DNA of 64,000 nucleotides, from the NCBI GenBank assembly GCA_963706285.1, contig CAVPLU010000009.1, forward strand, positions 1 to 64,000, written 5' to 3'. Both the position numbers and the translations under genes were made by a program. The DNA is from Candidatus Bathyarchaeota archaeon (GTDB lineage Archaea; Thermoproteota; Bathyarchaeia; 40CM-2-53-6). The notes below the pieces were generated by a model. The model searched no databases. It was not told where the DNA came from and worked only from the letters and a program-made list of their open reading frames with translations. This document shows positions 1-64,000 of this stretch, one piece after another; the stretch's first letter is position 1, and the number at the start of each line of letters is the position of its first letter.

Positions 1-9
1 GGTGGTTGT

Positions 10-516
10 GTGCTTAAGGGTACACATCTAAGAAGGGTGAATGCCTATTGGCGGTGTTCTGTTCGCGTGTCAGTTCTCATTGTTGCGCATCTTGAGCGGA
101 TTGCTGTTAGGGAGCATTGGATGCTGTCAGATCTGGCTAGGATGCTGATCTGCCTAGGCGCGGCTGGCACCTATCTGAGGGTGGGCGATCCTGAGGTCTC
201 GGACAAGTTCGAATACGTTAGCGAGCTTGAGTGGAGCACTCACCGCATTGGCAACAAGCACAACTTTAGGTCGAGTGAGTCGTCGCCATCACGCCTTGCC
301 TCCCGCGGGCTGGCTAGATCAGAATTATTAGCTCTACGCCTACCAACGGGCCTCACAAGCCTCATCACCGCATATGCGAGGACTAGTGGGAGATCACGAA
401 ACGAAGCCTTGACGATGTTTCTGGAGCGCGGATTAATCATCTACTTGAAAATAGAAAAGATGCTACTAGAAACAATTCAATCAGTCGAAGCCGAGTCCGT
501 CAAGAGAATGAAATAA
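10..516 (+). CDS. Hypothetical protein with possible C-terminal ribbon-helix-helix domain
   Basis: 168-aa ORF; LALRLPTGLTSLITAYARTSGRSRNEALTMFLERG fits a beta-alpha-alpha RHH pattern; start uncertain. Confidence 0.45.
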   Translation: MLKGTHLRRVNAYWRCSVRVSVLIVAHLERIAVREHWMLSDLARMLICLGAAGTYLRVGDPEVSDKFEYVSELEWSTHRIGNKHNFRSSESSPSRLASRGLARSELLALRLPTGLTSLITAYARTSGRSRNEALTMFLERGLIIYLKIEKMLLETIQSVEAESVKRMK

Positions 517-1012
517 GACGAAGCAGTCGCTGGTGTATGATTTGCAGGAGCCGTTTCGTTGGATAGCTGATGTGGCAGTGATGGAGGCGTTCGAGTCGGG
601 AGTGTTGGATTTGCCGGATTTCTACTTCACAGGTGACGACTACAGGTACCGCTTCGAACCAGAAGCGAAGACAACGGTTCCTAGATTTGCTTCGTGAGCG
701 ATTCAATTCTGGGGTCAGGTACAAGGGGCGTGCTTTGAAGTGGGATACGGTTATCGAGCAGAAGAGCGGTTGAGCTTGGCCGCTACCTAGTCGGGTCGAA
801 ATGGTGGACTAGACTTCTCCGAGCCGTCTCCTAAGCTTGCGAAGAACGGATGACCTGTGACCTTCGGAAACGGATCCTCACTCTCTCAGTCTGACGCTCG
901 GAGACTTGGAATTGGAAAGAGTACGCTTCACTGTCTGCGCAAGAAGGCCATTGGCAGCCATGCTTTCAGAACATATGGAAGGACACGAAGGAAGCTCAAA
1001 TCAATTTCTTGA
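515..1012 (+). pseudogene. cas1: C-terminal remnant of a solo Cas1 (casposase-type) with C-terminal HTH; 5'-truncated and multiply frameshifted
   Basis: Manual translation across frames: KTKQSLVYDLQEPFRWIADVAVMEAFESGVLDLPDFYFTGDDYRYRFEPEAK / QRFLDLLRERFNSGVRYKGRALKWDTVIEQK / AVELGRYLVG / GLDFSEPSPKL / LRKRILTL / SQSDARRLGIGKSTLHCLRKKA. Contains the Cas1 SLxYDLxEPFR motif and an HTH tail like family 2 casposases. Absent from the ORF track. Confidence 0.85.
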
Positions 1013-1128
1013 TCCGAAGTGGATGACCAGCTCGCGTTCACGAACCTTCTAAATACGCAATCGAATGAATCCTAGGTGGGGAACAACCCTGCCTTTCCAA
1101 ATATTTGGCAGCTTTGAAGTGATCCGAT

Positions 1129-1437
1129 TTGACAGAAGACAAGGCTGATGAAATCGCAAAGCAGAATGAACTCATCATATCTCTACTCGGACGAATAGCC
1201 TTCAAGAACGACGAGCTGAAGGACATTGTAACGAAGGGAAGCAAGAAACCTGAGCAGATGATTCGGGCCTACAATCTTTGCGACGGGACGACCGGTGTGA
1301 CAGAAATCGCTGAAGAAGCTGGTGTCGCACAGCCTTCGTTGACGACTGCGGTAGAAAAGTGGGAAAGGTCGGGGATTATTCTCAAAAAGAAAAAGGGCAA
1401 AGAGGTATTGCCTCTGCGGCTCTTCGAGATCCGATAG
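1129..1437 (+). CDS. Small winged-HTH protein
   Basis: VTEIAEEAGVAQPSLTTAVEKWERSGII wHTH motif. Confidence 0.75.
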   Translation: MTEDKADEIAKQNELIISLLGRIAFKNDELKDIVTKGSKKPEQMIRAYNLCDGTTGVTEIAEEAGVAQPSLTTAVEKWERSGIILKKKKGKEVLPLRLFEIR

Positions 1438-1638
1438 GTGAATGCCATGGAAAAAGATACCTTGAGGACCTTCAGGTATAGCGTCTCAGAGATTCCGGAA
1501 GCTCTAGGGAAGTGTCTCTCATTGGTAAGTCAAGCGATGTGCCAATTACAAGATGCTGGGCTCGTCGCTGAAGAGAGAGTGGAGAAGACGAGATACTATG
1601 AGAGAGATTTAGATGAGGAGGTGACCGAAGATGTCTGA
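1438..1638 (+). CDS. Small ArsR-like wHTH protein, possibly degenerate
   Basis: SVSEIPEALGKCLSLVSQAMCQLQDAGLVAEERVEKTRYY; abuts both neighbours. Confidence 0.6.
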   Translation: MNAMEKDTLRTFRYSVSEIPEALGKCLSLVSQAMCQLQDAGLVAEERVEKTRYYERDLDEEVTEDV

Positions 1639-1828
1639 AAGAGAACTGAAGGAACTACAAGCAATGAAGAAACTCTTAGTCCTGCAACTATTGACTCAGG
1701 ATATCAAGGCGGATGCCATTGCGGACCTTCTAGGAATTGAACAGGGTGATTTCAGTCGAATGTTTCCGGCTCAGGAAGCTGTTGAAGCGAAAGGCGCGGA
1801 AGTAGCATGGTTGACCTCCAAGAATTGA
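1631..1828 (+). CDS. Small helix + HTH protein
   Basis: GGAGGTGA ribosome-binding site; KKLLVLQLL...ADAIADLLGIEQGDFSRMFP; true end probably FPVRKLLKRKARK* at 1805 after a frameshift. Confidence 0.65.
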   Translation: MSERELKELQAMKKLLVLQLLTQDIKADAIADLLGIEQGDFSRMFPAQEAVEAKGAEVAWLTSKN

Positions 1829-2607
1829 TAGTTAGAGGCAGAATGATTTTTGATGGTGCAAGCTAGACGACTCGAAGTTTTCGAGTTGCGAGTCACTGGG
1901 AGACCGACAAAGGAGATAGCTCACAAGTCTGGCAGAAGCTTGTCTGCCGTTGACCAGGATATAGAGAAGCTAAGCGATATGGAACTAATATTGAAAAAGA
2001 AAAATTCTAAAGGGGATGTGATCAAGAAAGACGGTAGCATAGTGTACGAAAAGAACCCAGTGATTAGGCACGTGCCCATTTCGTATTTCGGGGACGTAGC
2101 CAACACAAGCAAGCTCGTCAAGAGAGCTGTGAAAGGCCAAGGGAAAATCCCCAAACCTAACACTATCCACGTACCATCAGAAAACGAAATCCTCGACATA
2201 TGCAAGCAAGGAGAAGATCAGCTATACGAATTCAAGGCTCCGGGCGTGAGTGCAGACAAGATAACAAAAGAAATTGCGGATTTCTACACACGAAAAGTGG
2301 GGGAATAATCCTCTACGGGGTTGAGGACGACGGGAGCATTATCGGGGCAGATATGAGGAGACAAGACTTGGACCAGAAGATACAGAATTCTGTAAGGAAC
2401 ACGGTTTCCCCATCACCATCGATAGAAATCAAAGATCGGAAAGTGATGGGTTCCGCTGTGCTGCTGGTCGTTGTTCCTCCTTGGGATAGAAAGACCATTT
2501 ATCAAAACACCATGGATGGGAGATACTACATACGACGTGGCACAAACATCTTTGCACTAAGACCTGATGAAATAAGGAAACTCTCTCAAGGGGTTATCGT
2601 TGTGTGA
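1807..2607 (+). CDS. wHTH + Schlafen/AlbA_2 domain protein (frameshifted)
   Basis: ATG at 1807 joined to ORFs 1850-2308 and 2200-2607; HTH (TKEIAHKSGRSLSAVDQDI), then GEDQLYEFK...KEIA/GFLHTKSGGIILYGVEDDGSIIG...YYIRRG AlbA_2 motifs. Confidence 0.8.
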
Positions 2608-2608
2608 T

Positions 2609-2799
2609 TTGAGCGAAACCGAGGTTGGACATGTTGGTCAAGAAGCAGCAAGAAGAAGGAAAAGGAGAAGCTTGACGAAGCGACTGCCGCACGCATATTG
2701 AAGTCTGTCGGCCTCACGCCTACACAGGTTGCTTGAATACTTGGTAAGAAGTCAGCGCAAGACGCCTCTTCCTACCTTCACCCGAAAAAGAAGATGTAG
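2609..2799 (+). pseudogene. Degenerate small HTH gene, paralog of 3425-3676
   Basis: KLDEATAARILKSVGLTPTQVA*ILGKKSAQDASSYL versus IEILHASGLRPVEIARILGKS; internal stop and frameshift. Confidence 0.6.
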
Positions 2800-2857
2800 T
2801 CGCGTGAGTGGTACAATTGATGTAGGCGCCGTAATTTGAGCTCTTAGACTAGGACTA

Positions 2858-3409
2858 TCACATCGACGAAAGACCACGATGTATTGTCTTCCTTACAAGC
2901 GCAGCTTCTTTCACTGAATCAGATACTTGCCAGGCCAAATCGAGCATAACTGCCTCCTCCAGGGCTTCCTCGGAGCGGTAAGGTCCTCTGATCCTTATTC
3001 CCTGAGGTTTGACCTCTTCATCAAGGAAATTCTGCACTTCGCTTTTCCTTCCTCTTCTTTCAGCGTTTCTTGGCCTTCCTCGTCCACGTTTCCTCTTCAT
3101 CTGATAGACTAATGCAGGAAGATCTCTTGCTCTTGCCTCACGATATTCAGCAACTGTCCAATCAGACTTCTGACGGCCAAAAACTCCCACATAGATCGAA
3201 CACCCATCGATTTCGCGCTTCATGTCCTCTGGTATTACGTCTCCTCTCTCATCCTCGATGAGTATTCCCCTCATTATTTTTTCATCGACAAATCGCTCAT
3301 TATCGATCCTGGTCTTCAGAGTCCTTCTCAATGTTTGGAACTCTGTCTGAGCGGAACTTATGAAGACGGTGAATGGCCTCACACTATTTCCTGAGACCAA
3401 GCTGCGCAC
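2858..3409 (-). CDS. DUF4062 (TIR/NDT-like fold) domain protein
   Basis: FTVFISSAQTEFQTLR...IDGCSIYVGVFGRQKSDWTVAEYREARARDLPALVY pattern. Confidence 0.75.
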   Translation of the reverse strand: MRSLVSGNSVRPFTVFISSAQTEFQTLRRTLKTRIDNERFVDEKIMRGILIEDERGDVIPEDMKREIDGCSIYVGVFGRQKSDWTVAEYREARARDLPALVYQMKRKRGRGRPRNAERRGRKSEVQNFLDEEVKPQGIRIRGPYRSEEALEEAVMLDLAWQVSDSVKEAALVRKTIHRGLSSM

Positions 3410-3424
3410 TGCTCTTTTAGGAAA

Positions 3425-3676
3425 TCAAGTCTTGTTCTTTCTCGATTGAGCCTTCTTCATGAGGTTGAGCTGGACGCTGATGTTGGTCAGGGATTTCCCA
3501 AGTATTCTGGCGATCTCGACCGGCCTCAGGCCAGAGGCATGAAGAATCTCTATTCGTCTAGCGATAGAAAGAGGCTTTTCATCGACTCTAGATGTTTCCA
3601 GAAGAATGTTGATGATGGCATCGAGGCGCTTCGATAGTTGCCAAGTGTCGTCTTCTCTCTTGACCTTCGCTGGCAT
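3425..3676 (-). CDS. Small helix + HTH protein
   Basis: KRLDAIINILL...GLRPVEIARILGKSLTNISVQL. Confidence 0.75.
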   Translation of the reverse strand: MPAKVKREDDTWQLSKRLDAIINILLETSRVDEKPLSIARRIEILHASGLRPVEIARILGKSLTNISVQLNLMKKAQSRKNKT

Positions 3677-3698
3677 TGTGACACGTCCTCAATAGTGG

Positions 3699-3884
3699 CT
3701 ACTCTGGCTTTCTTACTCGGAGTAGGCTTACAACACGGTTGACCCTGTTAAGGTCACAGCCCGCGATCTCGCGAATCTTTGCTTGAGGTACCCTTGCGAG
3801 TCCCAATTGTACAATTAGTAGGTCTCTGAGCAATTCTGTCATTTCGTCTTTGGGCTTCTTAGTGCGTTTGGCCATAATCATCAC
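3699..3884 (-). CDS. Small helix + HTH protein
   Basis: LLRDLLIVQLGLARVPQAKIREIAGCDLNRVNRV; GGTG ribosome-binding site; resembles 1631-1828. Confidence 0.7.
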   Translation of the reverse strand: MMIMAKRTKKPKDEMTELLRDLLIVQLGLARVPQAKIREIAGCDLNRVNRVVSLLRVRKPE

Positions 3885-4006
3885 ACCTACTTGAACTCAA
3901 GCTGCTTAAGAAACCAGCGATGGTCGGCGGTTGGATTTTCCCCCTTTTCTAGGAGGGTATTTCTCATTCCTCCATAGCGTGCAACACTCGTCGTCTTCGA
4001 TTACCT

Positions 4007-4140
4007 TGATGCGAGCATCGTAAATTGAACTCTTGATTGTGTGTGTGGGACCCTTGGTGCGGGCACCTGAATTTGAACCGTCGTTTTGGGTAATTGTGTG
4101 TGTGGTACGCTTGGTGCGAGCGTCCGGATTTGAACCGTCG
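4007..4140 (-). repeat. Three tandem copies of the tRNA-Gly-3'-like repeat (cores start at 4007, 4055, 4112)
   Basis: Minus strand of 4112-4136 = GGTTCAAATCCGGACGCTCGCACCA and of 4055-4079 = GGTTCAAATTCAGGTGCCCGCACCA, each followed by AG..(C)CACACACACAAT; 4007-4030 is more degenerate. Confidence 0.9.
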
Positions 4141-4267
4141 ATTTGCGTGTGTGCCAACGGCATAGGTGGAGACTGCCAGTGAAGAAAGATGGGGAAAGAA
4201 GTTTGCACGCACACGAAAGCTAATATCTCGATAGAAGTGACCGAATGACTGCCGTGGGGGTATCTGC

Positions 4268-4861
4268 ATGTCCTTCCTGAGGAGAATCAAAGATGGCATC
4301 ACCCAGCCCAAAGCCAAGATTGTGGTGCAGTTCAGCAAGAACAGCTTTGTGTTGGGGGAGAATGTTGAAGGCAATCTAGCGGTTTCATCAGATGAGGAGT
4401 TTGACGCCAAAGAGATAAGATGTGAGATCCAATCTGTGGAAGAAGCGAAAAGAATCAAGCTAGTCTATGATGAAACAGCCAAACGCGAAGTACCGAAAGA
4501 AGCCTCCGAGTCAGAAACTCTCTATTCTGCGAGACCGACGGTGACCGGTCCGCTACACTTGACCAAAGGCTTCTCGCAGACTTACCCGTTCAGCATATAT
4601 CTCCCAGCTGGGCTCAGACCCACATTCAAGAGCCTCGATTCGAAGATTACTTGGACATTCAAAGCGGCAATAGCTATTGAAGGCAGACCTGACGTAACCA
4701 GCCAGACAGTTGAAATCCAAGTAATTCAACCAACAACTCCTCAAGTAAAGGAGAAGGAGATCATTCGTGAAGTCGTCATGATACCCTGCAAGTACTGCGG
4801 GGCCCTGATGCCTCAAACAGACACAACGTGTCCGCGATGCGGCGCAAAAAGAACCGCATAA
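4268..4861 (+). CDS. Arrestin/SpoOM-fold protein with C-terminal zinc ribbon
   Basis: Beta-sandwich pattern (YPFSIYLPAGLRPTF...ITWTFKA); CKYC...CPRC. Confidence 0.7.
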   Translation: MSFLRRIKDGITQPKAKIVVQFSKNSFVLGENVEGNLAVSSDEEFDAKEIRCEIQSVEEAKRIKLVYDETAKREVPKEASESETLYSARPTVTGPLHLTKGFSQTYPFSIYLPAGLRPTFKSLDSKITWTFKAAIAIEGRPDVTSQTVEIQVIQPTTPQVKEKEIIREVVMIPCKYCGALMPQTDTTCPRCGAKRTA

Positions 4862-5203
4862 TAGACTGACCAGTGCAGCTGCAACCATTCGCAGTGTCCA
4901 CAACTGCTCTTCGAGTTCTCAAGTTACACCTATCGGTCTACGAGAAGACTGCTCATTCACACCTTGCAAGAAAGGCCTTACCCGCTCATGTAACGGAACA
5001 AACCCGGCCGCGATGCAACTACTCTATGGTGGCCAAATATCATCCTCTTGGCCAGGCAATGAGACTATACGATTCTGATCAATAGGTCGCGACGAAACGA
5101 AGCACCGAGACATGATGTGATGTTGGTGCAAAAACCGGCTTTGCTTGCGATACTCAATGTGTAAATCGGGCGTTGCTAAGTATGCGGGAAGAAGGGAGTA
5201 GCT

Positions 5204-5389
5204 TTGACTGAAGACAAAGGCGATGTTCTAGCTAAGATGGACACTGCGGCGGAGGAAGCGGAAAAAGACCTCGGGACTCTCGATCGGGCAGCTATTGAAA
5301 CTGTAGCTGCATGGTGGCTGAAGTGGTACATGAAAGCCGGACATAAACGCCTTGGCCGGATCATGGTAAGAGTCGCAAAGAGCAAGTAA
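5204..5389 (+). CDS. Small hypothetical protein
   Basis: 61 aa; GGAG ribosome-binding site; protein-like AAWWLKWYMKAGHKRLGR segment. Confidence 0.65.
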   Translation: MTEDKGDVLAKMDTAAEEAEKDLGTLDRAAIETVAAWWLKWYMKAGHKRLGRIMVRVAKSK

Positions 5390-5530
5390 GGTCCTCACCG
5401 TCACATTTCTTGTGACTGAAAGCCTTCTTCAGTTGACAAAAAGAACTCGTGAATCTACCTCATAGTCCAACGAGTGAGACTCTCTTGTCGACTTTTGGAA
5501 GATTATATTTCCGAGGGCCAGGTAGCATGA

Positions 5531-5670
5531 TGTGTGTGCCAGCTGGTGCGGCCGTCGAGAATTGGACTGTCGTGCGTCGTCTAGGTATTTTGTGTGTGGT
5601 GGTGGCTCTCTTGGTGCGGGCACCCGAATCTGAATCCTCATGGGGGCGTGTTTGGGTGTGCGCACCCCCA
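5531..5670 (-). repeat. Two copies of the tRNA-3'-like repeat plus one hairpin variant
   Basis: 5544-5572 TGGTGCGGCCGTCGAGAATTGGACTGTCG; 5612-5636 TGGTGCGGGCACCCGAATCTGAATC, both preceded by TGTGTGTG; 5641-5670 TGGGGG...GTGTGCGCACCCCCA. Confidence 0.8.
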
Positions 5671-6103
5671 TGAAGTCATTCTCTGTAGAAGTTGAAAGTC
5701 GACTGACAGGTTTGCCTAAGGATTCGAGACATCTGTGTACATTGTCTTTCCCGATCACTTCAGCGCTCATCTTCGTGTGGACTCTAGCACTGTCTAGCCG
5801 ATCTGATAAGGAGCCTTCCGGCTTTCCATGTGTAACCCGCCCTGTGGTAGTAATCATCGTAGTTGGAATATTGATGAAAGAATCCTCGGGCTCCCTAAAG
5901 CCGGCACGAGGGTGAAAGGTATTCCTAGAAAGATAGTGAGTTCGCCCTAGTTTTTTGCTACAGAATTGGCGTATATTGTGTAGGTTGAGCCACAATTGAT
6001 GGATCGCATTGAAGCTTTGAGCGAACGCAGAGATGCCGCTCATAATTGCTATGACAGTGAGTAACCACATATTCCAATCCGCACTCATGAACTTCTCATT
6101 CCT

Positions 6104-6352
6104 CTACTCTTCACTTGGCGCAGGCGTATCGGTAGTTGTTGACCTCTCGATGCATTCAGGGCCGATAGGGCCGCGGGGGGTCACTGTGATATGTGCGAGA
6201 TCGACGAGACGGGCGTGGCAGCAGATGCAGCGGATGTCGGATGCTTGAATGCCTTGTTCGTGTAGGGCTTCAATCACGGTTCGAAGGTGAAGTTCGGTTG
6301 GTGTCTCGCCACGGAGACGGGCGGTCGCTGGATCGTCCAAGTCACCGCTCAC
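6104..6352 (-). CDS. Small zinc-finger protein (DUF6011-like)
   Basis: CICCHARLVDLAHITVTPRGPIGPEC matches a CxxC...GPxC pattern seen in mobile elements. Confidence 0.55.
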   Translation of the reverse strand: MSGDLDDPATARLRGETPTELHLRTVIEALHEQGIQASDIRCICCHARLVDLAHITVTPRGPIGPECIERSTTTDTPAPSEE

Positions 6353-6763
6353 CTTGTGTTTGGCATCTCTTGCCGTGATTGATTCAGCCTCGTTCTCGTC
6401 TCTCTGCGAGCAGAAGGAACTCGTTTCATCCGGACGCTAGGATGAGGTTGCATGACTTGGGTGCTGGAGAATGCCAGAGGTTCCGAACGTCGTGCAGAGA
6501 GACTTCTTATCGCAATCACAATCGCCAAGACGAGGGTTTCTGACAATGCATCCACCTGTTTATGCACGTCTCTACACTATGAGACGTACGAATATATATG
6601 AGTGTCGGTACTGACGATATATTATTATACGCGTATAGGCAAATAAGCTCGGGAGTACGATGGAGTGGAGATCTCTCAGCTTGGCTGATGTTGAAGTTGA
6701 AGGTGAGGATCGACCGGAGACTATCCGAGCTGAGCGGGGAACTGACCGCTAGTGAGGTGAAAG

Positions 6764-7123
6764 ATGATGACAAGCAACGATGAGTTGAAGAAGTGGTTGG
6801 AGTCACGTTTCCAGAAGATTGAACAGCACATAGATGAACTTGAGAAATCAATCTCTGAAGAGAAACAATCGAAAGTACGAATCGCGTGGTACAGAACATT
6901 GCTAGGCATGACTGACCTCGGAGGACAAGTTGGCACCGAACAACTTGCAGGTCACCTAGGAATAAGCAGAAGCGTAATCAGCGAATACTTGAATCGGATG
7001 GAAGAAGAAGGCCTCGTGAAGAGAGACTTCAACGAAGACTCAACACAGAAATCACGCTACATCTGGCGAATAGACTGGAACTCGCTACCACCCGAAATAG
7101 CATCAAGACTCAAGAAAAAGTAG
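6764..7123 (+). CDS. Coiled-coil + wHTH transcriptional regulator
   Basis: GAGGTGA ribosome-binding site; TEQLAGHLGISRSVISEYLNRMEEEGLV. Confidence 0.8.
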   Translation: MMTSNDELKKWLESRFQKIEQHIDELEKSISEEKQSKVRIAWYRTLLGMTDLGGQVGTEQLAGHLGISRSVISEYLNRMEEEGLVKRDFNEDSTQKSRYIWRIDWNSLPPEIASRLKKK

Positions 7124-7297
7124 AGATCAAGTTACCACGACAACATATGCCGACAGATTCTTGCGGCCAATGATGAATACGCCGCAACCGGACGTATGCA
7201 AGTGATCTCATTGCGTCGCATGAAGTCACTCAGCATAAGCATTAAACCGAGAAATGGGGCATACTGGCTTAAGGAAAGGCTTCCTGAAGGTGAGATC

Positions 7298-7735
7298 ATG
7301 AAACCTAGTGGTTCAGATACGAACGCGATTGTGGAGATGTTGCAAAAGGCCCCCCTGTGGTCGGGTCTCACCGAGAAGGAACTGAAGGTCATTGCACATT
7401 CATTCAAAGAGCTCAAGTATGAGAGCGGCGACATGATCGTGCGCAAAGGAGAGGCAGGCATCGGCTTCTATCTCATAGCGGAAGGCACCGTAGAGGTTCG
7501 ATCAGACGGAAAAGTCCTCTCTAAACTCGGACCCGGCCAGTTCTTTGGCGAGATGTCAATCTTGGACAATCAGCCAAGGTCGGCAGATGTTGTGGCACTT
7601 GAGCCGTCAAGGTGCCTTGCCTTGACTTCATGGAGCTTCAAGAGTATTGTTTCCAACCATCCAAAGATGGCGTTGAAGCTGCTGCAGGAATCCGTTCGTA
7701 GAATGAGTATGAATACTCAGACCCTTGGCAATTAG
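7298..7735 (+). CDS. Stand-alone cyclic-nucleotide-binding domain protein
   Basis: FFGEMSILDNQPRSADVVA phosphate-binding cassette; start moved to ATG 7298 after GGTGAG. Confidence 0.9.
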   Translation: MKPSGSDTNAIVEMLQKAPLWSGLTEKELKVIAHSFKELKYESGDMIVRKGEAGIGFYLIAEGTVEVRSDGKVLSKLGPGQFFGEMSILDNQPRSADVVALEPSRCLALTSWSFKSIVSNHPKMALKLLQESVRRMSMNTQTLGN

Positions 7736-7826
7736 TGAGGCATTGCCGAAGAACGGAGACACGTTCGTGCTCACTAAGGAAGCTGCTTCGAAAGATGAGC
7801 GAAGACTCGTGTGCTTCGTTACTTAG

Positions 7827-8546
7827 CTAGGATACATCTATGATCTGACCGTCTGTAGAGAAGATTGTTCTAGGGAAGATGCGGGTTACTTCGCGCTTCT
7901 GTCTGGACGTGAGTCTTGGGCTGTGGACTATCACGAGATTTCGCACGCCAGCTCTTTTTGCAGCCCTAGCGGCTTGGGTCGGGGTTGAATGTTTGAGGCG
8001 CCTCGCCACCGCAGCGTTGGTCTCTGCAGCCTCGTGGATGAGGTAGTCGGCTTTCTTTGCGATTTTGGACAAGTCGTCATGCATCGTGTCCCCGCTATAG
8101 ACCAGTGTCGTTCCATCGATCTCGATTCTGTAGACTGTGTCCGGAGGCGAATGAACACCTCTTGCTTTCGTGCAATTGAACGGAAGACCGGTCAGGTCCG
8201 GCAGGAAATTGAGAACCTTGGAGAGGTCTGCTCTGGGAAACAGCTTATGGTAGAGGCTGTAGACTAGCCTCTTTAGGCCCTTGGGCCCATAGATCTTCAA
8301 GATACCTTTGTCTTTGTAAAGAAGACATTCCGCGAGAAAAACAAGACCAACCACATGGTCGCCATGTGTGTGGCTGATAAGGGCATGATTCACATCGTTT
8401 GGGGAGTAGCCATTTGAGCGGAGAGCATACACGATCTGCGGAGGGCAGTCCAGTAGTATCCGTGTGCTGCCATCAATCAGGATACTCGTGGAGCCTCGAC
8501 CGTCGGAGCAGAATGAATCGCCAGTTCCAAGAAAGACAAGCCTCAT
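7827..8546 (-). CDS. MBL-fold hydrolase, RNase Z/BN-like (possible cNMP phosphodiesterase)
   Basis: FLGTG, HTHGDH, YSGDT, IHEA, HST motifs. Confidence 0.85.
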   Translation of the reverse strand: MRLVFLGTGDSFCSDGRGSTSILIDGSTRILLDCPPQIVYALRSNGYSPNDVNHALISHTHGDHVVGLVFLAECLLYKDKGILKIYGPKGLKRLVYSLYHKLFPRADLSKVLNFLPDLTGLPFNCTKARGVHSPPDTVYRIEIDGTTLVYSGDTMHDDLSKIAKKADYLIHEAAETNAAVARRLKHSTPTQAARAAKRAGVRNLVIVHSPRLTSRQKREVTRIFPRTIFSTDGQIIDVS

Positions 8547-8710
8547 TGAACTCCCGCCTCCGAACCCGTGTATCTTGCCCGACGATCTGGTAATGGGAGG
8601 ATAAGAGTTACTCAGAGACGGCGCTCACATCGTTATGTAACAGAGAGTTGTGTGTTCCTTGTATCGTCGAATGTTCGTTTGCTTTCATTGATAGGGACTT
8701 GTCTTCGGAA

Positions 8711-9277
8711 CTAGCTCGGCAGCCTAGTCACCTTGGGCGAGCGCTCGGAGAATCTGATGAAGATTGAATTGTTAGTGACCTCGATTTTCGGCTCAATTCC
8801 GAGAGTTTCACGTGTTACTGTCTCGTATACCCGCTTCAGCTGATTGGAGTACTTCATGCCGAAGTCATGTTCGAGGGTGATAGTGTAGTTGCCGTCCCTC
8901 TCGTCAACCTCGCATCGAGTAGTTCCAACATACTTGGATAGCCTCTCACAAAAGGCGCAGACTGTCGCTGGGTCGACGCGTTTGTACCAGAACCTAATCA
9001 TTTCAAGAAATGTGGAAGGAGCTTCTTCCGTGGCAGTTCGGTAGGTTTGTTCGTCCATCGCCTCAATCATGCGCTTGTAAGTGGAACGTGGGACTGTGAC
9101 GAACCCGAACTTCTGCGTGTAACGATCCCACTCTGCGTACTTGGTCAAGATTGAAACAACCAAGGCGCTTACGGTCCTGTTTTCTGCGTTCGCATCCTTT
9201 TGGAGAAGTTCATTGAGCTGCTTTGGTATCCTTACACCTCTAAGGACCGTCTGAGTCTTTCGATCGACCAAATTCAT
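8711..9277 (-). CDS. RHH-type regulator with C-terminal ligand-binding-like domain
   Basis: TVLRGVRIPKQLNELLQKDANAENRTVSALVVSILTKYAEWDRY; resembles a TACK-archaeal RHH family. Confidence 0.75.
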   Translation of the reverse strand: MNLVDRKTQTVLRGVRIPKQLNELLQKDANAENRTVSALVVSILTKYAEWDRYTQKFGFVTVPRSTYKRMIEAMDEQTYRTATEEAPSTFLEMIRFWYKRVDPATVCAFCERLSKYVGTTRCEVDERDGNYTITLEHDFGMKYSNQLKRVYETVTRETLGIEPKIEVTNNSIFIRFSERSPKVTRLPS

Positions 9278-9386
9278 CCGTTACGTACTACGCTGACTAA
9301 CATTGTAACACTTATGGTTCGATCTTACCGGTTTAGTTTCCCGAATTCGCGATGCCGAAGAGGCAAGAGAATCGAAACATCGTCGT

Positions 9387-9824
9387 TTATTCGCTTAGTG
9401 CGCGGTCAGTGTTGCGCAGTCGACGGACGAACTCCTGTAGCATTTTGACTGCGATTCTAGGTCGCTCCGATATGAGCGATTTGAAGGACCAAGCGGAAAG
9501 AAACAAAACTCGTGATGGTTCAATGGCTACAACGTCAGCTGATCTAGGCTGAGCGTCCACGACGGACATTTCCCCAAAGAATTGTCCGGGACCGAGTCTT
9601 GAGAGGGTATTTCCATTTGATCTAATCTCTACAGCGCCGTCCAAGACAAGGTAGAATCCGGCTCCTTCTTCTCCCTTCCTGACGATGGTGTCTCCGCTCT
9701 CAAACTTGTGCTGCTTGGCCATCTTTACGATCGCCTTGAAGTCTTGCTTGCCTATCCCAGACCATAGAGGCGACCTCTCGAGCATATCGATAACGGCATC
9801 ATTTTCCGAGCTCAGAAGTTTCAT
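9387..9824 (-). CDS. Stand-alone cyclic-nucleotide-binding domain protein (paralog of 7298-7735)
   Basis: FFGEMSVVDAQPRSADVVA; collinear similarity to the paralog. Confidence 0.9.
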   Translation of the reverse strand: MKLLSSENDAVIDMLERSPLWSGIGKQDFKAIVKMAKQHKFESGDTIVRKGEEGAGFYLVLDGAVEIRSNGNTLSRLGPGQFFGEMSVVDAQPRSADVVAIEPSRVLFLSAWSFKSLISERPRIAVKMLQEFVRRLRNTDRALSE

Positions 9825-9916
9825 CTTTCTAATCTCACGAACTTCAAATCTACTTGTCCTTTAATGTTTGCGACCAGGTGGAAGAATGAACGGATTCCGG
9901 AACGCATTCTCGTCTT

Positions 9917-11242
9917 TCATACTTCCGATGCTTCTTTTCGTCTGCGCTTCAGAAGTGGAATTGGCATTGCGATGAAACCTACGGCCATCAACGCGAAGTA
10001 TGCAACCGACGCAAGATCGACGACAATGTAGGGGCTTCTTGCCTGCAAGATTCTCCCGATGGCGCTGAGTGCGTCTGACGCCATATACTGGAATATGATA
10101 AGAGTCTGGTAGGCAAGGAAGAGGGCAAATGCGATAGATAGCACTGCAAACCAAGTTAGGAAGGCTCTCTTTCTGGGTTCAAATTTCTCTTCAACAGATC
10201 CTTTGCTTCCAAGGAATCTCGATCTTAGATGATCGAAAGCCTCCTTTCTCAGGTTCGGTATGTCGGCAAAGTCCATTAACGCATAATACCCGTCCGTCTC
10301 GATTAGAGGGACGAAGTTCCATAGCGTCCAATAGAAGCAGAAGAAGCCCATCATCTTGAGGATTTGACTCGGCCAAATCAGATTGGAGAGAACTAGGATC
10401 GAACCTGCTAAGAGCGTGGATAGTGGTCCGGAAAGTGAAACCATTATCCTCATCTTCTTCGGAAGCACCCACGTGTCGCTCGTGTCCACATAGAACATGG
10501 GACCGAAATAGTACAAACCCGTACCAACCTCTCCCGGCATCACATCCCACAATCCCCCATAGTATGCCAATGTCGCCCCGTGCGCGATCTCGTGAACCGC
10601 TAAGACAGGGAAAAGAAGCAGATAGTAGTAGAACATACCCACAATCGACGAGCCTAGGATCTCGAAATTCGCCCTGCTGAAGAGAATCGACAAGAAATCA
10701 GATGCAAGAAGTACCGTGCCTACAACAATCAGAATCAGAGTAGTCCACAGCCCAACACCTTGTACGAATAGTCTTACCAATCTCCTCAAGCCTAGGAAGA
10801 ATTGAGAGTTCCCCCACGTGATCGTGAAATCCAACTCGAACGCTGAAACGAACCTCAGACGCTTCGACGAAACAGCCTCAGGCTCCGTTCCGGCCAAGAG
10901 GCCTTCGTCGCCTAGGAAGGAGATAGCATCACGGACGGTCTCGTAAGACGTCTCAAACTTGTCCTTAGTCTCGTCTACTATTTGGTTGACCGTATGTTCG
11001 CCGTCGAGCATCCACCAAATGGTAACCGTGTGGAAGTCGACGTTGTACTCTTCGCCTGTAATCTTACTCTTGAGGACGTACGGTACGCCGCTGGCGGGGT
11101 CTCCTCCCATCAGCGAGGCGTGAGAGGATCGCATGGGTTTGTAGGTTCGGTCTTCCTGTACTCGATGCAGGATATCCTCTCTCGACCCTAGCAATTCAGA
11201 AGACACTCTTCCAGACCCGTTGCTGTTCGGATACGTTGTCAT
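9917..11242 (-). CDS. PqqD/RRE-like domain + M50 membrane zinc metalloprotease
   Basis: N-terminal IWWMLDGEHTVNQIV...VRDAISFLGDEGLL (PqqD-like); HEIAH and NFVPLIETDGY M50 motifs; multiple TM helices. Confidence 0.85.
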   Translation of the reverse strand: MTTYPNSNGSGRVSSELLGSREDILHRVQEDRTYKPMRSSHASLMGGDPASGVPYVLKSKITGEEYNVDFHTVTIWWMLDGEHTVNQIVDETKDKFETSYETVRDAISFLGDEGLLAGTEPEAVSSKRLRFVSAFELDFTITWGNSQFFLGLRRLVRLFVQGVGLWTTLILIVVGTVLLASDFLSILFSRANFEILGSSIVGMFYYYLLLFPVLAVHEIAHGATLAYYGGLWDVMPGEVGTGLYYFGPMFYVDTSDTWVLPKKMRIMVSLSGPLSTLLAGSILVLSNLIWPSQILKMMGFFCFYWTLWNFVPLIETDGYYALMDFADIPNLRKEAFDHLRSRFLGSKGSVEEKFEPRKRAFLTWFAVLSIAFALFLAYQTLIIFQYMASDALSAIGRILQARSPYIVVDLASVAYFALMAVGFIAMPIPLLKRRRKEASEV

Positions 11243-11308
11243 ATCGAACTCTCACGATTGTGACGTTGGCGAGTTTGAATCATCGCTTGTGGATATGACG
11301 GTCACACG

Positions 11309-11336
11309 AAAAAACGAGGGCGGAGCTGTTCCCTGC
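11309..11336 (-). terminator. Putative terminator after the peptide ORF
   Basis: Minus strand AGGG-N10-CCCT-CG-TTTTTT just after the TAG at 11339. Confidence 0.4.
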
Positions 11337-11338
11337 AC

Positions 11339-11442
11339 CTATTGGGGCGCTCCGCACACCCAAGCTGTGGTGCCTATTTGGGATGCAGTAGCACAGTCTT
11401 GCTTTTTCGCTTATGCAACTTCGAGATCTTTGGCTTAGCCAA
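11339..11442 (-). CDS. Putative 34-aa precursor peptide (needs one extra base in an A5 run)
   Basis: GGAGG ribosome-binding site, TTG start; reconstructed MAKPKISKLHKRKKQDCATASQIGTTAWVCGAPQ; TATA-like TTATAT upstream; directly 5' of the RRE-protease. Confidence 0.5.
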
Positions 11443-11705
11443 ACATTTTCGCCTCCTATTCTATCTCTAACACATACCCTAGGCGTACGAGCGGATATAA
11501 GATACGTTCACGTCGTTACCGTAAGTGCTACGATGTTAGACAACGTGGAAAAATGATGGATGAGTTTGGTCGACCGAACTGAATAGAATCTCCTTGAAGG
11601 CGTACTCCTTTTCAAACTCAAGTTGCGTCGGATTCGGATCAAGATCCAGTGTCTTTCTTAAACGGTTTTATCTTCGCATGAGCTCGAACACCTAGGGACC
11701 TCGGG

Positions 11706-13652
11706 TTGCCAGAGGACGGGCGTAGACTCGCTGCGATAATGTTCACTGACATGGTAGGCTACACCGCCCTTGGGCAGAGGAACGAATCGCTTTCGCTAGC
11801 CTTGGTTGAGGAACAGCGGAAGTTGATCAGGCCTATCCTCAGCAGGCATAACGGCAGGGAAGTCAAGACCATCGGGGACGCCTTCCTGGTCGAGTTTCCT
11901 AGCGCTTTGGACGGTGTGAGGTGCGCCTACGACATTCAAAGAGCGGCGCGTGAGTACAACATCTCAGCCCCCACCGAACAGAGAATCCACCTCCGGGTGG
12001 GGGTCCACCTCGGAGACGTCGTAGAATCCCAGGGCGACATCTCTGGGGATGCCGTGAACGTGGCTTCCAGGATAGAGCCGCTGGCGGAAGACGGAGGCGT
12101 GTGCATCACCCGGCAGGTCTTTGACCATGTACAGAACAAGTTCGAGCTGCCGCTCGTGAGCCTTGGGGCCAAGTCTCTGAAGAATGTGAGCGTGCCGATG
12201 GAAGTGTTCAGGATGGTGATGCCCTGGGAAGCGGAGAAAGCCACTTCTTCGTCTCAACTGGACAAGAGGCGGATTGCAGTCCTGCCTTTCGCAAACCTGA
12301 GTTCTGACCCTGAGGAGGGGTACTTTGCCGACGGAATGACCGAGGAGCTGATCACATCGCTTTCAGGGGTGAGGCAGTTGACAGTCATCGCAAGAACGTC
12401 CGTCATGAAGTACAAGGGATCCCAGAAGGGCGCATCGGAGGTGGGAAAGGAGCTGAACGTCGGCACCCTGATTGAAGGCAGCGTTAGAAAGGCAGGCAAC
12501 AGGGTGAGGATAACTGCGCAACTCATCGACACATCAACGGAGGGTCACCTTTGGGCTCAGAACTACGACAGGCAGTTGGAGGACGTCTTTGCGATCCAGT
12601 CAGAGATTGCTGAGAAGGTGGCCGGGGAGCTTAGGATTCGGCTGGTGGACTCCGAGAAGCGCGTGATCGAGAAGAAGGCTACAGAGAACACGGAGGCGTA
12701 CACATACTTCCTGCGGGGCAGAGAGCTGACTCGAGAGCAGACCGAACCCTCGCTTAGGAAGGCAGTCGGCCTCTTTGAAAGGGCCGTGGAGCTTGACCCT
12801 TATTTCGCGAAGGCGTACCTGGGACTAGCTGAATGCTTCATTACCCTCGCAAATGACGCTTACGAACCCTATGAGAAGTCAGTTCCCAAAGCGGAGCTGT
12901 CCGTGAAGAAGGCGCTTGAGCTGGACTCGGATCTGGCCGAAGCCTTGGCAGCACTCGCTATGATCCATTTTCTTGAGGACGATATAGTGGCTAGCGAAAC
13001 CGAAGCCAGGCGGGCGATCGAGTTGAGCCCTAGCATCCCCGAAGCGTACTACATTCTATCCAATGTAGCCTTACTGAAGGGGGATAGAGACGAGGGAATC
13101 AAAGCTGCCGAGGCCGCCTACCATTTGGACCCTGTCAGGCCACGATATGTTGAGAGGCTCGGGTGCCTCTATTTCTACATGGGAAGGGAAAGCGAGGCGC
13201 TACAGTTCTGGGAGAAGACGGCCGAGCTGGCTCCGGCCGGAACCTACAGGGACATGACCGAGTACTACATGTTCAAGGGCGACCACGAGAAGGCGAAGGA
13301 GTACTTCTCGATGGCCGAGAAGCTGGAGCCCACCAATTCTTGGGTGGCTTGGATGAAGGGATTTATTGCAGCACAGACGGGGGACAGGAACACCGCTTTG
13401 CAGGCCATCCGGAAAATCGAGGAAAAGTGGAGTGGTTCCCTGGACCTCAATAGCATCGGGTTCATCCACTACGCCTTGGGCGACTTGGATTCCTACTTTA
13501 CATACATGAACAGGGCTTCAGACCAACACTTGCTTCAATACGTATACCCGATGTACTGTCCGCTCTTTGCCAAGGGAAGAACCGACCCAAGGTATCAGGG
13601 GCTCCTGGACAAGCTCAGAGAAACGTTCGAGCGGGAAACGAAGTCAAGTTGA
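11706..13652 (+). CDS. Class III adenylate cyclase - TolB-like - TPR protein
   Basis: IMFTDMVGYT, VKTIGDAF, DISGDAVNVASRIE; IAVLPFANLS...YFADGMTEELI; TPR repeats. Confidence 0.92.
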   Translation: MPEDGRRLAAIMFTDMVGYTALGQRNESLSLALVEEQRKLIRPILSRHNGREVKTIGDAFLVEFPSALDGVRCAYDIQRAAREYNISAPTEQRIHLRVGVHLGDVVESQGDISGDAVNVASRIEPLAEDGGVCITRQVFDHVQNKFELPLVSLGAKSLKNVSVPMEVFRMVMPWEAEKATSSSQLDKRRIAVLPFANLSSDPEEGYFADGMTEELITSLSGVRQLTVIARTSVMKYKGSQKGASEVGKELNVGTLIEGSVRKAGNRVRITAQLIDTSTEGHLWAQNYDRQLEDVFAIQSEIAEKVAGELRIRLVDSEKRVIEKKATENTEAYTYFLRGRELTREQTEPSLRKAVGLFERAVELDPYFAKAYLGLAECFITLANDAYEPYEKSVPKAELSVKKALELDSDLAEALAALAMIHFLEDDIVASETEARRAIELSPSIPEAYYILSNVALLKGDRDEGIKAAEAAYHLDPVRPRYVERLGCLYFYMGRESEALQFWEKTAELAPAGTYRDMTEYYMFKGDHEKAKEYFSMAEKLEPTNSWVAWMKGFIAAQTGDRNTALQAIRKIEEKWSGSLDLNSIGFIHYALGDLDSYFTYMNRASDQHLLQYVYPMYCPLFAKGRTDPRYQGLLDKLRETFERETKSS

Positions 13653-14031
13653 TCGGCGGGCCCTCGGTGATTGATGCAGGTCTTGAGGCAAAGATGAATT
13701 GCGGTTGCCGGCATACCCGCCCGCGTCAGTCTTTCGTGAGCTACCAAACTTGAGCCGTTGCCCGGGGTAAACGATACTGGTAAACTGGTGCACGAATCCC
13801 TCCGCACTTCACACGGTAGGGTTGTTGGATGCGCTTTTCGCGATCGAAACAAAGACCCCAATCGAAAGCGGATTCGATTCTGCAGCCGATGTTGACAGCA
13901 TGAAATTGTTCAGGGAACGGAAGTAGGCTGCGTGTGACGAACGTATCGCTTAAGAATCTAGCGAGCGGTTGTTCTAGTGTGCGGGTTCACTGCTTTCTGC
14001 GTCTATTGGAGCGCCAAAGAGGGAGGGGAAG

Positions 14032-15977
14032 ATGAGCGGCGAGGAGAGAAGGCTGGCAGTCGTTATGTTCACGGATGTTGTTGGCTACAGTTCTCTGACT
14101 CAGAAGAACGAGCGGCTAGCACTTGAGCTGCTTGAGGAGCATAGGAAGATAGTTCGCCCAATAGTCGCCCGCCACAATGGTCGCGAGATAAAGACGATGG
14201 GTGACGCTTTCCTCATAGAATTTGGAAGCGCTCTCGAAGCAACACAATGCGCGATAGACATACAGAAGACGCTTCACGAACATAATCAAATTCAGGGGTC
14301 GAGAGAGGCATTCACCTCAGGATCGGAATTCACCTCGGCGACGTAGAACAGCGGCAGAGCGACGTTCTCGGAGATGCGGTCAACATTGCGTCGAGAATCG
14401 AGCCGTTGGCCGAGTCAGATGGGATCTGCATATCCGAGCAGGTCTACGATCAGGTCAGAAACAAGATCGACTGCCCAATCGAGAATCTTGGAGCGCGTCA
14501 ACTGAAGAACATAGACTACCCGATTGACGTGCATAGGATTAGATGGAATACGGACGAGGCCGCTACAATGAGCCTAGACAGAAAGCGAGTTGCCGTACTA
14601 CCATTCCTGAATATCAGCCCTGACCCAAACGACGCATACTTCGCGGACGGACTTACCGAGGAAATGATAGCGAGGCTTTCGACGGTTAGCGGGCTCAAGG
14701 TGATCGCTCGAACATCTGTAATGCGGTATAGAGGCACAGCCAAGAGCGTACGCGAGATAGGGAAAGAACTGACGTGTGGCTCAGTGCTTGAGGGAAGCGT
14801 CCGTAAGGCTGCAGACAGACTTCGAGTCACCGCACAACTCATTGATGCTACGACCGAGGAGCACCTTTGGGTACAGAATTATGATAGAGAGCTTGAGGAT
14901 GTCTTTGCGATTCAGACGGAGGTTGCGGAAAATGTGGCTGACGCTCTGAGGACGCAGCTACTGGACGAGGAAAGGCAACGGATTGAGAAGAAGCCTACCG
15001 GAGACATCGGTGCCTACACGTTCTATTTGAAGGGCAGATACTACTGGAACGAGAGAAACAGAGAATCACTGGAGAGAGCAATCAAATACTTTGAGGAAGC
15101 CATAAAGAGAGAGCCAGAGTCTGCACTGGCCTACTCAGGAATCGCTGACTCCTATATCGCGTTGGTGGATCATGAATACACCGCTCGGAGCGAGGGTTAC
15201 GCGAAGGCTAAGAGCGCGGCGACAAGAGCGCTTGAGCTTGATGATACACTGGCTGAAGCTCACACATCGCTCGGCAACACTCTGGCTTACGAATGGGATT
15301 GGGCCGGAGCTGAAGAGGAGTTCGCTAAGGCTCTCAGAAGCAATCCCAACTACGCGACAGCCCATCATTGGTACTCCATCCTCCTCGCATACCTTGGACG
15401 ACTGGACGAAGCAATCAAGGAATTGAAGATCGCAGAGGAACTTGATCCTCTCTCGCCAATGATACATGCGTACGGGGCTCTCGTCTACCTTGCCGCTAGA
15501 CAGTACGACATCGCAATGAAAGAGATTGACACAGCGTTGGAACTTGATCCGAATTTCGTGCCAGCACATGGCAATCGTATTGATGTCTATCTGGCGAAAT
15601 CAATGTACAAGGAGGCTCTGGCAGAAGCGGAGCTAGTGCTGCCCTTTTTGCAACCACTCTCAACCGCCTTGAAGGCAGAAGTCGGAGCCTATTATGCAAG
15701 GATAGGCCGGATTGAAGAGGCGAAGCAGCTTTTGCGGGAATGCGAAGAAGCTTCTGCTCATGAGCGTACTGAAGATTTGAACCCTCAATATTTAGCGATC
15801 ATTCATTGGAAGTTGGGTAACAAGGATCGAGCTTTTGAATGGCTTGAGAAAGCGTTCGAAGCCCGCACAGTCACTCCTTTCTGGGTCAGACTTTTCCCGT
15901 TCTTTGATGAACTAACCTCTGATCCTAGGTTTGATGAGCTCTTGAAGAAGTTCGTCCGCTCACTTGGCGGCACATGA
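14032..15977 (+). CDS. Second class III adenylate cyclase - TolB-like - TPR protein (frameshift near 14300)
   Basis: [10 protein letters not shown] and IKTMGDAF, then in the shifted frame [12 protein letters not shown]...[11 protein letters not shown] joining ORF 14406-15977. Confidence 0.9.
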
Positions 15978-15982
15978 GAGTA

Positions 15983-16018
15983 GTTGTGTGCGCACCAAGG
16001 GATACACATAACAACCCC
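15983..16018 (+). repeat. Hairpin variant of the dispersed repeat
   Basis: GTTGTGTGCGCACCAAGGGATACACATAACAACCCC, a few bases after the cyclase stop. Confidence 0.7.
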
Positions 16019-16157
16019 GTCACTCGCTCCCGTCCAGCTGTTCCCAATCCACGGGTTCGTTTTGACAACTGGGAAGATGGTATTGCCGACTCTCGTAAGT
16101 GTAATAAATGACTTATCATGCCATTTCTTGTTATATTCTAAGGGGGTTTTGAGCTAG

Positions 16158-16301
16158 ATGATTCGCTCAGCGAGGTTGTTTGCAGTTGCGATATTTCTGA
16201 TATTGACTGCGATCTTGCTCCCAAGTGAGGTGGCTGCCCCTCAGGTAGGCATGCTTGACCAACAACAATCAGCGAAATTCTCGTTTCTGAATGAGCCTTG
16301 A
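16158..16301 (+). pseudogene. Orphan N-terminus (signal peptide) of a secreted protein
   Basis: MIRSARLFAVAIFLILTAILLPSEVAAPQVGMLDQQQ... ends after 47 aa; TTATA and GGGGG upstream. Confidence 0.5.
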
Positions 16302-17100
16302 TGAGCGGGCGAGCAAAATGGTTGTTGTAAGACTGAGACGCCTTGAATGTATCAGAACAAAATTGGGAGAGCAAACGGAGGAACCATACCTAATCATACG
16401 TGCTGATGACGCGCCTCCTGCTACATGGGGACCAGTCTCTATGAGAGATGGCGATACCGTAACAATAGAGTGGGGTGAAATAGAAGGAGATAGGGTTGGC
16501 ATTTTTCTTCTTGAATCTGACACTCCGGCTCGACATGATGATGGTGTGGTGTACGCAGTTGATGATGATCTCGGCGGAGTAGCATTATTGCCCGAAGGCG
16601 CAATAGAAATACCCGACGAGACGTTCGCACATGAAGGTTCATACGAAGTTTTCTTACCATATCGTCGCGGAATGACCGGGGGAATGGTGAGTCCGAGAAG
16701 ATACAAACTATACTTTGACTTACTGTTCAGCCGGGATAGCGCACTGCCCAGTATGCCGTATTCTCTGGAGCTGGTCTCTCTTCAATGCAATGATGCCCAG
16801 GAATATGCAGATCACGTGTTCATTAAGGTAAATGGTGAGAGGGTATGGGAGCCTCATCGGATGAGGACAGGGGACACGTTAGCTATCAATCCTGAGCGCC
16901 CTATCCCAATCCGGGGTGGTGCGATGATCACGTTATGGGAAGAAGATTCAAGCACCAGAAGTGATTTCTTTGGAGAATTCAGGCTCCAGGTTGGAGAGGA
17001 TTTCGATTTCGACCATGATCACCCTCATACGTTTTCCCGCGACCGCGGTATCGTTGGGGATGCAAGGTATACCCTCACATACAGAGTCAGAAGAAACTAG
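16291..17100 (+). CDS. Hypothetical protein with an internally duplicated beta-rich domain
   Basis: LRRLECIRT...WGPVSMRDGDT...YKLYFD versus LVSLQCNDA...WEPHRMRTGDT...YTLTYR. Confidence 0.75.
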   Translation: MSLDERASKMVVVRLRRLECIRTKLGEQTEEPYLIIRADDAPPATWGPVSMRDGDTVTIEWGEIEGDRVGIFLLESDTPARHDDGVVYAVDDDLGGVALLPEGAIEIPDETFAHEGSYEVFLPYRRGMTGGMVSPRRYKLYFDLLFSRDSALPSMPYSLELVSLQCNDAQEYADHVFIKVNGERVWEPHRMRTGDTLAINPERPIPIRGGAMITLWEEDSSTRSDFFGEFRLQVGEDFDFDHDHPHTFSRDRGIVGDARYTLTYRVRRN

Positions 17101-17136
17101 CACGCGCTAGATTCCAGGTAATCATCGTCGATTGGC

Positions 17137-17218
17137 TTGTGACGAGCATCCAGAATTGAACTCACGCCAAAGGGTAGCTCTCGATGGTGGTGGGTCTCTT
17201 GGTGCGCACCACCACCAT
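17137..17218 (-). repeat. Degenerate tRNA-3'-like copy plus hairpin variant
   Basis: 17137-17163 TTGTGACGAGCATCCAGAATTGAACTC; 17184-17218 has a 10-bp inverted repeat ATGGTGGTGG/CCACCACCAT around TCTCTTGGTGCGCA. Confidence 0.75.
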
Positions 17219-17407
17219 ACCATGCAAACGAACCCTGGTGGGAGACGTGGAAGTCCACGTGTAACGCACTAGGGAGGGAAGTGCAGAAACCAAGATGCCT
17301 CATATGCCCGTCTACCGCATCCTTGTTCATCGATGACGGTATCGGCAAAGTCGTGCATTGTATCACAAATCATAAGAGCTTGCACGCAGAAATGCCGCAA
17401 TAAGAGA

Positions 17408-18932
17408 ATGAACTTGATGCCTTCTATGAGCTCTAGGCGTAGACATGCGTGCTCCATGCTGCTTGTGGTAGTAGTTGTCGCATCGATCATAAGCCTTACA
17501 CAAGTGGAAGCGGCAACAATCACTGAGTGGACGATACCCACATCGAGCTCAGATCCACAGGGTATTTCTGTTTCGGGTGGTTTGGTCTACTTCGCCGAGA
17601 CTGCTGGCAATAAGATTGGTCGCTTGGATCCTGCGACGGGTGTTTTTGCTGAATGGGCCACACCCGCCGGCGACAGTCCATTAGGCATCTTTGTTTCCGG
17701 TGGCGTGGTTTACTTCACCGAGTCCAACAATAAGATTGGTCGTTTGGATCCTGCGACGGGGGTGTTTACTGAATGGACCGTGCCCACAGCCAACTCACAG
17801 CCATACGCTATTTTTGTTTCCGGTGGCCTAGTCTACTTCGCCGAGCTTAGCGGGCTCGGCAATAAGATTGGTCGTTTGGATCCTGCGACAGGGGTTTTCA
17901 TTGAATGGACCATACCCGCGGGCGGCTCAGAGCCGAGATCTATCGCTGTTTATCCAGATCCTGGTGGGTTGGTCTACTTCACCGAGCAGAACACTAACAG
18001 GATTGGTCGTTTGGATCCTGCGACGGGGGTTTTCACTGAATGGACCGTGCCTACGGCCAGCTCACAGCCATGGGGTATCTCTGTTGATAGTGGCTTGGTT
18101 TACTTCACCGAGGAGTTCGGCAGTAAGATTGGGCGTTTGGATCCTGCGACGGGCGTTTTCACTGAATGGACGATACCCACGGCCAGCTCGTTTCCAGTTG
18201 GTATTTTTGTTTTTGGTGGCTTGGTCTACTTCGCCGAGGGCGGCAACAAGATTGGGCGTTTGAATCCTGCCACGGGGGCTTTCATTGAATGGGCCATACC
18301 CACGGCCATCTCATTTCCATCTCACATCGTCGTTGACAGTGGCTTGGTCTACTTCACCGAGTTTGGCGGTAGTAAGATTGGTCGTTTGAGTGATATTGGA
18401 ACTGGCACCACGACTTTTACGAGTCTGGTCATGGGCTCAGCGTCGACTACCAGTCTAGTGTCGACTGCTTCAGGCATTGCTCTCCGCACGACTGACTACT
18501 ACGAGCGCGACGGCCATCACGACATCTGTGAGTGTCTCGACCACCAGCGTCACGACCTCACTGCCGGATGTTTTCTTAAACCCGTTCAGCAGGACTACAG
18601 TGTCATCCGTAACGAGGACTACGATCATTGGTGCCACCAGTACAACGACAGTCAGCTCCGCCACGTTCGGTTCAAGCACGGTCGGAACCGCTACCGTGAC
18701 CTCGTTGGCGACTTCCACGACTACTTCTGGGGGCACCGTTGTAGAGTCCGTCTCTGAGACCGATACCGTGTACGCTTATCTGTTTTTGATCCTCGGAAGG
18801 CTTGTTGTGCCTGTTGGCGGCTTCGTGGAATCCGTTGACAAGCAAGCGGTGCTTTCGCCGTGGCTCGCCATGATCGGCATCGTCGGTTGTGTGGTAGCGC
18901 TGGTTATGGTCGCACGGAGACGACGATCCTAA
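17408..18932 (+). CDS. Secreted Vgb-lyase-like beta-propeller with Ser/Thr linker and C-terminal anchor (frameshift near 18480)
   Basis: Signal peptide; about 7 repeats of GLVYF(A/T)E..NKIGRLDPATGVFTEWT; S/T-rich tail, VGG motif, TM helix, RRRR. Confidence 0.85.
17575..18390 (+). repeat. Coding tandem repeat, unit about 120 bp
   Basis: AAGATTGG(T/G)CGTTTGGATCCTGCGACGGG recurs once per propeller blade. Confidence 0.85.
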
Positions 18933-19070
18933 GATAGTGCAGGGACGCGTGGTTCCACACAACCACGAGAGCTTTTCTCCACATTATGATGGATACTGAA
19001 TGGATTGTCGCTGTAAGCCCGGCGTTGGAGATTTCACAAGGTAGTCTTGCCATGGGGAACTCTTCTGCCT

Positions 19071-19232
19071 TCACGCTATGGCTGACGGAGGTCTAGCTGA
19101 AGGCTCGTATGCTACGTACGTATTTTCGGCTACGCCTAGCAGTTCTGTCTCTTCAATCTCACCAGCTTCTTTCCCAATGTAACGTATTTGGCGTTTCTGG
19201 ATGTGGATGTGCCTTCTCTTCATCTTTCCCAT
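19071..19232 (-). pseudogene. Probable C-terminal remnant of a casposon-type family B DNA polymerase
   Basis: GKMKRRHIHIQKRQIRYIGKEAGEIEETELLGVAENTYVAY resembles, from memory, the GxxxR(R/K)HI...YIGKE...I(E/D)E tail of casposon PolB; no search run. Confidence 0.55.
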
Positions 19233-19278
19233 TGTGTGTGTGGTACACTTGGTGCGAGCGCCCGAATTTGAACTGTCG
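19231..19278 (-). repeat. tRNA-3'-like repeat copy
   Basis: 44 of 48 nt identical to 4093-4140 by manual alignment. Confidence 0.92.
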
Positions 19279-19456
19279 CCTTGTGGGTCTGCGTCAATAG
19301 TGCCACACATTCATGGTAGACGATGATCCGCGCCCCGGCGTTGATGAGAACCCTCAAACCGGCACCTCTTTCCCGGAGGGCGGCACCTCTTTGCAGAGTC
19401 TCTGGAGTCAGATTCCGATTCGATACTATTAACCGAGGGACAAGAGGATAGGATGG

Positions 19457-20107
19457 TTGGTTTCGGTGATGATAGAGATTCTTGGGTTTTCAGGTAGTCC
19501 TCGCAAGGGAGGAAACACTGATCAATGTTTACAGGAAGCTTTGCGAGCATGTTCGGAGAAATGTAGAATCGAACTCGTGAGTTTGGCGAATTTGGAGATT
19601 GCTGAGTGTGACGGTTGTAATCGTTGTAAGAAGGAAGGAACAAGGAAGCTTCCCTGCCCAGCACATGACGATGATATGACTCCGCTCTATGCAAAATTGG
19701 CCTCAGCGGACGGATTCCTCTTCGCTAGTCCTGTGTACTATGGTTCTGTAACCGGAATCATGAAGGTGTTCATGGACAGGTTTCTTCCCTTCTACGATGA
19801 ATCAGACTCAGAAAGTGAACTGAAAGGCGCACTCAGATTCAAGCCTGCAGGAGCAATCGCTGTCGGTGGAGGAAGAAACGACGGGATCGAAGCAACCCTC
19901 TACACGCTCCACAGATTCTTCCTCTTCAATGACATGGTAGTCGTGGGCACGGCCGGGTACTCTGATTCCGCCTCCAATCTTGGAGGAACCATCGTCTCTG
20001 ACAGCAAACCTGACGTGCTAACACGGGATGCTCTCGGAAAGAGCACTCTCAGAGCATTAGGAAGTAAGGTTTCGTTGACAGCAGAAAAACTCGCCAATCT
20101 GAGGTAG
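19457..20107 (+). CDS. Iron-sulfur flavoprotein / flavodoxin family protein
   Basis: GSPRKGGNT, CDGCNRC...C, ASPVYYGSV, VGGGRNDGIE. Confidence 0.9.
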   Translation: MVSVMIEILGFSGSPRKGGNTDQCLQEALRACSEKCRIELVSLANLEIAECDGCNRCKKEGTRKLPCPAHDDDMTPLYAKLASADGFLFASPVYYGSVTGIMKVFMDRFLPFYDESDSESELKGALRFKPAGAIAVGGGRNDGIEATLYTLHRFFLFNDMVVVGTAGYSDSASNLGGTIVSDSKPDVLTRDALGKSTLRALGSKVSLTAEKLANLR

Positions 20108-20119
20108 CAGTCGCTTCTA

Positions 20120-22058
20120 CTACGCTGAAGGGCTAGAAGGTAGACTGTATTTTCGGTTTTGATGTTCGAGTATCACTAGACCAACGACAGCCATGCCCGT
20201 GAGGGTTGCGAGGATGAGAAGTGCTATGAGCCATATCGGCAGGATCGTGAGGAGGCTCACGGAAGTCTGAGGTGACGTGTAGTTTGTGCTCTTCGCCTCA
20301 GCTGATATTGTGTGTGAACCGGCTTCGTTCAGTTCGAGCGCAAGAACTGCTCTCGCTTCGCCGTTGCTGTCAGTCTGGACGACCGCCCTCTGGACTTTGT
20401 CTACGTAGATGACGATACTGACACCAGCCAAAGGCTTCCCGTTTGTATCCATCACAGATATCTCGACAGGCACGTTATCGGTGGTCGAGATTCTGGGAGC
20501 CGATATCGCCATCGTAATCTTTGCGGGTTTGATACTCACGGTGAATTCCGCGGAAGTCGGATAATACGACGTGCTTCCAGATTTTCCTCCGGCGTATACG
20601 AAGCGTGCTTTGTATTCGCCTGCGGGATAGTCTAGATCAACTTGGTAAGAGATCGTGCCCTGCTGATCAGTAGTCTCGGTCCCTATCGTTTGCCATTGCC
20701 CCGTGGTCGAGTTGAAGATTTCAAGCTCCACCGGTTGGCTGACTATCAATGCTCCTTTTCCGTCTGTGAGCGTTCCCGACAAGACGATAGGTTGAGCGTA
20801 TGAACCACTGAAGAGCGCTTTCAGTTGGTTTCAGGTTAGCGTTTGACAGTGCGCCGGTCAGTTCTTGTGTCGAATAAATTACGTTCACAGCGGAACCGCT
20901 GCTCTGGAATGCGAGAAAGATGTTGTTGACTGGGTCGCGAAATGTGCTTCCGACTGCGAAGGCGGCGCTGTTGAAGTCTTCAGGTAGGGCTTGGCGAGGG
21001 AAGAGGCCTCCTCTGATCGGGTTGACAAGCTTGACGATTCCTCTACCGGAATCCAGCAATTCATCGACATATGACACTATGATCCCGGAGGTGGGCAGAG
21101 GAGCGTCTGCACCGATCTTCTGCCTGTATTCCACAATGTAATACCTGGTCGATGAGACAGGTATGAGGATCGATGAAGCTTGTGGAGATTCCAGAGGATT
21201 CAGACTGAACGAGGAAACAAACACGTTGGGTTCTGGAATGGAAGGAATAATCCATCCGAGCGTGACGGCCCCCCAAGCGCCGATATACGAAGGGGTCTGA
21301 TCATTTTGAGCGCTACAACAGAAGGCACCCGCATCCATCAGCGACCAATACCCAACATAACTTGCACTGGTGGAGGCATCATACAGGTCCGGCAATCCGA
21401 AGAGGTGCCCAGTCTCATGCACGAACGTGCCTAAGCCGTCGAATTCGGATAGGAATGTGACGCATTGAAATGATTTCGAACGAACCATCACCGGCTCCGT
21501 CGGGGAGTAATCTGGAAATGTTGAGCAAGAGGTTGACGACCAGATCTCGCTGGAGAGGGTGTTGCCTCTGCTAGCCGCTTGATCTTGGCCCGCGTGCACG
21601 ATCATGAGATACCTAAAGGAGCCGAGGTCAACTGAAGAAGGTAGGAAGGCGGTTGCGTCTTCTGCAAGCGAAAACAAGTTGATGTCCTGCCCTGGTTCTC
21701 TGCGGTCTCGCCCATAGTAGCCCATCGTGTTGCTTACCGTGTACCAGCCGTAGACTTCCCCGGTAATCGAAGTCTTCCCATAGGAAACCTCGCTGTAGTA
21801 CGTGTTCATTTCGTCAATAGTGAGGCTCTTCATTTGTTCAGGAGTCATCGAGTGTTGAACGTCCTGAAAATCCACGAGTACAACAAGGATTTGCTGAGGG
21901 CCAGTGATTGGATGTTGACCAGAGATGGCCTTGTAGTTGGTTGCAGTCGTGGTGGAGGCTGCTGCTTGGGGGACGGAAGCTGGAGTAAGCCAGATCGACA
22001 TCGAAAACGCTAGCAGAACGAGTAGAAGATAGCCTCGCAGTTTCTGCGTGTCGGACAC
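20120..22058 (-). CDS. Secreted M6-family metalloprotease with Ig-like domains and C-terminal TM anchor (frameshift near 20800)
   Basis: Signal peptide; HETGHLFGLPDLY, WSLMDAG; downstream frame has Ig-like repeats and a TM helix. Confidence 0.85.
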
Positions 22059-22245
22059 TCCCTCGCATTGGGCGCGGGAAACACTACAGGCCTCTTATAG
22101 GCTCTCAGGATGATTCATCCTTATCGTGACGCCCTAATATGAGCCTTGGATGCCTAACGACGGCGATTTTGGAGTCCCAGACAGATCAATCGTCGAGTAC
22201 TCTCGTATTCCGCACGATTTTTCGTATGTGCGACACGGTCAGCGG

Positions 22246-22440
22246 CTATTCTTTCTCGAGTAGGTGCGAAGCTAGCACGATGACGAGGAATCCTACAACG
22301 AATTTGAATGTTGGATTGACTCCTGGATAGAATAGCGACTGCCCCGTAACCCAGCCAAGAGTTCCTTCAGCAATCATCAGTGCACCTAACACAATCGCAA
22401 TCACGCCTGCAACAAAATTGTTCATGCGTTGCTTCTGCAT
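22246..22440 (-). CDS. Small two-TM membrane protein
   Basis: 64 aa, GGAG ribosome-binding site, two hydrophobic segments. Confidence 0.6.
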   Translation of the reverse strand: MQKQRMNNFVAGVIAIVLGALMIAEGTLGWVTGQSLFYPGVNPTFKFVVGFLVIVLASHLLEKE

Positions 22441-22721
22441 ATTGGAACTCCAATTTAGTCGTCCTAGGGGATGCTATTTAGAACTTGGCCTTGGATGATG
22501 CCTAATATTGCATCACTAGACCTCGGCTTCCAATCCAACTTTCAAAACTGAGCGCTACTTTGACCTAGCCTAGCTTGAAAGCAACTTAAACAACTGCGGC
22601 CGACATATGGAAATGCGAGGCGTGTATCGTGAACGCCGAAATTGTATCATTCTTCTACGGCAGTATAACCTCAAGAGATCTCAGTGCCCAGCATCGCATA
22701 CTTGGTCTCAGATCATTTGAG

Positions 22722-23692
22722 ATGACACAAAGCGAAATACTGCTCTTGCAGGAGGGTCAAGTGGTGTTGACATTAGGGGAGGTTCTTTCGCAGGTCTTGC
22801 GGTTAGGGCGAATTAAAGCTGCCATTAGTCGCCTACATGATGTTTCTATTCGGTGCGTTACTTGCCGTCTCGTCAGGCACAGGGTTTGCATTTGATAGGT
22901 TCGCTTGGGGCTCCGCCATTAGTCCTCGCCGCTCTGCTGTCCGTGAACTATGGAAACGACTATTTTGACATCGAAGTTGATCGCTTCAACGATTCTTCTC
23001 CGATTTCCGGAGGCAGCGGAGTACTGCTTGAGAATCCGGAATTGAGAGGTCTTTCAAAATGGATTGCGATCTGTCTGATGGTCATTTCAGTAGTCTTGGC
23101 GACGATTTTCACAGTCCTCTATCGCTTCCCAGGATCATTGGTTGGCCTTGTGATTTTGGGGGACGGTTCGATCTGGTTCTATTCTGCACCGCCCCTGAGG
23201 CTCTCCTACAGGGGGCTGGGGGAGATCACAACGATCTTGGCAGCTGGGCTGTTGCTTCCTTGTTTTGGATATTTCATCATGCTCGGAAGTGTGGACATCA
23301 TGTTCTGGGCCTTCTCCTTTCCGTGCATTCTCTATGCACTTTCTATCATTGTCAGCGTGGAGATGCCTGATATGGAAGGAGACCGGGAAGGCCACAGGGA
23401 CACGCTGGTCGTGCGTATAGGGCGAAGATATGGCTTCGTTCTCATCGCAGCATCAAATGTTGCTGCGACTTTGTACCTTTCTCTAGCGTCTAGGTTGAAT
23501 CTGGCACGTGGATCAATAGATTTGGCTCTCGTTGCGATCTTCTCTCTTCTGCCACTGGCTACGGGGGTTCTCGGATTGTTGAAGAGACCTGAGGATAGGA
23601 AATCGGCTACTAGAGTAGCGACGCTTAACGTCTACGCAATCTCGTCGATGCTATTGCTGATTGACTGCTATTTCATTTTGACTCTGACGTGA
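22722..23692 (+). CDS. UbiA/MenA-like prenyltransferase (5' part frameshifted)
   Basis: NDYFDIEVD...SGGSGVL, YSAPPLRLSYRGLGE, EMPDMEGDREG. Confidence 0.85.
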
Positions 23693-23952
23693 TATGATGT
23701 TCTACAAGCGCGTTTTTCGCAGCGACAATATGGCAGAGCTAGAAACGTTCTGATACCTCTCGCTGTATCTCTGACTTGAGGCAGCAGGAGGATGCTGACT
23801 GACCAGGAGATTCTGAGGTTCCAGATGTTCGCGTAGCAGTACTAGTGGAGCGTGTACGCATTGGAGAGTGCAATGCGAGCTAGGCACGATAGGATGTGCA
23901 ACCCAACTCGGACTTGGCTTTATTAGCTGTTCCAGCGAGTAGGTTGAATTTG

Positions 23953-24372
23953 ATGATTCAATTGGATATTAAGAGAATAGTTGTCTCAGGAATCGCTGCA
24001 GGATTTGTCATTCTGGTAATTTCGACTTTGATCAGTACTGCAGCACAAGCACTGTTCAACTACAATGTGCTGGATCTCGCGGGCATGCGCTCAGTCAATG
24101 ACCCAATAAGTATACTATTCTTCTTACACCCCTTCGTTGTCGCGTTAGGATTGGCAATACTCTACGATTATGCTAGGAAGAGCTTCACGCGAAGTGCGAT
24201 GCGGAATGGAATCACATTGGGACTGCTTGGATGGGTTGTCTACGGCATTCCATCAGCATTCATAGTATTCAGCAGCATGAGCTATCCAATCGGCTTCACG
24301 GTAAGTTCCGTGGTTGGATCACTCGTTTTCATGGTCTGTGCGGGAATTACGATCACAAGGCTATCCAAGTAG
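23953..24372 (+). CDS. Four-TM membrane protein
   Basis: Hydrophobic ORF; ATG after AGGTTG. Confidence 0.7.
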   Translation: MIQLDIKRIVVSGIAAGFVILVISTLISTAAQALFNYNVLDLAGMRSVNDPISILFFLHPFVVALGLAILYDYARKSFTRSAMRNGITLGLLGWVVYGIPSAFIVFSSMSYPIGFTVSSVVGSLVFMVCAGITITRLSK

Positions 24373-24584
24373 TATCGCGCACGAAAACTGACAGTTCGAA
24401 TTCCTGACATGCGCGAAGCTCGGGTCGATGAAAGGATTCTCATGCCTGTTGCTGGAGCTGTAGTGCAAAGTAGGCTGCAAGACCAACCCAAGATGAGACT
24501 TCGAACCAACCATCGTATTCCAAGTGGCACAAGATACTGTGTCAACTGTGGGATCGCGTTGACCTTGCGATGCAGTATTCTGCT

Positions 24585-24842
24585 CTAAATGTGGAACAAG
24601 GCAGCCGCCCTGACAGCCTCCCTAGAAGTGAGTATCACTGACGGTACTCTTGATTTTCTGGCTTTCTGGGCTACAGCAGCTTTTCTGCTTGCGAAGAGCA
24701 TAAGGAAGATGCCCAGTAGCCCTATGGCGCTCGCGACGTTGGTGGTCGCTTCTCCTAAGATGCGTCCGTCTATCATGATAATGACTCCTGTCGCAACCAA
24801 TACTGCTGGTACTCCAAGCAACAGGTAATCCCACTTCTTCAT
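24585..24842 (-). CDS. Small membrane protein
   Basis: Two TM segments; GGAG ribosome-binding site. Confidence 0.55.
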   Translation of the reverse strand: MKKWDYLLLGVPAVLVATGVIIMIDGRILGEATTNVASAIGLLGIFLMLFASRKAAVAQKARKSRVPSVILTSREAVRAAALFHI

Positions 24843-25023
24843 TCCGATCTACTGCTCCGTACACTGTGCACGCGTGTCATATCAATAGCGGTAGAATGCT
24901 TTGGAACAACTTCTGGAGCAAGGATGAGGTAGAGCGGTCTGCTGCTACTGAACGCACGACGCATATCATGATCAATAACAATCTTCAAGAATATGTGGGA
25001 AACACTGTGGGGCCGAATCTTGA

Positions 25024-25573
25024 ATGAACGTTCACATACCGGAGAAGATTTTCCTCACAAAGGGTGTGGGCACCCACAAGGAAAGACTGGCAAGTTTCGA
25101 ATTGGCTCTTCGCGACGCAGGCATAGCCTCCTGTAACTTAGTCTACGTGTCAAGCATCTTGCCTCCAAACTGCACCGTATTGTCGAAGAACGAGGGCTTG
25201 GCGGCTTTTGAAACCCGGTCAGATACTGTTCTGCGTGATGAGTCGAATTGACACGAATGAGCCGAACAGGTTGATGGCTGCCGCGATAGGGATGGCAATG
25301 CCGTACGACAGGACATTGTACGGTTACCTTTCTGAACACAAATCGTACGGTCACACTCAGGAGAAAGCTGGTGACTATGCAGAGGATCTGGCTGCTTCAA
25401 TGCTTGCGTCGACACATGGCGTGTCGTTTGATGTTGACAATGCTTGGGACATCAAACAAGAGATATGGAACATATCAGGCAAGAGGGTTACTACGAGAAA
25501 CATCTGCCAATCAGTGGAAGGTAACAAAGACGGACAGTGGACGACAGCAATCGCTGTTGCAGTAATGATCTAG
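25024..25573 (+). CDS. pdaD: Pyruvoyl-dependent arginine decarboxylase (frameshift near 25205)
   Basis: [25 protein letters not shown] with the SS self-cleavage site; YGYLSEH; [10 protein letters not shown]. Confidence 0.9.
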
Positions 25574-25580
25574 TCTAATT

Positions 25581-26321
25581 TCAGTCATACTCGGTTTCTT
25601 GTATGAAAGCGCCGTGCCAGGAGTGATACCAAACCTGTCCGGTGTTCGCGTTTACGCTGACCATTCCAGCAATCTTGCCGTTGACAGTGAAGTCGAACGT
25701 GTAGTAGCCGTAGAATTGCGTCCCCATCTCAACCTTCGCATTATCAGAGTTGCTATCTAGGTACTGCTGTACAAGCTGTGAGGCTTTGTCGTTCGAGATC
25801 GTGGCTGCCGACGATGCCTGATTCGAGACACCCATTATGCCATTGTTCATGGGGCTGTACTTGGAGTTCCACATCATGTTAGGCCCCGGCTCCGGCGTGA
25901 TGACGCCCACTGCCCCGTAGCCACTCATCATGCCTCCCATCCCCGTGCCTCCGCCCATCATTCCCTCGGAAGGTACTTGCTTCCAGACTAGCATCTCGAA
26001 GGCGCCGCGACCAGTATCCTTCTCGTAATAGATGATGTAGAAGTTGTACTGAAACTCCATGATCTCTTTGATCGCAAGGTTAGGATTATTCAAAGACACA
26101 AGATATTGCTGCGCGGTAGTTTTTGCCTCGTCAAGAGTCACAGGTGCAGGCGGTACAGTCTGACCTTGTCCAGACCATGGACCCATCATTCCAGGATTCC
26201 ATGGCGATCCAGGACCCTGCGCTGTCGTGTTGGACCAAACGAAGCCCGCGTAAAGTGGATAGGCGAGTAGCCCAAGGATTCCAATCACGATCATGGCCAG
26301 CCCAGTTGTGCGCCTATCCAA
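25581..26321 (-). CDS. Met/Gly-rich exported protein with PepSY-like region
   Basis: N-terminal TM; GMMG repeats; EPGPNMMWNSKY; GMVSVNANTGQVWYHSWHG. Confidence 0.75.
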   Translation of the reverse strand: MDRRTTGLAMIVIGILGLLAYPLYAGFVWSNTTAQGPGSPWNPGMMGPWSGQGQTVPPAPVTLDEAKTTAQQYLVSLNNPNLAIKEIMEFQYNFYIIYYEKDTGRGAFEMLVWKQVPSEGMMGGGTGMGGMMSGYGAVGVITPEPGPNMMWNSKYSPMNNGIMGVSNQASSAATISNDKASQLVQQYLDSNSDNAKVEMGTQFYGYYTFDFTVNGKIAGMVSVNANTGQVWYHSWHGAFIQETEYD

Positions 26322-26327
26322 GGTGAA

Positions 26328-26696
26328 TCACTTCTTGGTGAGGTTTGCCTTCATCTCAAGGTACTGTTCTTTCGTTATCTCGCCCTTAGCATAACGCTCG
26401 TCCAGAATAGCGAGCGCCTTGTCGCCCTCAACGGGTTCCTTTCGAGAGGTGAGCCACAAGTACGCTCCCACAATTATGAGCACTATGAAGAGAAGCGGAA
26501 TGAGCATTCCAGCAAGCATGAAACCCCAGCCCATCCCATACGGGTAGCCCCATCCTCCCATCATTCCTCTGCCCATCATTCCTCTTCCCATCATGGACCC
26601 CCACATCGACATCCCAAACATGGGAATAATGACTAGAAGCCCAATCAGCAGCAACACTACAACCACAACTACGCCGGTACCAGATCTTCCATTCAT
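26328..26696 (-). CDS. SHOCT-domain membrane protein
   Basis: GMMG repeats; ALAILDERYAKGEITKEQY. Confidence 0.85.
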   Translation of the reverse strand: MNGRSGTGVVVVVVLLLIGLLVIIPMFGMSMWGSMMGRGMMGRGMMGGWGYPYGMGWGFMLAGMLIPLLFIVLIIVGAYLWLTSRKEPVEGDKALAILDERYAKGEITKEQYLEMKANLTKK

Positions 26697-26924
26697 GGAT
26701 TATCACTTAACTTGAATAGTGTCCTCTATCGGGCGAGAATAAGGGTTTGTCAAACGAAATCTCGGTATCTCATGAAGTTAGGTTTTCAATAGACAATGTT
26801 TCGCCCACATGTCTTCTCGCAGAGCGAAGCTTTCACATTGCCCTCTTGGTCATTAGAAAGGCGCTCGATCTCCGCACTCACACGCAACAAGGAAGTATGA
26901 AGAACCAGCAGTGTCGCGCGGTGT

Positions 26925-27392
26925 CTATTCTACGACAAACTGGCCTGCCATGCCTAGGTCTCTATGGCCAGGTACTGAGCAATAGTACGTGAATGTTCCA
27001 GTCTTATCAGCCGTGAATACTATGCTGTCAGATTGGCCTGAGGTCAGTACCTTCGTCTTTATGTTGTATCCTTCCAGTGTGAAGTCGTGGGGTTGTATGC
27101 CGCTATTTATGAGGGTCACATTGACTACATCGCCCTTCTTGACGTGTAGGGTTGGGTTATTCTGCGAGTTGTAGACGAACGCGAACGGAGTCTTGCTATC
27201 TTGCACCGTGAATGTGAACTCCACCGTCGGGGACTGCACAGCAGAGGATGACGCGCTCGTGGGTGCGGTACTCGTCTGGTTGTTCACTTGAGCTGTAATG
27301 CTTGGCTGATAGTACCAAACGATGCCGGCAACGGCGATTACTGCAAGGATGATGCCAGCGGTGATATCTAACTTATCGATATCGTAGTTCAC
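26925..27392 (-). CDS. Membrane-anchored cupredoxin
   Basis: PHDF...YYCSVPGHRDLGM type-1 copper ligands. Confidence 0.88.
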   Translation of the reverse strand: MNYDIDKLDITAGIILAVIAVAGIVWYYQPSITAQVNNQTSTAPTSASSSAVQSPTVEFTFTVQDSKTPFAFVYNSQNNPTLHVKKGDVVNVTLINSGIQPHDFTLEGYNIKTKVLTSGQSDSIVFTADKTGTFTYYCSVPGHRDLGMAGQFVVE

Positions 27393-27624
27393 CTAGTTCA
27401 CCTCAGTTCTCTTGCGTATAGCTGCAGGCAGAGGAGTGGATGGCACTTGATAAAGAGCTAGGATGCTGAGGCAGCCTCTCTTCCATCAAAGAAAGAGTAG
27501 AGCTGAAAGACGAGAATTGGGTCATTTCATGTGGAAGTCTGCATGTGCAATTATGGCATGATTGGTTGTGGCTTTCTTGTGGGGTGCACACAAAATGACT
27601 AAACGACAGAATGACTAAACCTGC

Positions 27625-27735
27625 GGTTCAAATATTAATGCTCGCGCTAAGTGTACTGTGTGTGGGTCATATGACGCGCACACGTTCTCTTGGTGCGGGC
27701 GTCCGGATTTGAACTTTGATTGTGTGTGCGCACTC
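27625..27735. repeat. Inverted pair of tRNA-3'-like repeats plus a truncated variant
   Basis: Plus-sense 27625-27656 GGTTCAAATATTAATGCTCGCGCTAAGTGTAC; minus-sense 27691-27714 TGGTGCGGGCGTCCGGATTTGAAC; 27721-27735 TGTGTGTGCGCACTC. Confidence 0.85.
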
Positions 27736-27932
27736 GTCTGCCCCCACACAGAAATCGCGCCTCCGAGCCAACGTCGCCTAATTCATTTCCTTTCCAATTC
27801 CCTTGTCCTAGACGAGGAAAATGATTCTTCAAATACGGAAAGATAGGAATAATTTGCGACTTGGCAAAACAAAGATGTATAGTCAGGCCTCAGCCGATAT
27901 CAGCAGTGTCTGATAGAGGAATAACACTGTTG

Positions 27933-28436
27933 ATGAAGCTCTTGGAACAGGATCTAGTAATCACGCGCATCTTTGACGCTCCGCGCGATCTCGTATGGAA
28001 GGCATGGGCTGATCCTGAGAAGATAAAGCGCTGGTGGGGACCGGAGAGTTTCACGGTGCCTTTCTGCAGGATCGATCTCCGGGTAGGAGGCTAGTATCTG
28101 AACTGCATGCGATCGCCCGAACTCGGCGACTTCTGGAGCAAAGGCGTATTCCGTGAAATCGTTGCGCCGGAGCGACTCGTCATGACAGATTCCTTCGCGG
28201 ATAAGGAAGGCAACATGGTCCCGGCTTCACACTACGGAATGAGTGGAGATTGGCCTCTTGAAATGTTGGTGACGGTGAGTTTCGAAGAACATGAAGGCAA
28301 GACGAAGATCACTCTGAAGCCATCCGGCATAGATGGCATCACCGCCACTGATCGTATTAATATGCAGCAGGGCTGGAACGAATCATTTGATAAGCTCGCG
28401 GAGTACTTGGAATTATCTGGCTTGAGGGAGATGTAA
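27933..28436 (+). pseudogene. SRPBCC/AHSA1 protein with an in-frame TAG at 28092
   Basis: LVITRIFDAPRDLVWKAW...DLRVGG*YLNCMRSP...GWNESFDKL. Confidence 0.8.
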
Positions 28437-28442
28437 GCTCAC

Positions 28443-28820
28443 ATGGATAGAACGATTGTGCATTTCGAGATTCCTGCCAAGGATCCCGCGAAACTTTCTC
28501 AGTTCTATTCGAAACTGTTTGGGTGGAGCTTTGATAAGTGGGAAGGTTCAGGTGCTGGGATGGATTATTGGACGATCAAGACCCGTGAGAAGGATGACAG
28601 TGTCGGGGTTGATGGTGGAATGATGGCGAAGACGGACCCGAACCAGACCCCGCTCAACTACGTGCTCGGTGAATCGGTTGACGAGTTCAGCAAGAAACTA
28701 GTCGAACTCGGCGGGAAGATAATCATGGCGAAAACCGAGATACCTAACATGGGCCACTTTGCCGTAGCCTTGGACCCGGAAGGAAACGGCTTCGGCATCT
28801 TCGAAACAAAAGGCCAGTAA
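28443..28820 (+). CDS. VOC/glyoxalase family protein
   Basis: IVHFEIPA...FYSKLFGW...DPEGNGFGIFE. Confidence 0.9.
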   Translation: MDRTIVHFEIPAKDPAKLSQFYSKLFGWSFDKWEGSGAGMDYWTIKTREKDDSVGVDGGMMAKTDPNQTPLNYVLGESVDEFSKKLVELGGKIIMAKTEIPNMGHFAVALDPEGNGFGIFETKGQ

Positions 28821-28856
28821 GAAGTGCCAGACATACCAGTGAGGATTGGTGGAATC

Positions 28857-29269
28857 ATGCTGTCTAAGGCCGCTTTCGCGACCTCAGTCCCAATAAGAAA
28901 CATGGACAGAGCCATAAGATTCTACACCCGTACCCTTGGAGGCTCGCTGAATATGCGAGCCCAAGGTGAAATGAAGAACTACTGGGCTTCGGTAAATGTG
29001 GGTAAGGAAGAGTTTTGGCTGGTCAAACCCGAAAAACGTGAGAAGAGGGATCTCGCGTATTCAACATTCATCGTTAAAGACATCAAGAAAACAGTGGTCA
29101 GTTGAAGCGTAAAGGAGTGAAGTTTCTCCGCGCCGAAAAGATGGGGTCTGACTCAAGAATAGATGGGCCAATATCGTACACGCCTTACGGAGCTGGTGCT
29201 TTCTTCAAAGATTCCGAAGGCAACTTAGCCGCGATATGGGAGAACAAGATTCCTTTCCCTTCTAGGTAA
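28857..29269 (+). CDS. VOC/glyoxalase family protein (frameshift near 29100)
   Basis: IRNMDRAIRFYTRTLG...; shifted frame LKRKGVKF...FFKDSEGNLAAIWE. Confidence 0.8.
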
Positions 29270-29372
29270 CCTTGGGCGAGAGGACTATCAGGGTCGCCTT
29301 TACGCTCTAGGAGTGCTTGCGGAGAGCGCACTCCGCATGTCGCGGTGGGAACTTTCTAAGACGCAGACCTGC

Positions 29373-30506
29373 CTACAATCCAAACCAGCGCCTCCGGCGG
29401 CTGGATCCAAAGTACTGTTTATCATTGGCAAGGGCGGCGGAAGGTCCCTCGAAGCCCCCCGTGGGCACAGGCCCTGAAAGGAAGTCCACGTCCACGCGCC
29501 CGACGTTACCCCCCCCAAATTCGACGTAGCAGGAACCTGCCCCGGAGTAGGGCGGGGGCTGTTCGCCGCCCTTCACATTTGCGATCAGGGCGGCTGCCAC
29601 CACGCGCGCTGCTCCTTCGGAGAATACGCCCGCCTTTGGCGTTCCAACACTCGTCACGTCACCTATCGCGTACACGCCGGGAAAGCGCGTTTTGAGTGTC
29701 TTGGGATCCACCGGGATCCAGCCGCCCTCGGTCATGCCGCTTTCCGCAACCACGTCTGGGACGCGGTGCTTGGGGATGCCGAGGAACAAGTCGTAGGGCA
29801 TCTCGCTGGCATCGTCGAGGATGGCAACTCTGCGCCCTGGGTCGAGGGCGCGCACAAGCCGGTTGGGGATGAAGGTGATGCCCCGCTCGGCGAAGGCTCT
29901 GAGTAACGCCCGGGAAGAGGCGGGCGAAGGGGGGATTGGAGCGCCGAACGGCATAACCAGGCTGATCTCGCAGGCGTCGCGTACTCCATGTGCGCTGAGG
30001 TGATCGTGCAGCAATAACGCCGCTTCGCTCGGCGCGGGCGGGCACTTGAAGGGCGTTGAGGTTACCCCGACGATGGCGCGACCTTTGGTGAAGGTGGGGA
30101 GTACCTCCCGCAGGCGTTCAGCTCCGGCGAAGGAGTAGAATTCGTTGCCGCCTTCCCTCAGCCCCGGTGTAGCCTCTAGGTCATAGTCGGCACCCAGCGC
30201 CACCACCAGCACATCGGCCTCGTGAGTTCCGCGGTCGGTGGTAACGACTCGCCTCTGGGGGTCGATACCGGTAATCGTTTCCTGGCGGAAACGCACGCCT
30301 GGCTTGTCGATGGCACTGTAGGCGAAACGCACGGCTTCGGATGTCTTGCGTCCGAACATCACATCAAGCTTTGAAAAGCCGAAGAAAAAGGAATCATTCT
30401 TGTCGATCAGGGTAAGATCGAGGCGGTCGGGGAGCGCCTCCGACAACATCGCGCTCACTTCGAATCCGCCGAAACCCGCACCTAGGACAACCACGCGTAG
30501 TTTCAT
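29373..30506 (-). CDS. sqr: Sulfide:quinone oxidoreductase-like FAD-dependent oxidoreductase
   Basis: GAGFGG, FKCPPAPSE, YAIGD, PKAGVF, CYVEFG; visibly GC-rich. Confidence 0.8.
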   Translation of the reverse strand: MKLRVVVLGAGFGGFEVSAMLSEALPDRLDLTLIDKNDSFFFGFSKLDVMFGRKTSEAVRFAYSAIDKPGVRFRQETITGIDPQRRVVTTDRGTHEADVLVVALGADYDLEATPGLREGGNEFYSFAGAERLREVLPTFTKGRAIVGVTSTPFKCPPAPSEAALLLHDHLSAHGVRDACEISLVMPFGAPIPPSPASSRALLRAFAERGITFIPNRLVRALDPGRRVAILDDASEMPYDLFLGIPKHRVPDVVAESGMTEGGWIPVDPKTLKTRFPGVYAIGDVTSVGTPKAGVFSEGAARVVAAALIANVKGGEQPPPYSGAGSCYVEFGGGNVGRVDVDFLSGPVPTGGFEGPSAALANDKQYFGSSRRRRWFGL

Positions 30507-30873
30507 AATTTACCCCCGATTAGATTGATTTGATTTGGTTGCACAGTATAAGACTAACTTTCCTAAGATGCAAATCCATAATTCTGTACTGTTGTTCAGC
30601 GAAATTGCTGTCATCTGATTGTCCGGCAAGATTCATGCATCTGCTGAAATCAGTGCTTCTGTCTTCACCAATCCTCAATTCTGGTTGCCCCATTCAATGC
30701 GGATGAATCTTGGATGGGGATGTGCACAGAGACAGTCGTCGTCCGTCGCTCTTGGATTTCTGTGTGTCTGAACACCAGACTAATCGATGACGATTACGAT
30801 TCACCGTTTCAGGTTTTAGTCGTAAACTGGCCAAAAGTCACGCTTAGTAGAGATCACGATTAGGATACTTGGC

Positions 30874-32022
30874 TCACCGTGGGTTGGCCAAAATCAATGT
30901 TATGCTGGTTATAGTTTTCTTCTTTCTTACCGTGGCAGTCCAGCTCAACAGTTGGAGAACAATTATGGCTCCTGCGCCGGTGGCGAGGTAGATCTCGAAA
31001 CTGGTTGTGGTCCAGACTGCAATTACCGTCTTCGGGCCGTTCATTGTTAGCGACCCCTTCGGATTCTTGCTGCTGTAGTCGCCTTTCCATTCCACGAAAT
31101 CCTCTTGCATTCCAAAGACGCCTGCGGGGGAATCGACTGAGAATGTTGCTGTATCGCCCGATTTGTAGTATCCTGCGCCTTTGGGGTTTCCATAGTTCGA
31201 CAGTATCGTCAGCAGGAACATTGTGTCGAACTTTGCAACTACCTTGTGAGGTGCATCCATGATAATTACGAAGCCATTATCTGATCTTGAGGCACCATCC
31301 ACTATCCATCCGTTGAACACGTACTTTGTTCCACTACCATCTTGCACCTCAACCGGGACCGGAGAGATCGACGCTGACGATCCTCGAGAGAACCATCCAG
31401 AGGCAGTCACATCTGTGACGCCCGCCGGTTCAGTGTTCACATCCAAGTAGTAGGTAGTGGTGCTGGTAGTCGTGGTACTGTTGGTACTGGTGCTACTGGC
31501 GGTAGTGGTGGCAGTGGCAGTAGTGGTCACGTCTAAGTAGTGCATGTTGGGCGTAACCGTTACTTCGATCAATACTGGGATCCCTCGGATGACTAGTGCG
31601 TTGAAATATGACCCGGGCTCCTTGGGGGCGGTTATCTTGAAGAGGACCTTTATTCTTCCATCAGTTGGGTCTTGGTCTTGTGGAGAGTTGTCATCGACCT
31701 CCTGAGGGTCGAACGTGAACCTCGCGTTGTCACTCATATCAGACATCCATGCCATTTTGAAGGGAAGAATTCCGGCTGGATCTCGAAGCTCGGCTTCAAC
31801 GAGAAGAGTGTAAGGCTTTTCGCTCTCCACACTGACTTTGAGATGAACCAAATTAAGACGTGTGTTGGTGCCGTTTAACCAGATCCCAATACCGCCATTG
31901 TGACAGTAACAACCTTGATCATTCACCGGGTTTGAGGCTGTAATTTGGACGGAGTTGCCTAAGACTGTCGCCGCAAAGAATAGTGCGATCAAGCCAACTG
32001 TGAGCCTATGAAAGCGTGTCAT
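30874..32022 (-). CDS. Exported protein with CxCH motif, Thr-rich linker, InlB-B-like repeats and TM anchor
   Basis: Signal peptide; GCYCH; YVFNGW..DG and FVEWKGD repeats; C-terminal TM. Confidence 0.75.
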   Translation of the reverse strand: MTRFHRLTVGLIALFFAATVLGNSVQITASNPVNDQGCYCHNGGIGIWLNGTNTRLNLVHLKVSVESEKPYTLLVEAELRDPAGILPFKMAWMSDMSDNARFTFDPQEVDDNSPQDQDPTDGRIKVLFKITAPKEPGSYFNALVIRGIPVLIEVTVTPNMHYLDVTTTATATTTASSTSTNSTTTTSTTTYYLDVNTEPAGVTDVTASGWFSRGSSASISPVPVEVQDGSGTKYVFNGWIVDGASRSDNGFVIIMDAPHKVVAKFDTMFLLTILSNYGNPKGAGYYKSGDTATFSVDSPAGVFGMQEDFVEWKGDYSSKNPKGSLTMNGPKTVIAVWTTTSFEIYLATGAGAIIVLQLLSWTATVRKKKTITSITLILANPR

Positions 32023-32334
32023 CGCTCTGCCGAGAAGGATGCACGATGGAGAATCCTATTAGACTATATCTCTTTGTTTTGTGGGCCGCGATGCTTGGCA
32101 TGTATTGGCCTAGAGCCTGCTCGTGTTTTGGTGTTGCTTTGGGGTTGTCACGTGCTGGTATATTTGTGCTAGGATAGGAGTTGCTTTTCTTGTTTCTTAT
32201 TCTGTTTAACTGTAGCTGTTCCGCTGTACTTCGGTTACTGCTGTTGTAGCTGTTGGTATGAGGGTATTGTCTGCTAGAGATTTGTATCCTCGGAGGGTAT
32301 TTTCTGCTGGTGTTTGTTTTTCCGGGAGATCTTG

Positions 32335-32395
32335 CGGTGCCGGGCTTCCGAATTTGAACCGTCGCACTCGTCATTGAACTAGTGTGTGCGCACTC
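32335..32395 (-). repeat. tRNA-3'-like repeat copy plus truncated variant
   Basis: CGGTGCCGGGCTTCCGAATTTGAACCGTCG (32335-32364); AGTGTGTGCGCACTC (32381-32395). Confidence 0.8.
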
Positions 32396-32410
32396 CTACC
32401 GTAATTCATT

Positions 32411-33275
32411 TCACTGATTCGCAGACTTGCTTCTTCTGACCTCAGCCGGCCGCGTGGGAGGCCACCTAGCAGCGTCAAAATGTTCGAGATAGAAGTCCTT
32501 TGAAATTGCACCTGTAACTATGCCTTTCAGAATTGGCCAATTGTGCGGGATTGTGGCGAAGTAGATGTGCTGGATCGCCAGCCCAATCAACAAGAATGCA
32601 AAGAAGTCATGGGTCATGAGGAGCAGTTGCGATTGTTGCATAGTCAAAGAGGGGCATGGGTATCAGCCATGGCAGCGGGTCCCAGAAGTAGATGCCCGTG
32701 ATGCCCAGCGCTACGATTGAGATACTCAATGTCCAATGATAGCTCTTCATGAAGAAGTCGTACTTGCCTTCGCGGGGGTACTCTCTCGCGCGGCCAAGGA
32801 AAATCCTGGCCCGCTTCCTCGCATCAGCGATATCCGTTCTTCCGAACCAGATATTCGCCCAGCCCCGAACTACAGCTGTATCCCACACGATGTGGATGAC
32901 AATGAGCGCCAGCAGCGCCCAAACGAACGTCGTGTGCGTTGCGATCTTGGCACTGGTACTACTTATCCCAAGGAGCGACATGATGGCATCAACGGGTCCT
33001 GCTGGGAGAATGGTGATATTGCTCAGAGCTAGGAAGATCGAGACACCGGTCAGAGCCATGATGCCTAGGACCACGAAGTCGATCCAATGGAATAGTCTCT
33101 GTACGAGATCATAGGTCGTCACCTTATTTCTTGGGACGACGACAATCTGCTGCTGCTGGGGTCGCGTGTGAGTCCATCCTCTAACAGCCCATGCAAACCA
33201 GTGAATAATGCAACCGAATATGAAAAACAGAACGATGGTGAACGGAATCGCTGGTGCTAGAGCCACGGGTATCAA
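32411..33275 (-). CDS. Cytochrome b subunit (FdnI/HyaC-like), frameshift near 32640
   Basis: QRLFHW, H...HIVW, GKYDFFMKSYHW, THDFFA...HIYFA, EH. Confidence 0.8.
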
Positions 33276-33478
33276 CAGCTGGAAATTGCAGTGGACTCTC
33301 CTTTAGTGTTTAGGATTAGACGAGCCCCTGCATCAAGAGCGGCGACACGTGTCACAGTGGCTGCGATGAAGCGTGAGATTCAAAGGCAACGTCGTCTAAA
33401 ATAACTACCGTTGTCAAGATAGGCTGTTCGGAGATTCCTCCACCTACTCGTTGATGCAGGAGTCGTCGGTCCTCAATC

Positions 33479-33520
33479 TGTGTGTGGGTCTAGTGGTGCG
33501 CACCAGCCAACCCACACACA
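33479..33520. repeat. Palindromic (head-to-head) variant of the dispersed repeat
   Basis: TGTGTGTGGGT-CTAG-TGGTGCGCACCA-GCCA-ACCCACACACA: 11-bp inverted repeat and a perfect 12-bp central palindrome. Confidence 0.88.
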
Positions 33521-33650
33521 TCCCCCATGCGAGTCCAAAACCGATTGTTTGACCCCCATGAGAGGCACGCATTAGGAAGGCGCTACCTCTCTCGTAAAAT
33601 ACATGACCGAGGGCAAATGTTAAGTATTTCAGACGTTAGAAATAGTTTAC

Positions 33651-34004
33651 ATGGTGGAAGAAATGCGTAGGAACTTGATCGGTTACTTGGGATTCATGGG
33701 CTTCCTAGGTCTCTTGGGTTTGATTGTCGACAATCCCGGATTCTTTGGATTTTTCGGGTTCTTCGGCTTCTGGAGTTCAATGGGGGGCAAGGGTAGCGAT
33801 GAGAGAGTGGATCAGAACGTTAACAGGGCCTGCAGGAATGCATTCATATTCAGTATGGTCGCATCAGCACTCCTCTTCTCGTACATAGGGATTCTTCAAG
33901 CTGCAGAAGCGTTCCAGCTGGCAGTGTCAGTCGCAGTCTTGTTTGCTGGCGGCTTGACGATATTCGTTGCATCGTTCGTCTACTACGACAGGTTCAGTGC
34001 CTGA
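33651..34004 (+). CDS. DUF3796-like membrane protein
   Basis: [10 protein letters not shown]...FFGFFGFF...DERV..N..RA..NAF. Confidence 0.75.
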
Positions 34005-34015
34005 GAGTCCTCGAC

Positions 34016-34219
34016 ATGAAGACGAAGATCAAAGAACTGAGAGACAAGCGCAACCTTACTCAAGAGGCTCTGGCTGAGAAAGTGGACGTCACAAGACAGA
34101 CTATACTCTTCCTAGAAAAAGGAAAATACAACCCGTCACTGAGATTAGCCTACAAGATTGCCAAAGTGCTGAACTCGAAGATCGAAGATGTCTTCTCCTT
34201 TGAAGATGAGAGGCTTTAG
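34016..34219 (+). CDS. XRE-family HTH regulator
   Basis: [17 protein letters not shown]...[10 protein letters not shown]. Confidence 0.92.
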
Positions 34220-34324
34220 GAACTTGCGAATAATCGCTTGGCGAGTCTTTCTCCGAGAGATTGAGACAAGAGCGAAATCCCCTAACCCGTTGAGGTGGCT
34301 GTCGTCGTTCGTCGTTTCGTTTGA

Positions 34325-34358
34325 ATGTGTGTGCGCACCATGAAGACCATACACACAT
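34325..34358. repeat. Hairpin variant of the dispersed repeat
   Basis: ATGTGTGT-GCGCACCATGAAGACCAT-ACACACAT (8-bp inverted repeat). Confidence 0.75.
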
Positions 34359-34526
34359 CACTACCTCCCAAGGGGAAGGCGGAAACCGCATTGTGGAAGA
34401 CTTCAGAGCAATGTCCTTAGCCCAGTTGAAGAGTATTCGTAACAACGTGACATAGGTGCGGATCAGAGCGCGTTCGGCAACTCTTTTATGACTATGAATC
34501 CTCAGGGCCAGTCTAAGTGCTGAGAT

Positions 34527-35628
34527 GTGCCCGCCAAAAAGCTAACAATCGTATTTCTCCTAGTTATGTTCGCGCTTGTGCTCGTCGCGGAACCATTGCA
34601 CGTCCACGCCGCGTCATCCCTGGTCCAACGAAATTCGACTTGGTGCAACACCTTCCATAGCTATGATGTATGCAATGACGCTGCAACGCTCTCGGTTTCT
34701 TTCGCAAGCGGCGTGACAAGCGGGAATCTACTGGTCGTAGCTGTGACGGTTGGGAGTAACCCTCCGGTCACGGTAATTTCCGTAAGTGATTCCCGAGGCT
34801 CTTCATTCACTCAAGCTGTATCAGACTCGATGACAAACAATTATGCCTACGCCTACATCTACTATGCCATTCTCTCTTCCAGCGGACCTGACACGGTCAC
34901 AGCAACCTTCAGCGCGGTGCCCTACAAAGATCCTAATAGCTTACTGGGCGGCACGCGGGATCGCATACTTACACATCTTTGAGGTTTCAGGTGTCACCAC
35001 CGTAGGCATTACAACCGGCGAGGGCCACGGTTTGCTTTCCGGTGAGGGCACGATCTCCACATCATCCACTCCTTTTCAAAGCGGAGCCTTCCTCGTAGCC
35101 ATCGCAACTGAAGACATTTTGACCGGTAATTGGGCTGTTGGAACCGGTTTCACTCTATCTCCGAACCCACCCTACGATCAGTATAATGATCTTTCAATGA
35201 CTCAGTACTCGACTTCCGGAGTTGGCAGTCCAACCACGTTCCCTGCAACACTCTCAGCTTCCGGCGGGAATGACAAGGACTGGGTTGAAGTTGGTGCAGC
35301 TTTCCAACCAGGGGTTGTAACTGTCACCACGGTTGTGAGTACGGTGAGTACGGGTACGCTGAGTACGGGTAATCGCTTCATCCCAGTAACAACGGTGATT
35401 TCCTATTCAACTACAAGTTGGACTTCGGCTGGCGGCACAGTCACACAACTAGTGACCGAATTCGACACTATCTACGGCTATTTCATGAATGTCGTCGCTC
35501 AAGCAGTGGGCGGCTTCATTGAGGAGACAAACAAGCTTGGCGTCTTGACGACATGGTTCACAATACTCGGATGCGTCGCAGCCGTAGCATTCGTCGTTGT
35601 GCAACCGCGGAAGAAACCTGAGAACTGA
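34527..35628 (+). CDS. Secreted beta-rich surface protein with C-terminal anchor (frameshift near 34950)
   Basis: Signal peptide; GNLLVVAV...SVSDSRG; T-rich tail, VGG motif, TM, RKK. Confidence 0.75.
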
Positions 35629-35725
35629 TCTCATCTCGGCTTCCTCTCCTGCTCCGCGTCAAGAGGACCGACACGCTAAGGAACGCTTCACAATTTACCT
35701 ACCTGGCTCGTTGTTTCAGCCGTTC

Positions 35726-35751
35726 TGTGTGGGTCTACTGGTGCACACACA
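35726..35751. repeat. Hairpin variant of the dispersed repeat
   Basis: TGTGTGGGTCTACTGGTGCACACACA; left arm nearly the same as the 33479 copy. Confidence 0.75.
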
Positions 35752-35929
35752 ATATCTGAAATGATGACGAACGACTGGTAAGAGGACCAACAAAGTGACC
35801 AACTTCAGTGTAAGCGCTTCGTTTAGGTAGCGAAAGAATGAGGATAGGGATGCTCAGTTCTCGGGTTTCTTCCACGGCTTCGCCACAGCGAGCAGTTTGG
35901 TTGATCGAGACACCGAGCCCAGAATTGAG

Positions 35930-36133
35930 TTACTTCGGTTCTATTTCGAACTCTCCTTCGACTACTGCGCCGAACCCCTTGGCTATTCTGAGTGAGAGCG
36001 TGACCTTCGTGTTGTAGTCGACCTTGTGAACTTCTGCGTCTTTCAGGTCGACGTGTTCATGATTGTGAATTTCTCGTGCTTGATCTCCATATAATCTAAA
36101 CTTGACGATCATGCTAGATCGCTCCCATCGCAT
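35930..36133 (-). CDS. Small hypothetical protein
   Basis: 67-aa ORF; probable start MIVKF after GGAG. Confidence 0.5.
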   Translation of the reverse strand: MRWERSSMIVKFRLYGDQAREIHNHEHVDLKDAEVHKVDYNTKVTLSLRIAKGFGAVVEGEFEIEPK

Positions 36134-36377
36134 GTAGCCTATACCAGCACTCGTAACAGTGTGCTGTCTTGGTGAGAGCTTTCTTTTGTTGGTGACATTC
36201 CTTACATTCAGGCATCTTGCTTAACCCTTGAAGGTACATGAGGTTCATCTACGCCATATTACACTTGTCAGAAAGCATGGGAATCCTCCTGTTCTGCATG
36301 AGAGAACGAGTACGGTTGTGAAGCAGCTGGTTTGATTTGGGGTTGTGAGATGCCTGGAGATTGCTATGCCGTTGATT

Positions 36378-36444
36378 TGTGCGTGATTCTCTTGGGGCGA
36401 GCACCTAAATCTGAATCGTCAGAATGAAGTGTGAACCCGCACCA
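36378..36444. repeat. tRNA-3'-like copy followed by an opposite-sense CCCGCACCA half-site
   Basis: TGGGGCGAGCACCTAAATCTGAATC (36393-36417); GTGTGAACCCGCACCA (36429-36444). Confidence 0.7.
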
Positions 36445-36474
36445 ACAAGGGGGAACTAAATAGTTCGATCATGC

Positions 36475-36667
36475 GTTCTTGGTCACGGACTATTCCAGTT
36501 TTCATGATGTCCTCTTTCGTTTCTTTGACTAGGATGTCATTTTCCGGTTTGTCCAAGATCTCAGTGAGTGTGAAGTATCTCACAGAGGGATTATCTCTTT
36601 CTAGGAGCCATTCTGTCGGGTCCGCCTTCAAGATGGATCTCCAATCGCTCACCCTTCCAACCTCCAT
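36475..36667 (-). pseudogene. N-terminal fragment of a prenyltransferase/squalene-cyclase-repeat-like protein
   Basis: SDWRSILKADPTEWLLERDNPSVRYFTLTEILD...IMKTGIV, then breaks off; GGAGG ribosome-binding site. Confidence 0.6.
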
Positions 36668-36737
36668 TTCATCCTCCCTCAGCAGCCTCAAAAGGTGGCA
36701 TGATCCCTCCTTCACACTCGAGTCTGAGATTTCGTTT

Positions 36738-36801
36738 TGTGTGTGGGTAGGCTGGTTCGGGCGTCCAAATGTGTGGCCAGGATGAGTGTGAACCCGCGCC
36801 A
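36738..36801. repeat. Last repeat copy plus half-site; mirrors 36378-36444
   Basis: TGTGTGTGGGTAGGCTGGTTCGGGCGTCCAAAT; GTGTGAACCCGCGCCA (15/16 identical to 36429-36444). Confidence 0.7.
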
Positions 36802-36825
36802 AGAGGCCAGAACTAGGCAACTCAA

Positions 36826-37269
36826 TTATGCGTCTTTGGTCACGGACTTTTCCAGCGCTAGTATGCGTTGCTTCAATTCCTCGGGCAAAGGCGTCTTCTT
36901 GTTCTCGTGGTAATTGTAGGAGACTATCACTCCTTCTCCCTCAGCCGCAGTTGCCTGGGCTTTGTGGCTAATGGCATAATGTTCCATCACAAACCTGTCT
37001 TCTTCAATTCTCGAAATCCGTGTACCGACAGAGAGCGTGTCAGGGTAAGTCAGCGGTACCTTGAATTTGCATTGAATTGAAGCTAGAATTGGTCCTATTC
37101 CAGTTTGGTTCATGTACTCCCATATTCCCAACTTCTCAAGATACGCGATTCTTGCACTTTCGAAATAGCGGAAATACATGACATTGTTGACGTGGCGTAG
37201 AGAATCCATCTCTCCCCATGCAACTGGTATCTGTATGACGACAGGGCAGCTTGCAAGTGGTTCTTTCAT
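36826..37269 (-). CDS. Acyl-CoA thioesterase (YbgC/4HBT family)
   Basis: WGEMDSLRHVNNVMYFRYFESAR. Confidence 0.9.
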   Translation of the reverse strand: MKEPLASCPVVIQIPVAWGEMDSLRHVNNVMYFRYFESARIAYLEKLGIWEYMNQTGIGPILASIQCKFKVPLTYPDTLSVGTRISRIEEDRFVMEHYAISHKAQATAAEGEGVIVSYNYHENKKTPLPEELKQRILALEKSVTKDA

Positions 37270-37430
37270 GATACAACTCGCACCTTATCTGACTCTTTCG
37301 CGGTGTTTCTAATCAAGACTTGCGCTCGGGTCTCCTTTCATCTTGTGTGTCGTTCGTAGGGTACAACGACGTCGCTGGCATCTTTGAAAGCTTAAACGGT
37401 CCGGGCTGCTTCGTGAATTGCGATCACTGA

Positions 37431-37721
37431 ATGTCCACGCAGACAAGCTATGACTCAGCGGTGCTTTGGGAAGTGCTCACAGAAACAGTCCATGCGCTCC
37501 CCATGTACAAGCATCACAAACACTACGTGGAGAAGGTCCTACTGCCGGAGAAACCCCGTATCTCCGCCAAAGAGATGGGACTGGTTATGGGCATGCCCCT
37601 AGGCGAGGCGATCGTGATTCTCGAGGAACTGAAGCCTTCCAAGGAGACACCTGAAGGGCAGTCTAAGGCCAAAGCGGCCACAGCCACTGGTAAGAGCCTC
37701 CTCGACTATGGAACCAAGTGA
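37431..37721 (+). CDS. Hypothetical protein
   Basis: 96 aa; TTAAA box upstream; first gene of the core-like block. Confidence 0.7.
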   Translation: MSTQTSYDSAVLWEVLTETVHALPMYKHHKHYVEKVLLPEKPRISAKEMGLVMGMPLGEAIVILEELKPSKETPEGQSKAKAATATGKSLLDYGTK

Positions 37722-37745
37722 CCAGATCATCTGAGGGCTTTCATC

Positions 37746-38907
37746 TTGTCCGGCGTTGTGTTGATCTCGACTGCAGAGTTCGCCCTGAAGAGCCAACCAG
37801 TGCGCCACCTGCTCATTCGACTATTGAAGACACACATCAGGTTCAATCTCAAGCGCATGGGGATTGGCAACTGCAAGATCACGCAGGCTGGAGGATTCCT
37901 TGTCTTGGACGGCATTGACGATCCGGAAAAGTGCGCCAAGGAATTGGCTGAGGTGTTCGGAGTCGCTCACGCCGACGCCTGCCAACGAACCCAACTAGAT
38001 CTAGGAGAAATTGCGGGGGGCGTGGTCAGACTGGCCCAAGAGAGGCTCAAGAATGGAGAGACATTTGCAGTAAGAGCACGCAACTTCGAACCTTCACAAA
38101 TCAAAGGAAAAGAGATCGAAGTACGAGCAGGCGCAGAGGTACTGTCTCAACTTCCGAACGGCTTGAAAGTAAACCTGAGCAATCCGGATCACACTCTACG
38201 AGTATTCTACGGTGCCAAGGAGGCATTCGTCTCCTCTGCACGATTCAATGGTCCGGGTGGACTGCCGGTTGGTTCTCAGGGAAGACTTCTCGGCCTCGCA
38301 ACCGACCCAGCGTATGCACCCTTTGTCGTTCTATTTGTTGATGAAACGCGGAGCCATGGTTTGGCCGGTGATTCCCAATATTCCCGCAGTCCTAGGCGAG
38401 ACTCGGCCCGAAGAGATAGTCGACGGCCTCAGGAAGTTGGCGCCGTTAGTTCCGAAGAAAGACTACTATATCCGTCTTCTAGAACTCGATGATGCCACAT
38501 CGAGAATACTGGACTCCGCAGATAGGTCACTTCAAACGATCCTTGCGTTGCGTCTCGTTTATCGTGCATTCGCGAATATCATTCAGACTGAACGAGTACT
38601 CGGACTTGTGACGGCTGACAATTTTGGCCGCAACGGTCTAGATTCGCTGAAAGATTTGAGAGTCTTCGAAGATATCGTGAAGTTTCCTGTCTACCGTCCG
38701 CTACTTACTTTGGATGATGAAACCATGGATCGAGCGCTTGCGGAACGCGGACTACTGCAATTCGTGAAGAATGGAGCGACGAGACAGGGGGATCGCTTGG
38801 GTCTGTCAAACGTGTCGGCTAAGAATCTCAGAGAGCTAGAAGAACGTCTTCATGTGGAAGACCTAGCCAAACGTATCGCTGATGGGTCTACGAGAATCCA
38901 GATCTAG
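37746..38907 (+). CDS. thiI: ThiI-like THUMP protein with degenerate PP-loop (frameshift near 38323)
   Basis: TFAVRAR, KVNLSNPD, GPGGLPVGSQG, LMKRG, PVYRPL; SGGxDS motif absent. Confidence 0.75.
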
Positions 38908-40108
38908 CGGCCAGATCCATTACGTACCGGGTCGCAGTTCCGACGGCGTCTGTTTCGATTGCCATTTGTCTGAATCTCTCCGTTGTTGCCGGCGGCGAGT
39001 TCAGCAGTCTTCTCGTCGCATTGAGAAGGCGTTCCGTTGTAACTTCTTTTTGGGGAATAAGTTCGGCAAGGCCTAGTTTGCATGCTCGTTTTGCGTTGCC
39101 GTACTGTTCAGTGTGATCGGGGATAGGTATGAGTATCATTGGTTTCCCGAAAGTCATCGTTTTCGTTATCATTCCATGGCCTGCTCGGCAGATGACAACG
39201 TCGGCTGCTTTCAACAGTCCATACTGATCATCAACCCAGCCGTAGATGGTGAGGCTACTGTTGTGCAATGGAGCTGAGGATCCTGTCGGGTCACCGCGGG
39301 ATAGGACGACTTGGCAATCGCTTGGGAATTGGCTTAGGGAATGTGAAAGTAAATTCGAAAGTACGGTTCTCTCGGTTTTCGGGCCACTGACGGCTGCGTA
39401 GACTAGCGGTTTTCTAGAGTCGAAAGAAAATGATGCCTTTAATGTATCTTGACTCGGGAGTTGCGAGGGTTCCACCGGAACGATTGGTCCGATCAACTTC
39501 ACTTTCTCAGCGTATCGTTTCGGGATTGTAAGGTTGCTCGCTGAGATTGTGTAGGGAGACGGCAGGTCTGGAATCAGTATTAGATTGCTTCTAGCCCAGA
39601 CTCCTCCGATGACGTTCCTGAATAGGGTCCAGAAGAGATTCGCGATCAAGAAGAATAGTCTCTCGATTGGGGTGATCTGTTCTGTGGAGGGTTTCTTGAT
39701 GATCTCTATGCGGAACTGGTTTAACATCAGAGCGACGGGTACGCCGAGCAGTCTGGCGGCGATGAGAGAGGACGCTCTTGAATCAGACAAAATGGCGTGT
39801 GGGCGAAATCGTTTGATGTTTCTGATCTCAGCCGTCAATTGTTTAAGAAATGTTCTCACTCCGAGCGAAAAGCCGCTCGTAGCAGCAGTCATCTTGAAAT
39901 CGACAGTTCCATCTTCTTTGACCTTGAATCCGATCGGAACGGTCGGAAGCGTCTTTAGACCTCTCTTCTTGGCATAGTCGAGACCGTCCAAGTAGGTCGA
40001 GAAGGTTACCTCCACCCCTTTGGAGGTCAGCATCTCTGCGATTGGCTCGCACCTTGTGATGTGTCCGAGTCCGATTCCACATGGTGCGACATATACTCTC
40101 AACGGCAA
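38888..40108 (-). CDS. GT28 (MurG-like) glycosyltransferase
   Basis: CGIGLGHITR; ICRAGHG...PIPDHTEQYGNA. Confidence 0.88.
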   Translation of the reverse strand: MPLRVYVAPCGIGLGHITRCEPIAEMLTSKGVEVTFSTYLDGLDYAKKRGLKTLPTVPIGFKVKEDGTVDFKMTAATSGFSLGVRTFLKQLTAEIRNIKRFRPHAILSDSRASSLIAARLLGVPVALMLNQFRIEIIKKPSTEQITPIERLFFLIANLFWTLFRNVIGGVWARSNLILIPDLPSPYTISASNLTIPKRYAEKVKLIGPIVPVEPSQLPSQDTLKASFSFDSRKPLVYAAVSGPKTERTVLSNLLSHSLSQFPSDCQVVLSRGDPTGSSAPLHNSSLTIYGWVDDQYGLLKAADVVICRAGHGMITKTMTFGKPMILIPIPDHTEQYGNAKRACKLGLAELIPQKEVTTERLLNATRRLLNSPPATTERFRQMAIETDAVGTATRYVMDLAARSGFS

Positions 40109-40113
40109 CCGCT

Positions 40114-40731
40114 CTAGAGTTCTTTCAGGCGCACTTCCCCGTTCGGTTCACTTTCTTCGAAGATGACTGCCTGAAATTTCTCGACTTTTGTATCTTTATC
40201 CAGCCACGCGTCAGGAGGCAGATCTGCTTTGAGGCAACAGTTGCTGAGGAACTCTTCTGCATTCCAGTTCCACTCAGGAGCGACCTGCGGAAGCAGCAGT
40301 CCGCGACGGCCACCTCGTCCGACTATCAAGCCGTCTCTGCCGATCTCAATCTCCTTCGCACGTTCAACGGGCATTTTGGCGGCGACCTCCTTAGGAACAG
40401 TCAGAAGACTCACTTCCATCACAACGCGTTCCTTGAACTCTGAAAGTCCGACGGGGTCGAATCGTGGGTCTGCAGTGGCAGCCTCTATGGCTGATCGGAT
40501 TGTGGCAACGGCGAGGGGCTCGGTTGGGAGGGGAAATCCTATGCAGCCTCTAAGCTGAGAGGTTGGCTTTGCTGAGTTCAGAGTGACAAAAACGCCTGAC
40601 TTCTCAAGAAGGTGTTTTGGTGTGTTTGCGGGCGGATCGATATCGAGGCCACTTGTGAGGTATTCTTCGATTGCGCTTCTGGCAAGATTCACAAGGAACT
40701 TGCCATCGCTAATCGAGAACGGCGCAGTCAT
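40114..40731 (-). CDS. AMMECR1-domain protein
   Basis: GVFVTL, LRGCIG, DPRF, GLLLPQV. Confidence 0.95.
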   Translation of the reverse strand: MTAPFSISDGKFLVNLARSAIEEYLTSGLDIDPPANTPKHLLEKSGVFVTLNSAKPTSQLRGCIGFPLPTEPLAVATIRSAIEAATADPRFDPVGLSEFKERVVMEVSLLTVPKEVAAKMPVERAKEIEIGRDGLIVGRGGRRGLLLPQVAPEWNWNAEEFLSNCCLKADLPPDAWLDKDTKVEKFQAVIFEESEPNGEVRLKEL

Positions 40732-40751
40732 GTTCTCTCAATCTCGTTTCT

Positions 40752-41237
40752 CTACTCTGTTCTCTTTTGGATCTCTTTGGCCTTCTCTAGTATCGCGTTG
40801 ATATTCTCCCAGTGACTACCTTGCCAGTACACTTTTCCACATTCCGGATTGGAGCAATTCCAGAACTCATCGAACGCATTAAAGGTTGCCGCGGGTATCT
40901 TTTCCCTTACTTCATTCTTGAGCGCCTTCGTGAGAGGCGCTCCGCAAATAGGGCATCTTGAATCCGGCGCGTCCACCGAGAGGTTCAACTTGAATCTACT
41001 CGCCAAGCCTGCGAGCCTTTCAGCTTCTGTCGGCTCCTTCACCAGATAGGAATTCGCTCCTCGAGCAGTCGCGAATCGATAGAGCGCTACGTCAGATGTT
41101 AGCAGAACTCTGTTCTCCCTAACGGCGACAGCTACAAGTTCTTGGTCTTTAGTATCATTCAGATACATGGCGTCATGGCCCATCATCCGGAGCCACCTAG
41201 TGAGTTTCCCTAGCATCCCGTCTAGGACGAACCTCAT
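40752..41237 (-). CDS. Mut7-C RNase domain protein
   Basis: DGMLGKLTRWLRMMGHD; RCPICG...CGKVYWQGSH. Confidence 0.93.
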   Translation of the reverse strand: MRFVLDGMLGKLTRWLRMMGHDAMYLNDTKDQELVAVAVRENRVLLTSDVALYRFATARGANSYLVKEPTEAERLAGLASRFKLNLSVDAPDSRCPICGAPLTKALKNEVREKIPAATFNAFDEFWNCSNPECGKVYWQGSHWENINAILEKAKEIQKRTE

Positions 41238-42574
41238 GCTTCCACGCTGCGTGCAATTATCTTCCCTTGATTCTTCTCAACGATCTCTCCTCGATCATAC
41301 ACAACATGCCCGGCGACAATCGTCATTACAGGGCGTCCAACGCATCTGACTCCGTCGAACGGTGAGAAATGCGCTTTCGAGTAGAACTTTGACGAATCGA
41401 TTTTGAATCGATCCTTTGGATCAATGAGCACGACATCTCCATCCATTCCTGCTTCAAGACGTCCCTTTCCTTGGAGCCCGAATATTCGTGCAGGGTTCTC
41501 GGCAAGCAGTCTAACGAGCAATGCCAGGCTTATCTCATCATGACGAACCTTAGTCAGCAATAGTGGGAGCGTCGTCTCTAGTCCAGGCAAACCTGGGCTT
41601 ACCTTCCACACGTCCCTCGCGGTCTTCTCCTCTAGACTATGAGGAGCGTGGTCGCTCGCGATCATGTCAATGTTTCCGCGGATCATGGCCTTCCAGAGTG
41701 CTCTCGCATCGCTGCGTCCTCTGAGCGGTGGCACCATTAATGCGAATCCACGTTTCCGATTCAGATCGGTGCTGTCTAGAAACAAGTGATGTGGGGTCAC
41801 TTCGCATGTGATCTTCACTCCTTTCTTGCGTGCTGCAGAGATCTCTTTCATGCTTCGATGAGTGCTCAGGTGACAGATGTGCACCTTTGAGTGAGCTCGA
41901 CGAGCAAGGTCTGTGACTGCCCGGACGGCTTCAAATTCGAACTTTGGTGCGTGAGCCCTCAGAAAGTCTTGCATGGAATTCATTCCAGCCTTGACGCATC
42001 TCGTCCGGATTGCTTCAATGTCAGGACCGTTCTCTGCGTGGACAGCGACTAGAATGCCAAGCGATCCACACTCTTCCATTGATGAGAGTAGTCTTTGATG
42101 ATCGTTATGCCACGCATCCAAGTTGGGTTCGTTCATGTAGAGTTTGAATGCGATCGCGCCGGCGTTCATCATTTTGCGAAGGTCGAGTGCCGATTCAGCT
42201 AGAGAAGCGTAGAACCCGACATTCACATTAATCGCGGTTCTCGCTTTCGTGATCTTCTCGACAAGTCTTTCATCCGAGTTGGTGGGAGGTTTTGTATTTG
42301 GCATGTCAAGGATCGTCGTGAATCCGCCTGCGGCAGCAGCGAGAGTTCCGCTCGAGAAGTCTTCCTTGTAGGACAGTTCCATGTCCCTGAGGTGAACATG
42401 AACGTCAATGAGCCCGGGAATAGCGATTAGGCCCTTGCCATCGATCGTCCTGTCAGCTTTAGGGAGAAGTGCAGTTTTGCAGATCTTCTCGATCCGTCCA
42501 TCTCGGATAGAGATGCCGCCTTCGACGAGTTTCTCTCCGAGAGCAAGTCTCGCATCAGTTATGTTGACGGACAT
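41234..42574 (-). CDS. pyrC: Dihydroorotase
   Basis: PGLIDVHVHLR, DMPNTKP, VTPHHL, ASDHAPH; start moved to ATG 42574. Confidence 0.9.
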   Translation of the reverse strand: MSVNITDARLALGEKLVEGGISIRDGRIEKICKTALLPKADRTIDGKGLIAIPGLIDVHVHLRDMELSYKEDFSSGTLAAAAGGFTTILDMPNTKPPTNSDERLVEKITKARTAINVNVGFYASLAESALDLRKMMNAGAIAFKLYMNEPNLDAWHNDHQRLLSSMEECGSLGILVAVHAENGPDIEAIRTRCVKAGMNSMQDFLRAHAPKFEFEAVRAVTDLARRAHSKVHICHLSTHRSMKEISAARKKGVKITCEVTPHHLFLDSTDLNRKRGFALMVPPLRGRSDARALWKAMIRGNIDMIASDHAPHSLEEKTARDVWKVSPGLPGLETTLPLLLTKVRHDEISLALLVRLLAENPARIFGLQGKGRLEAGMDGDVVLIDPKDRFKIDSSKFYSKAHFSPFDGVRCVGRPVMTIVAGHVVYDRGEIVEKNQGKIIARSVEA

Positions 42575-42659
42575 CACCGACGTTCCCCTTGAGCACCAGG
42601 TGGACCGCACGCTGGGCGCAATGGGGGCATGTCAGCAGAAAAGGTCTGTGGATTCGATC

Positions 42660-43244
42660 CTACTCTTCCTTTTCAAGGTCGGCGCTGCATTCCGAGCAAA
42701 GGAAAGATCCATCATGTGATTTCAGGTTGTCAGACCACGTTTCGCACTCGTCGCAGTATCCCGCCAGTGCGCTTGCTTCGCGGGGGTCTACGAGGGGCCG
42801 GATCTTCGATTTCTCTTCCATAACATCGATCAATGCTGGGGTGATATCAACAATGTCTGTGCCGGTGACTATTCCGATTAGTTTTCCTGCTTCTAACACG
42901 GCGAACCGTTTCACTTTTGCCTGTCTCATTTTTCTGGCTGCTTCTTTCACGTCGAGGGTGGGTTCCACGGTTCGCAGTGGCCTGGACATGATCTTTCCTG
43001 CTTTGATCTTGTTCGGGTGCAACCCTTTGGCAGCTACTCTGCGTACAAGGTCTTTCTCAGTTATCATGCCCAGTGGCTTGCGTTTCTTGTCCACGACCAC
43101 AACGCTGCCTATCCCTCTCCTTGTCATGGTGTTGGCCACTTTCGTCACGGTGTCTTCTTCTCGGACAGTGACGACGGGGGATGACATTACATCCTTGACT
43201 TCCACATCTGGTCTGTCGGGAGTGGCTGACATTTGAATCGCCAA
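42660..43244 (-). CDS. CBS-pair protein with C-terminal zinc ribbon
   Basis: VKDVMSSPVVTV; CDEC...CSEC. Confidence 0.9.
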   Translation of the reverse strand: MAIQMSATPDRPDVEVKDVMSSPVVTVREEDTVTKVANTMTRRGIGSVVVVDKKRKPLGMITEKDLVRRVAAKGLHPNKIKAGKIMSRPLRTVEPTLDVKEAARKMRQAKVKRFAVLEAGKLIGIVTGTDIVDITPALIDVMEEKSKIRPLVDPREASALAGYCDECETWSDNLKSHDGSFLCSECSADLEKEE

Positions 43245-43265
43245 TACTGGACCGAACGATCATAC

Positions 43266-45281
43266 TTAAGGGCTTATCGAGTTAACTACTTCAACTCCGC
43301 CAGGCGGCAATATTCGTATTACATCATCCATTGGGATGCGCCCTAGCTCGTTGCGCAAATTCTCTTCGGCCTTAGCTGTCAACTTTGCGAGGATTCTCTT
43401 TGCCACTTCTGCGGGGCTCCCTCTTCCCTGTCGTATCTGCACATAAGTGCTGCACCTGTTTTTCACTGCGCTCAGGGGACCTGCCATTAAGAGAGTCCTG
43501 CTGTCGTGTAGAGTCAGGCCAACGGCAAGTGCCAGGTCTACCCCTCGGATGTAGTTGCGTGTGCCTCGAATCATGAATGCTCCTTTTGTCAAATATTCGC
43601 CGGCGGGGGCGCTTTTGGTCACTTGTTCTGGTTTCACCCAGTAAGCATCGCCGGAGCGAATTCCCTCCTTCCAGAGGCGGCTGTAGGATACGCATGCTTG
43701 AGCGGCTTCTCTGAGAGTTTCAGCGGTCGGTTGGATGCCCCCGGTTTTCATCACAATGAAGGGTGCTCCATGAACCTCCGCATGCATGATCAAGTCTTCT
43801 GGGTTAGTGTACCGTTTCAGAAGAGTCTCATTTGAGCCGGCGTCCCGTCCTCCTAGGACCAGCAGTCCTTCTGAGGAATCGAACCACCTGAACTTCTCGA
43901 ACCACTCTTTCTCGAGCTTACGCTCAGGTTTGGCGTGCTGTTTGAGTTCGAGTTCCTTGCTCGCTAATTTGTCAAGCAGAAGTTCAGTCTCTTCGGTAGC
44001 GGTCTTGAGTCCGAGGAGTTTCGACTCGAGGTGTTTCGCTTTCGCATAGTATTCGGCGGCTTGATCCTGCGGTCTTACTCTGACTTCGAGTTCGATTTCT
44101 CTTTCCTCGAAAGCGAAGGTTATCTTGTCGCCGCTCGGGGTGAGTTTGCGAACATGTGGATAGAACCGTGTCTTGTCGGTCTTTTCTTTCAATAATGAGT
44201 CTATGATCTCGTTGAGCGGTTGTTTCGAACGTTTCCCATTCATCACAATTTCGATGACGCTCTGTATATCTTGGAGGTGGCGAAAGATGAGATCCCCTGT
44301 GCTCCTCAGCGTTTTTGCTGATTCGTTGATCTCTTCCAGCTGTTTCTTCTGTGCATCAAGTCTTCTCTGAAGTTGCAGTCGCTTGTCAGCGTGGGCCGCC
44401 TCACGTCCTTCACCTAACGTGGAAGATGAGAGGGTTGTGAAATACTCGTCGATTGCATCGTTGAAACTTGTGTAGGTCTTCTTCTGCATTGCTTGGTACA
44501 GTTCGAGGTCGAATGGGGTGACATCGATCATGTTCTGGTTCTCTAACACGATCATTGGTGATTGTGCTGAAGTTGATACAAGATCTTTCAGCTTCACGAT
44601 TGTGCTTGAGATGTTCTCGATTTGATCATCGGACAGGTTTGCGGCGGATGAAGACTTATCGATACGTGCTCGTTGCATGATCTCTTCGGCAAAGGTACCG
44701 CTTACTCCGAGCATCTGAGCTAGTGCTCTGACGGCATCGATATCGCCTAGGTTTCGTAAGTCTCGTACATCACTGGGTGTTGCCTCAAGAAGGTTCTTGC
44801 CTCTTTGGGGGGGAAGTCTCAAGGGTTGTCCTCTCAGGATGTTGCGGTCCTTCATTCGAATGTAGTGAGACGAGACGATCACTCTGTCGTGTTCGTCGAT
44901 CAGAATGATGTTGCCTCTGGGTAGGAGTTCGACCACGATCTTCTGGGGCTTCTGCTCTCTCTCGATCCCCACTATGACTATTCGCTCGAAGTTCGGTTGA
45001 TCGATACTGACGATCTTAGCCGATCTGATGTGTTTGCGCAACTCCATACAGAGTTGTGACGGTTTAGGAGGGGTCTTGACTTCAAACTTGGTGAGGTGGA
45101 TTCTCCTCGCAGGTTCGACTACAAGGTTCAGATTGCTGGGATGGATCTTGAGGAGGAAGGCCTTCTCCGTAATTTGATAAACGTTATGTATGCGTCCTCC
45201 GATTGTGTGCTGCCTTAGTTCAGGAAGAATTGCTGCTATGTCGAAATTCGTCATCGCGGTTTTCATGACGGAAACACACAT
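43266..45281 (-). CDS. rqcH: Ribosome quality control protein RqcH/NEMF
   Basis: MTNFDI, NFERIV, WFEKFRWF..SEG.LVLGGRDA, GEYLTKGAFMIRG. Confidence 0.93.
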   Translation of the reverse strand: MCVSVMKTAMTNFDIAAILPELRQHTIGGRIHNVYQITEKAFLLKIHPSNLNLVVEPARRIHLTKFEVKTPPKPSQLCMELRKHIRSAKIVSIDQPNFERIVIVGIEREQKPQKIVVELLPRGNIILIDEHDRVIVSSHYIRMKDRNILRGQPLRLPPQRGKNLLEATPSDVRDLRNLGDIDAVRALAQMLGVSGTFAEEIMQRARIDKSSSAANLSDDQIENISSTIVKLKDLVSTSAQSPMIVLENQNMIDVTPFDLELYQAMQKKTYTSFNDAIDEYFTTLSSSTLGEGREAAHADKRLQLQRRLDAQKKQLEEINESAKTLRSTGDLIFRHLQDIQSVIEIVMNGKRSKQPLNEIIDSLLKEKTDKTRFYPHVRKLTPSGDKITFAFEEREIELEVRVRPQDQAAEYYAKAKHLESKLLGLKTATEETELLLDKLASKELELKQHAKPERKLEKEWFEKFRWFDSSEGLLVLGGRDAGSNETLLKRYTNPEDLIMHAEVHGAPFIVMKTGGIQPTAETLREAAQACVSYSRLWKEGIRSGDAYWVKPEQVTKSAPAGEYLTKGAFMIRGTRNYIRGVDLALAVGLTLHDSRTLLMAGPLSAVKNRCSTYVQIRQGRGSPAEVAKRILAKLTAKAEENLRNELGRIPMDDVIRILPPGGVEVVNSISP

Positions 45282-45308
45282 TCAACGCCATCCGGAGCGT
45301 AACTGGCC

Positions 45309-45602
45309 GTGAAGCCTTCTTCGACAGTTTACTGGTCAAGGTTCTTCATAGCCATTGCTACTGGAATTGGATCTGTGGTTGCGCTTGGGGAAGTTGCTAC
45401 TGGTGAGATGGCGTCAGTCATCTATCCGGCGGTGGCGATTCTGGTCTATGCTCTCACGGTAGCGTTCTATCGATACGGACTGCGTTACGGCGAGGCTGAG
45501 TTGAAGACTAAGAACAGGGTCGTCACTCTGGGAATCGGCACTTACATTTTCGTTTGGTTGGCCTCTCTGACCCTAGCCTATACTCTGTTTGGTCCTCACT
45601 GA
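45309..45602 (+). CDS. Small three-TM membrane protein (EMC6-like)
   Basis: VYWSR...GIGTYIFVWL...YTL pattern. Confidence 0.6.
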   Translation: MKPSSTVYWSRFFIAIATGIGSVVALGEVATGEMASVIYPAVAILVYALTVAFYRYGLRYGEAELKTKNRVVTLGIGTYIFVWLASLTLAYTLFGPH

Positions 45603-46000
45603 GCTACGGGCTTTGCTTCCTCTGCTCGGCTACGTGTATTGTTCGTCAGCGAGTAGACTTCTTCCTCTTCCATAATCTTTGCCAGTCGCACTAGTCCGCT
45701 GAAGTATCCTCTGTCATAGTCACCGTAAAGTGGACTTTCCGCGTTGTTCGCGAACTCTTTCATGAGTATTTTCAGGGTCTTCTTGTCGAACTCTTTCTTA
45801 GCGAAGAAAAGGTAGTTGTCGTTGTTTGCCTTTCTTGTGAGAGCAAGTCCTTCCAGCGCTTTGACGTAGCCTCTGTTCCATTCTGTGTTAGTGAATTTTG
45901 GTTTGAGTTCTTCAAGCTCTTTTTCTGCATCGGCGATCTTTCGCTCAACGATGAGTCGCAGGTACTTGTCTATCTCCTTTTCAGGTATTGCTCCAGCCAT
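45596..46000 (-). CDS. Hypothetical protein co-transcribed with radA
   Basis: Abuts the radA stop; repeated (W/Y)xRGY motifs. Confidence 0.75.
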   Translation of the reverse strand: MAGAIPEKEIDKYLRLIVERKIADAEKELEELKPKFTNTEWNRGYVKALEGLALTRKANNDNYLFFAKKEFDKKTLKILMKEFANNAESPLYGDYDRGYFSGLVRLAKIMEEEEVYSLTNNTRSRAEEAKPVAQ

Positions 46001-47011
46001 CTATCCTCGCCTCTTGACCTCGTCCTCTTCAGAGACGTCCTTTATCCCTTCCTCTGTAATCTTGAAGATCCGTTCGCCTTCAGGCAGGTACGGGCTTGAG
46101 ACGAGGCGTGCAATTCTGACCGGTCCGCCGGTTGCTCGTCTCAAAAAAATCCTGGTATGTGAAGTATGTGCCACGATGTGCCCTCCCACTGCTTCAACTC
46201 CTGACGCGAAGAAGGCGTCTGGTTTCGACATGACTTGATTGGTGACAACAGCAACTGCGTTGAAGGCCCTTGCGAGCCTGACAAGCCTGTGCATGTGACT
46301 GTTGATTTTTTGCTGTCGTTCTGCGAGGTTCTCACGTCCGAGGTATTCGCTTCGAAAGTGAGCTGTCAATGAATCGACAATTATCAGTTTGATGTTGTTC
46401 TCTTGAATGATCTTATCCGCTTTTTCCAGGATCAGTATCTGATGATCCGAGTTGAAAGCCTCAGAGTAGATAATGTTCTTCCCGACAGTCTCCGGGTCGA
46501 GACCTAGAGAACCAGCCATCCTAACGACCCATTCAGGTCTGAACGTATTCTCTGTGTCAACGTACAGTGCCCCCCCGTTGAGACCGCCCTGCTCAATTGG
46601 CAGTTGGGCGTTCACGGCAAGTTGGTGGCAGAGTATGCTCTTGCCGACCCCATATTCTCCATAAAACTCGGTGATTGTCTGACTCTCCAATCCCCCGCCA
46701 ACAAGTTCGTCAAGTTGTTTGCTCGTCATCGAGAGGCGAAGGAGGTTCTGTCGCATCCTCATCAGTTCATCTGCCCGGATGAAGCTTGTGGCTATACTAT
46801 CCCGGGCCTCTATGATGATCTTGGCTGCTTGCTTCTCGCCCACGCCAGCTTGAGTCAGTTCCTTTATGGTGGCCGTTGCAAGCGATTCAACCGTGTGATA
46901 TCCAAGTTCTCTCAGCTTCTCTGCGGTGGCTGGTCCTATACCGGGGATGTCATCGATAAGTTCGTATTTCCTCTTCGCGTCAGTCGTCGTCTTCTCTTCC
47001 GGCTCGGACAA
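46001..47011 (-). CDS. radA: DNA repair and recombination protein RadA
   Basis: HhH N-domain, GEYGVGKS Walker A, DTENTFRPE, FRSEYLGRENLAERQQ. Confidence 0.97.
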   Translation of the reverse strand: MSEPEEKTTTDAKRKYELIDDIPGIGPATAEKLRELGYHTVESLATATIKELTQAGVGEKQAAKIIIEARDSIATSFIRADELMRMRQNLLRLSMTSKQLDELVGGGLESQTITEFYGEYGVGKSILCHQLAVNAQLPIEQGGLNGGALYVDTENTFRPEWVVRMAGSLGLDPETVGKNIIYSEAFNSDHQILILEKADKIIQENNIKLIIVDSLTAHFRSEYLGRENLAERQQKINSHMHRLVRLARAFNAVAVVTNQVMSKPDAFFASGVEAVGGHIVAHTSHTRIFLRRATGGPVRIARLVSSPYLPEGERIFKITEEGIKDVSEEDEVKRRG

Positions 47012-47367
47012 GGTTTTCCCACCATACCCCTACAGCCAAGCGGGCGCCATGCCTTCGTGCCAGCTGTGAGGTCCCATAATCCCAGACAACACTTACGCCC
47101 ATGACTGACATCCACGCATTATTTCAAACTTCACTGCAATCCACACGATGCGAACCGCGGATATATCTCAGAGAGCCGAATGAAAGTAGAGCTTGTGCAG
47201 GCTGTTTGCGGCAATAACGAAGCAACGGGCGCAGTCATTCTGGACAGGTTCATGCCCAGCGGGGGCGCTGGGCAACAGCATCCGAGTCATCTTGCATGGC
47301 TCGGCGTTGGCGCATAGCTTGACGGTTTTAAGAGAGAGTAGAACAAGAGTCCTTTGGGAATTCTATA

Positions 47368-48153
47368 GTGTCTGAACTCGATTCCAAGGTAACCTCTCTC
47401 ATATCTCCGCAGCTGACGGAATGTCGAGATCTAATCAACGAAGCATTGACCAAGCAGAGGCTACTGATATTGGTCGGTAACTGCACTGTCAATTATGAGG
47501 GTAGAGCAGCATCGAAACTGACATGGGGCGAACGGGTGCTCATCATCAAATCCGATGGGTCCGTACTACTTCACCGTCGTTCAGGATATGAGCCGGTGAA
47601 TTGGCAGCCTCCAAAATGCCAGTTCCGAACGAGCCTAGAAGATGGGAAGCTTCTGCGCATCATAGCGACTCGCCAGAAGCCGAAGGAATCACTTCAACTT
47701 CTCTTCGACGATGTTGGCATGATAGCGTCCCTCAACCTAGCCGACAAAGGAGAATTCGCGATGCATGTCACGGAGGAGCAGATGAAGCAGGCGATAATAC
47801 TTGACCCCTCTTTGGTGGAGCATGGATTGAAGCTGATCGCTGAAGAGAGAAGGATGGGTGATTCGGGCTTCACGGACGTTTACGCGGAAGACCACGATGG
47901 ACGGCTGGTTGTGATCGAGATCAAAAGAAACGCGGCAAGTCGTGAAGCGGTCTTGCAGCTGAACCGTTACGTAGAGACTCTGCGGAAGCGAGTGAACCGA
48001 CCTGTTAGAGGCATTTTGGCAGCTCCGGATGTCAGGTCGGGTACATCGACGCTTCTTGCGAGTCTAGGATACGAGTTCAAACCAATTTCACCAGAGAAGT
48101 GCTTCCAGACCCTGAAACCCAGAACAGACGCCCGTCTCAGCGAATTCCTATGA
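47368..48153 (+). CDS. nucS: Endonuclease NucS/EndoMS
   Basis: YEGRAAS, KSDGSVLLH, PVNWQP, VIEIKR, QLNRY. Confidence 0.95.
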   Translation: MSELDSKVTSLISPQLTECRDLINEALTKQRLLILVGNCTVNYEGRAASKLTWGERVLIIKSDGSVLLHRRSGYEPVNWQPPKCQFRTSLEDGKLLRIIATRQKPKESLQLLFDDVGMIASLNLADKGEFAMHVTEEQMKQAIILDPSLVEHGLKLIAEERRMGDSGFTDVYAEDHDGRLVVIEIKRNAASREAVLQLNRYVETLRKRVNRPVRGILAAPDVRSGTSTLLASLGYEFKPISPEKCFQTLKPRTDARLSEFL

Positions 48154-48377
48154 TGATCTGCGAACTCTGGTATCATAACGCGGGCTGCCTTGGAGACGAG
48201 TCCGCTCATGGAGCGAAGGCATTATTCGTGCCATCTCGTAAATCCATCTAGAATAGGCTGGCGATTTGTACGCCAACAAGAGATGCATCGACACATAATG
48301 CACTGGCAACACTAAGAAGATCTCTTGCGAATCAGCAGGAACCACCAGTCTCAGATTCCAAGAAAATCAGGGGAGCG

Positions 48378-48863
48378 GTGGCAGTGTTCATCAAGGAAGA
48401 GGACAACGATCTCTGGCTACTCATGATCAGGAGGAGCGAGAGTCTGCAGGATCCATGGTCTGGTCAAATGGCTTTTCCGGGCGGCCACGCTGCCAACCAA
48501 GATCGCTCTCTATTTGACACCGCTGCAAGGGAGACTCAGGAAGAGGTGGGAGTAGATGCGCACACGCAACAATTCCTTGGCTGCCTGAACAACGTGTATC
48601 CCAAGAACGCTCCAATGATTGTGTCACCCTTTGTCTTTCTACTCCTGAACAAAGTCGATCCGAAAACCAGCAAGGAAGCTGAGGAAATCGTGTGGGTTCC
48701 ATTATCGTTCCTCTTGGATCCGAAGAACATCTCCACATTTGTGGTGACGATACGCGGCGAAGAAACACCGATGCCCTGCTACAACTATTCAGACCACATA
48801 ATCTGGGGGATGTCCTTTAGAATCATACGAGAAATCATTTCAAAGATGACTGTTCACAGCTGA
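48378..48863 (+). CDS. Nudix hydrolase (CoA pyrophosphatase-like); start probably further upstream
   Basis: WSGQMAFPGG...TAARETQEEVG, IWGMS. Confidence 0.9.
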   Translation: MAVFIKEEDNDLWLLMIRRSESLQDPWSGQMAFPGGHAANQDRSLFDTAARETQEEVGVDAHTQQFLGCLNNVYPKNAPMIVSPFVFLLLNKVDPKTSKEAEEIVWVPLSFLLDPKNISTFVVTIRGEETPMPCYNYSDHIIWGMSFRIIREIISKMTVHS

Positions 48864-48932
48864 GCGCGGCCGCGGGGTTCAAGAGCCAGATGCTAAGAGC
48901 TATTTCCGTAGCTCAACAGCATGAGGCTCTAA

Positions 48933-50129
48933 TTGATGAGAACGCTGGTCCTCGGCGCATCAGGACAGATAGGCGCGTACACTGTTCAAGACTTGGTTGA
49001 GTTCTACAAAGCGGACGTGACAGCCGCGAGCCGAAAGCTCTCAAACGTCAAGAAGGCAATGACAGACCTGAAGCTCGCTGAGCATGTGAAGCTGGCAGAG
49101 CTTGATGCCAACGACACACAGGCAGTAGCAACTTTGGCGAGAAATGAGAGGATCGACACGGTCGTGAATTGTGCTTGGTACCAGACCAACCTATCCGTAA
49201 TGGATGCGTGCCTACGTGCAGGTGCTCAGTACACGGACCTAGGCGGCCTATTTGACACGACACTGAAGCAGCTTCAACTCACTCAGAAATGGAAAGATGC
49301 CAACTTGAACGCTACGATTGGGTTGGGCAGCACTCCCGGCCTGACGAATATTGCGGGAGCTGCTGGTGCGGCGAAATTCGAGAACGTCGATACCATCAAC
49401 ATCTATTGTACATGGGGGAACACTCTCCCCGTAAAAGAGCCGGGGTGGCCTGGCTACTCTATACGAACAGTGATGGACGAATTCACCCAAGAACCGATTG
49501 TTTGGCTAGATGGCAAGCACGTGAAACAACCAGTTCTATCGGGAGAGACAACTGTCACCATGCAGGATCCAATTGGCAAGATCACAGCTTGCTATGTGAA
49601 GCACTCCGAACCTGCAACGATGGGCAAATACATCGGAAAAGGCTGTCGCAACGTGACATTCCGGATTGGATTTCCAAGCACTGATCTCGCAACCTTCAAG
49701 ACTTTGAAGAACCTTGGTTTCGCTGAAACAACTCGTTTCAATGTTGGTGGCGCGGAAATCTCTCCTCTCGACTACTTGACCACCATGTATCAAAGAGCAA
49801 TCTCGAAATCCAGAAGCGAGTCTCCTCCACGTGAAGAATATGAGTATGATGCCTTCAGGATAGATGTCTTCGGAATCGTCAAGGAATCACCAGCGATTGT
49901 CACGTACTTCATAATCACCTGGAATGATCCTGAGAGAGGAATATCCTCCGCACGTGACACTGCAGTCCCTCCATCAATAGTTACACAATGGCAAGCGACC
50001 AACAAGATCAAGAGCGCAGGAGTCTTTCCAGCCGAAGCTGTCGTAGACCCGAGTCCGTTCTTTCATGAAGTCGGCAAGAGAAAGATCAGAGTAGAGGAAC
50101 ACTTCACGGAGACGCGCAAGTTCTACTAG
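48933..50129 (+). CDS. Saccharopine dehydrogenase family oxidoreductase
   Basis: LGASGQIG, YTDLGG, GLGSTPGLTN, HSE. Confidence 0.85.
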   Translation: MMRTLVLGASGQIGAYTVQDLVEFYKADVTAASRKLSNVKKAMTDLKLAEHVKLAELDANDTQAVATLARNERIDTVVNCAWYQTNLSVMDACLRAGAQYTDLGGLFDTTLKQLQLTQKWKDANLNATIGLGSTPGLTNIAGAAGAAKFENVDTINIYCTWGNTLPVKEPGWPGYSIRTVMDEFTQEPIVWLDGKHVKQPVLSGETTVTMQDPIGKITACYVKHSEPATMGKYIGKGCRNVTFRIGFPSTDLATFKTLKNLGFAETTRFNVGGAEISPLDYLTTMYQRAISKSRSESPPREEYEYDAFRIDVFGIVKESPAIVTYFIITWNDPERGISSARDTAVPPSIVTQWQATNKIKSAGVFPAEAVVDPSPFFHEVGKRKIRVEEHFTETRKFY

Positions 50130-50208
50130 ACCTGATTTGAGTTTTAGAAATTTCGCTATCGACATATCTTTAAGCAAACTTGATACTACGTTCGAGCGAG
50201 GCCATGAA

Positions 50209-51306
50209 TTGAGCAAGCCGAGTCGAAGAGACTTTGTCAAGATGGCGGCCACCGGTCTTGTCGGTGCCGCAATTGGCGCCGTTGCTGGCAACTACTATGG
50301 ATCACAGACGACAAGTGTACGAGAGAAAGAGAATGAGGTCAGAGTCTACACATGGAGCGAATACATTGCAGAGGATCTCATTGGTCTGTTCAAGACGACG
50401 ACCGGAATCAACGTTGTTTACGATACTTATGAAAGCCCAGACGAGATGAGAGCCAAAGTCACCACGGGGCAGAGTGGTTACGATGTCGTCATGGTCCCGG
50501 ACTACATGGTTCCTGAGTTCGTCCAACTCAACCTGCTGACAGAACTTGATACAGCGCAGCTGCCCAATATGGTTCATCTCGATGACAAGTTCAGGAATCC
50601 ATCATTCGATCCTGATAACAAGCATTCAATCCCATACCTGTGGGGAACAACCGGGATAGGCTGGAATTCAGCAAAGGTTGCGGCCCCTGTCACAAGATGG
50701 GCGGACATTCTTGACCCAGAAAAGGTGAGCAAATATGGAAAGACTGTTACGATGCTTGACGAGATGCGCGAGCCGATTGGTGCAGCCTTGAAGTATCTAG
50801 GATACTCTATCAACGACGTAGACGACGCTCATCTCAACGAAGTAAAGACGATCTTGCTGAAGCAGAAGCCGTACTTGGCAAAATTCACGGGTGCGAATGA
50901 ATACATTCCCGGTCTTGCGGGCTCACGCTTTCTAATTTCTCAGGCATACAGTGGGGACGTGTTTGTTGCTGCTGAAGAGAATGCGAATGTCAAATACACA
51001 ATTCCGGATGAAGGATGTACTCTGTGGGTTGACAACATGACGATAACGAAGAACTCTCTTCATCCAGTTGCCGCGCACATGTGGGTTAACTACATTCTGG
51101 ATCCAGCCGTAATAGCGATAATATCAAACGTCAGATACTATGCTAATCCCAATAAGGACTCGGTTCCATTCCTGAACAAAGATATCGCTGAGGATCCAGC
51201 AATCTATCCTCCAGAGGATGTGTACAAGAAGCTTGAGATCCTCAAGCCTGCCACACCGGAGGAACTTGACAAGTATCAGAAGATCTGGCTGGACATAGTT
51301 GGCTAA
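50209..51306 (+). CDS. potD: Spermidine/putrescine ABC transporter substrate-binding protein, Tat-exported
   Basis: SRRDFVK Tat motif; YTWSEYI, PYLWGTTGIGWN, WVDNM. Confidence 0.92.
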   Translation: MSKPSRRDFVKMAATGLVGAAIGAVAGNYYGSQTTSVREKENEVRVYTWSEYIAEDLIGLFKTTTGINVVYDTYESPDEMRAKVTTGQSGYDVVMVPDYMVPEFVQLNLLTELDTAQLPNMVHLDDKFRNPSFDPDNKHSIPYLWGTTGIGWNSAKVAAPVTRWADILDPEKVSKYGKTVTMLDEMREPIGAALKYLGYSINDVDDAHLNEVKTILLKQKPYLAKFTGANEYIPGLAGSRFLISQAYSGDVFVAAEENANVKYTIPDEGCTLWVDNMTITKNSLHPVAAHMWVNYILDPAVIAIISNVRYYANPNKDSVPFLNKDIAEDPAIYPPEDVYKKLEILKPATPEELDKYQKIWLDIVG

Positions 51307-51366
51307 CGCGCCGCAAGCTTACGTAACAAATGCTCGGCATCGTAGAATAGACTTCAGGGCTACAGA

Positions 51367-52428
51367 ATGTTTGAAGTGGAACTTGTCGATGTCGTGAAGC
51401 GATTCGGTGCAGTAACGGCGGTCGATCATGTTTCACTCGGTGTAAGGAAGAACGAGTTCTATTCGTTCTTGGGTCCCAGTGGATGCGGCAAAACAACAAC
51501 TCTAAGAATTATTGCAGGGCTCGAAGAGCCTGACGAAGGAATAGTAAGACTTGGAGAGACTGTGGCCAATGATATTCCACCATACAAGCGGAACGTCGGA
51601 ATTGTGTTTCAACATCTCGCGCTCTTCCCTCACATGAGTGTCTATGACAACATAGCGTTCGGGCTGAAGATGGCAGGGATGGAGAAGGATGCTATACGGA
51701 AAAAAGTGGAAGAATCTCTAGAGCTGGTCGGTCTTCCAGGCTATGGAGATAGAAGAATCAATCAACTTAGCGGCGGTCAACAGCAACGGGTCGGCATCGC
51801 ACGAGCGATGGTTAGGGAACCGGGGGTGCTTCTTCTGGACGAACCGCTAGGCCCACTTGATCTGAAGATCAGGCAACACATGCAGCTTGAACTAAAAAGA
51901 ATTCAGAAACAAGTTGGCACGACATTCATCTATGTCACACATGACCAAGGCGAAGCACTGACGATGTCAGACAATATTGCTGTCATCAACAACGGACGAG
52001 TCGAACAGATCGGCAGTCCGCGAGAGATCTATGACAGGCCAAAAACGCAGTTTGTAGCAAATTTCATCGGAGAGACAAATTTCCTAGAAGGAACCAGTGA
52101 AACTCGCGGGTCATTCACCTGTAAGAGACTACCTCACCCGATAATGGTCGAGGACGGGAATGAGCATATCGGAGAAGGCGTTTTGTCAATAAGGCCTGAA
52201 AGGGTGAATATCGCTCCCGACCTCAAAGGGCTAGACAACATCTTTGATGCAATTGTGGAAGATACCGTGTATCAAGGATCACATGTAGTCGTGTCAGTCA
52301 AAGTTGGTGAAGATCTCATGATGAAAATCCGAACCAACCCAGCCGTCCCCCTGAAGAAACATGAGAAGACGCACATAGGCTGGAACAAGACAGACGCAAC
52401 GGTGATCAAGCTCGAAGGAAGTCAATGA
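51367..52428 (+). CDS. potA: Polyamine ABC transporter ATPase
   Basis: GPSGCGKTT, LSGGQQQR, LLLDEP. Confidence 0.93.
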   Translation: MFEVELVDVVKRFGAVTAVDHVSLGVRKNEFYSFLGPSGCGKTTTLRIIAGLEEPDEGIVRLGETVANDIPPYKRNVGIVFQHLALFPHMSVYDNIAFGLKMAGMEKDAIRKKVEESLELVGLPGYGDRRINQLSGGQQQRVGIARAMVREPGVLLLDEPLGPLDLKIRQHMQLELKRIQKQVGTTFIYVTHDQGEALTMSDNIAVINNGRVEQIGSPREIYDRPKTQFVANFIGETNFLEGTSETRGSFTCKRLPHPIMVEDGNEHIGEGVLSIRPERVNIAPDLKGLDNIFDAIVEDTVYQGSHVVVSVKVGEDLMMKIRTNPAVPLKKHEKTHIGWNKTDATVIKLEGSQ

Positions 52429-53302
52429 CGTAACTCAAACCTCCCGCGGCAAGAAGGCTCACGGAGCGACCGCTGGTCTCCTTGTATCGCCAACCGTTGC
52501 GTATCTTGTAGTCTTCTTCTTCGCACCGTTCGCGATCGTTCTTCTGTATTCATTTGGAATGATTGACATTCACAGACAATTGCACTTTGTCGTGAATCTC
52601 AGTTACTATCTCGATTTCTTCAATTCGGTAGCGCCAATTGTGTTCGGCCGGTCGCTGCTGATGGCGCTTGCAACAACGGCTGCGTGTCTCGTACTCGGAT
52701 ATCCGATGTCGTACTATATTGCGGTGAAGAGTGGTCGTCGGAGGGAGACCTTGATGCTGCTAGTGATAATTCCGTTCTGGGTGAGTTTTCTTCTCCGAAC
52801 CTATGCGCTCATGACGATTCTGGATGTAAACGGAATTGTCAACGTGGCACTACTCAGTATGGGCCTGATCTCTCAACCTCTAAATTTGATGTACAACAGT
52901 CAGACCGTTCTTCTAGGAATGGTCTACAACTATCTTCCGTTCATGATTCTGCCGTTGTACGCATCGATGGAGAAATTGGACAGATCGCTCTTGGAGGCTG
53001 CGGGAAGCCTAGGTGCAGGTCCGGTGCGATCTTTTCTTAATGTGACCCTGCCGCTGACGAGGTCTGGTATAGGTGCTGGGTCAATTCTCGTCTTCGTCCC
53101 AGCCGTAGGGGAGTTCATCATACCTCAGCTCTTGGGAGGAACGGAATCGTTCATGATAGGCAACCTGATCTGGACGCTTTTCCTAAAGGCACGTAACCTC
53201 TGGTTCGGATCAGCCGTCTCGGTAATTCTGATAGCGCTAGTTGTCCTGATGGTAGCGCTGTACATGAAATACATCACAAAGGGCGAGGAGATGGCGATAT
53301 GA
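52425..53302 (+). CDS. potB: Polyamine ABC transporter permease (5' frameshift)
   Basis: IPFWVSFLLRTYA, YLPFMILPLY, LEAAGSLGA; open frame extends back to about 52425. Confidence 0.9.
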
Positions 53303-54072
53303 AGAATACCTGGGACAGGATCCTCAAAGGATACTCTTTCATCATTTACGCCTTTCTTTACGCTCCCATATTGATAATGGTGGTCTTTTCCTTTAACGAC
53401 TCCAAGCTGCTGGCTGTCTGGCGTGGGTTCTCCCTGAGATGGTACGAGGAACTGTTTGTTGACCCGACAGTCTGGAATGCATTCTACAACAGCATCTGGG
53501 TAGCTTCGCTTACAACAGTCATCTCGATGGTGCTCGGTACAATGACCGCCTTCGTCTTGATCCGATATGGTTTTCGCGGAAAGTCAATACTCGATAGCGC
53601 TCTCTATTTTCCAGTAGTCATACCAGAGATCACAGAAGCGTTGTCGCTTCTACTGTTCTACGTATTCACAGGGATACCTCTCGGCGCAATGACAGTGGTC
53701 ATTGGGCATATCGCATTCTCGATCTCATACGCTACGATAGTAATCAGAGCCAGGCTGGTCGGATTTGACCGGTCAGTTGAGGAGGCAGCAAAATCGCTTG
53801 GCGCGAATGAGTTCCGAACTTTCATTCACGTGACTTTCCCGCTCATACTGCCAGGAGTCATAGCAGGTGGATTGCTTGCATTCACGGTATCGTATGATGA
53901 TTTCGTTAAGACCGCCTTCACGGCTGGGCCTGGGTTCCAGTCACTCCCATTAAGGATCTACGCCATGGCGAGCAGGGGCGGTGTGTCCCCTCTGCTTAAT
54001 GCTCTGGCGACAGTAACACTGATTGTATCACTGGGTCTTGCTTTGGTCAGACTCCGTGTGTCAAAGGCTTGA
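53299..54072 (+). CDS. potC: Polyamine ABC transporter permease
   Basis: FLYAPI...FSFN, GFSLRWY, EEAAKSLGA. Confidence 0.92.
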   Translation: MKNTWDRILKGYSFIIYAFLYAPILIMVVFSFNDSKLLAVWRGFSLRWYEELFVDPTVWNAFYNSIWVASLTTVISMVLGTMTAFVLIRYGFRGKSILDSALYFPVVIPEITEALSLLLFYVFTGIPLGAMTVVIGHIAFSISYATIVIRARLVGFDRSVEEAAKSLGANEFRTFIHVTFPLILPGVIAGGLLAFTVSYDDFVKTAFTAGPGFQSLPLRIYAMASRGGVSPLLNALATVTLIVSLGLALVRLRVSKA

Positions 54073-54084
54073 CTGTCGGCAGTA

Positions 54085-54801
54085 TCATTCTTCAGCGAAA
54101 TCTGAAGGGAACCAGGGAACTATTCTAATCGAGGGGTCCTTTAGGTTGTTCAATATCGCCGCGTTTATGAGAAGTGGTGTGATCGATTCCACCATCTTCG
54201 AGGTCGACAGAGGCCCAACTCGGAGAGCTCGCAAGTTCGGAATGTCATGAGTCATCTTTGTGACCGTCTGCAGTGCATGTTCGTCCTGACCGCTAACGAG
54301 GACATCGACGTTCAGCACGGAGTCAAGATCGCCTAGATAGGAAGCGGGAACTGTTTGGAACGCTGACACGACCGGGATGCTGCCCACTTCGTCTGCCACA
54401 AATTCAGCAGCTGACTTCTCATAAGCATCTTTTCCGCCGACAACTACAGCGGAGTATGTGAAGAGCTTTCCCTCTCTAGCCATCGGGACGATCACTGAAA
54501 CAACTACGTGCTGAGCGGTCAGTTTGTCCTTGATCTGCCTCACGGTCTCGATCGCGTGCTTAGGCGGAAGCGTGAGAACGACAACTTCAACGAGAGGCGG
54601 AATATCAGTGTTCACGACTCCTTTGATGCTGCCTTTCATTCGGTTTCCGTAGAAGCCCCGGGCCACTGACTCGTACTCGCGTGACACTGCCTCGGCTTTC
54701 TCGATCCGTCTCGATCCAAGCCATACGTCGTGCATCAGAGCCCATCGTAACGCCAGACCTCTGCCCATGCTTCCGGTTCCGCCGACAATTCCAATCCGCA
54801 A
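54085..54801 (-). CDS. npdG: F420-dependent NADP oxidoreductase
   Basis: IVGGTGSMGRGLALRWA, GSR, SAAE, VVSAFQTV, VESITPLL. Confidence 0.85.
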   Translation of the reverse strand: MRIGIVGGTGSMGRGLALRWALMHDVWLGSRRIEKAEAVSREYESVARGFYGNRMKGSIKGVVNTDIPPLVEVVVLTLPPKHAIETVRQIKDKLTAQHVVVSVIVPMAREGKLFTYSAVVVGGKDAYEKSAAEFVADEVGSIPVVSAFQTVPASYLGDLDSVLNVDVLVSGQDEHALQTVTKMTHDIPNLRALRVGPLSTSKMVESITPLLINAAILNNLKDPSIRIVPWFPSDFAEE

Positions 54802-54886
54802 AGCCAGTCGTCCAGACAGGAATGTGAGTGAAGGTATTCAATCTGTCTGAGAGGAAACAAGTCGCGAAGTGCATTACTGCGGGAGC

Positions 54887-55330
54887 TCAGTGACGCTGCT
54901 GATAGTATCTGTACGGGTGATAGAAGGGGGTGCGGCAATTCCTGCAGGCCGAATCATATGGGCTAACTGGTGCGCGGCATCGTGGACAAACCAGCTGCAC
55001 TGTTGGCATGACTCTCGGGTGCCGCCTCTTGACCACTACTACAGCAGCCACAATCACCGCCAGGGTCGCTCCAACTGCTATCACTATCAAAGGAACGAAC
55101 AAATCCCAATGCCAGGAAGATGACACATTTCCTGTAGAGGTTGTCTGGTTGGTCGTGCTGCTGGTTGTTGTATTGTTGCTCGCTGTGGTCATAGCAGCGG
55201 TTGCTTGAGGCATGTACATGATGGTGACCGTTCCGCTTTGCGTCGGGCGCGGGAATGGGAACAGCACTAGTAAAGTGAAGGTCAAGAGCAGGAAAGCGCT
55301 TGTTTTGGGACGTGTCATTCCGCCCGGCAT
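54887..55330 (-). CDS. Membrane protein with Thr-rich region and zinc ribbon
   Basis: Two hydrophobic segments; CPRC...CRNC. Confidence 0.7.
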   Translation of the reverse strand: MPGGMTRPKTSAFLLLTFTLLVLFPFPRPTQSGTVTIMYMPQATAAMTTASNNTTTSSTTNQTTSTGNVSSSWHWDLFVPLIVIAVGATLAVIVAAVVVVKRRHPRVMPTVQLVCPRCRAPVSPYDSACRNCRTPFYHPYRYYQQRH

Positions 55331-55479
55331 TCGCGAGCAGTCCTTCTTAGTGCAGATACGGCATGGAAGCGGAAATAAGACACTTTCCCACCACGCCAGA
55401 GCCCTTCATGCACCCAACGAGGAACCGCACTGCATCGACCATGGCGATATCTGGGCTGACCATCCATTGCTCGTAGTGC

Positions 55480-56880
55480 TTAGGTTGTTCCCCGGGCGCT
55501 CCTGACTTTCTCTCGAGTCAAGGCATATGTCTTGGGTATGCTTCCGAATGAAGCTACAATTCCACGTTCTTCCAGTCCAATCAGTATCGAGAGTGCTCTT
55601 GGGTGGGGGATTCTGGACATGTGTGCGACGGTTTTGGAGTCAGTCTCTCCGAGTTCACATAACGCGCCGCAAACCCGGGCTTCTTCATTCGTCAATCCGA
55701 TGCCTGTGTTAGATTTCTCGATAAGGCTACATATTCGTTCTATGTCTTTCTCGAATGCGGTGACTGTGCCTTCCACTACTGCGTGCGGCTGCACAACCGC
55801 GAAAGGCCCAACTCTTGATTCTGCCGTCAAGTGAGAGCCCTCTCCCAATTCTGTTCCTGCTCCAACAACGGTATCCCGGTCGATTTGTACTCGGTCCCCA
55901 ACCCAGCAGTTTTCGGCTACGACACATGTGTCGAGGGCTGTGTTCCTTCCGATGTGCGTGTTTTCGTAGACTACTGAGAAAGCAATCTTCGTATTTTCCA
56001 AGATTTCGCTTCCATCCCCGACGCATGCGTAAGGTCCAACAACCGCGCCTTTCTGTATTCTCACGTTCTTTCCCAGATGAATCGGTCTTCTGATGGTGAC
56101 CGCTTCAGAGATCGCGTTATCTGACCATGCTTTTGCGTCATGCTCATTTCTTGTTGTCGTTGGTTCGAGATTGTCAAGCGTCCAGACGTTCGCTTTGAGA
56201 TAGCTTCGAGGGTCACCCACGTCGATCCAGAATCCGATGACAGGAAAGCCTGCCAGAACCTCTCTGGATTTCAGCATATGAGGAAACATATCTCTTGAGA
56301 AGTCGAATGGCTTTCCTTCAGGTATCAGTTTGAGCGCTTCAGGTTCAAGTACATAGATGCCGGTATTGATCAAGTTACTGAAGCATTCCGATGGACTGGG
56401 TTTTTCTAGGAAGCGAGTAACTCGGCCATCAGAGAGTTCCACTATACCATACTCAGACGGGTTCTCGACTCTGGTAAGTGCTATTGTTGCAATTGCCCCA
56501 AGCTTTCTATGGTGATTCATTATGTCGCCGAAACCAAATTCAAACTGATTATCGCCTTGAATCACCACAAATGTATCATCTATGAACGACTCCGAATTCT
56601 TCACGGACCCAGCGGTTCCGAGCGGGCTCTTTTCTTCCACATGACGGATCCGTATTCCATATTCTGATCCGTCACCCACCGTCTTGTGCAGTTGATTTGC
56701 GAAGTAGTTTGTCGTTACAACGATCTCGTCTATCCCTTCACGAGTCAGTTTCTGGATGAGGTGGACTATTGCTGGCTTTCCAGCCAGTGGTAGGAGAGGT
56801 TTCGGTTTCGTATAGGTCAGCGGTCTGAGACGCGTTCCCTTTCCTCCTGCCAGAACCACTGCCCTCAAAGTGAAACACAC
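55480..56880 (-). CDS. NDP-sugar pyrophosphorylase with hexapeptide repeats and C-terminal TrmB-like HTH
   Basis: LAGGKGTRLRPLT..KPK, PLGTAG, FLEKP, WIDVG; tail GLTNEEARV...LEERGIV. Confidence 0.9.
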   Translation of the reverse strand: MCFTLRAVVLAGGKGTRLRPLTYTKPKPLLPLAGKPAIVHLIQKLTREGIDEIVVTTNYFANQLHKTVGDGSEYGIRIRHVEEKSPLGTAGSVKNSESFIDDTFVVIQGDNQFEFGFGDIMNHHRKLGAIATIALTRVENPSEYGIVELSDGRVTRFLEKPSPSECFSNLINTGIYVLEPEALKLIPEGKPFDFSRDMFPHMLKSREVLAGFPVIGFWIDVGDPRSYLKANVWTLDNLEPTTTRNEHDAKAWSDNAISEAVTIRRPIHLGKNVRIQKGAVVGPYACVGDGSEILENTKIAFSVVYENTHIGRNTALDTCVVAENCWVGDRVQIDRDTVVGAGTELGEGSHLTAESRVGPFAVVQPHAVVEGTVTAFEKDIERICSLIEKSNTGIGLTNEEARVCGALCELGETDSKTVAHMSRIPHPRALSILIGLEERGIVASFGSIPKTYALTREKVRSARGTT

Positions 56881-57063
56881 TGGCCTTGACCAGTCACACT
56901 GTATTCCTCTTCCTTAAGAGAATTAGACTCAACGTGCGTTGTGATACTGATTAAGGGAGCAGCTTGCTTCAACTGTGGGTCACGAATATGAGCGGGTTCG
57001 AATTGACGAGAATGACTTAAAGCCGAATTGCGACGAAACGGATCTTAGCTGGTATGACTGGGC

Positions 57064-57819
57064 TTGAGCGATATAGTGAGGGAAATCAGTTGTGCTCACT
57101 GCGGTGGTCCTCTTTCCATCAAGCCCGGTGAAATCGTTGTTACTTGCAAATACTGTGGATTCACCGGTGAGATAGAGACAGGGAAGCCTTTCGAATTCGA
57201 GCATTCACTGATCGTCAATGAGTACGCAGATGTTCAGGTAACAGAATCTGTGAAACGTTGGATTCGTGGCAGCTTTTCTGCTCCGCGGGATCTTGCCTCA
57301 AAAGCAGCTGTCGTTGGTACCGAGCTTTTCTATCTCCCATTCTGGGTGGTTGTCACTGAGGCGAGCAGTCACTGTAAGGGGATCTTCGAGAGAATGAGCC
57401 CGCCTGTGACAAAGGAATGGGATACTGCGAACAACTATACCTGGTTGGTCCTGGCCAGGCGTGGATCAGACTTTCCCACTAGGTCGTACGAGATGCCTCT
57501 TGAGGGAAAGATACCATACGACTTCATGAAGATCGATGCGAACGCAAAGGTGCTCAACGCAGAGTTGGACGCAACCGAGGCAACTGAAATAGCTAAGAAG
57601 GAAATTCGCAATCTACACGAGTTTCTGGCAAAAGACACGGTGGACAGAATTATTGAGATGAACACAGAGTTCAATCTCAAGAGCACGCTGTACCTTCACA
57701 GCCCGATCTGGTTTGTCAACTACGAGTACAAAAGACAAAGGTACAGGATTCTCATAGACGGGGCGACTGGCGAAGTGATAAAGGGCGACCTGCCTCCTCC
57801 GGAATTCAAGTTGCTCTAG
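57064..57819 (+). CDS. Zinc-ribbon protein (YdjG-like)
   Basis: CAHCGG...CKYCG; YLPFW; PIWFVNY...IDGATGEV. Confidence 0.75.
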   Translation: MSDIVREISCAHCGGPLSIKPGEIVVTCKYCGFTGEIETGKPFEFEHSLIVNEYADVQVTESVKRWIRGSFSAPRDLASKAAVVGTELFYLPFWVVVTEASSHCKGIFERMSPPVTKEWDTANNYTWLVLARRGSDFPTRSYEMPLEGKIPYDFMKIDANAKVLNAELDATEATEIAKKEIRNLHEFLAKDTVDRIIEMNTEFNLKSTLYLHSPIWFVNYEYKRQRYRILIDGATGEVIKGDLPPPEFKLL

Positions 57820-57882
57820 TATTCTTTTGATTTCAAACGGCTTAATAGCGAAATGTCATCTAGTAACTGACCAAGGTGTGAG

Positions 57883-58428
57883 TTGGTAGAGTTGAGCAAG
57901 AAAACGCCCCTGCAAAGAGTTCAGGGAGACGAACAACTCCTTGAGAAGATCATGCTCGCTATCCCGGGGTTTAAGGGCTACAAGGCAAAGGAACAGCGAA
58001 GAGAAGCGGACAAGCTCATTCGCAACTTTCTTTACTCCAAACTTCAGGAAGCAAGAAATGGCCTTCAAGATATCTATCAAGCCGCCACAGAAGGCAAAGC
58101 ACCTCAGGATCTTCGTCCAATCGACCGGTTGACAGCGATCTTCGACAGAGTCTCCTCGAAAGTGAATCACGCCTCATATGGGTATGCGGGGTTTTTCGAT
58201 GCGGTCAAGATAGATGAGGACGACCTTGACAGGATGATTGATTTTGACAAACAGCTTGTGGATGGAGCAAAGGCACTCGCTCAGAAAGTGCAAGACATGA
58301 AGAATGAAGTGCAGTCCAGCAAGTTCGATAGCCTTCAGTCCTTTGAAGAAGAGACACGAAAGGCGGTCGAAGGATTCGAGAACGCGTTTGATAAGAGGAA
58401 AGATACGATCGAGGACGTGGAGGACTAA
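57883..58428 (+). CDS. Alpha-helical hypothetical protein
   Basis: IPGFKGY...RREADKL, YGYAGFFD; operonic. Confidence 0.75.
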   Translation: MVELSKKTPLQRVQGDEQLLEKIMLAIPGFKGYKAKEQRREADKLIRNFLYSKLQEARNGLQDIYQAATEGKAPQDLRPIDRLTAIFDRVSSKVNHASYGYAGFFDAVKIDEDDLDRMIDFDKQLVDGAKALAQKVQDMKNEVQSSKFDSLQSFEEETRKAVEGFENAFDKRKDTIEDVED

Positions 58429-58430
58429 AC

Positions 58431-59414
58431 ATGCCGCAAATTGTTGAGTGGACGAACGCAGGTTCCGAGGACATTGTTTGGAGATACCCAGCTGAAGACA
58501 TCCAGTGGGGCGCCCAACTCGTAGTGCATGAGTACGAGACAGCAGTCTTCTTCCGCGACGGGAAGAGCTACGACAGTTTCGGACCAGGAAGACATATGCT
58601 AACCACACTAAACCTTCCGAAGCTGACCGCGGCGTTATCCCGCTTGGCAGGTTTCACCGAGACCCCCTTCAAGGCGACAGTTATCTTCATTTCAACGAAG
58701 CAGTTCGCAGGCAAATTCGGCAACAAGGCGCAGACAACCGAGTTGGCGCCGTTAATGACATTCGGATCCTACTGGTTGAAGGTGGAGACCCCCCAACTTT
58801 TCGTCAACGAGGTCGTCGGGGGACAGAACGCCTATACAACTCCTAGCGTGAATGATTTTCTGAGAGGTTTCATTAACGAGAAGATGATCGACGAGCTCTC
58901 GAAGTACGACCTAGTGACAGTCTTTACAAAACTGGACGAGACATCCGGTCAAGTAAAAGCCACACTCATCGAATATTTCCGCAGAATCGGCCTACAACTC
59001 ATCGATCTCAAGTTTGAGGGAATCGACACAACCCCTGAATACCGAGACAGACTGTTCTGGCTTAAGCAAGGCGGAATGACACCTGAAGGAGTGCTCAGGA
59101 TGGAGACCGTCAAGGAAGCCGCAAAAGAACTCGGCAAGTCCTCGGGCAGCGCGGCTTTTGGCACCGGAATGGTTCTCATCCCTCCGCTCTTTCAGACATC
59201 AACAACCCCTGGAGCGCCTACGATGGTCTTGGTAGTGTGCCCAAGCTGTAATGCTCAGATACCCTCCACATCGAAATTCTGCCCGAATTGTGGCAAGAGC
59301 ATATCTGCGATGCCACAACAGCCAAGCCAAGCGCCTTTGCAGAAATGTCCCAAGTGCAGCGAGATACTGCCGACCGGCGCGAAGTTCTGTCACAACTGTG
59401 GAGCCCAAATCTGA
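58431..59414 (+). CDS. SPFH/band-7 (YdjI-like) protein with double zinc ribbon
   Basis: IVWRYP...QLVVHEYETAVFFRDGK...GPGRH; four CxxC pairs. Confidence 0.88.
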   Translation: MPQIVEWTNAGSEDIVWRYPAEDIQWGAQLVVHEYETAVFFRDGKSYDSFGPGRHMLTTLNLPKLTAALSRLAGFTETPFKATVIFISTKQFAGKFGNKAQTTELAPLMTFGSYWLKVETPQLFVNEVVGGQNAYTTPSVNDFLRGFINEKMIDELSKYDLVTVFTKLDETSGQVKATLIEYFRRIGLQLIDLKFEGIDTTPEYRDRLFWLKQGGMTPEGVLRMETVKEAAKELGKSSGSAAFGTGMVLIPPLFQTSTTPGAPTMVLVVCPSCNAQIPSTSKFCPNCGKSISAMPQQPSQAPLQKCPKCSEILPTGAKFCHNCGAQI

Positions 59415-59635
59415 TCCAAAGATCATCTAGCACCGACACGAAAGCTAGTCTTCGTAGCTAGACCTCCATCTCGATTCATCTCAGCGTAGTCTATCAACGG
59501 CCGTCTCACACTTGCCTGAATAGTGGTAGAGCCACACTAACGGCTCCACAGGATGCATGGCCGTCGCTCGAACGTCGTGAGAAGTGACATAAACAACGTT
59601 CAAGATTTGTCTGCCAAGGCTTGAACGGATCAGAT

Positions 59636-61051
59636 ATGAAGATTCTATTCGTTGAACCGCCGAAACACTTCTGGTTTGTAATGGGAGAGTATCTACCTCC
59701 TCCCCTCGGAATACTGGAACTTGCTGCGTACGTAGAGAGGGAGATGCCTGATGTGGAAATCGAGGTGCTTGACTGTCAAGCAAGTCGCCTTGATTGGAAC
59801 ACTCTCGAGCGAGCTATCGAATCTTCCGGCCCTGACATCGTTGCCTCAAGCAGTCTCGCCACATGCAACGCCTATACGACCGTTCGCACTTTGGCTACTG
59901 CAAAGAAGGTCAATCCCTCAATCCTAACAATAGCTGGGGGCCAACATTTCACAGCGACGGCAGACGAGTCGCTACGAACGTACCCTGAGATTGACACAAT
60001 CATCCGAGGTGAAGGCGAGCTAACGCTTGTCGACCTAGCCAACGCCGCTAAGAACTCCAGACCATTCTCTGACATCAGGGGCATATCCTTCCAGAGAAAC
60101 GGTAAAATTTTCCACAACTCCGATCGACCGCTGGTTCCGAACCTTGATGAGCTCCCGATGCCAGCATACCACCTTGTCAAGGATCACATTCGCAAGTATC
60201 ACTTCAAAATGATGACTGGACCGAATACAATCTATGCACTCGTCGAAGGATCAAGAGGCTGCCCTCACCGTTGCACATTCTGCTCACAATGGAAACATTG
60301 GCGAGGCACCTATCGATCCAAGTCACCGAAACGAATTGCGGACGAGTTCGAGTTTCTTAGGGACTACGGGGCTGAGTTTCTCTGGCTAACAGACGACAAC
60401 TTCCAGATAGGTCAGTCCGGAGGACAACTCTGCGATGAGATAATCAGCCGCGGGATCGCTGAAGACATCATGTGGTTCGTCCAGGCACGCTGCGATGAAA
60501 TAACTCGTCACAGAGACCTACTTCCAAGGATGCGTTCTGCGGGAAATATGTGGATTCTAACAGGCGCTGAAAGCGGCAGCGAGGAAACACTTCAGAGCGT
60601 AAAGAAAGGCATCAATCCTAGTCAGATAATCGACGCGGTTCGTTTGATGAAGAAAAACGGGATCTTTGCGCAGACAACTTTTGTCATAGGACACCGTGAC
60701 GACACCCACGAGACGCTTTCTGATCTCAGGCAATTCGTGAATGATATTGATCCGGACATTGCGATCTTTATGATTCTAACACCGTTTCCCGGGACTGACG
60801 TATGCGAAGAGGCCCAAAGGAACGGGTGGATAGAGGATTCGAATTGGGCGAACTACGACATGATTCACCCGATCATGCCCACTAAGACGTTAAGTAGAGA
60901 TGAACTCCAAGAGGAGCTTGTCAGATGTTACCAAGCCTTCTACGGTTCATGGACGAGGCGATTCCACGGGATCTTCTCATCTAACAAGTTGAAGCGAATG
61001 ACATACCGACACATGGCAAGCCAATCCGTCCTTGCTCAACTTAAGCCGTAG
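59636..61051 (+). CDS. B12-binding radical SAM protein
   Basis: PPLGILELAAY, AGGQH, RGEGE, SRGCPHRCTFC, TPFPGT. Confidence 0.92.
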   Translation: MKILFVEPPKHFWFVMGEYLPPPLGILELAAYVEREMPDVEIEVLDCQASRLDWNTLERAIESSGPDIVASSSLATCNAYTTVRTLATAKKVNPSILTIAGGQHFTATADESLRTYPEIDTIIRGEGELTLVDLANAAKNSRPFSDIRGISFQRNGKIFHNSDRPLVPNLDELPMPAYHLVKDHIRKYHFKMMTGPNTIYALVEGSRGCPHRCTFCSQWKHWRGTYRSKSPKRIADEFEFLRDYGAEFLWLTDDNFQIGQSGGQLCDEIISRGIAEDIMWFVQARCDEITRHRDLLPRMRSAGNMWILTGAESGSEETLQSVKKGINPSQIIDAVRLMKKNGIFAQTTFVIGHRDDTHETLSDLRQFVNDIDPDIAIFMILTPFPGTDVCEEAQRNGWIEDSNWANYDMIHPIMPTKTLSRDELQEELVRCYQAFYGSWTRRFHGIFSSNKLKRMTYRHMASQSVLAQLKP

Positions 61052-61072
61052 CGTATCTGTCGGGGTCACAAG

Positions 61073-61765
61073 ATGCGAGACCGAGAAACGCACGATATCT
61101 ATGCCTTGTTCATTCTAGTGGCCTCAGTCTTCGGCTTGGCAGTCTCCGCTACCTTCCTAGGAAAGCCCATTCTATTTGTCGCAGCATCCAATGAAAGAAG
61201 AGTCATGATCGCGTTCGCCTATGACCTCGTTTGCATTGTAGGCATGCTGGCAGTGCTTTTTCCCGTAGCGTGCTCACAGATCTTGGGCATACGGGCTTTG
61301 CCCACCGAAGCTTCGCAAGAGCGCGGAATCCGAGCGACCAGATTCATGAGCGTCCAAATTCTGCATGGTCATCATCCTCTTGAAAGCGCAAAGAGGCATG
61401 AACTGGTCATAATGGGAAGAAGTTACTGTGCAACTTGCTACGGGTTGCTCGCGGGTGCGGTTCTTTCACTCGTAACCGTAACGGTTTTCGGCCTTTCCGG
61501 TTGGTCGGTTTGGGCCGATCTTCGGCCGGCATATTTCATGTACTTACTCAGTGTTTCGGGAGTGATTGTGGGTCTGTCGCAGGTTCTGATGCCAAGCATC
61601 AGCGCTAGAGCAAGATTTGCTCTTTCATTCCTATTCGTCATCGGAACGGGTTTGATGCTTCTCGCCACTGAGCTTTTGACCGCGAACCTAGGCGCTGATT
61701 TGTTTGTAATTCTGCTCGCCGTGTTCTGGTTGCTTTCGCGCATCTCCCTGTCTCATCGAAGCTAG
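61073..61765 (+). CDS. Membrane protein with HH...CxxC metal motif
   Basis: GHHP...H...YCATCYG and several TM helices. Confidence 0.7.
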   Translation: MRDRETHDIYALFILVASVFGLAVSATFLGKPILFVAASNERRVMIAFAYDLVCIVGMLAVLFPVACSQILGIRALPTEASQERGIRATRFMSVQILHGHHPLESAKRHELVIMGRSYCATCYGLLAGAVLSLVTVTVFGLSGWSVWADLRPAYFMYLLSVSGVIVGLSQVLMPSISARARFALSFLFVIGTGLMLLATELLTANLGADLFVILLAVFWLLSRISLSHRS

Positions 61766-61816
61766 ACTAGCGTGGCAATCGCGCGTTCTCTGGAGTGGTT
61801 GAGCGTGAGCTACCAG

Positions 61817-62110
61817 CTATCGATGCGAGTATCGATAGACTCCGCCGAGCAAAATTGCCACTCCCAGGAAGATTAGCACTAGCGGCCAGAAATCCCTCAG
61901 CCCCAGCCAGCTCTGAAATAGGATCGAAAGTCCTAATGCTACTATGAAGAGACCCACGAGAACGCTGCCCCAATGGGATGGCAGGCCAAAGCACATCTCC
62001 GCCTCATGGCGGGTCCTTCCTCTTTCGACACCCATCAGGGGTCTTCCACATTGTGCGCACACCGCCGCGTCATCAGTGTTCTTCGCACCACATCTAACAC
62101 AATAAACCAA
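61817..62110 (-). CDS. Zinc-ribbon membrane protein
   Basis: YCVRCG...CAQCG, CFGLP, two TM helices. Confidence 0.8.
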   Translation of the reverse strand: MVYCVRCGAKNTDDAAVCAQCGRPLMGVERGRTRHEAEMCFGLPSHWGSVLVGLFIVALGLSILFQSWLGLRDFWPLVLIFLGVAILLGGVYRYSHR

Positions 62111-62286
62111 AATGAAACCGCCCTCTCCTTGTCATGATTGACATTGGCACGAAATATAATATCTTGCTATCTACCCCGATCGACCCCTTCGAAGTGCAGC
62201 GAATTAGACCAAGTTTCATCCTCGGTTATGCGTATGTGAGTGAATAGTTCAAAAGCCTGTACCCCCCAGGCTGATTAGAGGGATAT

Positions 62287-62607
62287 GTGTTGGTGCGTTG
62301 CGACGAATGCGGAACTGATCTGCCTCCCGTCGCTCAGTATTGCTTCAAGTGTGGATCACGCGTTGGCAGAGTGCCGACCGAAGAGTTCTCAGTGAGTTCT
62401 GATGACCTGGTCAAGAAGGTGAAGGACCTTCTCCATGAAGGGAATGTGAGAAGGATCATCGTAAGAGATGAACAAGGCCGGGTACTGCTTGAGGTGCCGG
62501 CTGCTGCCGGTTTAATCGGTGCCATATTGGCGCCTTGGCTAGCCGCCTTAGGTGCGATCGCTGCCTTGGTCACGGAATGCAAGATATCAGTTGAAAGGAG
62601 AGACTAG
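62287..62607 (+). CDS. Zinc ribbon + DUF4342 protein
   Basis: LVKKVKDLLHEGNVRRIIV...LLEVP. Confidence 0.85.
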   Translation: MLVRCDECGTDLPPVAQYCFKCGSRVGRVPTEEFSVSSDDLVKKVKDLLHEGNVRRIIVRDEQGRVLLEVPAAAGLIGAILAPWLAALGAIAALVTECKISVERRD

Positions 62608-62608
62608 A

Positions 62609-63095
62609 ATGAATTCTAAGACTTCAAACCAGCGATCGTGGGATGAGTACCGACGAGACGACACTAGCTGGATCTCATTTGGAGCATTCCTGATAATTAT
62701 CGCCGTTCTCTATCTTAGAACACCAGGTCTTGTCTCGCAAGTAAACGCCTTTGTACATGACTTCCGACTGGTTCAGGTCTTTCAGAACGTCTACTGGTTT
62801 ATGCCTTCCACAAATCATCCCTCGCTGTATGCTGTCGCTGAGCAGTTCTGCTACGCCTTCGGTCTTGTGCACAGTTGCAGTGCTTGGTCTAGAGATCGCC
62901 AAGGGATCGTCAACTCATAGAAAAGCAAGGACTTCCTCAAGCATCGTTTTCTGGTTGGGAGCAGGATACATTCTGAGTCTGCTGTCCCAAGGAGCGCTTT
63001 CATGGCTATCCTTCATTGCGAGCCTGATCATCCTGATGGGCGTCTCAATTGTCGTCCGAGCGCTAATCCTCGTGTTCGCTCGGCATTCGCCGTAG
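62609..63095 (+). CDS. Membrane protein (frameshift near 62873)
   Basis: Two overlapping hydrophobic ORFs join into one. Confidence 0.65.
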
Positions 63096-63114
63096 CGAAT
63101 TGTTCGGTGATCCA

Positions 63115-63420
63115 ATGCCCTTTTGTGCTAAATGTGGCGCGAGCCTCGTAGAGGGCGCGAGCTTCTGTTTGAAGTGTGGCGCAGCAATATCTGGAGCCGC
63201 AGATCTGAGCAACGCCATTACGGGCGCCTTGACTGCGGCTGGGAGGACGATCGGGGAAGCTTTCAAAATCGCCGGAAATGAGATTGAAAAAGCTCTCAGA
63301 GACGCGAGGAGTGACCTTTCTGATCAGGGAGGCCCTTTTTGCCCGAAGTGTGGAACGCGGAACCCACTCAGTGCTGGTTTTTGTTTTTCTTGCGGTGCAA
63401 GAATCCCATCAATAGCATGA
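63115..63420 (+). CDS. Double zinc-ribbon protein
   Basis: FCAKCG..FCLKCG...FCPKCG..FCFSCG. Confidence 0.8.
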   Translation: MPFCAKCGASLVEGASFCLKCGAAISGAADLSNAITGALTAAGRTIGEAFKIAGNEIEKALRDARSDLSDQGGPFCPKCGTRNPLSAGFCFSCGARIPSIA

Positions 63421-63595
63421 AACGCTCCAAAGATCCGCATGATCGCCGATATCTAAAGTTTCAAACTGGGCATGCGATGGTTCCAGGGCGAATTTAGGTA
63501 GCTTCAATACCAACGGTTCATACGAGAGCCCTTTGAGAGTGAACTAAACGGGGCGCAGGTTCGGAAACAGAAATCGCAGCCAAGGCAGGAGCGAG

Positions 63596-63760
63596 ATGAA
63601 GGCTCTGGAATGCCCGCGCTGTCATGCTCAAGTAAGACTAGACCAATACCGAGACCACATCACAAAATGTACCGGGCCAGAACCCACCCCAACCCCGGTG
63701 AAAGCACCCGAGACAACCGCGACTGAAGGCCAATTGGCCCAGCCTTCGCAGGCTCCCTAG
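63596..63760 (+). CDS. 54-aa C2HC zinc-finger microprotein
   Basis: GGAG ribosome-binding site; MKALECPRCHAQVRLDQYRDHITKCTGPEPTPTPVKAPETTATEGQLAQPSQAP; below the ORF-track cutoff. Confidence 0.65.
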   Translation: MKALECPRCHAQVRLDQYRDHITKCTGPEPTPTPVKAPETTATEGQLAQPSQAP

Positions 63761-64000
63761 TTCTGTGACCGCCGTGGACCGATCCGGATGTTAGCTTGTT
63801 CTTGAAACACACTTGTAGACGTTCCGGAGACTGCTGCATAATTCACTGGGGATCTTTCGAGGCAACCCACGAAGACATAATCCGTTGGAAGACAGAGGGA
63901 CGAGAAGATATTCTTAGCTACCTATCGATTGACGCGAGCGACCCCCACGATTTGCGTGGCCTTTTCACTACCGGAAGTTGCCCCTTCTTGAGCAAAGACA

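Follow-up and report, generated by a model that had tools for sequence, protein, structure and literature searches.

A dead 3' casposase remnant behind a ribbon-helix-helix gene in a Bathyarchaeota genome

Positions 517 to 1012 of the DNA analysed here are the non-working remnant of a family-2-like casposase. Casposases are Cas1-family integrases of casposon-like mobile elements. The analysed stretch, called the window below, comprises the first 64 kb of contig C9, so that base 1 of the window is base 1 of the contig, and it belongs to a Bathyarchaeota MAG of 2.13 Mb in 21 contigs (completeness 89%, contamination 7.5%). Our best explanation, to which we give a probability of about 0.78, is that the remnant represents the dead 3' ~40% of a family-2-like casposase gene which was recombined to a repeated unit carrying a ribbon-helix-helix (RHH) gene and then decayed, and that its parent was probably a polymerase-less element.

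The preliminary description of this DNA had noted about 160 codons of a hidden casposase-type Cas1 spread over roughly five frameshifts. By three-frame translation of window 481-1110, with the pieces then anchored by script, we recover 158 codons in six pieces separated by five frame changes, and the peptides quoted earlier are all seen in the translation (Table 1). Piece 1 alone (window 512-694) passes the Pfam family Cas_Cas1 (PF01867; E=9e-6), scoring 25.5 bits where 22.3 are required and covering HMM positions 224-276 of 283, and a genome-wide scan with PF01867 points to the same site. In tblastn searches residues 246-405 of a 406-aa relative, P0010, align with window 515-997 (E=1e-31), and five full-length relatives all match the window.

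Table 1. Features of the window and of further casposase tails in the assembly; positions are those of the window unless a contig is named.
Feature	Position	Strand	Description
Repeated unit of ~680 nt, right-hand ~85%	1..516	+	First ~98 nt lie beyond the contig start
Double ribbon-helix-helix (RHH) ORF	10-516	+	Intact, 168 aa, TAA at 514-516; two RHH-like halves
Casposase (Cas1-solo) 3' remnant	517..1012	+	~158 codons, six pieces, five frame changes; residues ~246-405 of ~406
Lost start codon	518..520	+	ACG in the window; ATG in the C10 and C14 copies (DNA alignment)
Piece 1	524-670	+	Frame 2, 49 codons, QSLVYDLQEPFRW...EPEAK
Catalytic-helix region	524..670 (piece 1)	+	SLVYDLQEPFRW...; ~89-95% identity to the C10 copy persists
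Piece 2	666-767	+	Frame 3, 34 codons, ending ...GVRYKGRALKWDTVIEQKS
Piece 3	766-798	+	Frame 1, 11 codons, AVELGRYLVGS
Piece 4	803-838	+	Frame 2, 12 codons, GGLDFSEPSPKL
Piece 5	856-888	+	Frame 1, 11 codons, CDLRKRILTLS
Pieces 2-5	666..888	+	End of Cas1 catalytic domain and linker; four of the five frame changes
Piece 6	887-1009, stop codon 1010-1012	+	Frame 2, 41 codons, beginning QSDARRLGIGKSTLH...
C-terminal helix-turn-helix and stop codon	887..1012	+	QSDARRLGIGKSTLHCLRKKA...; tblastn to P0010 residues 370-405
Small winged-HTH and other genes	1129..3884	.	Pfam; between remnant and tRNA-like repeats
HTH_47	1129-1437		Pfam
Split Schlafen/AlbA_2 gene	1850-2607		Pfam
DUF4062	2858-3409	-	Pfam
Two tandem 57-nt repeats	4036..4145	-	Each: tRNA 3' end (T-loop to CCA), then CACACACAC
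Casposase tail	C10:248702-248806		Residues 218-252 (tblastn)
Casposase tail	C4:293551-293694		Residues 351-398 (tblastn)

The P0010 protein aligns from end to end, including the helix-turn-helix (HTH), with the casposase structure 6OPM (its residues 4-404 to chain residues 18-410, E=7.9e-79), which is mentioned in the consulted text of the Methanosarcina mazei casposase paper (PMC6977970). The same text gives E162, H232 and E247 as the active site, and we mapped these residues through the alignment of P0010 to 6OPM. In this alignment the start of the remnant lies past the catalytic His; the N-terminal beta domain is gone and the active site is incomplete. The Glu codon at 548-550, within DLQEPFR, corresponds to E247 and is the sole catalytic residue left of three. 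As only this equivalent is left and the upstream casposase motif GFLHE is absent from the window, we are dealing with a remnant and not with a working casposase. With one of three catalytic residues, no ATG, no N-terminal domain and five frame changes, the window copy is dead. Its last piece gives a weak Pfam match to HTH_17 (E 0.14), and the equivalent region aligns in 6OPM. Family 2 casposases are described in the same source as Cas1 with an added C-terminal HTH of 60-70 residues. Since our tree was built without named references of families 1 to 5, the designation family-2-like is taken from the match to 6OPM and the C-terminal HTH, both of which suggest it.

The abrupt start at the stop codon of the preceding ORF, also noted earlier, could be placed exactly with environmental contigs. 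Many contigs from four public metagenome runs (X1-X4) match window 516-800, and before 516 they read GFLHE(T)SDY, which is ordinary upstream casposase sequence. Because they leave the window at 516/517 into casposase, the break lies exactly at 516/517, directly at the TAA of the RHH ORF. None of the public runs contains more than 0.18 of the words sampled from window 400-2400, and no RNA run is among those listed for this segment. One base is missing relative to window 766 in most of these contigs (12 in X1, 2 in X2, 1 in X3 and 7 in X4), and one is missing relative to window 667-671 in a minority (1 to 3 contigs per run). These environmental contigs, which lack the extra bases, show that real 1-nt insertions of the window lineage account for at least two frame changes. 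One contig (X3 record 16) is collinear with window 516-786 and 901-1582, with window 787-900 swapped for 113 other letters; it extends at least 407 nt upstream of 516, and its end adjoining 516 reads as casposase. Another (X1 record 7) is collinear with window 901-1457 and 1530-2400. This collinearity from the casposase to position 2400 indicates that the genes at 1129-2400 are natural casposase neighbours, which fits an element decayed in place.

The genes that separate the remnant from the tRNA-like repeats probably belong to the same former element as the casposase. A comparison of the ORFs at 1129-3884 with the ORFs of 13 relatives' loci gave zero protein similarity. The repeats at 4036..4145 lie 3 kb downstream of the remnant, in the same orientation as comparable motifs in 10 of 13 intact loci, and are likely an integration-site scar bounding the former element. 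Further copies of the repeat are found at 19250 and 27691. The window contains no tRNA gene in its 64 kb, and the link of the remnant to a tRNA is indirect.

What the parent element may have looked like can be judged from the relatives. Matches to P0010 are found in 24 of 61 related genomes, and after removing five cas2/cas4-linked Cas1 rows and merging four split pieces we count 58 places. Only five of these begin at residue 10 or before; the other 53 are partial. A single partial place lies wholly within residues 1-150, and 52 begin no earlier than residue 119; 33 extend to residue 397 or further, and 12 have their start within residues 240-265. The junctions that we read in two loci (L077 and L076) show unrelated sequence with stop codons directly before SLAYDLQEPFRW or VLYDLQEPFRW. 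Alignment starts are biased to conserved motifs and the related genomes are non-independent, so we treat a recombination hot spot at this stretch as a lead. An idea only is that the casposase gene holds a tRNA-like pseudo-target, with the GLEPS codons resembling a T-arm.

Among 105 genomes of the order, near-full matches occur in 13, and 17 of 24 places are full-length. We examined the neighbourhoods of 13 loci with a full-length casposase gene. In 10 of them a tRNA-3'-like motif follows the casposase gene on its strand at a distance of 0.1-7.9 kb, and a divergently transcribed set of small genes is present in seven. The largest gene of this set, F3, encodes about 275 aa with Walker A and B motifs, and a profile of it finds F3 in six of the 13 loci. 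More than 300 relatives of F3 lack a Pfam domain, and its profile found no match in the PDB. Its predicted fold (pLDDT 83.6; an earlier fold from five sequences was unusable, pLDDT 50.7) was compared with the PDB by Foldseek, where all matches listed are MCM ATPase chains (best E 1e-7, TMq 0.52-0.68), suggesting that F3 is a mini-MCM-like ATPase. For the other members F2, F4 and F5, and for the gene just upstream of the casposase, Pfam, PHROGs and NCBIfam gave no informative match. Sequence after the casposase stop, compared by eye in 13 stretches (12 of them full length), showed nothing in common, and a search for terminal inverted repeats (TIR) in three intact loci gave nothing convincing, the best being 30 nt at 83% (L060).

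The most serious alternative is a parent that was a canonical family 2 casposon, equipped with PolB and TIRs and flanked by a target site duplication (TSD) at the 3' end of a tRNA; everything but the remnant would have been deleted or would lie beyond the contig start. The casposase type fits family 2, by its HTH and its best match 6OPM, and the consulted parts of PMC6977970 and PMC6563490 describe insertion of family 2 casposons at the 3' ends of tRNAs, which agrees with the tRNA-3'-like repeats downstream of the remnant. The assembly moreover carries a split PolB-like gene on C6. Against this, two other genomes show the C6 pattern as well, at a distance from casposases; the assembly matches to PF00136 are on C3, C4 and C6, and PF03175 has none. 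Among the window ORFs, Pfam finds no PolB in the 30 scanned between 1129 and 32022. Nor does Pfam find a polymerase in 88 ORFs around eight intact loci. Whole-genome scans of 10 genomes with PF00136 found a match within 20 kb of one of 17 full-length casposase genes, the second-nearest match being 25 kb off. This single match is a polymerase of about 870 aa which is also found elsewhere in four of the 10 scanned genomes and in this assembly, leaving a casposon-style PolB beside none of the 17. Several of the related contigs are short, so that a missing PolB counts for little there, and, with distance from the gene used in place of element ends, the term polymerase-less has good support only in G076, G100 and G079, whose genomes are near-complete. 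Finally, the tRNA-like sequence duplicated in the repeats measures about 45 nt, well above the 14-bp TSD of M. mazei. We therefore regard a canonical parent as unlikely. In principle the 5' part of the casposase could lie on another contig, as could a TIR or a polymerase gene.

The preliminary description had inferred that a decayed casposon contributed to this region, and this stands in part. A casposase remnant is present, and it is the one defining casposon feature found. PolB and TIR were not found near the remnant, the left end lying beyond the contig start where the window begins. The intact relatives lack a casposon-style PolB nearby, and the 5' part was swapped at the RHH junction rather than lost by simple decay in place. 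The parent was probably not a polymerase-bearing casposon and more likely a polymerase-less casposase element of the kind intact in related genomes.

The RHH ORF gives only a weak Arc-like Pfam match (E 0.097), and its junction with casposase sequence occurs three times in the MAG, on C9, at C10:48372-49389 and at C14:88924-89602. By BLASTN, C14:89021-89602 shares 92% identity with window 1-594, C10:48470-49389 shares 84% with window 1-933, and C10:48372-49051 and C14:88924-89602 share 94% with each other. At C10 and C14 the unit runs from about 100 nt through the RHH ORF to the start of the casposase tail, which places its left edge about 100 nt ahead of the RHH gene; no tRNA is found in the left flanks of these two copies. 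Some of the three copies may come from co-binned strains. Elsewhere in the assembly, C9:19291-22120 and C14:93401-96203 are 80% identical, and part of C3 is ~94% identical to C21.

The two sides of the junction have different histories. The RHH gene has dN/dS values of 0.04-0.25 among the three copies, and its halves differ between C9 and C10 by few, mainly synonymous changes (dS 0.11-0.20, dN/dS 0.07-0.25), which suggests a gene that is intact and still under selection. In the casposase part the same two copies have a dS of ~1.5, with synonymous sites saturated, and a dN/dS of 0.11 over 138 codons. The two copies stay ~95% identical as far as about position 655, after which their identity falls to 60-75%. 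The C14 copy matches the unit up to position 594 only and keeps ~26 casposase codons. As the casposase parts behind the shared junction are anciently diverged, the junction appears to have spread by recombination. The simplest reading of these comparisons is that the tails would come from different, long-diverged working casposase genes to which the RHH unit was joined by recombination in the most conserved coding stretch. In the whole assembly the casposase is found as tails only, at six places (C9, C10 twice, C14, C4 and C21, the last a short remnant of 24 codons at the contig end by tblastn), none of which reaches a residue below 213; no complete Cas1, and no Cas1 other than these remnants, was found in the assembly.

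This raises the question whether the truncated form itself had a function. By analogy with truncated transposases elsewhere, a casposase starting from its own ATG behind the RHH gene might work, or have worked, in regulating or blocking integration. The C10 and C14 copies do have an ATG at the junction, 1-4 nt past the RHH stop, and the one in C10 opens an ORF of 139 codons. The low dN/dS of the tails could point the same way, as could the larger C-terminal fragments in relatives, about two thirds of which are stop-free as read by eye, and the many proteins of 140-240 aa among the best 150 of 272 relatives. The short library proteins include many that may be cut by contig ends, though, and in the window copy the frame is broken five times and the ATG is gone, the C10 copy is frameshifted ahead of the HTH and C14 keeps only its few codons. 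The drop of identity at ~655 shows tails from different long-diverged genes, in which a low dN/dS is expected without selection on the truncated form. The RHH-casposase junction is also absent outside the assembly among 10 genomes of the genus and 20 further loci; RHH homologues occur in six of nine other genomes of the genus, and none adjoins a casposase piece. We consider a working truncated protein improbable, distinctly more so than a canonical parent, and set it aside for the window copy, whose identity profile is that of a mosaic. Long selection on a truncated gene is another way in which the low dN/dS of the C9 and C10 tails could arise.

Under the explanation that we prefer, decay after recombination to the RHH unit, a casposase element with small HTH genes (now 1129-3884) would have integrated beside the tRNA-3'-end-like site at 4036-4145, as in the intact relatives. 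The mosaic is seen in the sequences, and recombination within the most conserved stretch, SLVYDLQEPFRW..., may have swapped the upstream part for the ~680-nt RHH unit. The same RHH junction would have spread to at least three loci with anciently diverged casposase tails, and the tail in the window then decayed through small insertions and deletions.

The remnant had been described as casposase-type, and PF01867, the match to 6OPM, the C-terminal HTH and its position in a tree bear this out. The C10 paralogue of 139 aa has 6OPM as its sole PDB match (E=1.7e-18); at E<=10 the search gives no CRISPR Cas1. Searched against 1.84 billion representative proteins, this 139-codon copy has 272 relatives at E<=0.001, and the full-length ones measure 375-410 aa with the matched part at about 245-365. 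The P0010 protein, 58% identical to the C10 paralogue, matches its best CRISPR Cas1 structure at 4e-24, and together with the L055 casposase it passes the generic NCBIfam cas1 model TIGR00287 while staying far under the cut-offs of eight of eight subtype models. Our tree has 35 rows, namely 12 full-length proteins of related genomes, 16 library proteins, five Cas1 proteins of the same order that adjoin cas2 and/or cas4 by Pfam, and the window and C10 fragments, with the window row read through and an X set at every break. Both fragments fall inside a 15-row clade of HTH proteins of ~405 aa (SH-aLRT 99), and the five cas2/cas4-linked proteins form a clade of their own (support 97). On these comparisons the remnant is a casposase-type and not a CRISPR-type Cas1; neither a grouping with CRISPR Cas1 nor a lack of any Cas1 match, the two outcomes named beforehand as contrary, is seen by Pfam, PDB or tree. 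Although Pfam and NCBIfam label the domain Cas1, an origin from a decayed CRISPR-associated cas1 of a lost CRISPR-Cas locus has next to no probability in view of the structure match, the tree, the HTH and the absence of Cas2 from the whole assembly and of a CRISPR array from the window (Tandem Repeats Finder, seven rows, none array-like), the missing array having been noted already in the preliminary description. CRISPR Cas1 such as that of Archaeoglobus fulgidus (4N06) shares the PF01867 fold family; it differs by the weaker match to P0010 (4e-24 against 7.9e-79), by lacking the HTH and by its cas2/cas4 linkage, which the casposase clade does not have.

Among known systems the M. mazei casposase is the closest. 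The intact relatives align with it over the full length including the C-terminal HTH, the remnant keeps the DLQEPFR helix with the third active-site residue, and it too may adjoin tRNA 3' end sequence, the M. mazei element lying at a tRNA-Leu 3' end as stated in the consulted text of PMC6977970. The window copy differs in that it comprises just the final ~160 of ~406 residues, has frameshifts and lacks a start codon, and the intact Bathyarchaeia genes differ from the M. mazei casposon in that PolB does not accompany them and no TIR of its 31-bp type was found. The family 2 casposons NitNCS1-C1 of Ca. Nitrosotalea okcheonensis and AciBoo-C1 of Aciduliprofundum boonei are, in the portions of PMC6563490 consulted, tRNA-inserted and carry PolB and an HNH nuclease, and the same source reports a family 2 casposon of Thaumarchaeota within a tRNA-Pro gene. 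They resemble our case in being archaeal, in a Cas1 that bears an HTH and in encoding small HTH proteins, as far as described in that text; their PolB and HNH nuclease were not found here. The putative casposases of family 5 from hot springs are mostly without a DNA polymerase, and their authors regard these elements as non-self-replicating transposons (PMC9755687, consulted in part). Compared by description, they share with the Bathyarchaeia proteins a casposase-like Cas1 in polymerase-free elements, and differ in being reported as HTH-less where the Bathyarchaeia proteins carry an HTH and are closest to family 2. Remnant casposons are also known, as deteriorating or adjacent copies in Methanolobus psychrophilus R15 (PMC4046053, consulted in part). 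Like these remnants and the M. mazei tandem arrays, as partly described, the window copy is an inactivated copy, probably at an integration hot spot; it differs in being joined to an unrelated, apparently still-selected RHH gene, by a junction present in three loci.

A review describes the DNA polymerase as invariable in casposons (PMC6452270). In our literature search three papers name both casposons and Bathyarchaeia, none of them with either word in title or abstract, and for casposons without PolB or with MCM nothing closer than the systems above was found. A set of polymerase-less casposase elements in Bathyarchaeia is probably undescribed. Tentatively, and at somewhat less than even odds, we propose that Bathyarchaeia harbour an undescribed casposase-driven element with a family-2-like HTH casposase, no PolB, often a mini-MCM-like module and tRNA-3'-like repeats, and that its catalytic-helix stretch acts as a recombination hot spot which litters genomes with 3' tails joined to foreign genes.

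The fragment alone is an ordinary fossil of a mobile-element integrase and leaves the host biology unchanged. Its value is as a pointer to related Bathyarchaeia with many intact casposases of ~405 aa close to the M. mazei enzyme. Their PolB-free neighbourhoods, with a mini-MCM-like gene instead in six of 13, would widen the kinds of element known to use a Cas1-type integrase, and would offer a natural casposase without a polymerase, the state assumed en route to the CRISPR adaptation module. If the proposal is true, casposases can exist apart from self-synthesizing transposons, a point relevant to the capture of a casposase by CRISPR. Together, the numerous 3' tails and mosaic junctions further illustrate that a conserved coding stretch can act as a recombination site between mobile elements.

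Casposase tails also stand in other settings. In the region C10:248500-248810 of this assembly, an acyl-CoA dehydrogenase-like gene ends and a tail begins immediately 3' of its stop codon. The same order, with the tail directly after the stop of such a dehydrogenase-like gene, is seen in a second Bathyarchaeia genome (region L080:1630-1990). The part retained differs, with residues 218-252 on C10 versus about 258-406 at L080.

The repeat that joins a double ribbon-helix-helix (RHH) ORF to a casposase tail is present in the window, on C10 and on C14. In the linker between the RHH halves (205-315 in the window) the window copy differs in reading frame from the C10 and C14 copies, with indels of 1, 6 and 5 nt. 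All three copies nonetheless keep an open ORF, which suggests that both RHH halves are under selection. Downstream of the C14 unit (C14:89876-93188) we read what look like a Vsr-type endonuclease gene, a broken cytosine methyltransferase-like gene and two large unnamed genes, the names being given from sequence only.

Some full-length casposases of related genomes are adjoined by a gene for a P-loop protein of about 275 aa (five loci, see table), whose predicted fold resembles an MCM AAA+ domain with a winged helix. This protein has more than 300 unnamed relatives, among them one named from Aenigmatarchaeota; in the present assembly its gene persists as broken pieces (C10:145719-146224). Just past the gene at one locus (L055:6315-6484) there are five iteron-like repeats (ATGTnnTCnAACATAT) with 16-nt spacing, together with palindromes, and this arrangement could be a replication origin.

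Elsewhere in the window, a frameshift splits a Schlafen/AlbA_2-domain gene (1850-2607) into ORFs 1850-2308 and 2200-2607; small indels are found in this region of environmental contigs too. At 7196-15977, genes for two cyclic-nucleotide-binding proteins cluster with one for a metallo-beta-lactamase-fold protein and with adenylate/guanylate cyclase-TPR genes, of which one is split.

Long stretches are duplicated between contigs at 80-94% identity, namely C21 with C3:122763-128717, and C14:93401-96203 with window 19291-22120. Either paralogous islands or co-binned strains may account for them, in keeping with the contamination estimate of 7.5%.

Nearly all tRNA genes of the assembly carry introns according to ARAGORN and Rfam. 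ARAGORN predicts 3 tRNAs without intron search and 26 with it, and the Rfam tRNA model (71 positions) has 17 matches spanning 57-129 nt. In a family of units of about 57 nt, often in tandem, the 3' end of a tRNA, from the T-loop to CCA, is followed by some 6 nt and then by CACACACAC. The repeat pattern (26 nt, at most six mismatches) matches 31 sites across the assembly, just two of which lie inside ARAGORN-predicted tRNA genes; two more end like real tRNA genes. The CACACAC tail is absent from the real tRNA genes of the assembly. The units are probably scars of repeated integration.

Positions of the tRNA-3'-end-like units and of the MCM-like P-loop genes adjoining full-length casposases
Feature	Location	Positions	Strand
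~57-nt units	window	4036-4145, 19231-19292, 27620-27716	
~57-nt units	outside window	C10:50873-51023, C16:58003-58113, and others	
~275-aa P-loop gene	L055	6831-7655	-
~275-aa P-loop gene	L018	12517-13404	
~275-aa P-loop gene	L021	7627-8511	-
~275-aa P-loop gene	L017	6705-7553	-
~275-aa P-loop gene	L060	6266-7060	-

Follow-up and report, generated by a model that had tools for sequence, protein, structure and literature searches.

Results

A repeat-punctuated island at the start of the contig

We analyzed a 64,000-nt stretch of a Candidatus Bathyarchaeota archaeon assembly (GCA_963706285.1, contig CAVPLU010000009.1, positions 1 to 64,000), hereafter the window. From position 1, it opens with the left part of a multicopy element holding a truncated casposase gene (1..933, plus strand; PF01867 and tblastn). 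Three tandem repeat units with periods of 48 and 57 nt, the third degenerate, lie at 3984..4154 (minus; 23-mer, profile, and regular expression), and two more with a period of 69 nt lie at 5520..5651 (minus; profile and regular expression), where a stretch that relatives have in common with the window (89-91% identity) stops at 5531, an element terminus. Regular expressions located a right-end-type junction, TGTGTG/CGCACCAAGGGAT, at 15985..16003 (plus), opposite in orientation to the units. They also located, within 17113..17214 (minus), an element end, 13-bp site, and next element start at 17187-17214 (TGGTGGTG/CGCACCAAGAGAC/CCACCACC), after which comes a degenerate unit at 17113-17174 (minus; profile and regular expression). 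A well-preserved unit occupies 19230..19291 (minus; all three methods), and its upstream flank (19291-22120) recurs beside a unit at C14:93401-96203 with 80% identity. A weak inverted leader-like copy at 27626-27649 (plus) converges with a good unit at 27667-27731 (minus; 23-mer and regular expression), near position 27414, at which homology with a 93% identical relative (G001) picks up again.

Further along, the island contains a degenerate unit without a recognizable element terminus after it (32311..32376, minus; profile) and a head-to-head palindrome, TGTGTGTGGG-TCTAG-TGGTGCGCACCA-GCCAA-CCCACACACA, at 33479..33520 (regular expression), which is two site-plus-terminus modules with CGCA ends in common. 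The same method detected a junction, TGTGTGTG/CGCACCATGAAGA, followed by a degenerate terminus at 34326..34346 (plus), and an element end, site, and next element start at 35726..35751 (minus; TGTGTGTG/(C)GCACCAGTAGAC/CCACACA). A degenerate unit with leader ATTCAGAT and site CGCCCCAAGAGAA spans 36366..36436 (minus; all three methods), and the unit nearest the core, with site CGAACCAGCCTAC and terminus CCACACACAAAACG, spans 36725..36795 (minus; profile and regular expression). Collinearity with G001 stops beside this last unit, at 36796, and a segment shared with G008 and G004 (89-91% identity) stops at its boundary between terminus and site, 36746. A thioesterase gene (36826..37269, minus; Pfam 4HBT_2) separates it from a conserved chromosomal flank (GTTTAAG.TTTCAA...) at 37370..37430 (minus; genus comparison).

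About ten cargo segments of 0.3-11.5 kb lie between units and junctions (4155..36724; Pfam). Their genes are accessory and fragmentary by Pfam, stand in both orientations within modules, and include arrestin_N, two cNMP-binding proteins, an MBL hydrolase, two cyclase-TPR genes (one broken), a Vgb-lyase-like propeller, FMN reductase, M6 peptidase, UbiA, half of PvlArgDC, cupredoxin, an AHSA1 fragment, glyoxalase, Pyr_redox, and cytochrome b561.

The sequence-only reading had listed 11 minus-sense copies of the repeat, and all 11 proved real at their coordinates, in that orientation, and far above chance. Its degenerate 23-mer matched with up to three mismatches at 4055, 4112, 5612, 19250, 27691, and 36393, against a chance expectation of 0.00 from 100 shuffles. 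The cores at 4007, 5544, 17137, 32335, and 36753 are more degenerate, yet visibly belong to the same unit. A profile trained on the window's copies regained all 11 (E-values of 1e-12 to 6e-07), which is circular for those 11; the classes in the regular expressions were defined by us. The tail described as fixed, CGCACCA-N4-9-CACACA (or CACCAC/CACGCA), follows 8 of the 11, and the reported match of 44/48 nt between copies 15 kb apart is exact (best ungapped 48-mer, 4093 versus 19231). The inverted copy proposed at 27625 survives as the weak match to a loose regular expression at 27626-27649, but was missed by the profile. The absence of copies from 37.4-64 kb extends further than claimed: the profile has no match (E ≤ 10) from 36,795 to 155,032, and the other 118 kb of the contig is thus free of copies. 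As had been stated, the window lacks a parent tRNA, with 0 tRNA genes by ARAGORN and 0 Rfam families at gathering score.

The unit combines a tRNA-Gly-like leader, a short site, and an element end

On the minus strand, the unit has three parts: a leader, a 13-14-bp site (CGCACCA+N6), and an element end (CCACACACA). The leader of ~24 nt comprises a TψC loop (GGTTCAAAT), a T-stem strand now free to vary, and GCY, and tandem units follow the layout GGTTCAAAT-N6-GCY, CGCACCA+N6, CCACACACACAAT. The site consists of a tRNA's last bases, CCA, and 6-7 bases further on. Exact tRNA geometry is kept (7-nt loop, 5 + 7 nt, discriminator A, CCA), and the TψC-loop box and CGCACCA are conserved while the positions between them drift. 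Each copy had been interpreted as a target duplication or recombination site; duplication applies only to the 13-14 bp of CGCACCA+N6, whereas the TψC-loop part is the upstream leader and the CACACACA tail is the element terminus. Termini are short and inverted (CACACACA/TGTGTGTG), with only about 9-10 bp of (CA)n, and a search for a longer inverted repeat beyond them found none.

The proposed likeness to tRNA-Gly was borne out, as the closest host match is the 3' end, GGTTCAAATCCCGGCGGCCGCACCA, of a tRNA read as tRNA-Gly(GCC). The leader is a mimic or copy of the 3' part of this host tRNA-Gly (TψC loop and acceptor end). The gene itself (G000:C4:162292-162426) is intact and unoccupied by elements, and a second tRNA, read as tRNA-Gly(CCC), is present elsewhere in the genome. 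Nearly all tRNA genes here have introns; ARAGORN found 3 without its intron option and 26 with it, and Rfam found 16. Of 28 3' flanks that could be read, one showed clear occupation of a real tRNA-Gly gene and two more were probable cases, and a terminus-like flank also occurred at 1 of 31 other tRNAs ending in CCCGCACCA.

Delimited elements duplicate the site and can carry cas1

Five elements, one in this genome and four in relatives, have the 13-bp site perfectly duplicated at both ends, beside inverted CACACACA/TGTGTGTG termini. The largest are L022 (8.6 kb, site CGCACCACTATAC, with a leader just upstream of the left site copy) and L019 (8.7 kb, site CGCACCACTAGAC). L064 (1.1 kb) interrupts a tRNA gene of tRNA-Gly type that is itself genuine (47.9 bits to Rfam RF00005) and has the same 3' end as the host tRNA-Gly; the cargo of L064 is one DUF998 membrane protein. 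The others are L035 (0.9 kb) and, in this genome, G000:C3:30962-32597 (1.6 kb). When left ends were paired with the nearest right end 0.3-30 kb downstream, N6 was identical in 4 of 14 pairs versus 30 of 1378 cross-sequence control pairs. Junctions of the form TGTGTGTG/site/CACACACA were observed as well. Within the window itself, no element is bounded by an identical pair of duplications; the 2-kb segment at 17215-19236, for instance, has CGCACCAAGTGTA at one side and CGCACCAAGAGAC at the other. Most elements are small cargo carriers without cas1, and many ORFs in delimited elements have no Pfam family.

L022 and L019 each carry a full-length solo Cas1 of 405-425 aa. The L022 protein matched PDB 6OPM, a structure that appears in excerpts of the M. 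mazei casposase paper, with an E-value of 7e-71 (residues 9-404 of 410), versus 3e-25 for the best CRISPR Cas1. Across Bathyarchaeia MAGs, a unit lies downstream of cas1 in 15 of 20 cas1 loci, and the nearest unit is oriented towards cas1 in 14 of those 15. Three truncated cas1 copies in this genome share the arrangement. Nucleotide similarity among cas1 copies is limited to the gene itself, hence the association of cas1 with the termini rests on the two delimited elements and the polarity statistic.

This 89%-complete genome contains C-terminal cas1 remnants and no full-length copy. The Cas1 remnant claimed for the window is genuine (C9:509-673 by PF01867, 22.3 bits, one TGA; by tblastn, 515-832 corresponds to residues 242-346 of the full-length L013 Cas1 at 54% identity) and is the sole, truncated cas1 of the island. 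An unrelated 168-aa ORF (10-516) is fused to it (515-832, one in-frame TGA), and the same fusion point recurs at C10:48470-49389 (84% identity) and C14:89021-89602 (92%). A claimed PolB remnant was not found, as PF03175 had 0 matches and PF00136 had 4 in the genome and 0 on this contig. PolB was also absent from, and beside, every delimited element, while excerpts of PMC6452270 call it universal in casposons.

The target, CGCA-initiated duplication, and leader are as in family-2 casposons, hence the island looks like a casposase-built pile-up. We consider it likely that the unit serves as the integration module for casposon-like transposons of a Bathyarchaeia lineage. There is a similarly strong case that the units in the window are docking sites and ends of such elements, piled up with their cargo into the 37-kb island. 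A casposase, one of two builders suggested by the sequence-only reading, is the most likely one.

Alternatively, the units could be ends or targets of a MITE- or IS-like family with another, unrecognized transposase, and cas1 only cargo or a neighbor. The lack of cas1 from most elements, the very short termini, the many ORFs without a Pfam family, and the absence of flanking nucleotide similarity among cas1 copies would suit this explanation. We nevertheless regard it as unlikely, given full-length cas1 in both of the largest perfectly duplicated elements, cas1/nearest-unit polarity in 14/15 loci, and a target, duplication length, and CGCA start that fit experimentally defined casposase behavior. 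Moreover, duplications of 13-14 bp are unusual for IS families.

Units are widespread and mark a conserved docking site

The profile found 31 further units (E ≤ 0.01) on 7 other contigs, bringing the genome total to about 42 matches in 13 clusters that span 3.1% of the genome. With 7.5% contamination in the bin, a co-binned strain could be the source of some paralogous loci. Units can stand in tandem, with periods of 46-69 nt, and other islands have them in both orientations. The unit was found in 12 of 41 related genomes, this one included, and in 7 of the 9 other genomes of the genus, while a reversed-pattern control returned 0 in all 41. The repeat is a genus-wide family and not peculiar to the island. 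The idea of one hotspot at one parent tRNA does not fit 13 clusters and an unoccupied host tRNA-Gly gene. A simple insertion duplicates the site only, which does not explain so many units with their own leader.

In G008, G006, G003, and G009, a same-polarity unit lies within 50-170 nt of this core flank, and the first unit by the core is common to G001 and the window. The docking site is conserved in 5/5 informative genomes among 9 of the genus. In this genome, the unit at the exact conserved-flank spot (37370..37430) has decayed. The thioesterase gene behaves as island cargo, being present in G008, G004, and G002 on contigs other than that of ThiI. Segments between copies differ among relatives, with breakpoints at or near the copies, in support of the sequence-only reading, and G001 has 2.4 kb in place of the window's 27.4-36.7 kb. 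Cargo segments recur on other contigs of relatives at 79-94% identity, versus 70-75% for the adjacent core.

One reading of this conservation is that the leader-plus-site modules are landing pads kept by the host, either as decoys sparing the real tRNA-Gly genes or for collecting useful cargo. The contrast between an unoccupied tRNA-Gly gene and 42 decoy-like units points this way, as do the docking site at the same chromosomal place in 5/5 informative genomes and the TψC-loop box and CGCACCA conserved amid drifting positions. However, a conserved box is no less expected when casposase-recognized copies are the only ones that keep being used and copied. Many units also lie inside elements bounded by identical duplications (e.g., L019), implying that units travel with elements, and we find host-kept landing pads quite improbable.

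No tyrosine integrase was found

Classical archaeal gene capture at tRNA genes is integrase-driven. The copies could be attL/attR relics of plasmids or viruses serially integrated in a tRNA-Gly gene by a tyrosine integrase, the other builder that had been suggested. The unit does copy a tRNA's 3' portion, which is what integrases usually target, and the copies in the window run as direct repeats with a single orientation. Furthermore, excerpts of PMC4779613 indicate that the M. mazei tRNA-Leu gene serves casposons and integrase elements alike. Yet we judge this explanation very unlikely. PF00589 had 0 matches (E ≤ 0.01) in this 89%-complete genome and was matched in 14/14 control genomes. Neither island end holds a parent tRNA, the host tRNA-Gly gene is unoccupied, and copies form 13 clusters and are not confined to one or two tRNA genes. 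Inverted termini, a 13-bp duplication, and TGTGTGTG/site/CACACACA junctions are a transposon signature, not an att signature, and are not products of conservative site-specific recombination.

A role for the units as small genes or RNA signals, such as split tRNA-Gly 3' pieces or processing signals for cassette 3' ends, would suit the intron-rich tRNA genes and exact tRNA geometry, but is extremely improbable because the T stem lacks its 5' strand and its 3' strand varies without a covarying partner, intact tRNAs read as tRNA-Gly(GCC) and tRNA-Gly(CCC) exist elsewhere, no Rfam family reaches gathering score in the window, and units stand in tandem at periods of 46-69 nt, with both orientations represented in other islands.

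Discussion

With casposon-like elements as the preferred explanation, the casposase, a solo Cas1 of 405-425 aa with a family-2-type C-terminal extension, would recognize the leader and join the inverted CACACACA...TGTGTGTG termini to either side of the site, thereby duplicating it. Neighboring insertions would leave TGTGTGTG/site/CACACACA junctions. Most elements have no cas1 or polymerase, only one to few cargo genes, and must be moved in trans. The 37-kb island would then represent about a dozen elements or fragments, in one polarity, beside a genus-conserved chromosomal docking site. Leader copies presumably spread with the elements, and nothing shows that those in the window are mobile at present.

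Excerpts of PMC4779613 and PMC6977970 describe the M. mazei casposon as making a 14-bp duplication with an invariant CGCA start that overlaps the final 4 bp of a tRNA gene, and as requiring about 30 bp upstream. The abstract of PMC5137440 describes the A. boonei target as a 15-bp duplication plus 18 bp comprising the tRNA TψC loop. As far as such excerpts portray family-2 casposons (MetMaz elements of Methanosarcina mazei; Aciduliprofundum boonei), the elements here resemble them in targeting tRNA-gene 3' ends downstream of a TψC-loop leader, in a 13-14 bp duplication beginning with CGCA, and in one duplication common to tandem insertions, but their termini are about 9-10 bp of (CA)n versus 31 bp in M. 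mazei. Also alike are the inverted termini and a Cas1-family integrase with a C-terminal extension, whose best match among solved structures is the M. mazei casposase 6OPM. In contrast, the elements here have no PolB inside or beside them, target tRNA-Gly with the gene-encoded CCA within the duplication, and belong to another host phylum. Small cas1-less elements with one or few cargo genes are abundant, and the tRNA-like leader occurs in dozens of copies per genome, with tandem units of ~50 nt.

Calling the array CRISPR- or integron-like is valid as a mechanistic analogy (leader, short repeat, polar insertion), but does not make it a member of either system. As in CRISPR acquisition by Cas1-Cas2, a Cas1-type enzyme would insert DNA beside a leader and duplicate a short repeat, and both arrays show polar growth and short repeats separated by inserts. 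However, the inserts here are either gene-sized elements that bring termini of their own or stubs of about 35-45 nt, only half of the 13-14-bp repeat is conserved, and no Cas2, effector genes, or evidence of transcript processing was seen. Integrons (attC, IntI) likewise consist mostly of modules with one or a few genes, separated by short recombination sites that share one orientation, and their cargo is accessory and strain-variable. Here, in contrast, there is no tyrosine recombinase (PF00589) or attC-like imperfect palindrome, the modules are transposons bounded by inverted termini and target duplications, and genes within them stand in both orientations.

Tandem integration of the SSV/pNOB8 type at archaeal tRNA genes proceeds by conservative recombination, which leaves no termini and duplicates nothing more than the att core, and normally comes with an integrase gene, entire or in halves. 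Direct repeats of a tRNA 3' end punctuate foreign-gene islands in both cases, but neither an integrase gene nor halves of one were seen here. Repeated site-specific insertion beside a conserved gene, yielding islands of partly inactivated elements, is also a feature of Tn7 at attTn7, although its machinery is unrelated and its target is protein-directed (glmS) rather than tRNA-like. The comparison with Tn7 is drawn for tandem casposons in excerpts of PMC4779613.

Copies and anatomy of the repeat unit

The sequence-only reading had listed 11 copies of a minus-sense repeat resembling the 3' end of tRNA-Gly and taken them for a candidate gene-capture array built by an integrase or a casposase. 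These copies are real: a degenerate 23-mer (≤ 3 mismatches) matched six of the listed places, with 0.00 matches expected from 100 shuffles, and the remaining five cores represent this unit in a more diverged form. All 11 are indeed minus-sense, and the match of 44/48 nt between copies 15 kb apart was exact. A profile built from the 11 window copies recovered all 11, which is circular for those copies, and detected 31 further copies (E ≤ 0.01), spread over seven contigs besides this one. The described absence of copies past the island also holds, as no profile match at E ≤ 10 lay beyond position 36,795 on the 155-kb contig.

On the minus strand, the unit consensus reads (A)CGAC-GGTTCAAAT-N6-GCY (leader), CGCACCA-N6 (site) and CCACACACA(A) (element terminus), with CGACGACGAA replacing the (CA)n part in a minority of units. 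The first block has exact tRNA geometry, comprising a 7-nt TψC loop, a 5-nt T-stem strand, a 7-nt acceptor strand, the discriminator A and CCA. The units lack the T stem's 5' strand, and six hypervariable positions follow the loop. With these six left free, a pattern search found 17 copies in this genome. The same pattern had copies in 12 of 41 related genomes (this one included), among them seven of the nine other genomes of the genus, with at most 43 per genome; the reversed pattern had none in any of them. In units elsewhere the TψC-loop box was kept at 85-99%, in columns preselected by regular expression. Copies in the genome of the window form 13 clusters spanning 3.1% of its sequence, and there are seven tandem arrays with periods of 46-69 nt. 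The site repeat is 13-14 bp long, at spacings from 46 nt to 11.5 kb. Such islands can be sought in metagenome-assembled genomes (MAGs) by means of the three-part unit, which serves as a compact marker.

Because nearly all tRNA genes of this genome are interrupted by introns, we scanned directly for the T arm and acceptor. The unit matches a host tRNA 3' end, contrary to the lack of any such match that had been named beforehand as refuting the reading, the closest being that of a tRNA on contig C4 (C4:162292-162426) ending in GGTTCAAATCCCGGCGGCCGCACCA. We read its anticodon loop as CTGCCAA, and hence the gene as tRNA-Gly(GCC); this is our own reading, and ARAGORN mis-assigns the gene. A second tRNA, read as tRNA-Gly(CCC), at C13:56704 has the identical 3' end, which is conserved in 31 of the 41 relatives.

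A parent tRNA at the island edge was considered, but none is present: the two boundary units share a longer duplicated flank of ~130 nt and lack any tRNA 5' half. Nor do the units appear to be tRNA genes or split tRNA halves: ARAGORN and Rfam returned nothing in the window, in agreement with the earlier statement that it holds no parent tRNA, and of the T stem one strand is missing and the other hypervariable. Inspected by eye, the hypervariable 6-mer showed neither T-stem pairing nor covariation with the sequences beside it. Reading the tandem units as a coding repeat would fit the window periods of 57 and 48 nt, which are multiples of three, but not those of other arrays (46, 52, 56, 58 and 69 nt).

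ARAGORN reported three tRNAs without its intron option and 26 with it, Rfam 16, and the T-arm scan ~33 plausible 3' ends; many tRNAs went undetected in this genome, which is 89% complete. Interrupted examples lie at C4:162292-162426, C3:23655-23763 and C8:50150-50281, and in the presumed tRNA-Gly(GCC) gene there seem to be several insertions rather than one.

Elements with short inverted termini and target duplications

Besides full units, the islands contain junctions in which the end of one element, TGTGTGTG, is followed by a site, CGCACCA+N6, and by the start of the next element, CACACACA. Window junctions of this form occur at 17187-17214, 33479-33520, 34326-34346 and 35726-35751, and there are others on contigs C3 and C16.

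Loci from related Bathyarchaeia MAGs provided elements bounded by identical site copies. An 8.6-kb element in locus L022 opens with a leader, CGCACCACTATAC and CCACACACAC..., and closes with ...GTGTGTGTG and an identical CGCACCACTATAC; its right end directly abuts the next CCACACAC.... The 8.7-kb element of locus L019 has the same arrangement with the duplicated site CGCACCACTAGAC, and each of these two elements holds a full-length solo cas1. In locus L064, a tRNA gene is followed by CACACACAAT..., by 1.1 kb with one DUF998 gene, and then by ...TTGTGTGTGTG and a second copy of CGCACCAGTCCAG. The host gene is a genuine, intron-containing tRNA (RF00005, 47.9 bits) with a tRNA-Gly-type 3' end. 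This is the one unambiguous insertion into a real tRNA-Gly-type gene; two others (L053 and L059) are probable, and no element follows the real tRNA-Gly gene in the genome of the window. Small elements with perfect 13-bp duplications were found in locus L035 and, in the genome of the window, at C3:30962-32597.

Inverted termini of only ~9-10 bp, CACACACA(C/A)... and ...TGTGTGTG, bound the five elements whose site copies match perfectly, and no inverted repeat longer than these termini was detected around seven cas1 loci. The identical copies span 13 bp (CGCACCA+N6), with an ambiguous 14th base. Taking left ends having a right end 0.3-30 kb downstream, N6 was identical in 4 of 14 nearest left/right-end pairs versus 30 of 1378 cross-sequence control pairs; the C3 element adds one further identical pair. 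Short inverted termini combined with a target duplication of 13-14 bp are a transposon signature, and the tRNA-like block lies just outside the duplication. Most are small and without cas1, carrying one or a few unrelated cargo genes, for example DUF998, a cation-efflux protein between two units on contig C10, or a DUF4256 fragment. The site duplications of the window itself have diverged.

Solo Cas1 loci and their remnants

The Cas1 remnant first noticed in the window is real (509-832) and covers only residue 242 onward of Cas1. It led to a full-length relative, locus L013, through which 20 loci were identified in MAGs of Bathyarchaeia, eight of which cover ≥ 94% of the protein. Several genomes have multiple full-length and truncated cas1 copies; that of the window has no intact one. 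Full-length solo Cas1 proteins in relatives are 403-425 aa long, with ORFs for example at L022:7335-8567 and L018:10001-11215, and a small winged-HTH gene usually precedes cas1. The Cas1 of L022 matched PDB 6OPM with an E-value of 7e-71 over residues 9-404 of 410, as compared to 3e-25 for the best CRISPR Cas1. 6OPM is named in the M. mazei casposase paper (PMC6977970).

A unit lies downstream of cas1 in 15 of the 20 loci, and in 14 of these 15 the nearest unit faces cas1. The three cas1 remnants in the genome of the window show the same unit polarity. In a locus alignment meant to define element ends, similarity among cas1 copies ended at the gene borders. On the contig-start segment, an unrelated ORF replaces the first 241 cas1 codons, and the identical fusion is present on contigs C10 and C14; this single fusion point implies that a defective element multiplied.

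Truncated cas1 genes recur (window 515-832, C10:48972-49331, C14:89523-89606 and loci L025-L036), many of them beginning near residue 242-258 of the ~405-aa protein. The C10 copy is an intact 139-aa ORF (L076:1476-1895), and such a stand-alone C-terminal fragment, with the end of the catalytic domain and the HTH region, might be a regulator or inhibitor of transposition. In locus L020, the cas1 island (9076-14300) spans only ~5 kb amid core replication genes. PolB and arginase flank it at one end, and PCNA and the primase large subunit at the opposite end. So compact a locus is well suited to delimiting the minimal autonomous element.

A casposon-like system without PolB

In M. mazei casposons (PMC4779613, PMC6977970), the 14-bp duplication has an invariant 5'-CGCA and overlaps the last 4 bp of a tRNA-Leu gene, integration requires ~30 bp of upstream tRNA sequence, the C-terminal HTH of the casposase is essential, and tandem casposons share one duplication. 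For the A. boonei casposon, the minimal target consists of the duplicated 15 bp and a further 18 bp that take in the TψC loop (PMC5137440); of the element itself, just the last five residues at the 3' end are described as critical. Compared as sequences, the Bathyarchaeia unit matches this published family-2 target design point by point. As CCA is gene-encoded in Bathyarchaeia, it forms part of the duplicated site.

The Bathyarchaeia elements share with family-2 casposons a Cas1-family integrase longer than CRISPR Cas1 and with a C-terminal extension, inverted termini and a duplication of similar length that starts with CGCA, as in the M. mazei group. Unlike family-2 casposons, they are without PolB, and their termini are shorter than those of known casposons, at only ~9-10 bp. 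The PolB remnant that had been proposed in the window went undetected, with no PF03175 match in the whole genome and no PF00136 match on its contig. No PolB domain occurs in ORFs ≥ 100 aa of the delimited L022 and L019 elements, and none of these ORFs exceeds 425 aa. The 82 ORFs ≥ 110 aa of five full-length cas1 loci included a single PolB, among the core genes of L020 and outside the element boundary. PolB is universal in casposons according to PMC6452270. The Bathyarchaeia lineage appears to have shed the polymerase. The system appears to work like family-2 casposons yet departs from them in lacking PolB.

The casposase branch of the original interpretation stands; its integrase branch and its PolB detail fall. 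Tyrosine-integrase elements at tRNA genes are characterized by a recombinase gene and by att repeats that have neither termini nor a duplication; here PF00589 had zero matches in the genome of the window, and the sites carry both inverted termini and duplications. Integrons consist of an IntI integrase, attI and attC sites of conserved folded structure. Again no tyrosine recombinase was found, and the units are not palindromic in the manner of attC, as judged by sequence. A CRISPR array, with regular 24-47-bp repeats, unique spacers and a neighboring cas operon, is contradicted by the 13-14-bp repeat, its irregular spacing and window Pfam matches to a truncated cas1 and no other cas genes.

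The island edge as a hotspot

From the core to the contig start, the island consists of about a dozen segments of 0.3-11.5 kb, parted by 11 units of one polarity and five junctions, and containing accessory or broken genes. Four relatives of the same genus (G008, G006, G003 and G009) have a same-polarity unit 50-170 nt from the same conserved flank. A fifth (G001), 93% identical, has the first unit too, followed by 2.4 kb versus 9.3 kb in the window, and its homology resumes near the 27.6-kb units. The island edge beside the core is a hotspot.

Cargo recurs elsewhere. Three relatives have the thioesterase gene (36826-37269) within other islands, and cargo segments reappear at 79-94% identity on numerous separate contigs of G008, G002 and G004, compared to 70-75% for the adjacent core. 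Several ends of shared-segment matches coincide with element termini (5531, 36746). The hotspot and this recurrence, with match ends on termini, run counter to two patterns named beforehand as adverse to a gene-capture array: copies are clustered rather than evenly spread, and several segment breakpoints fall at element termini.

No public sequencing run contained over 0.13 of the words sampled from 27500-37400, and no RNA run was among those listed. Contigs from four runs had joints within this interval ending at unit or junction positions (27714/5, 32364, 33479, 34326, 36422, 36738 and 36785). The matching sides were only 18-26 nt at 90% likeness, and we read these joints as cross-matches to the repeat in other contexts rather than as a sign of rearrangement at the locus.

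Multiplied leaders and tandem units

Simple insertion, which would double nothing but the 13-14-bp site, does not account for the many leader copies. Several elements (L064, L019 and C3) have a leader-like box in their left ends, 12-40 nt from the terminus, and L019 has a complete inner unit inside an element bounded by identical duplications. Elements may therefore carry docking sites along, and the ~50-nt stubs of the tandem arrays would be what remains when a later element enters one of these internal sites. Strict nesting predicts the L019 inner site, CGCACCAATGGTA, after a right end; it was absent there, the nearest being CGCACCATGAGTA. For this reason, we regard nested insertion as a possible source of the leader copies and stubs, with the odds against it.

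The broader model is similarly tentative. A polymerase-less casposase would run a natural gene-cassette system in Bathyarchaeia, shuffling small cargo among tRNA-Gly-like pads that the elements carry and multiply, and the ~50-nt units (leader, site and (CA)n stub) would record repeated insertions into targets within earlier left ends. The CRISPR adaptation machinery is presumed to descend from casposons. If the model is true, the tandem units would be a living analogue of the proposed step from casposon to CRISPR array, with a leader, short duplicated repeats and short inserts. These short leader-repeat-stub arrays offer a natural substrate for testing how a transposon target could become a CRISPR-like array.

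To our knowledge, published accounts portray casposons as rare, large elements that always bear a polymerase. The present lineage appears to have given rise to numerous very small cargo carriers and to have amplified its tRNA-like docking site. In an uncultured but widespread group of archaea, it also appears to have assembled islands of several elements at conserved hotspots. Casposases would then be drivers of accessory-genome turnover rather than mere curiosities. In the literature searched, the cas1-less cargo elements, multiplied tRNA-like leaders, hotspot islands and host phylum are not described; no paper there mentioned both casposon and Bathyarchaeia, and one review named both casposon and Bathyarchaeota.

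Gene content in and around the island

The 11.5-kb segment at 5652-17112 encodes two cNMP-binding proteins, a hydrolase of the metallo-beta-lactamase fold, a 441-aa unknown protein and two adenylate/guanylate cyclase-TPR genes, one of them split (14032-15977). When 26 island proteins were searched with PADLOC, only the cNMP-binding domains of two matched Pycsar effector/cyclase models, a likeness at the level of domains.

A sequence of 50-97 nt adjoins the 19.25-kb unit (19302-19397) and recurs at 80-98% identity on at least eight other contigs of the same genome, including C1, C3, C4, C8, C10, C12 and C15, as well as in G008. The repeat (19295-19400) folds no better than shuffled sequences on either strand. 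Beyond the island, ThiI is seemingly split (37746-38907) into a THUMP/ferredoxin-like part (37746-38492) and a ThiI domain (38212-38907) in overlapping frames, which could be due to a frameshift, a pseudogene or an assembly error.

Cargo genes are frequently fragmentary, with matches to only profile positions 58-161 of PvlArgDC and 40-125 of AHSA1 (25208-25573, 28107-28436), which fits decay or truncation at element borders. The Vgb-lyase-like beta-propeller gene at 17333-18757 contains internal repeats of ~125 and 250 nt with 74-76% identity (17520-18388), and a related stretch lies beside the island units of contig C3 (C3:33823-34433).
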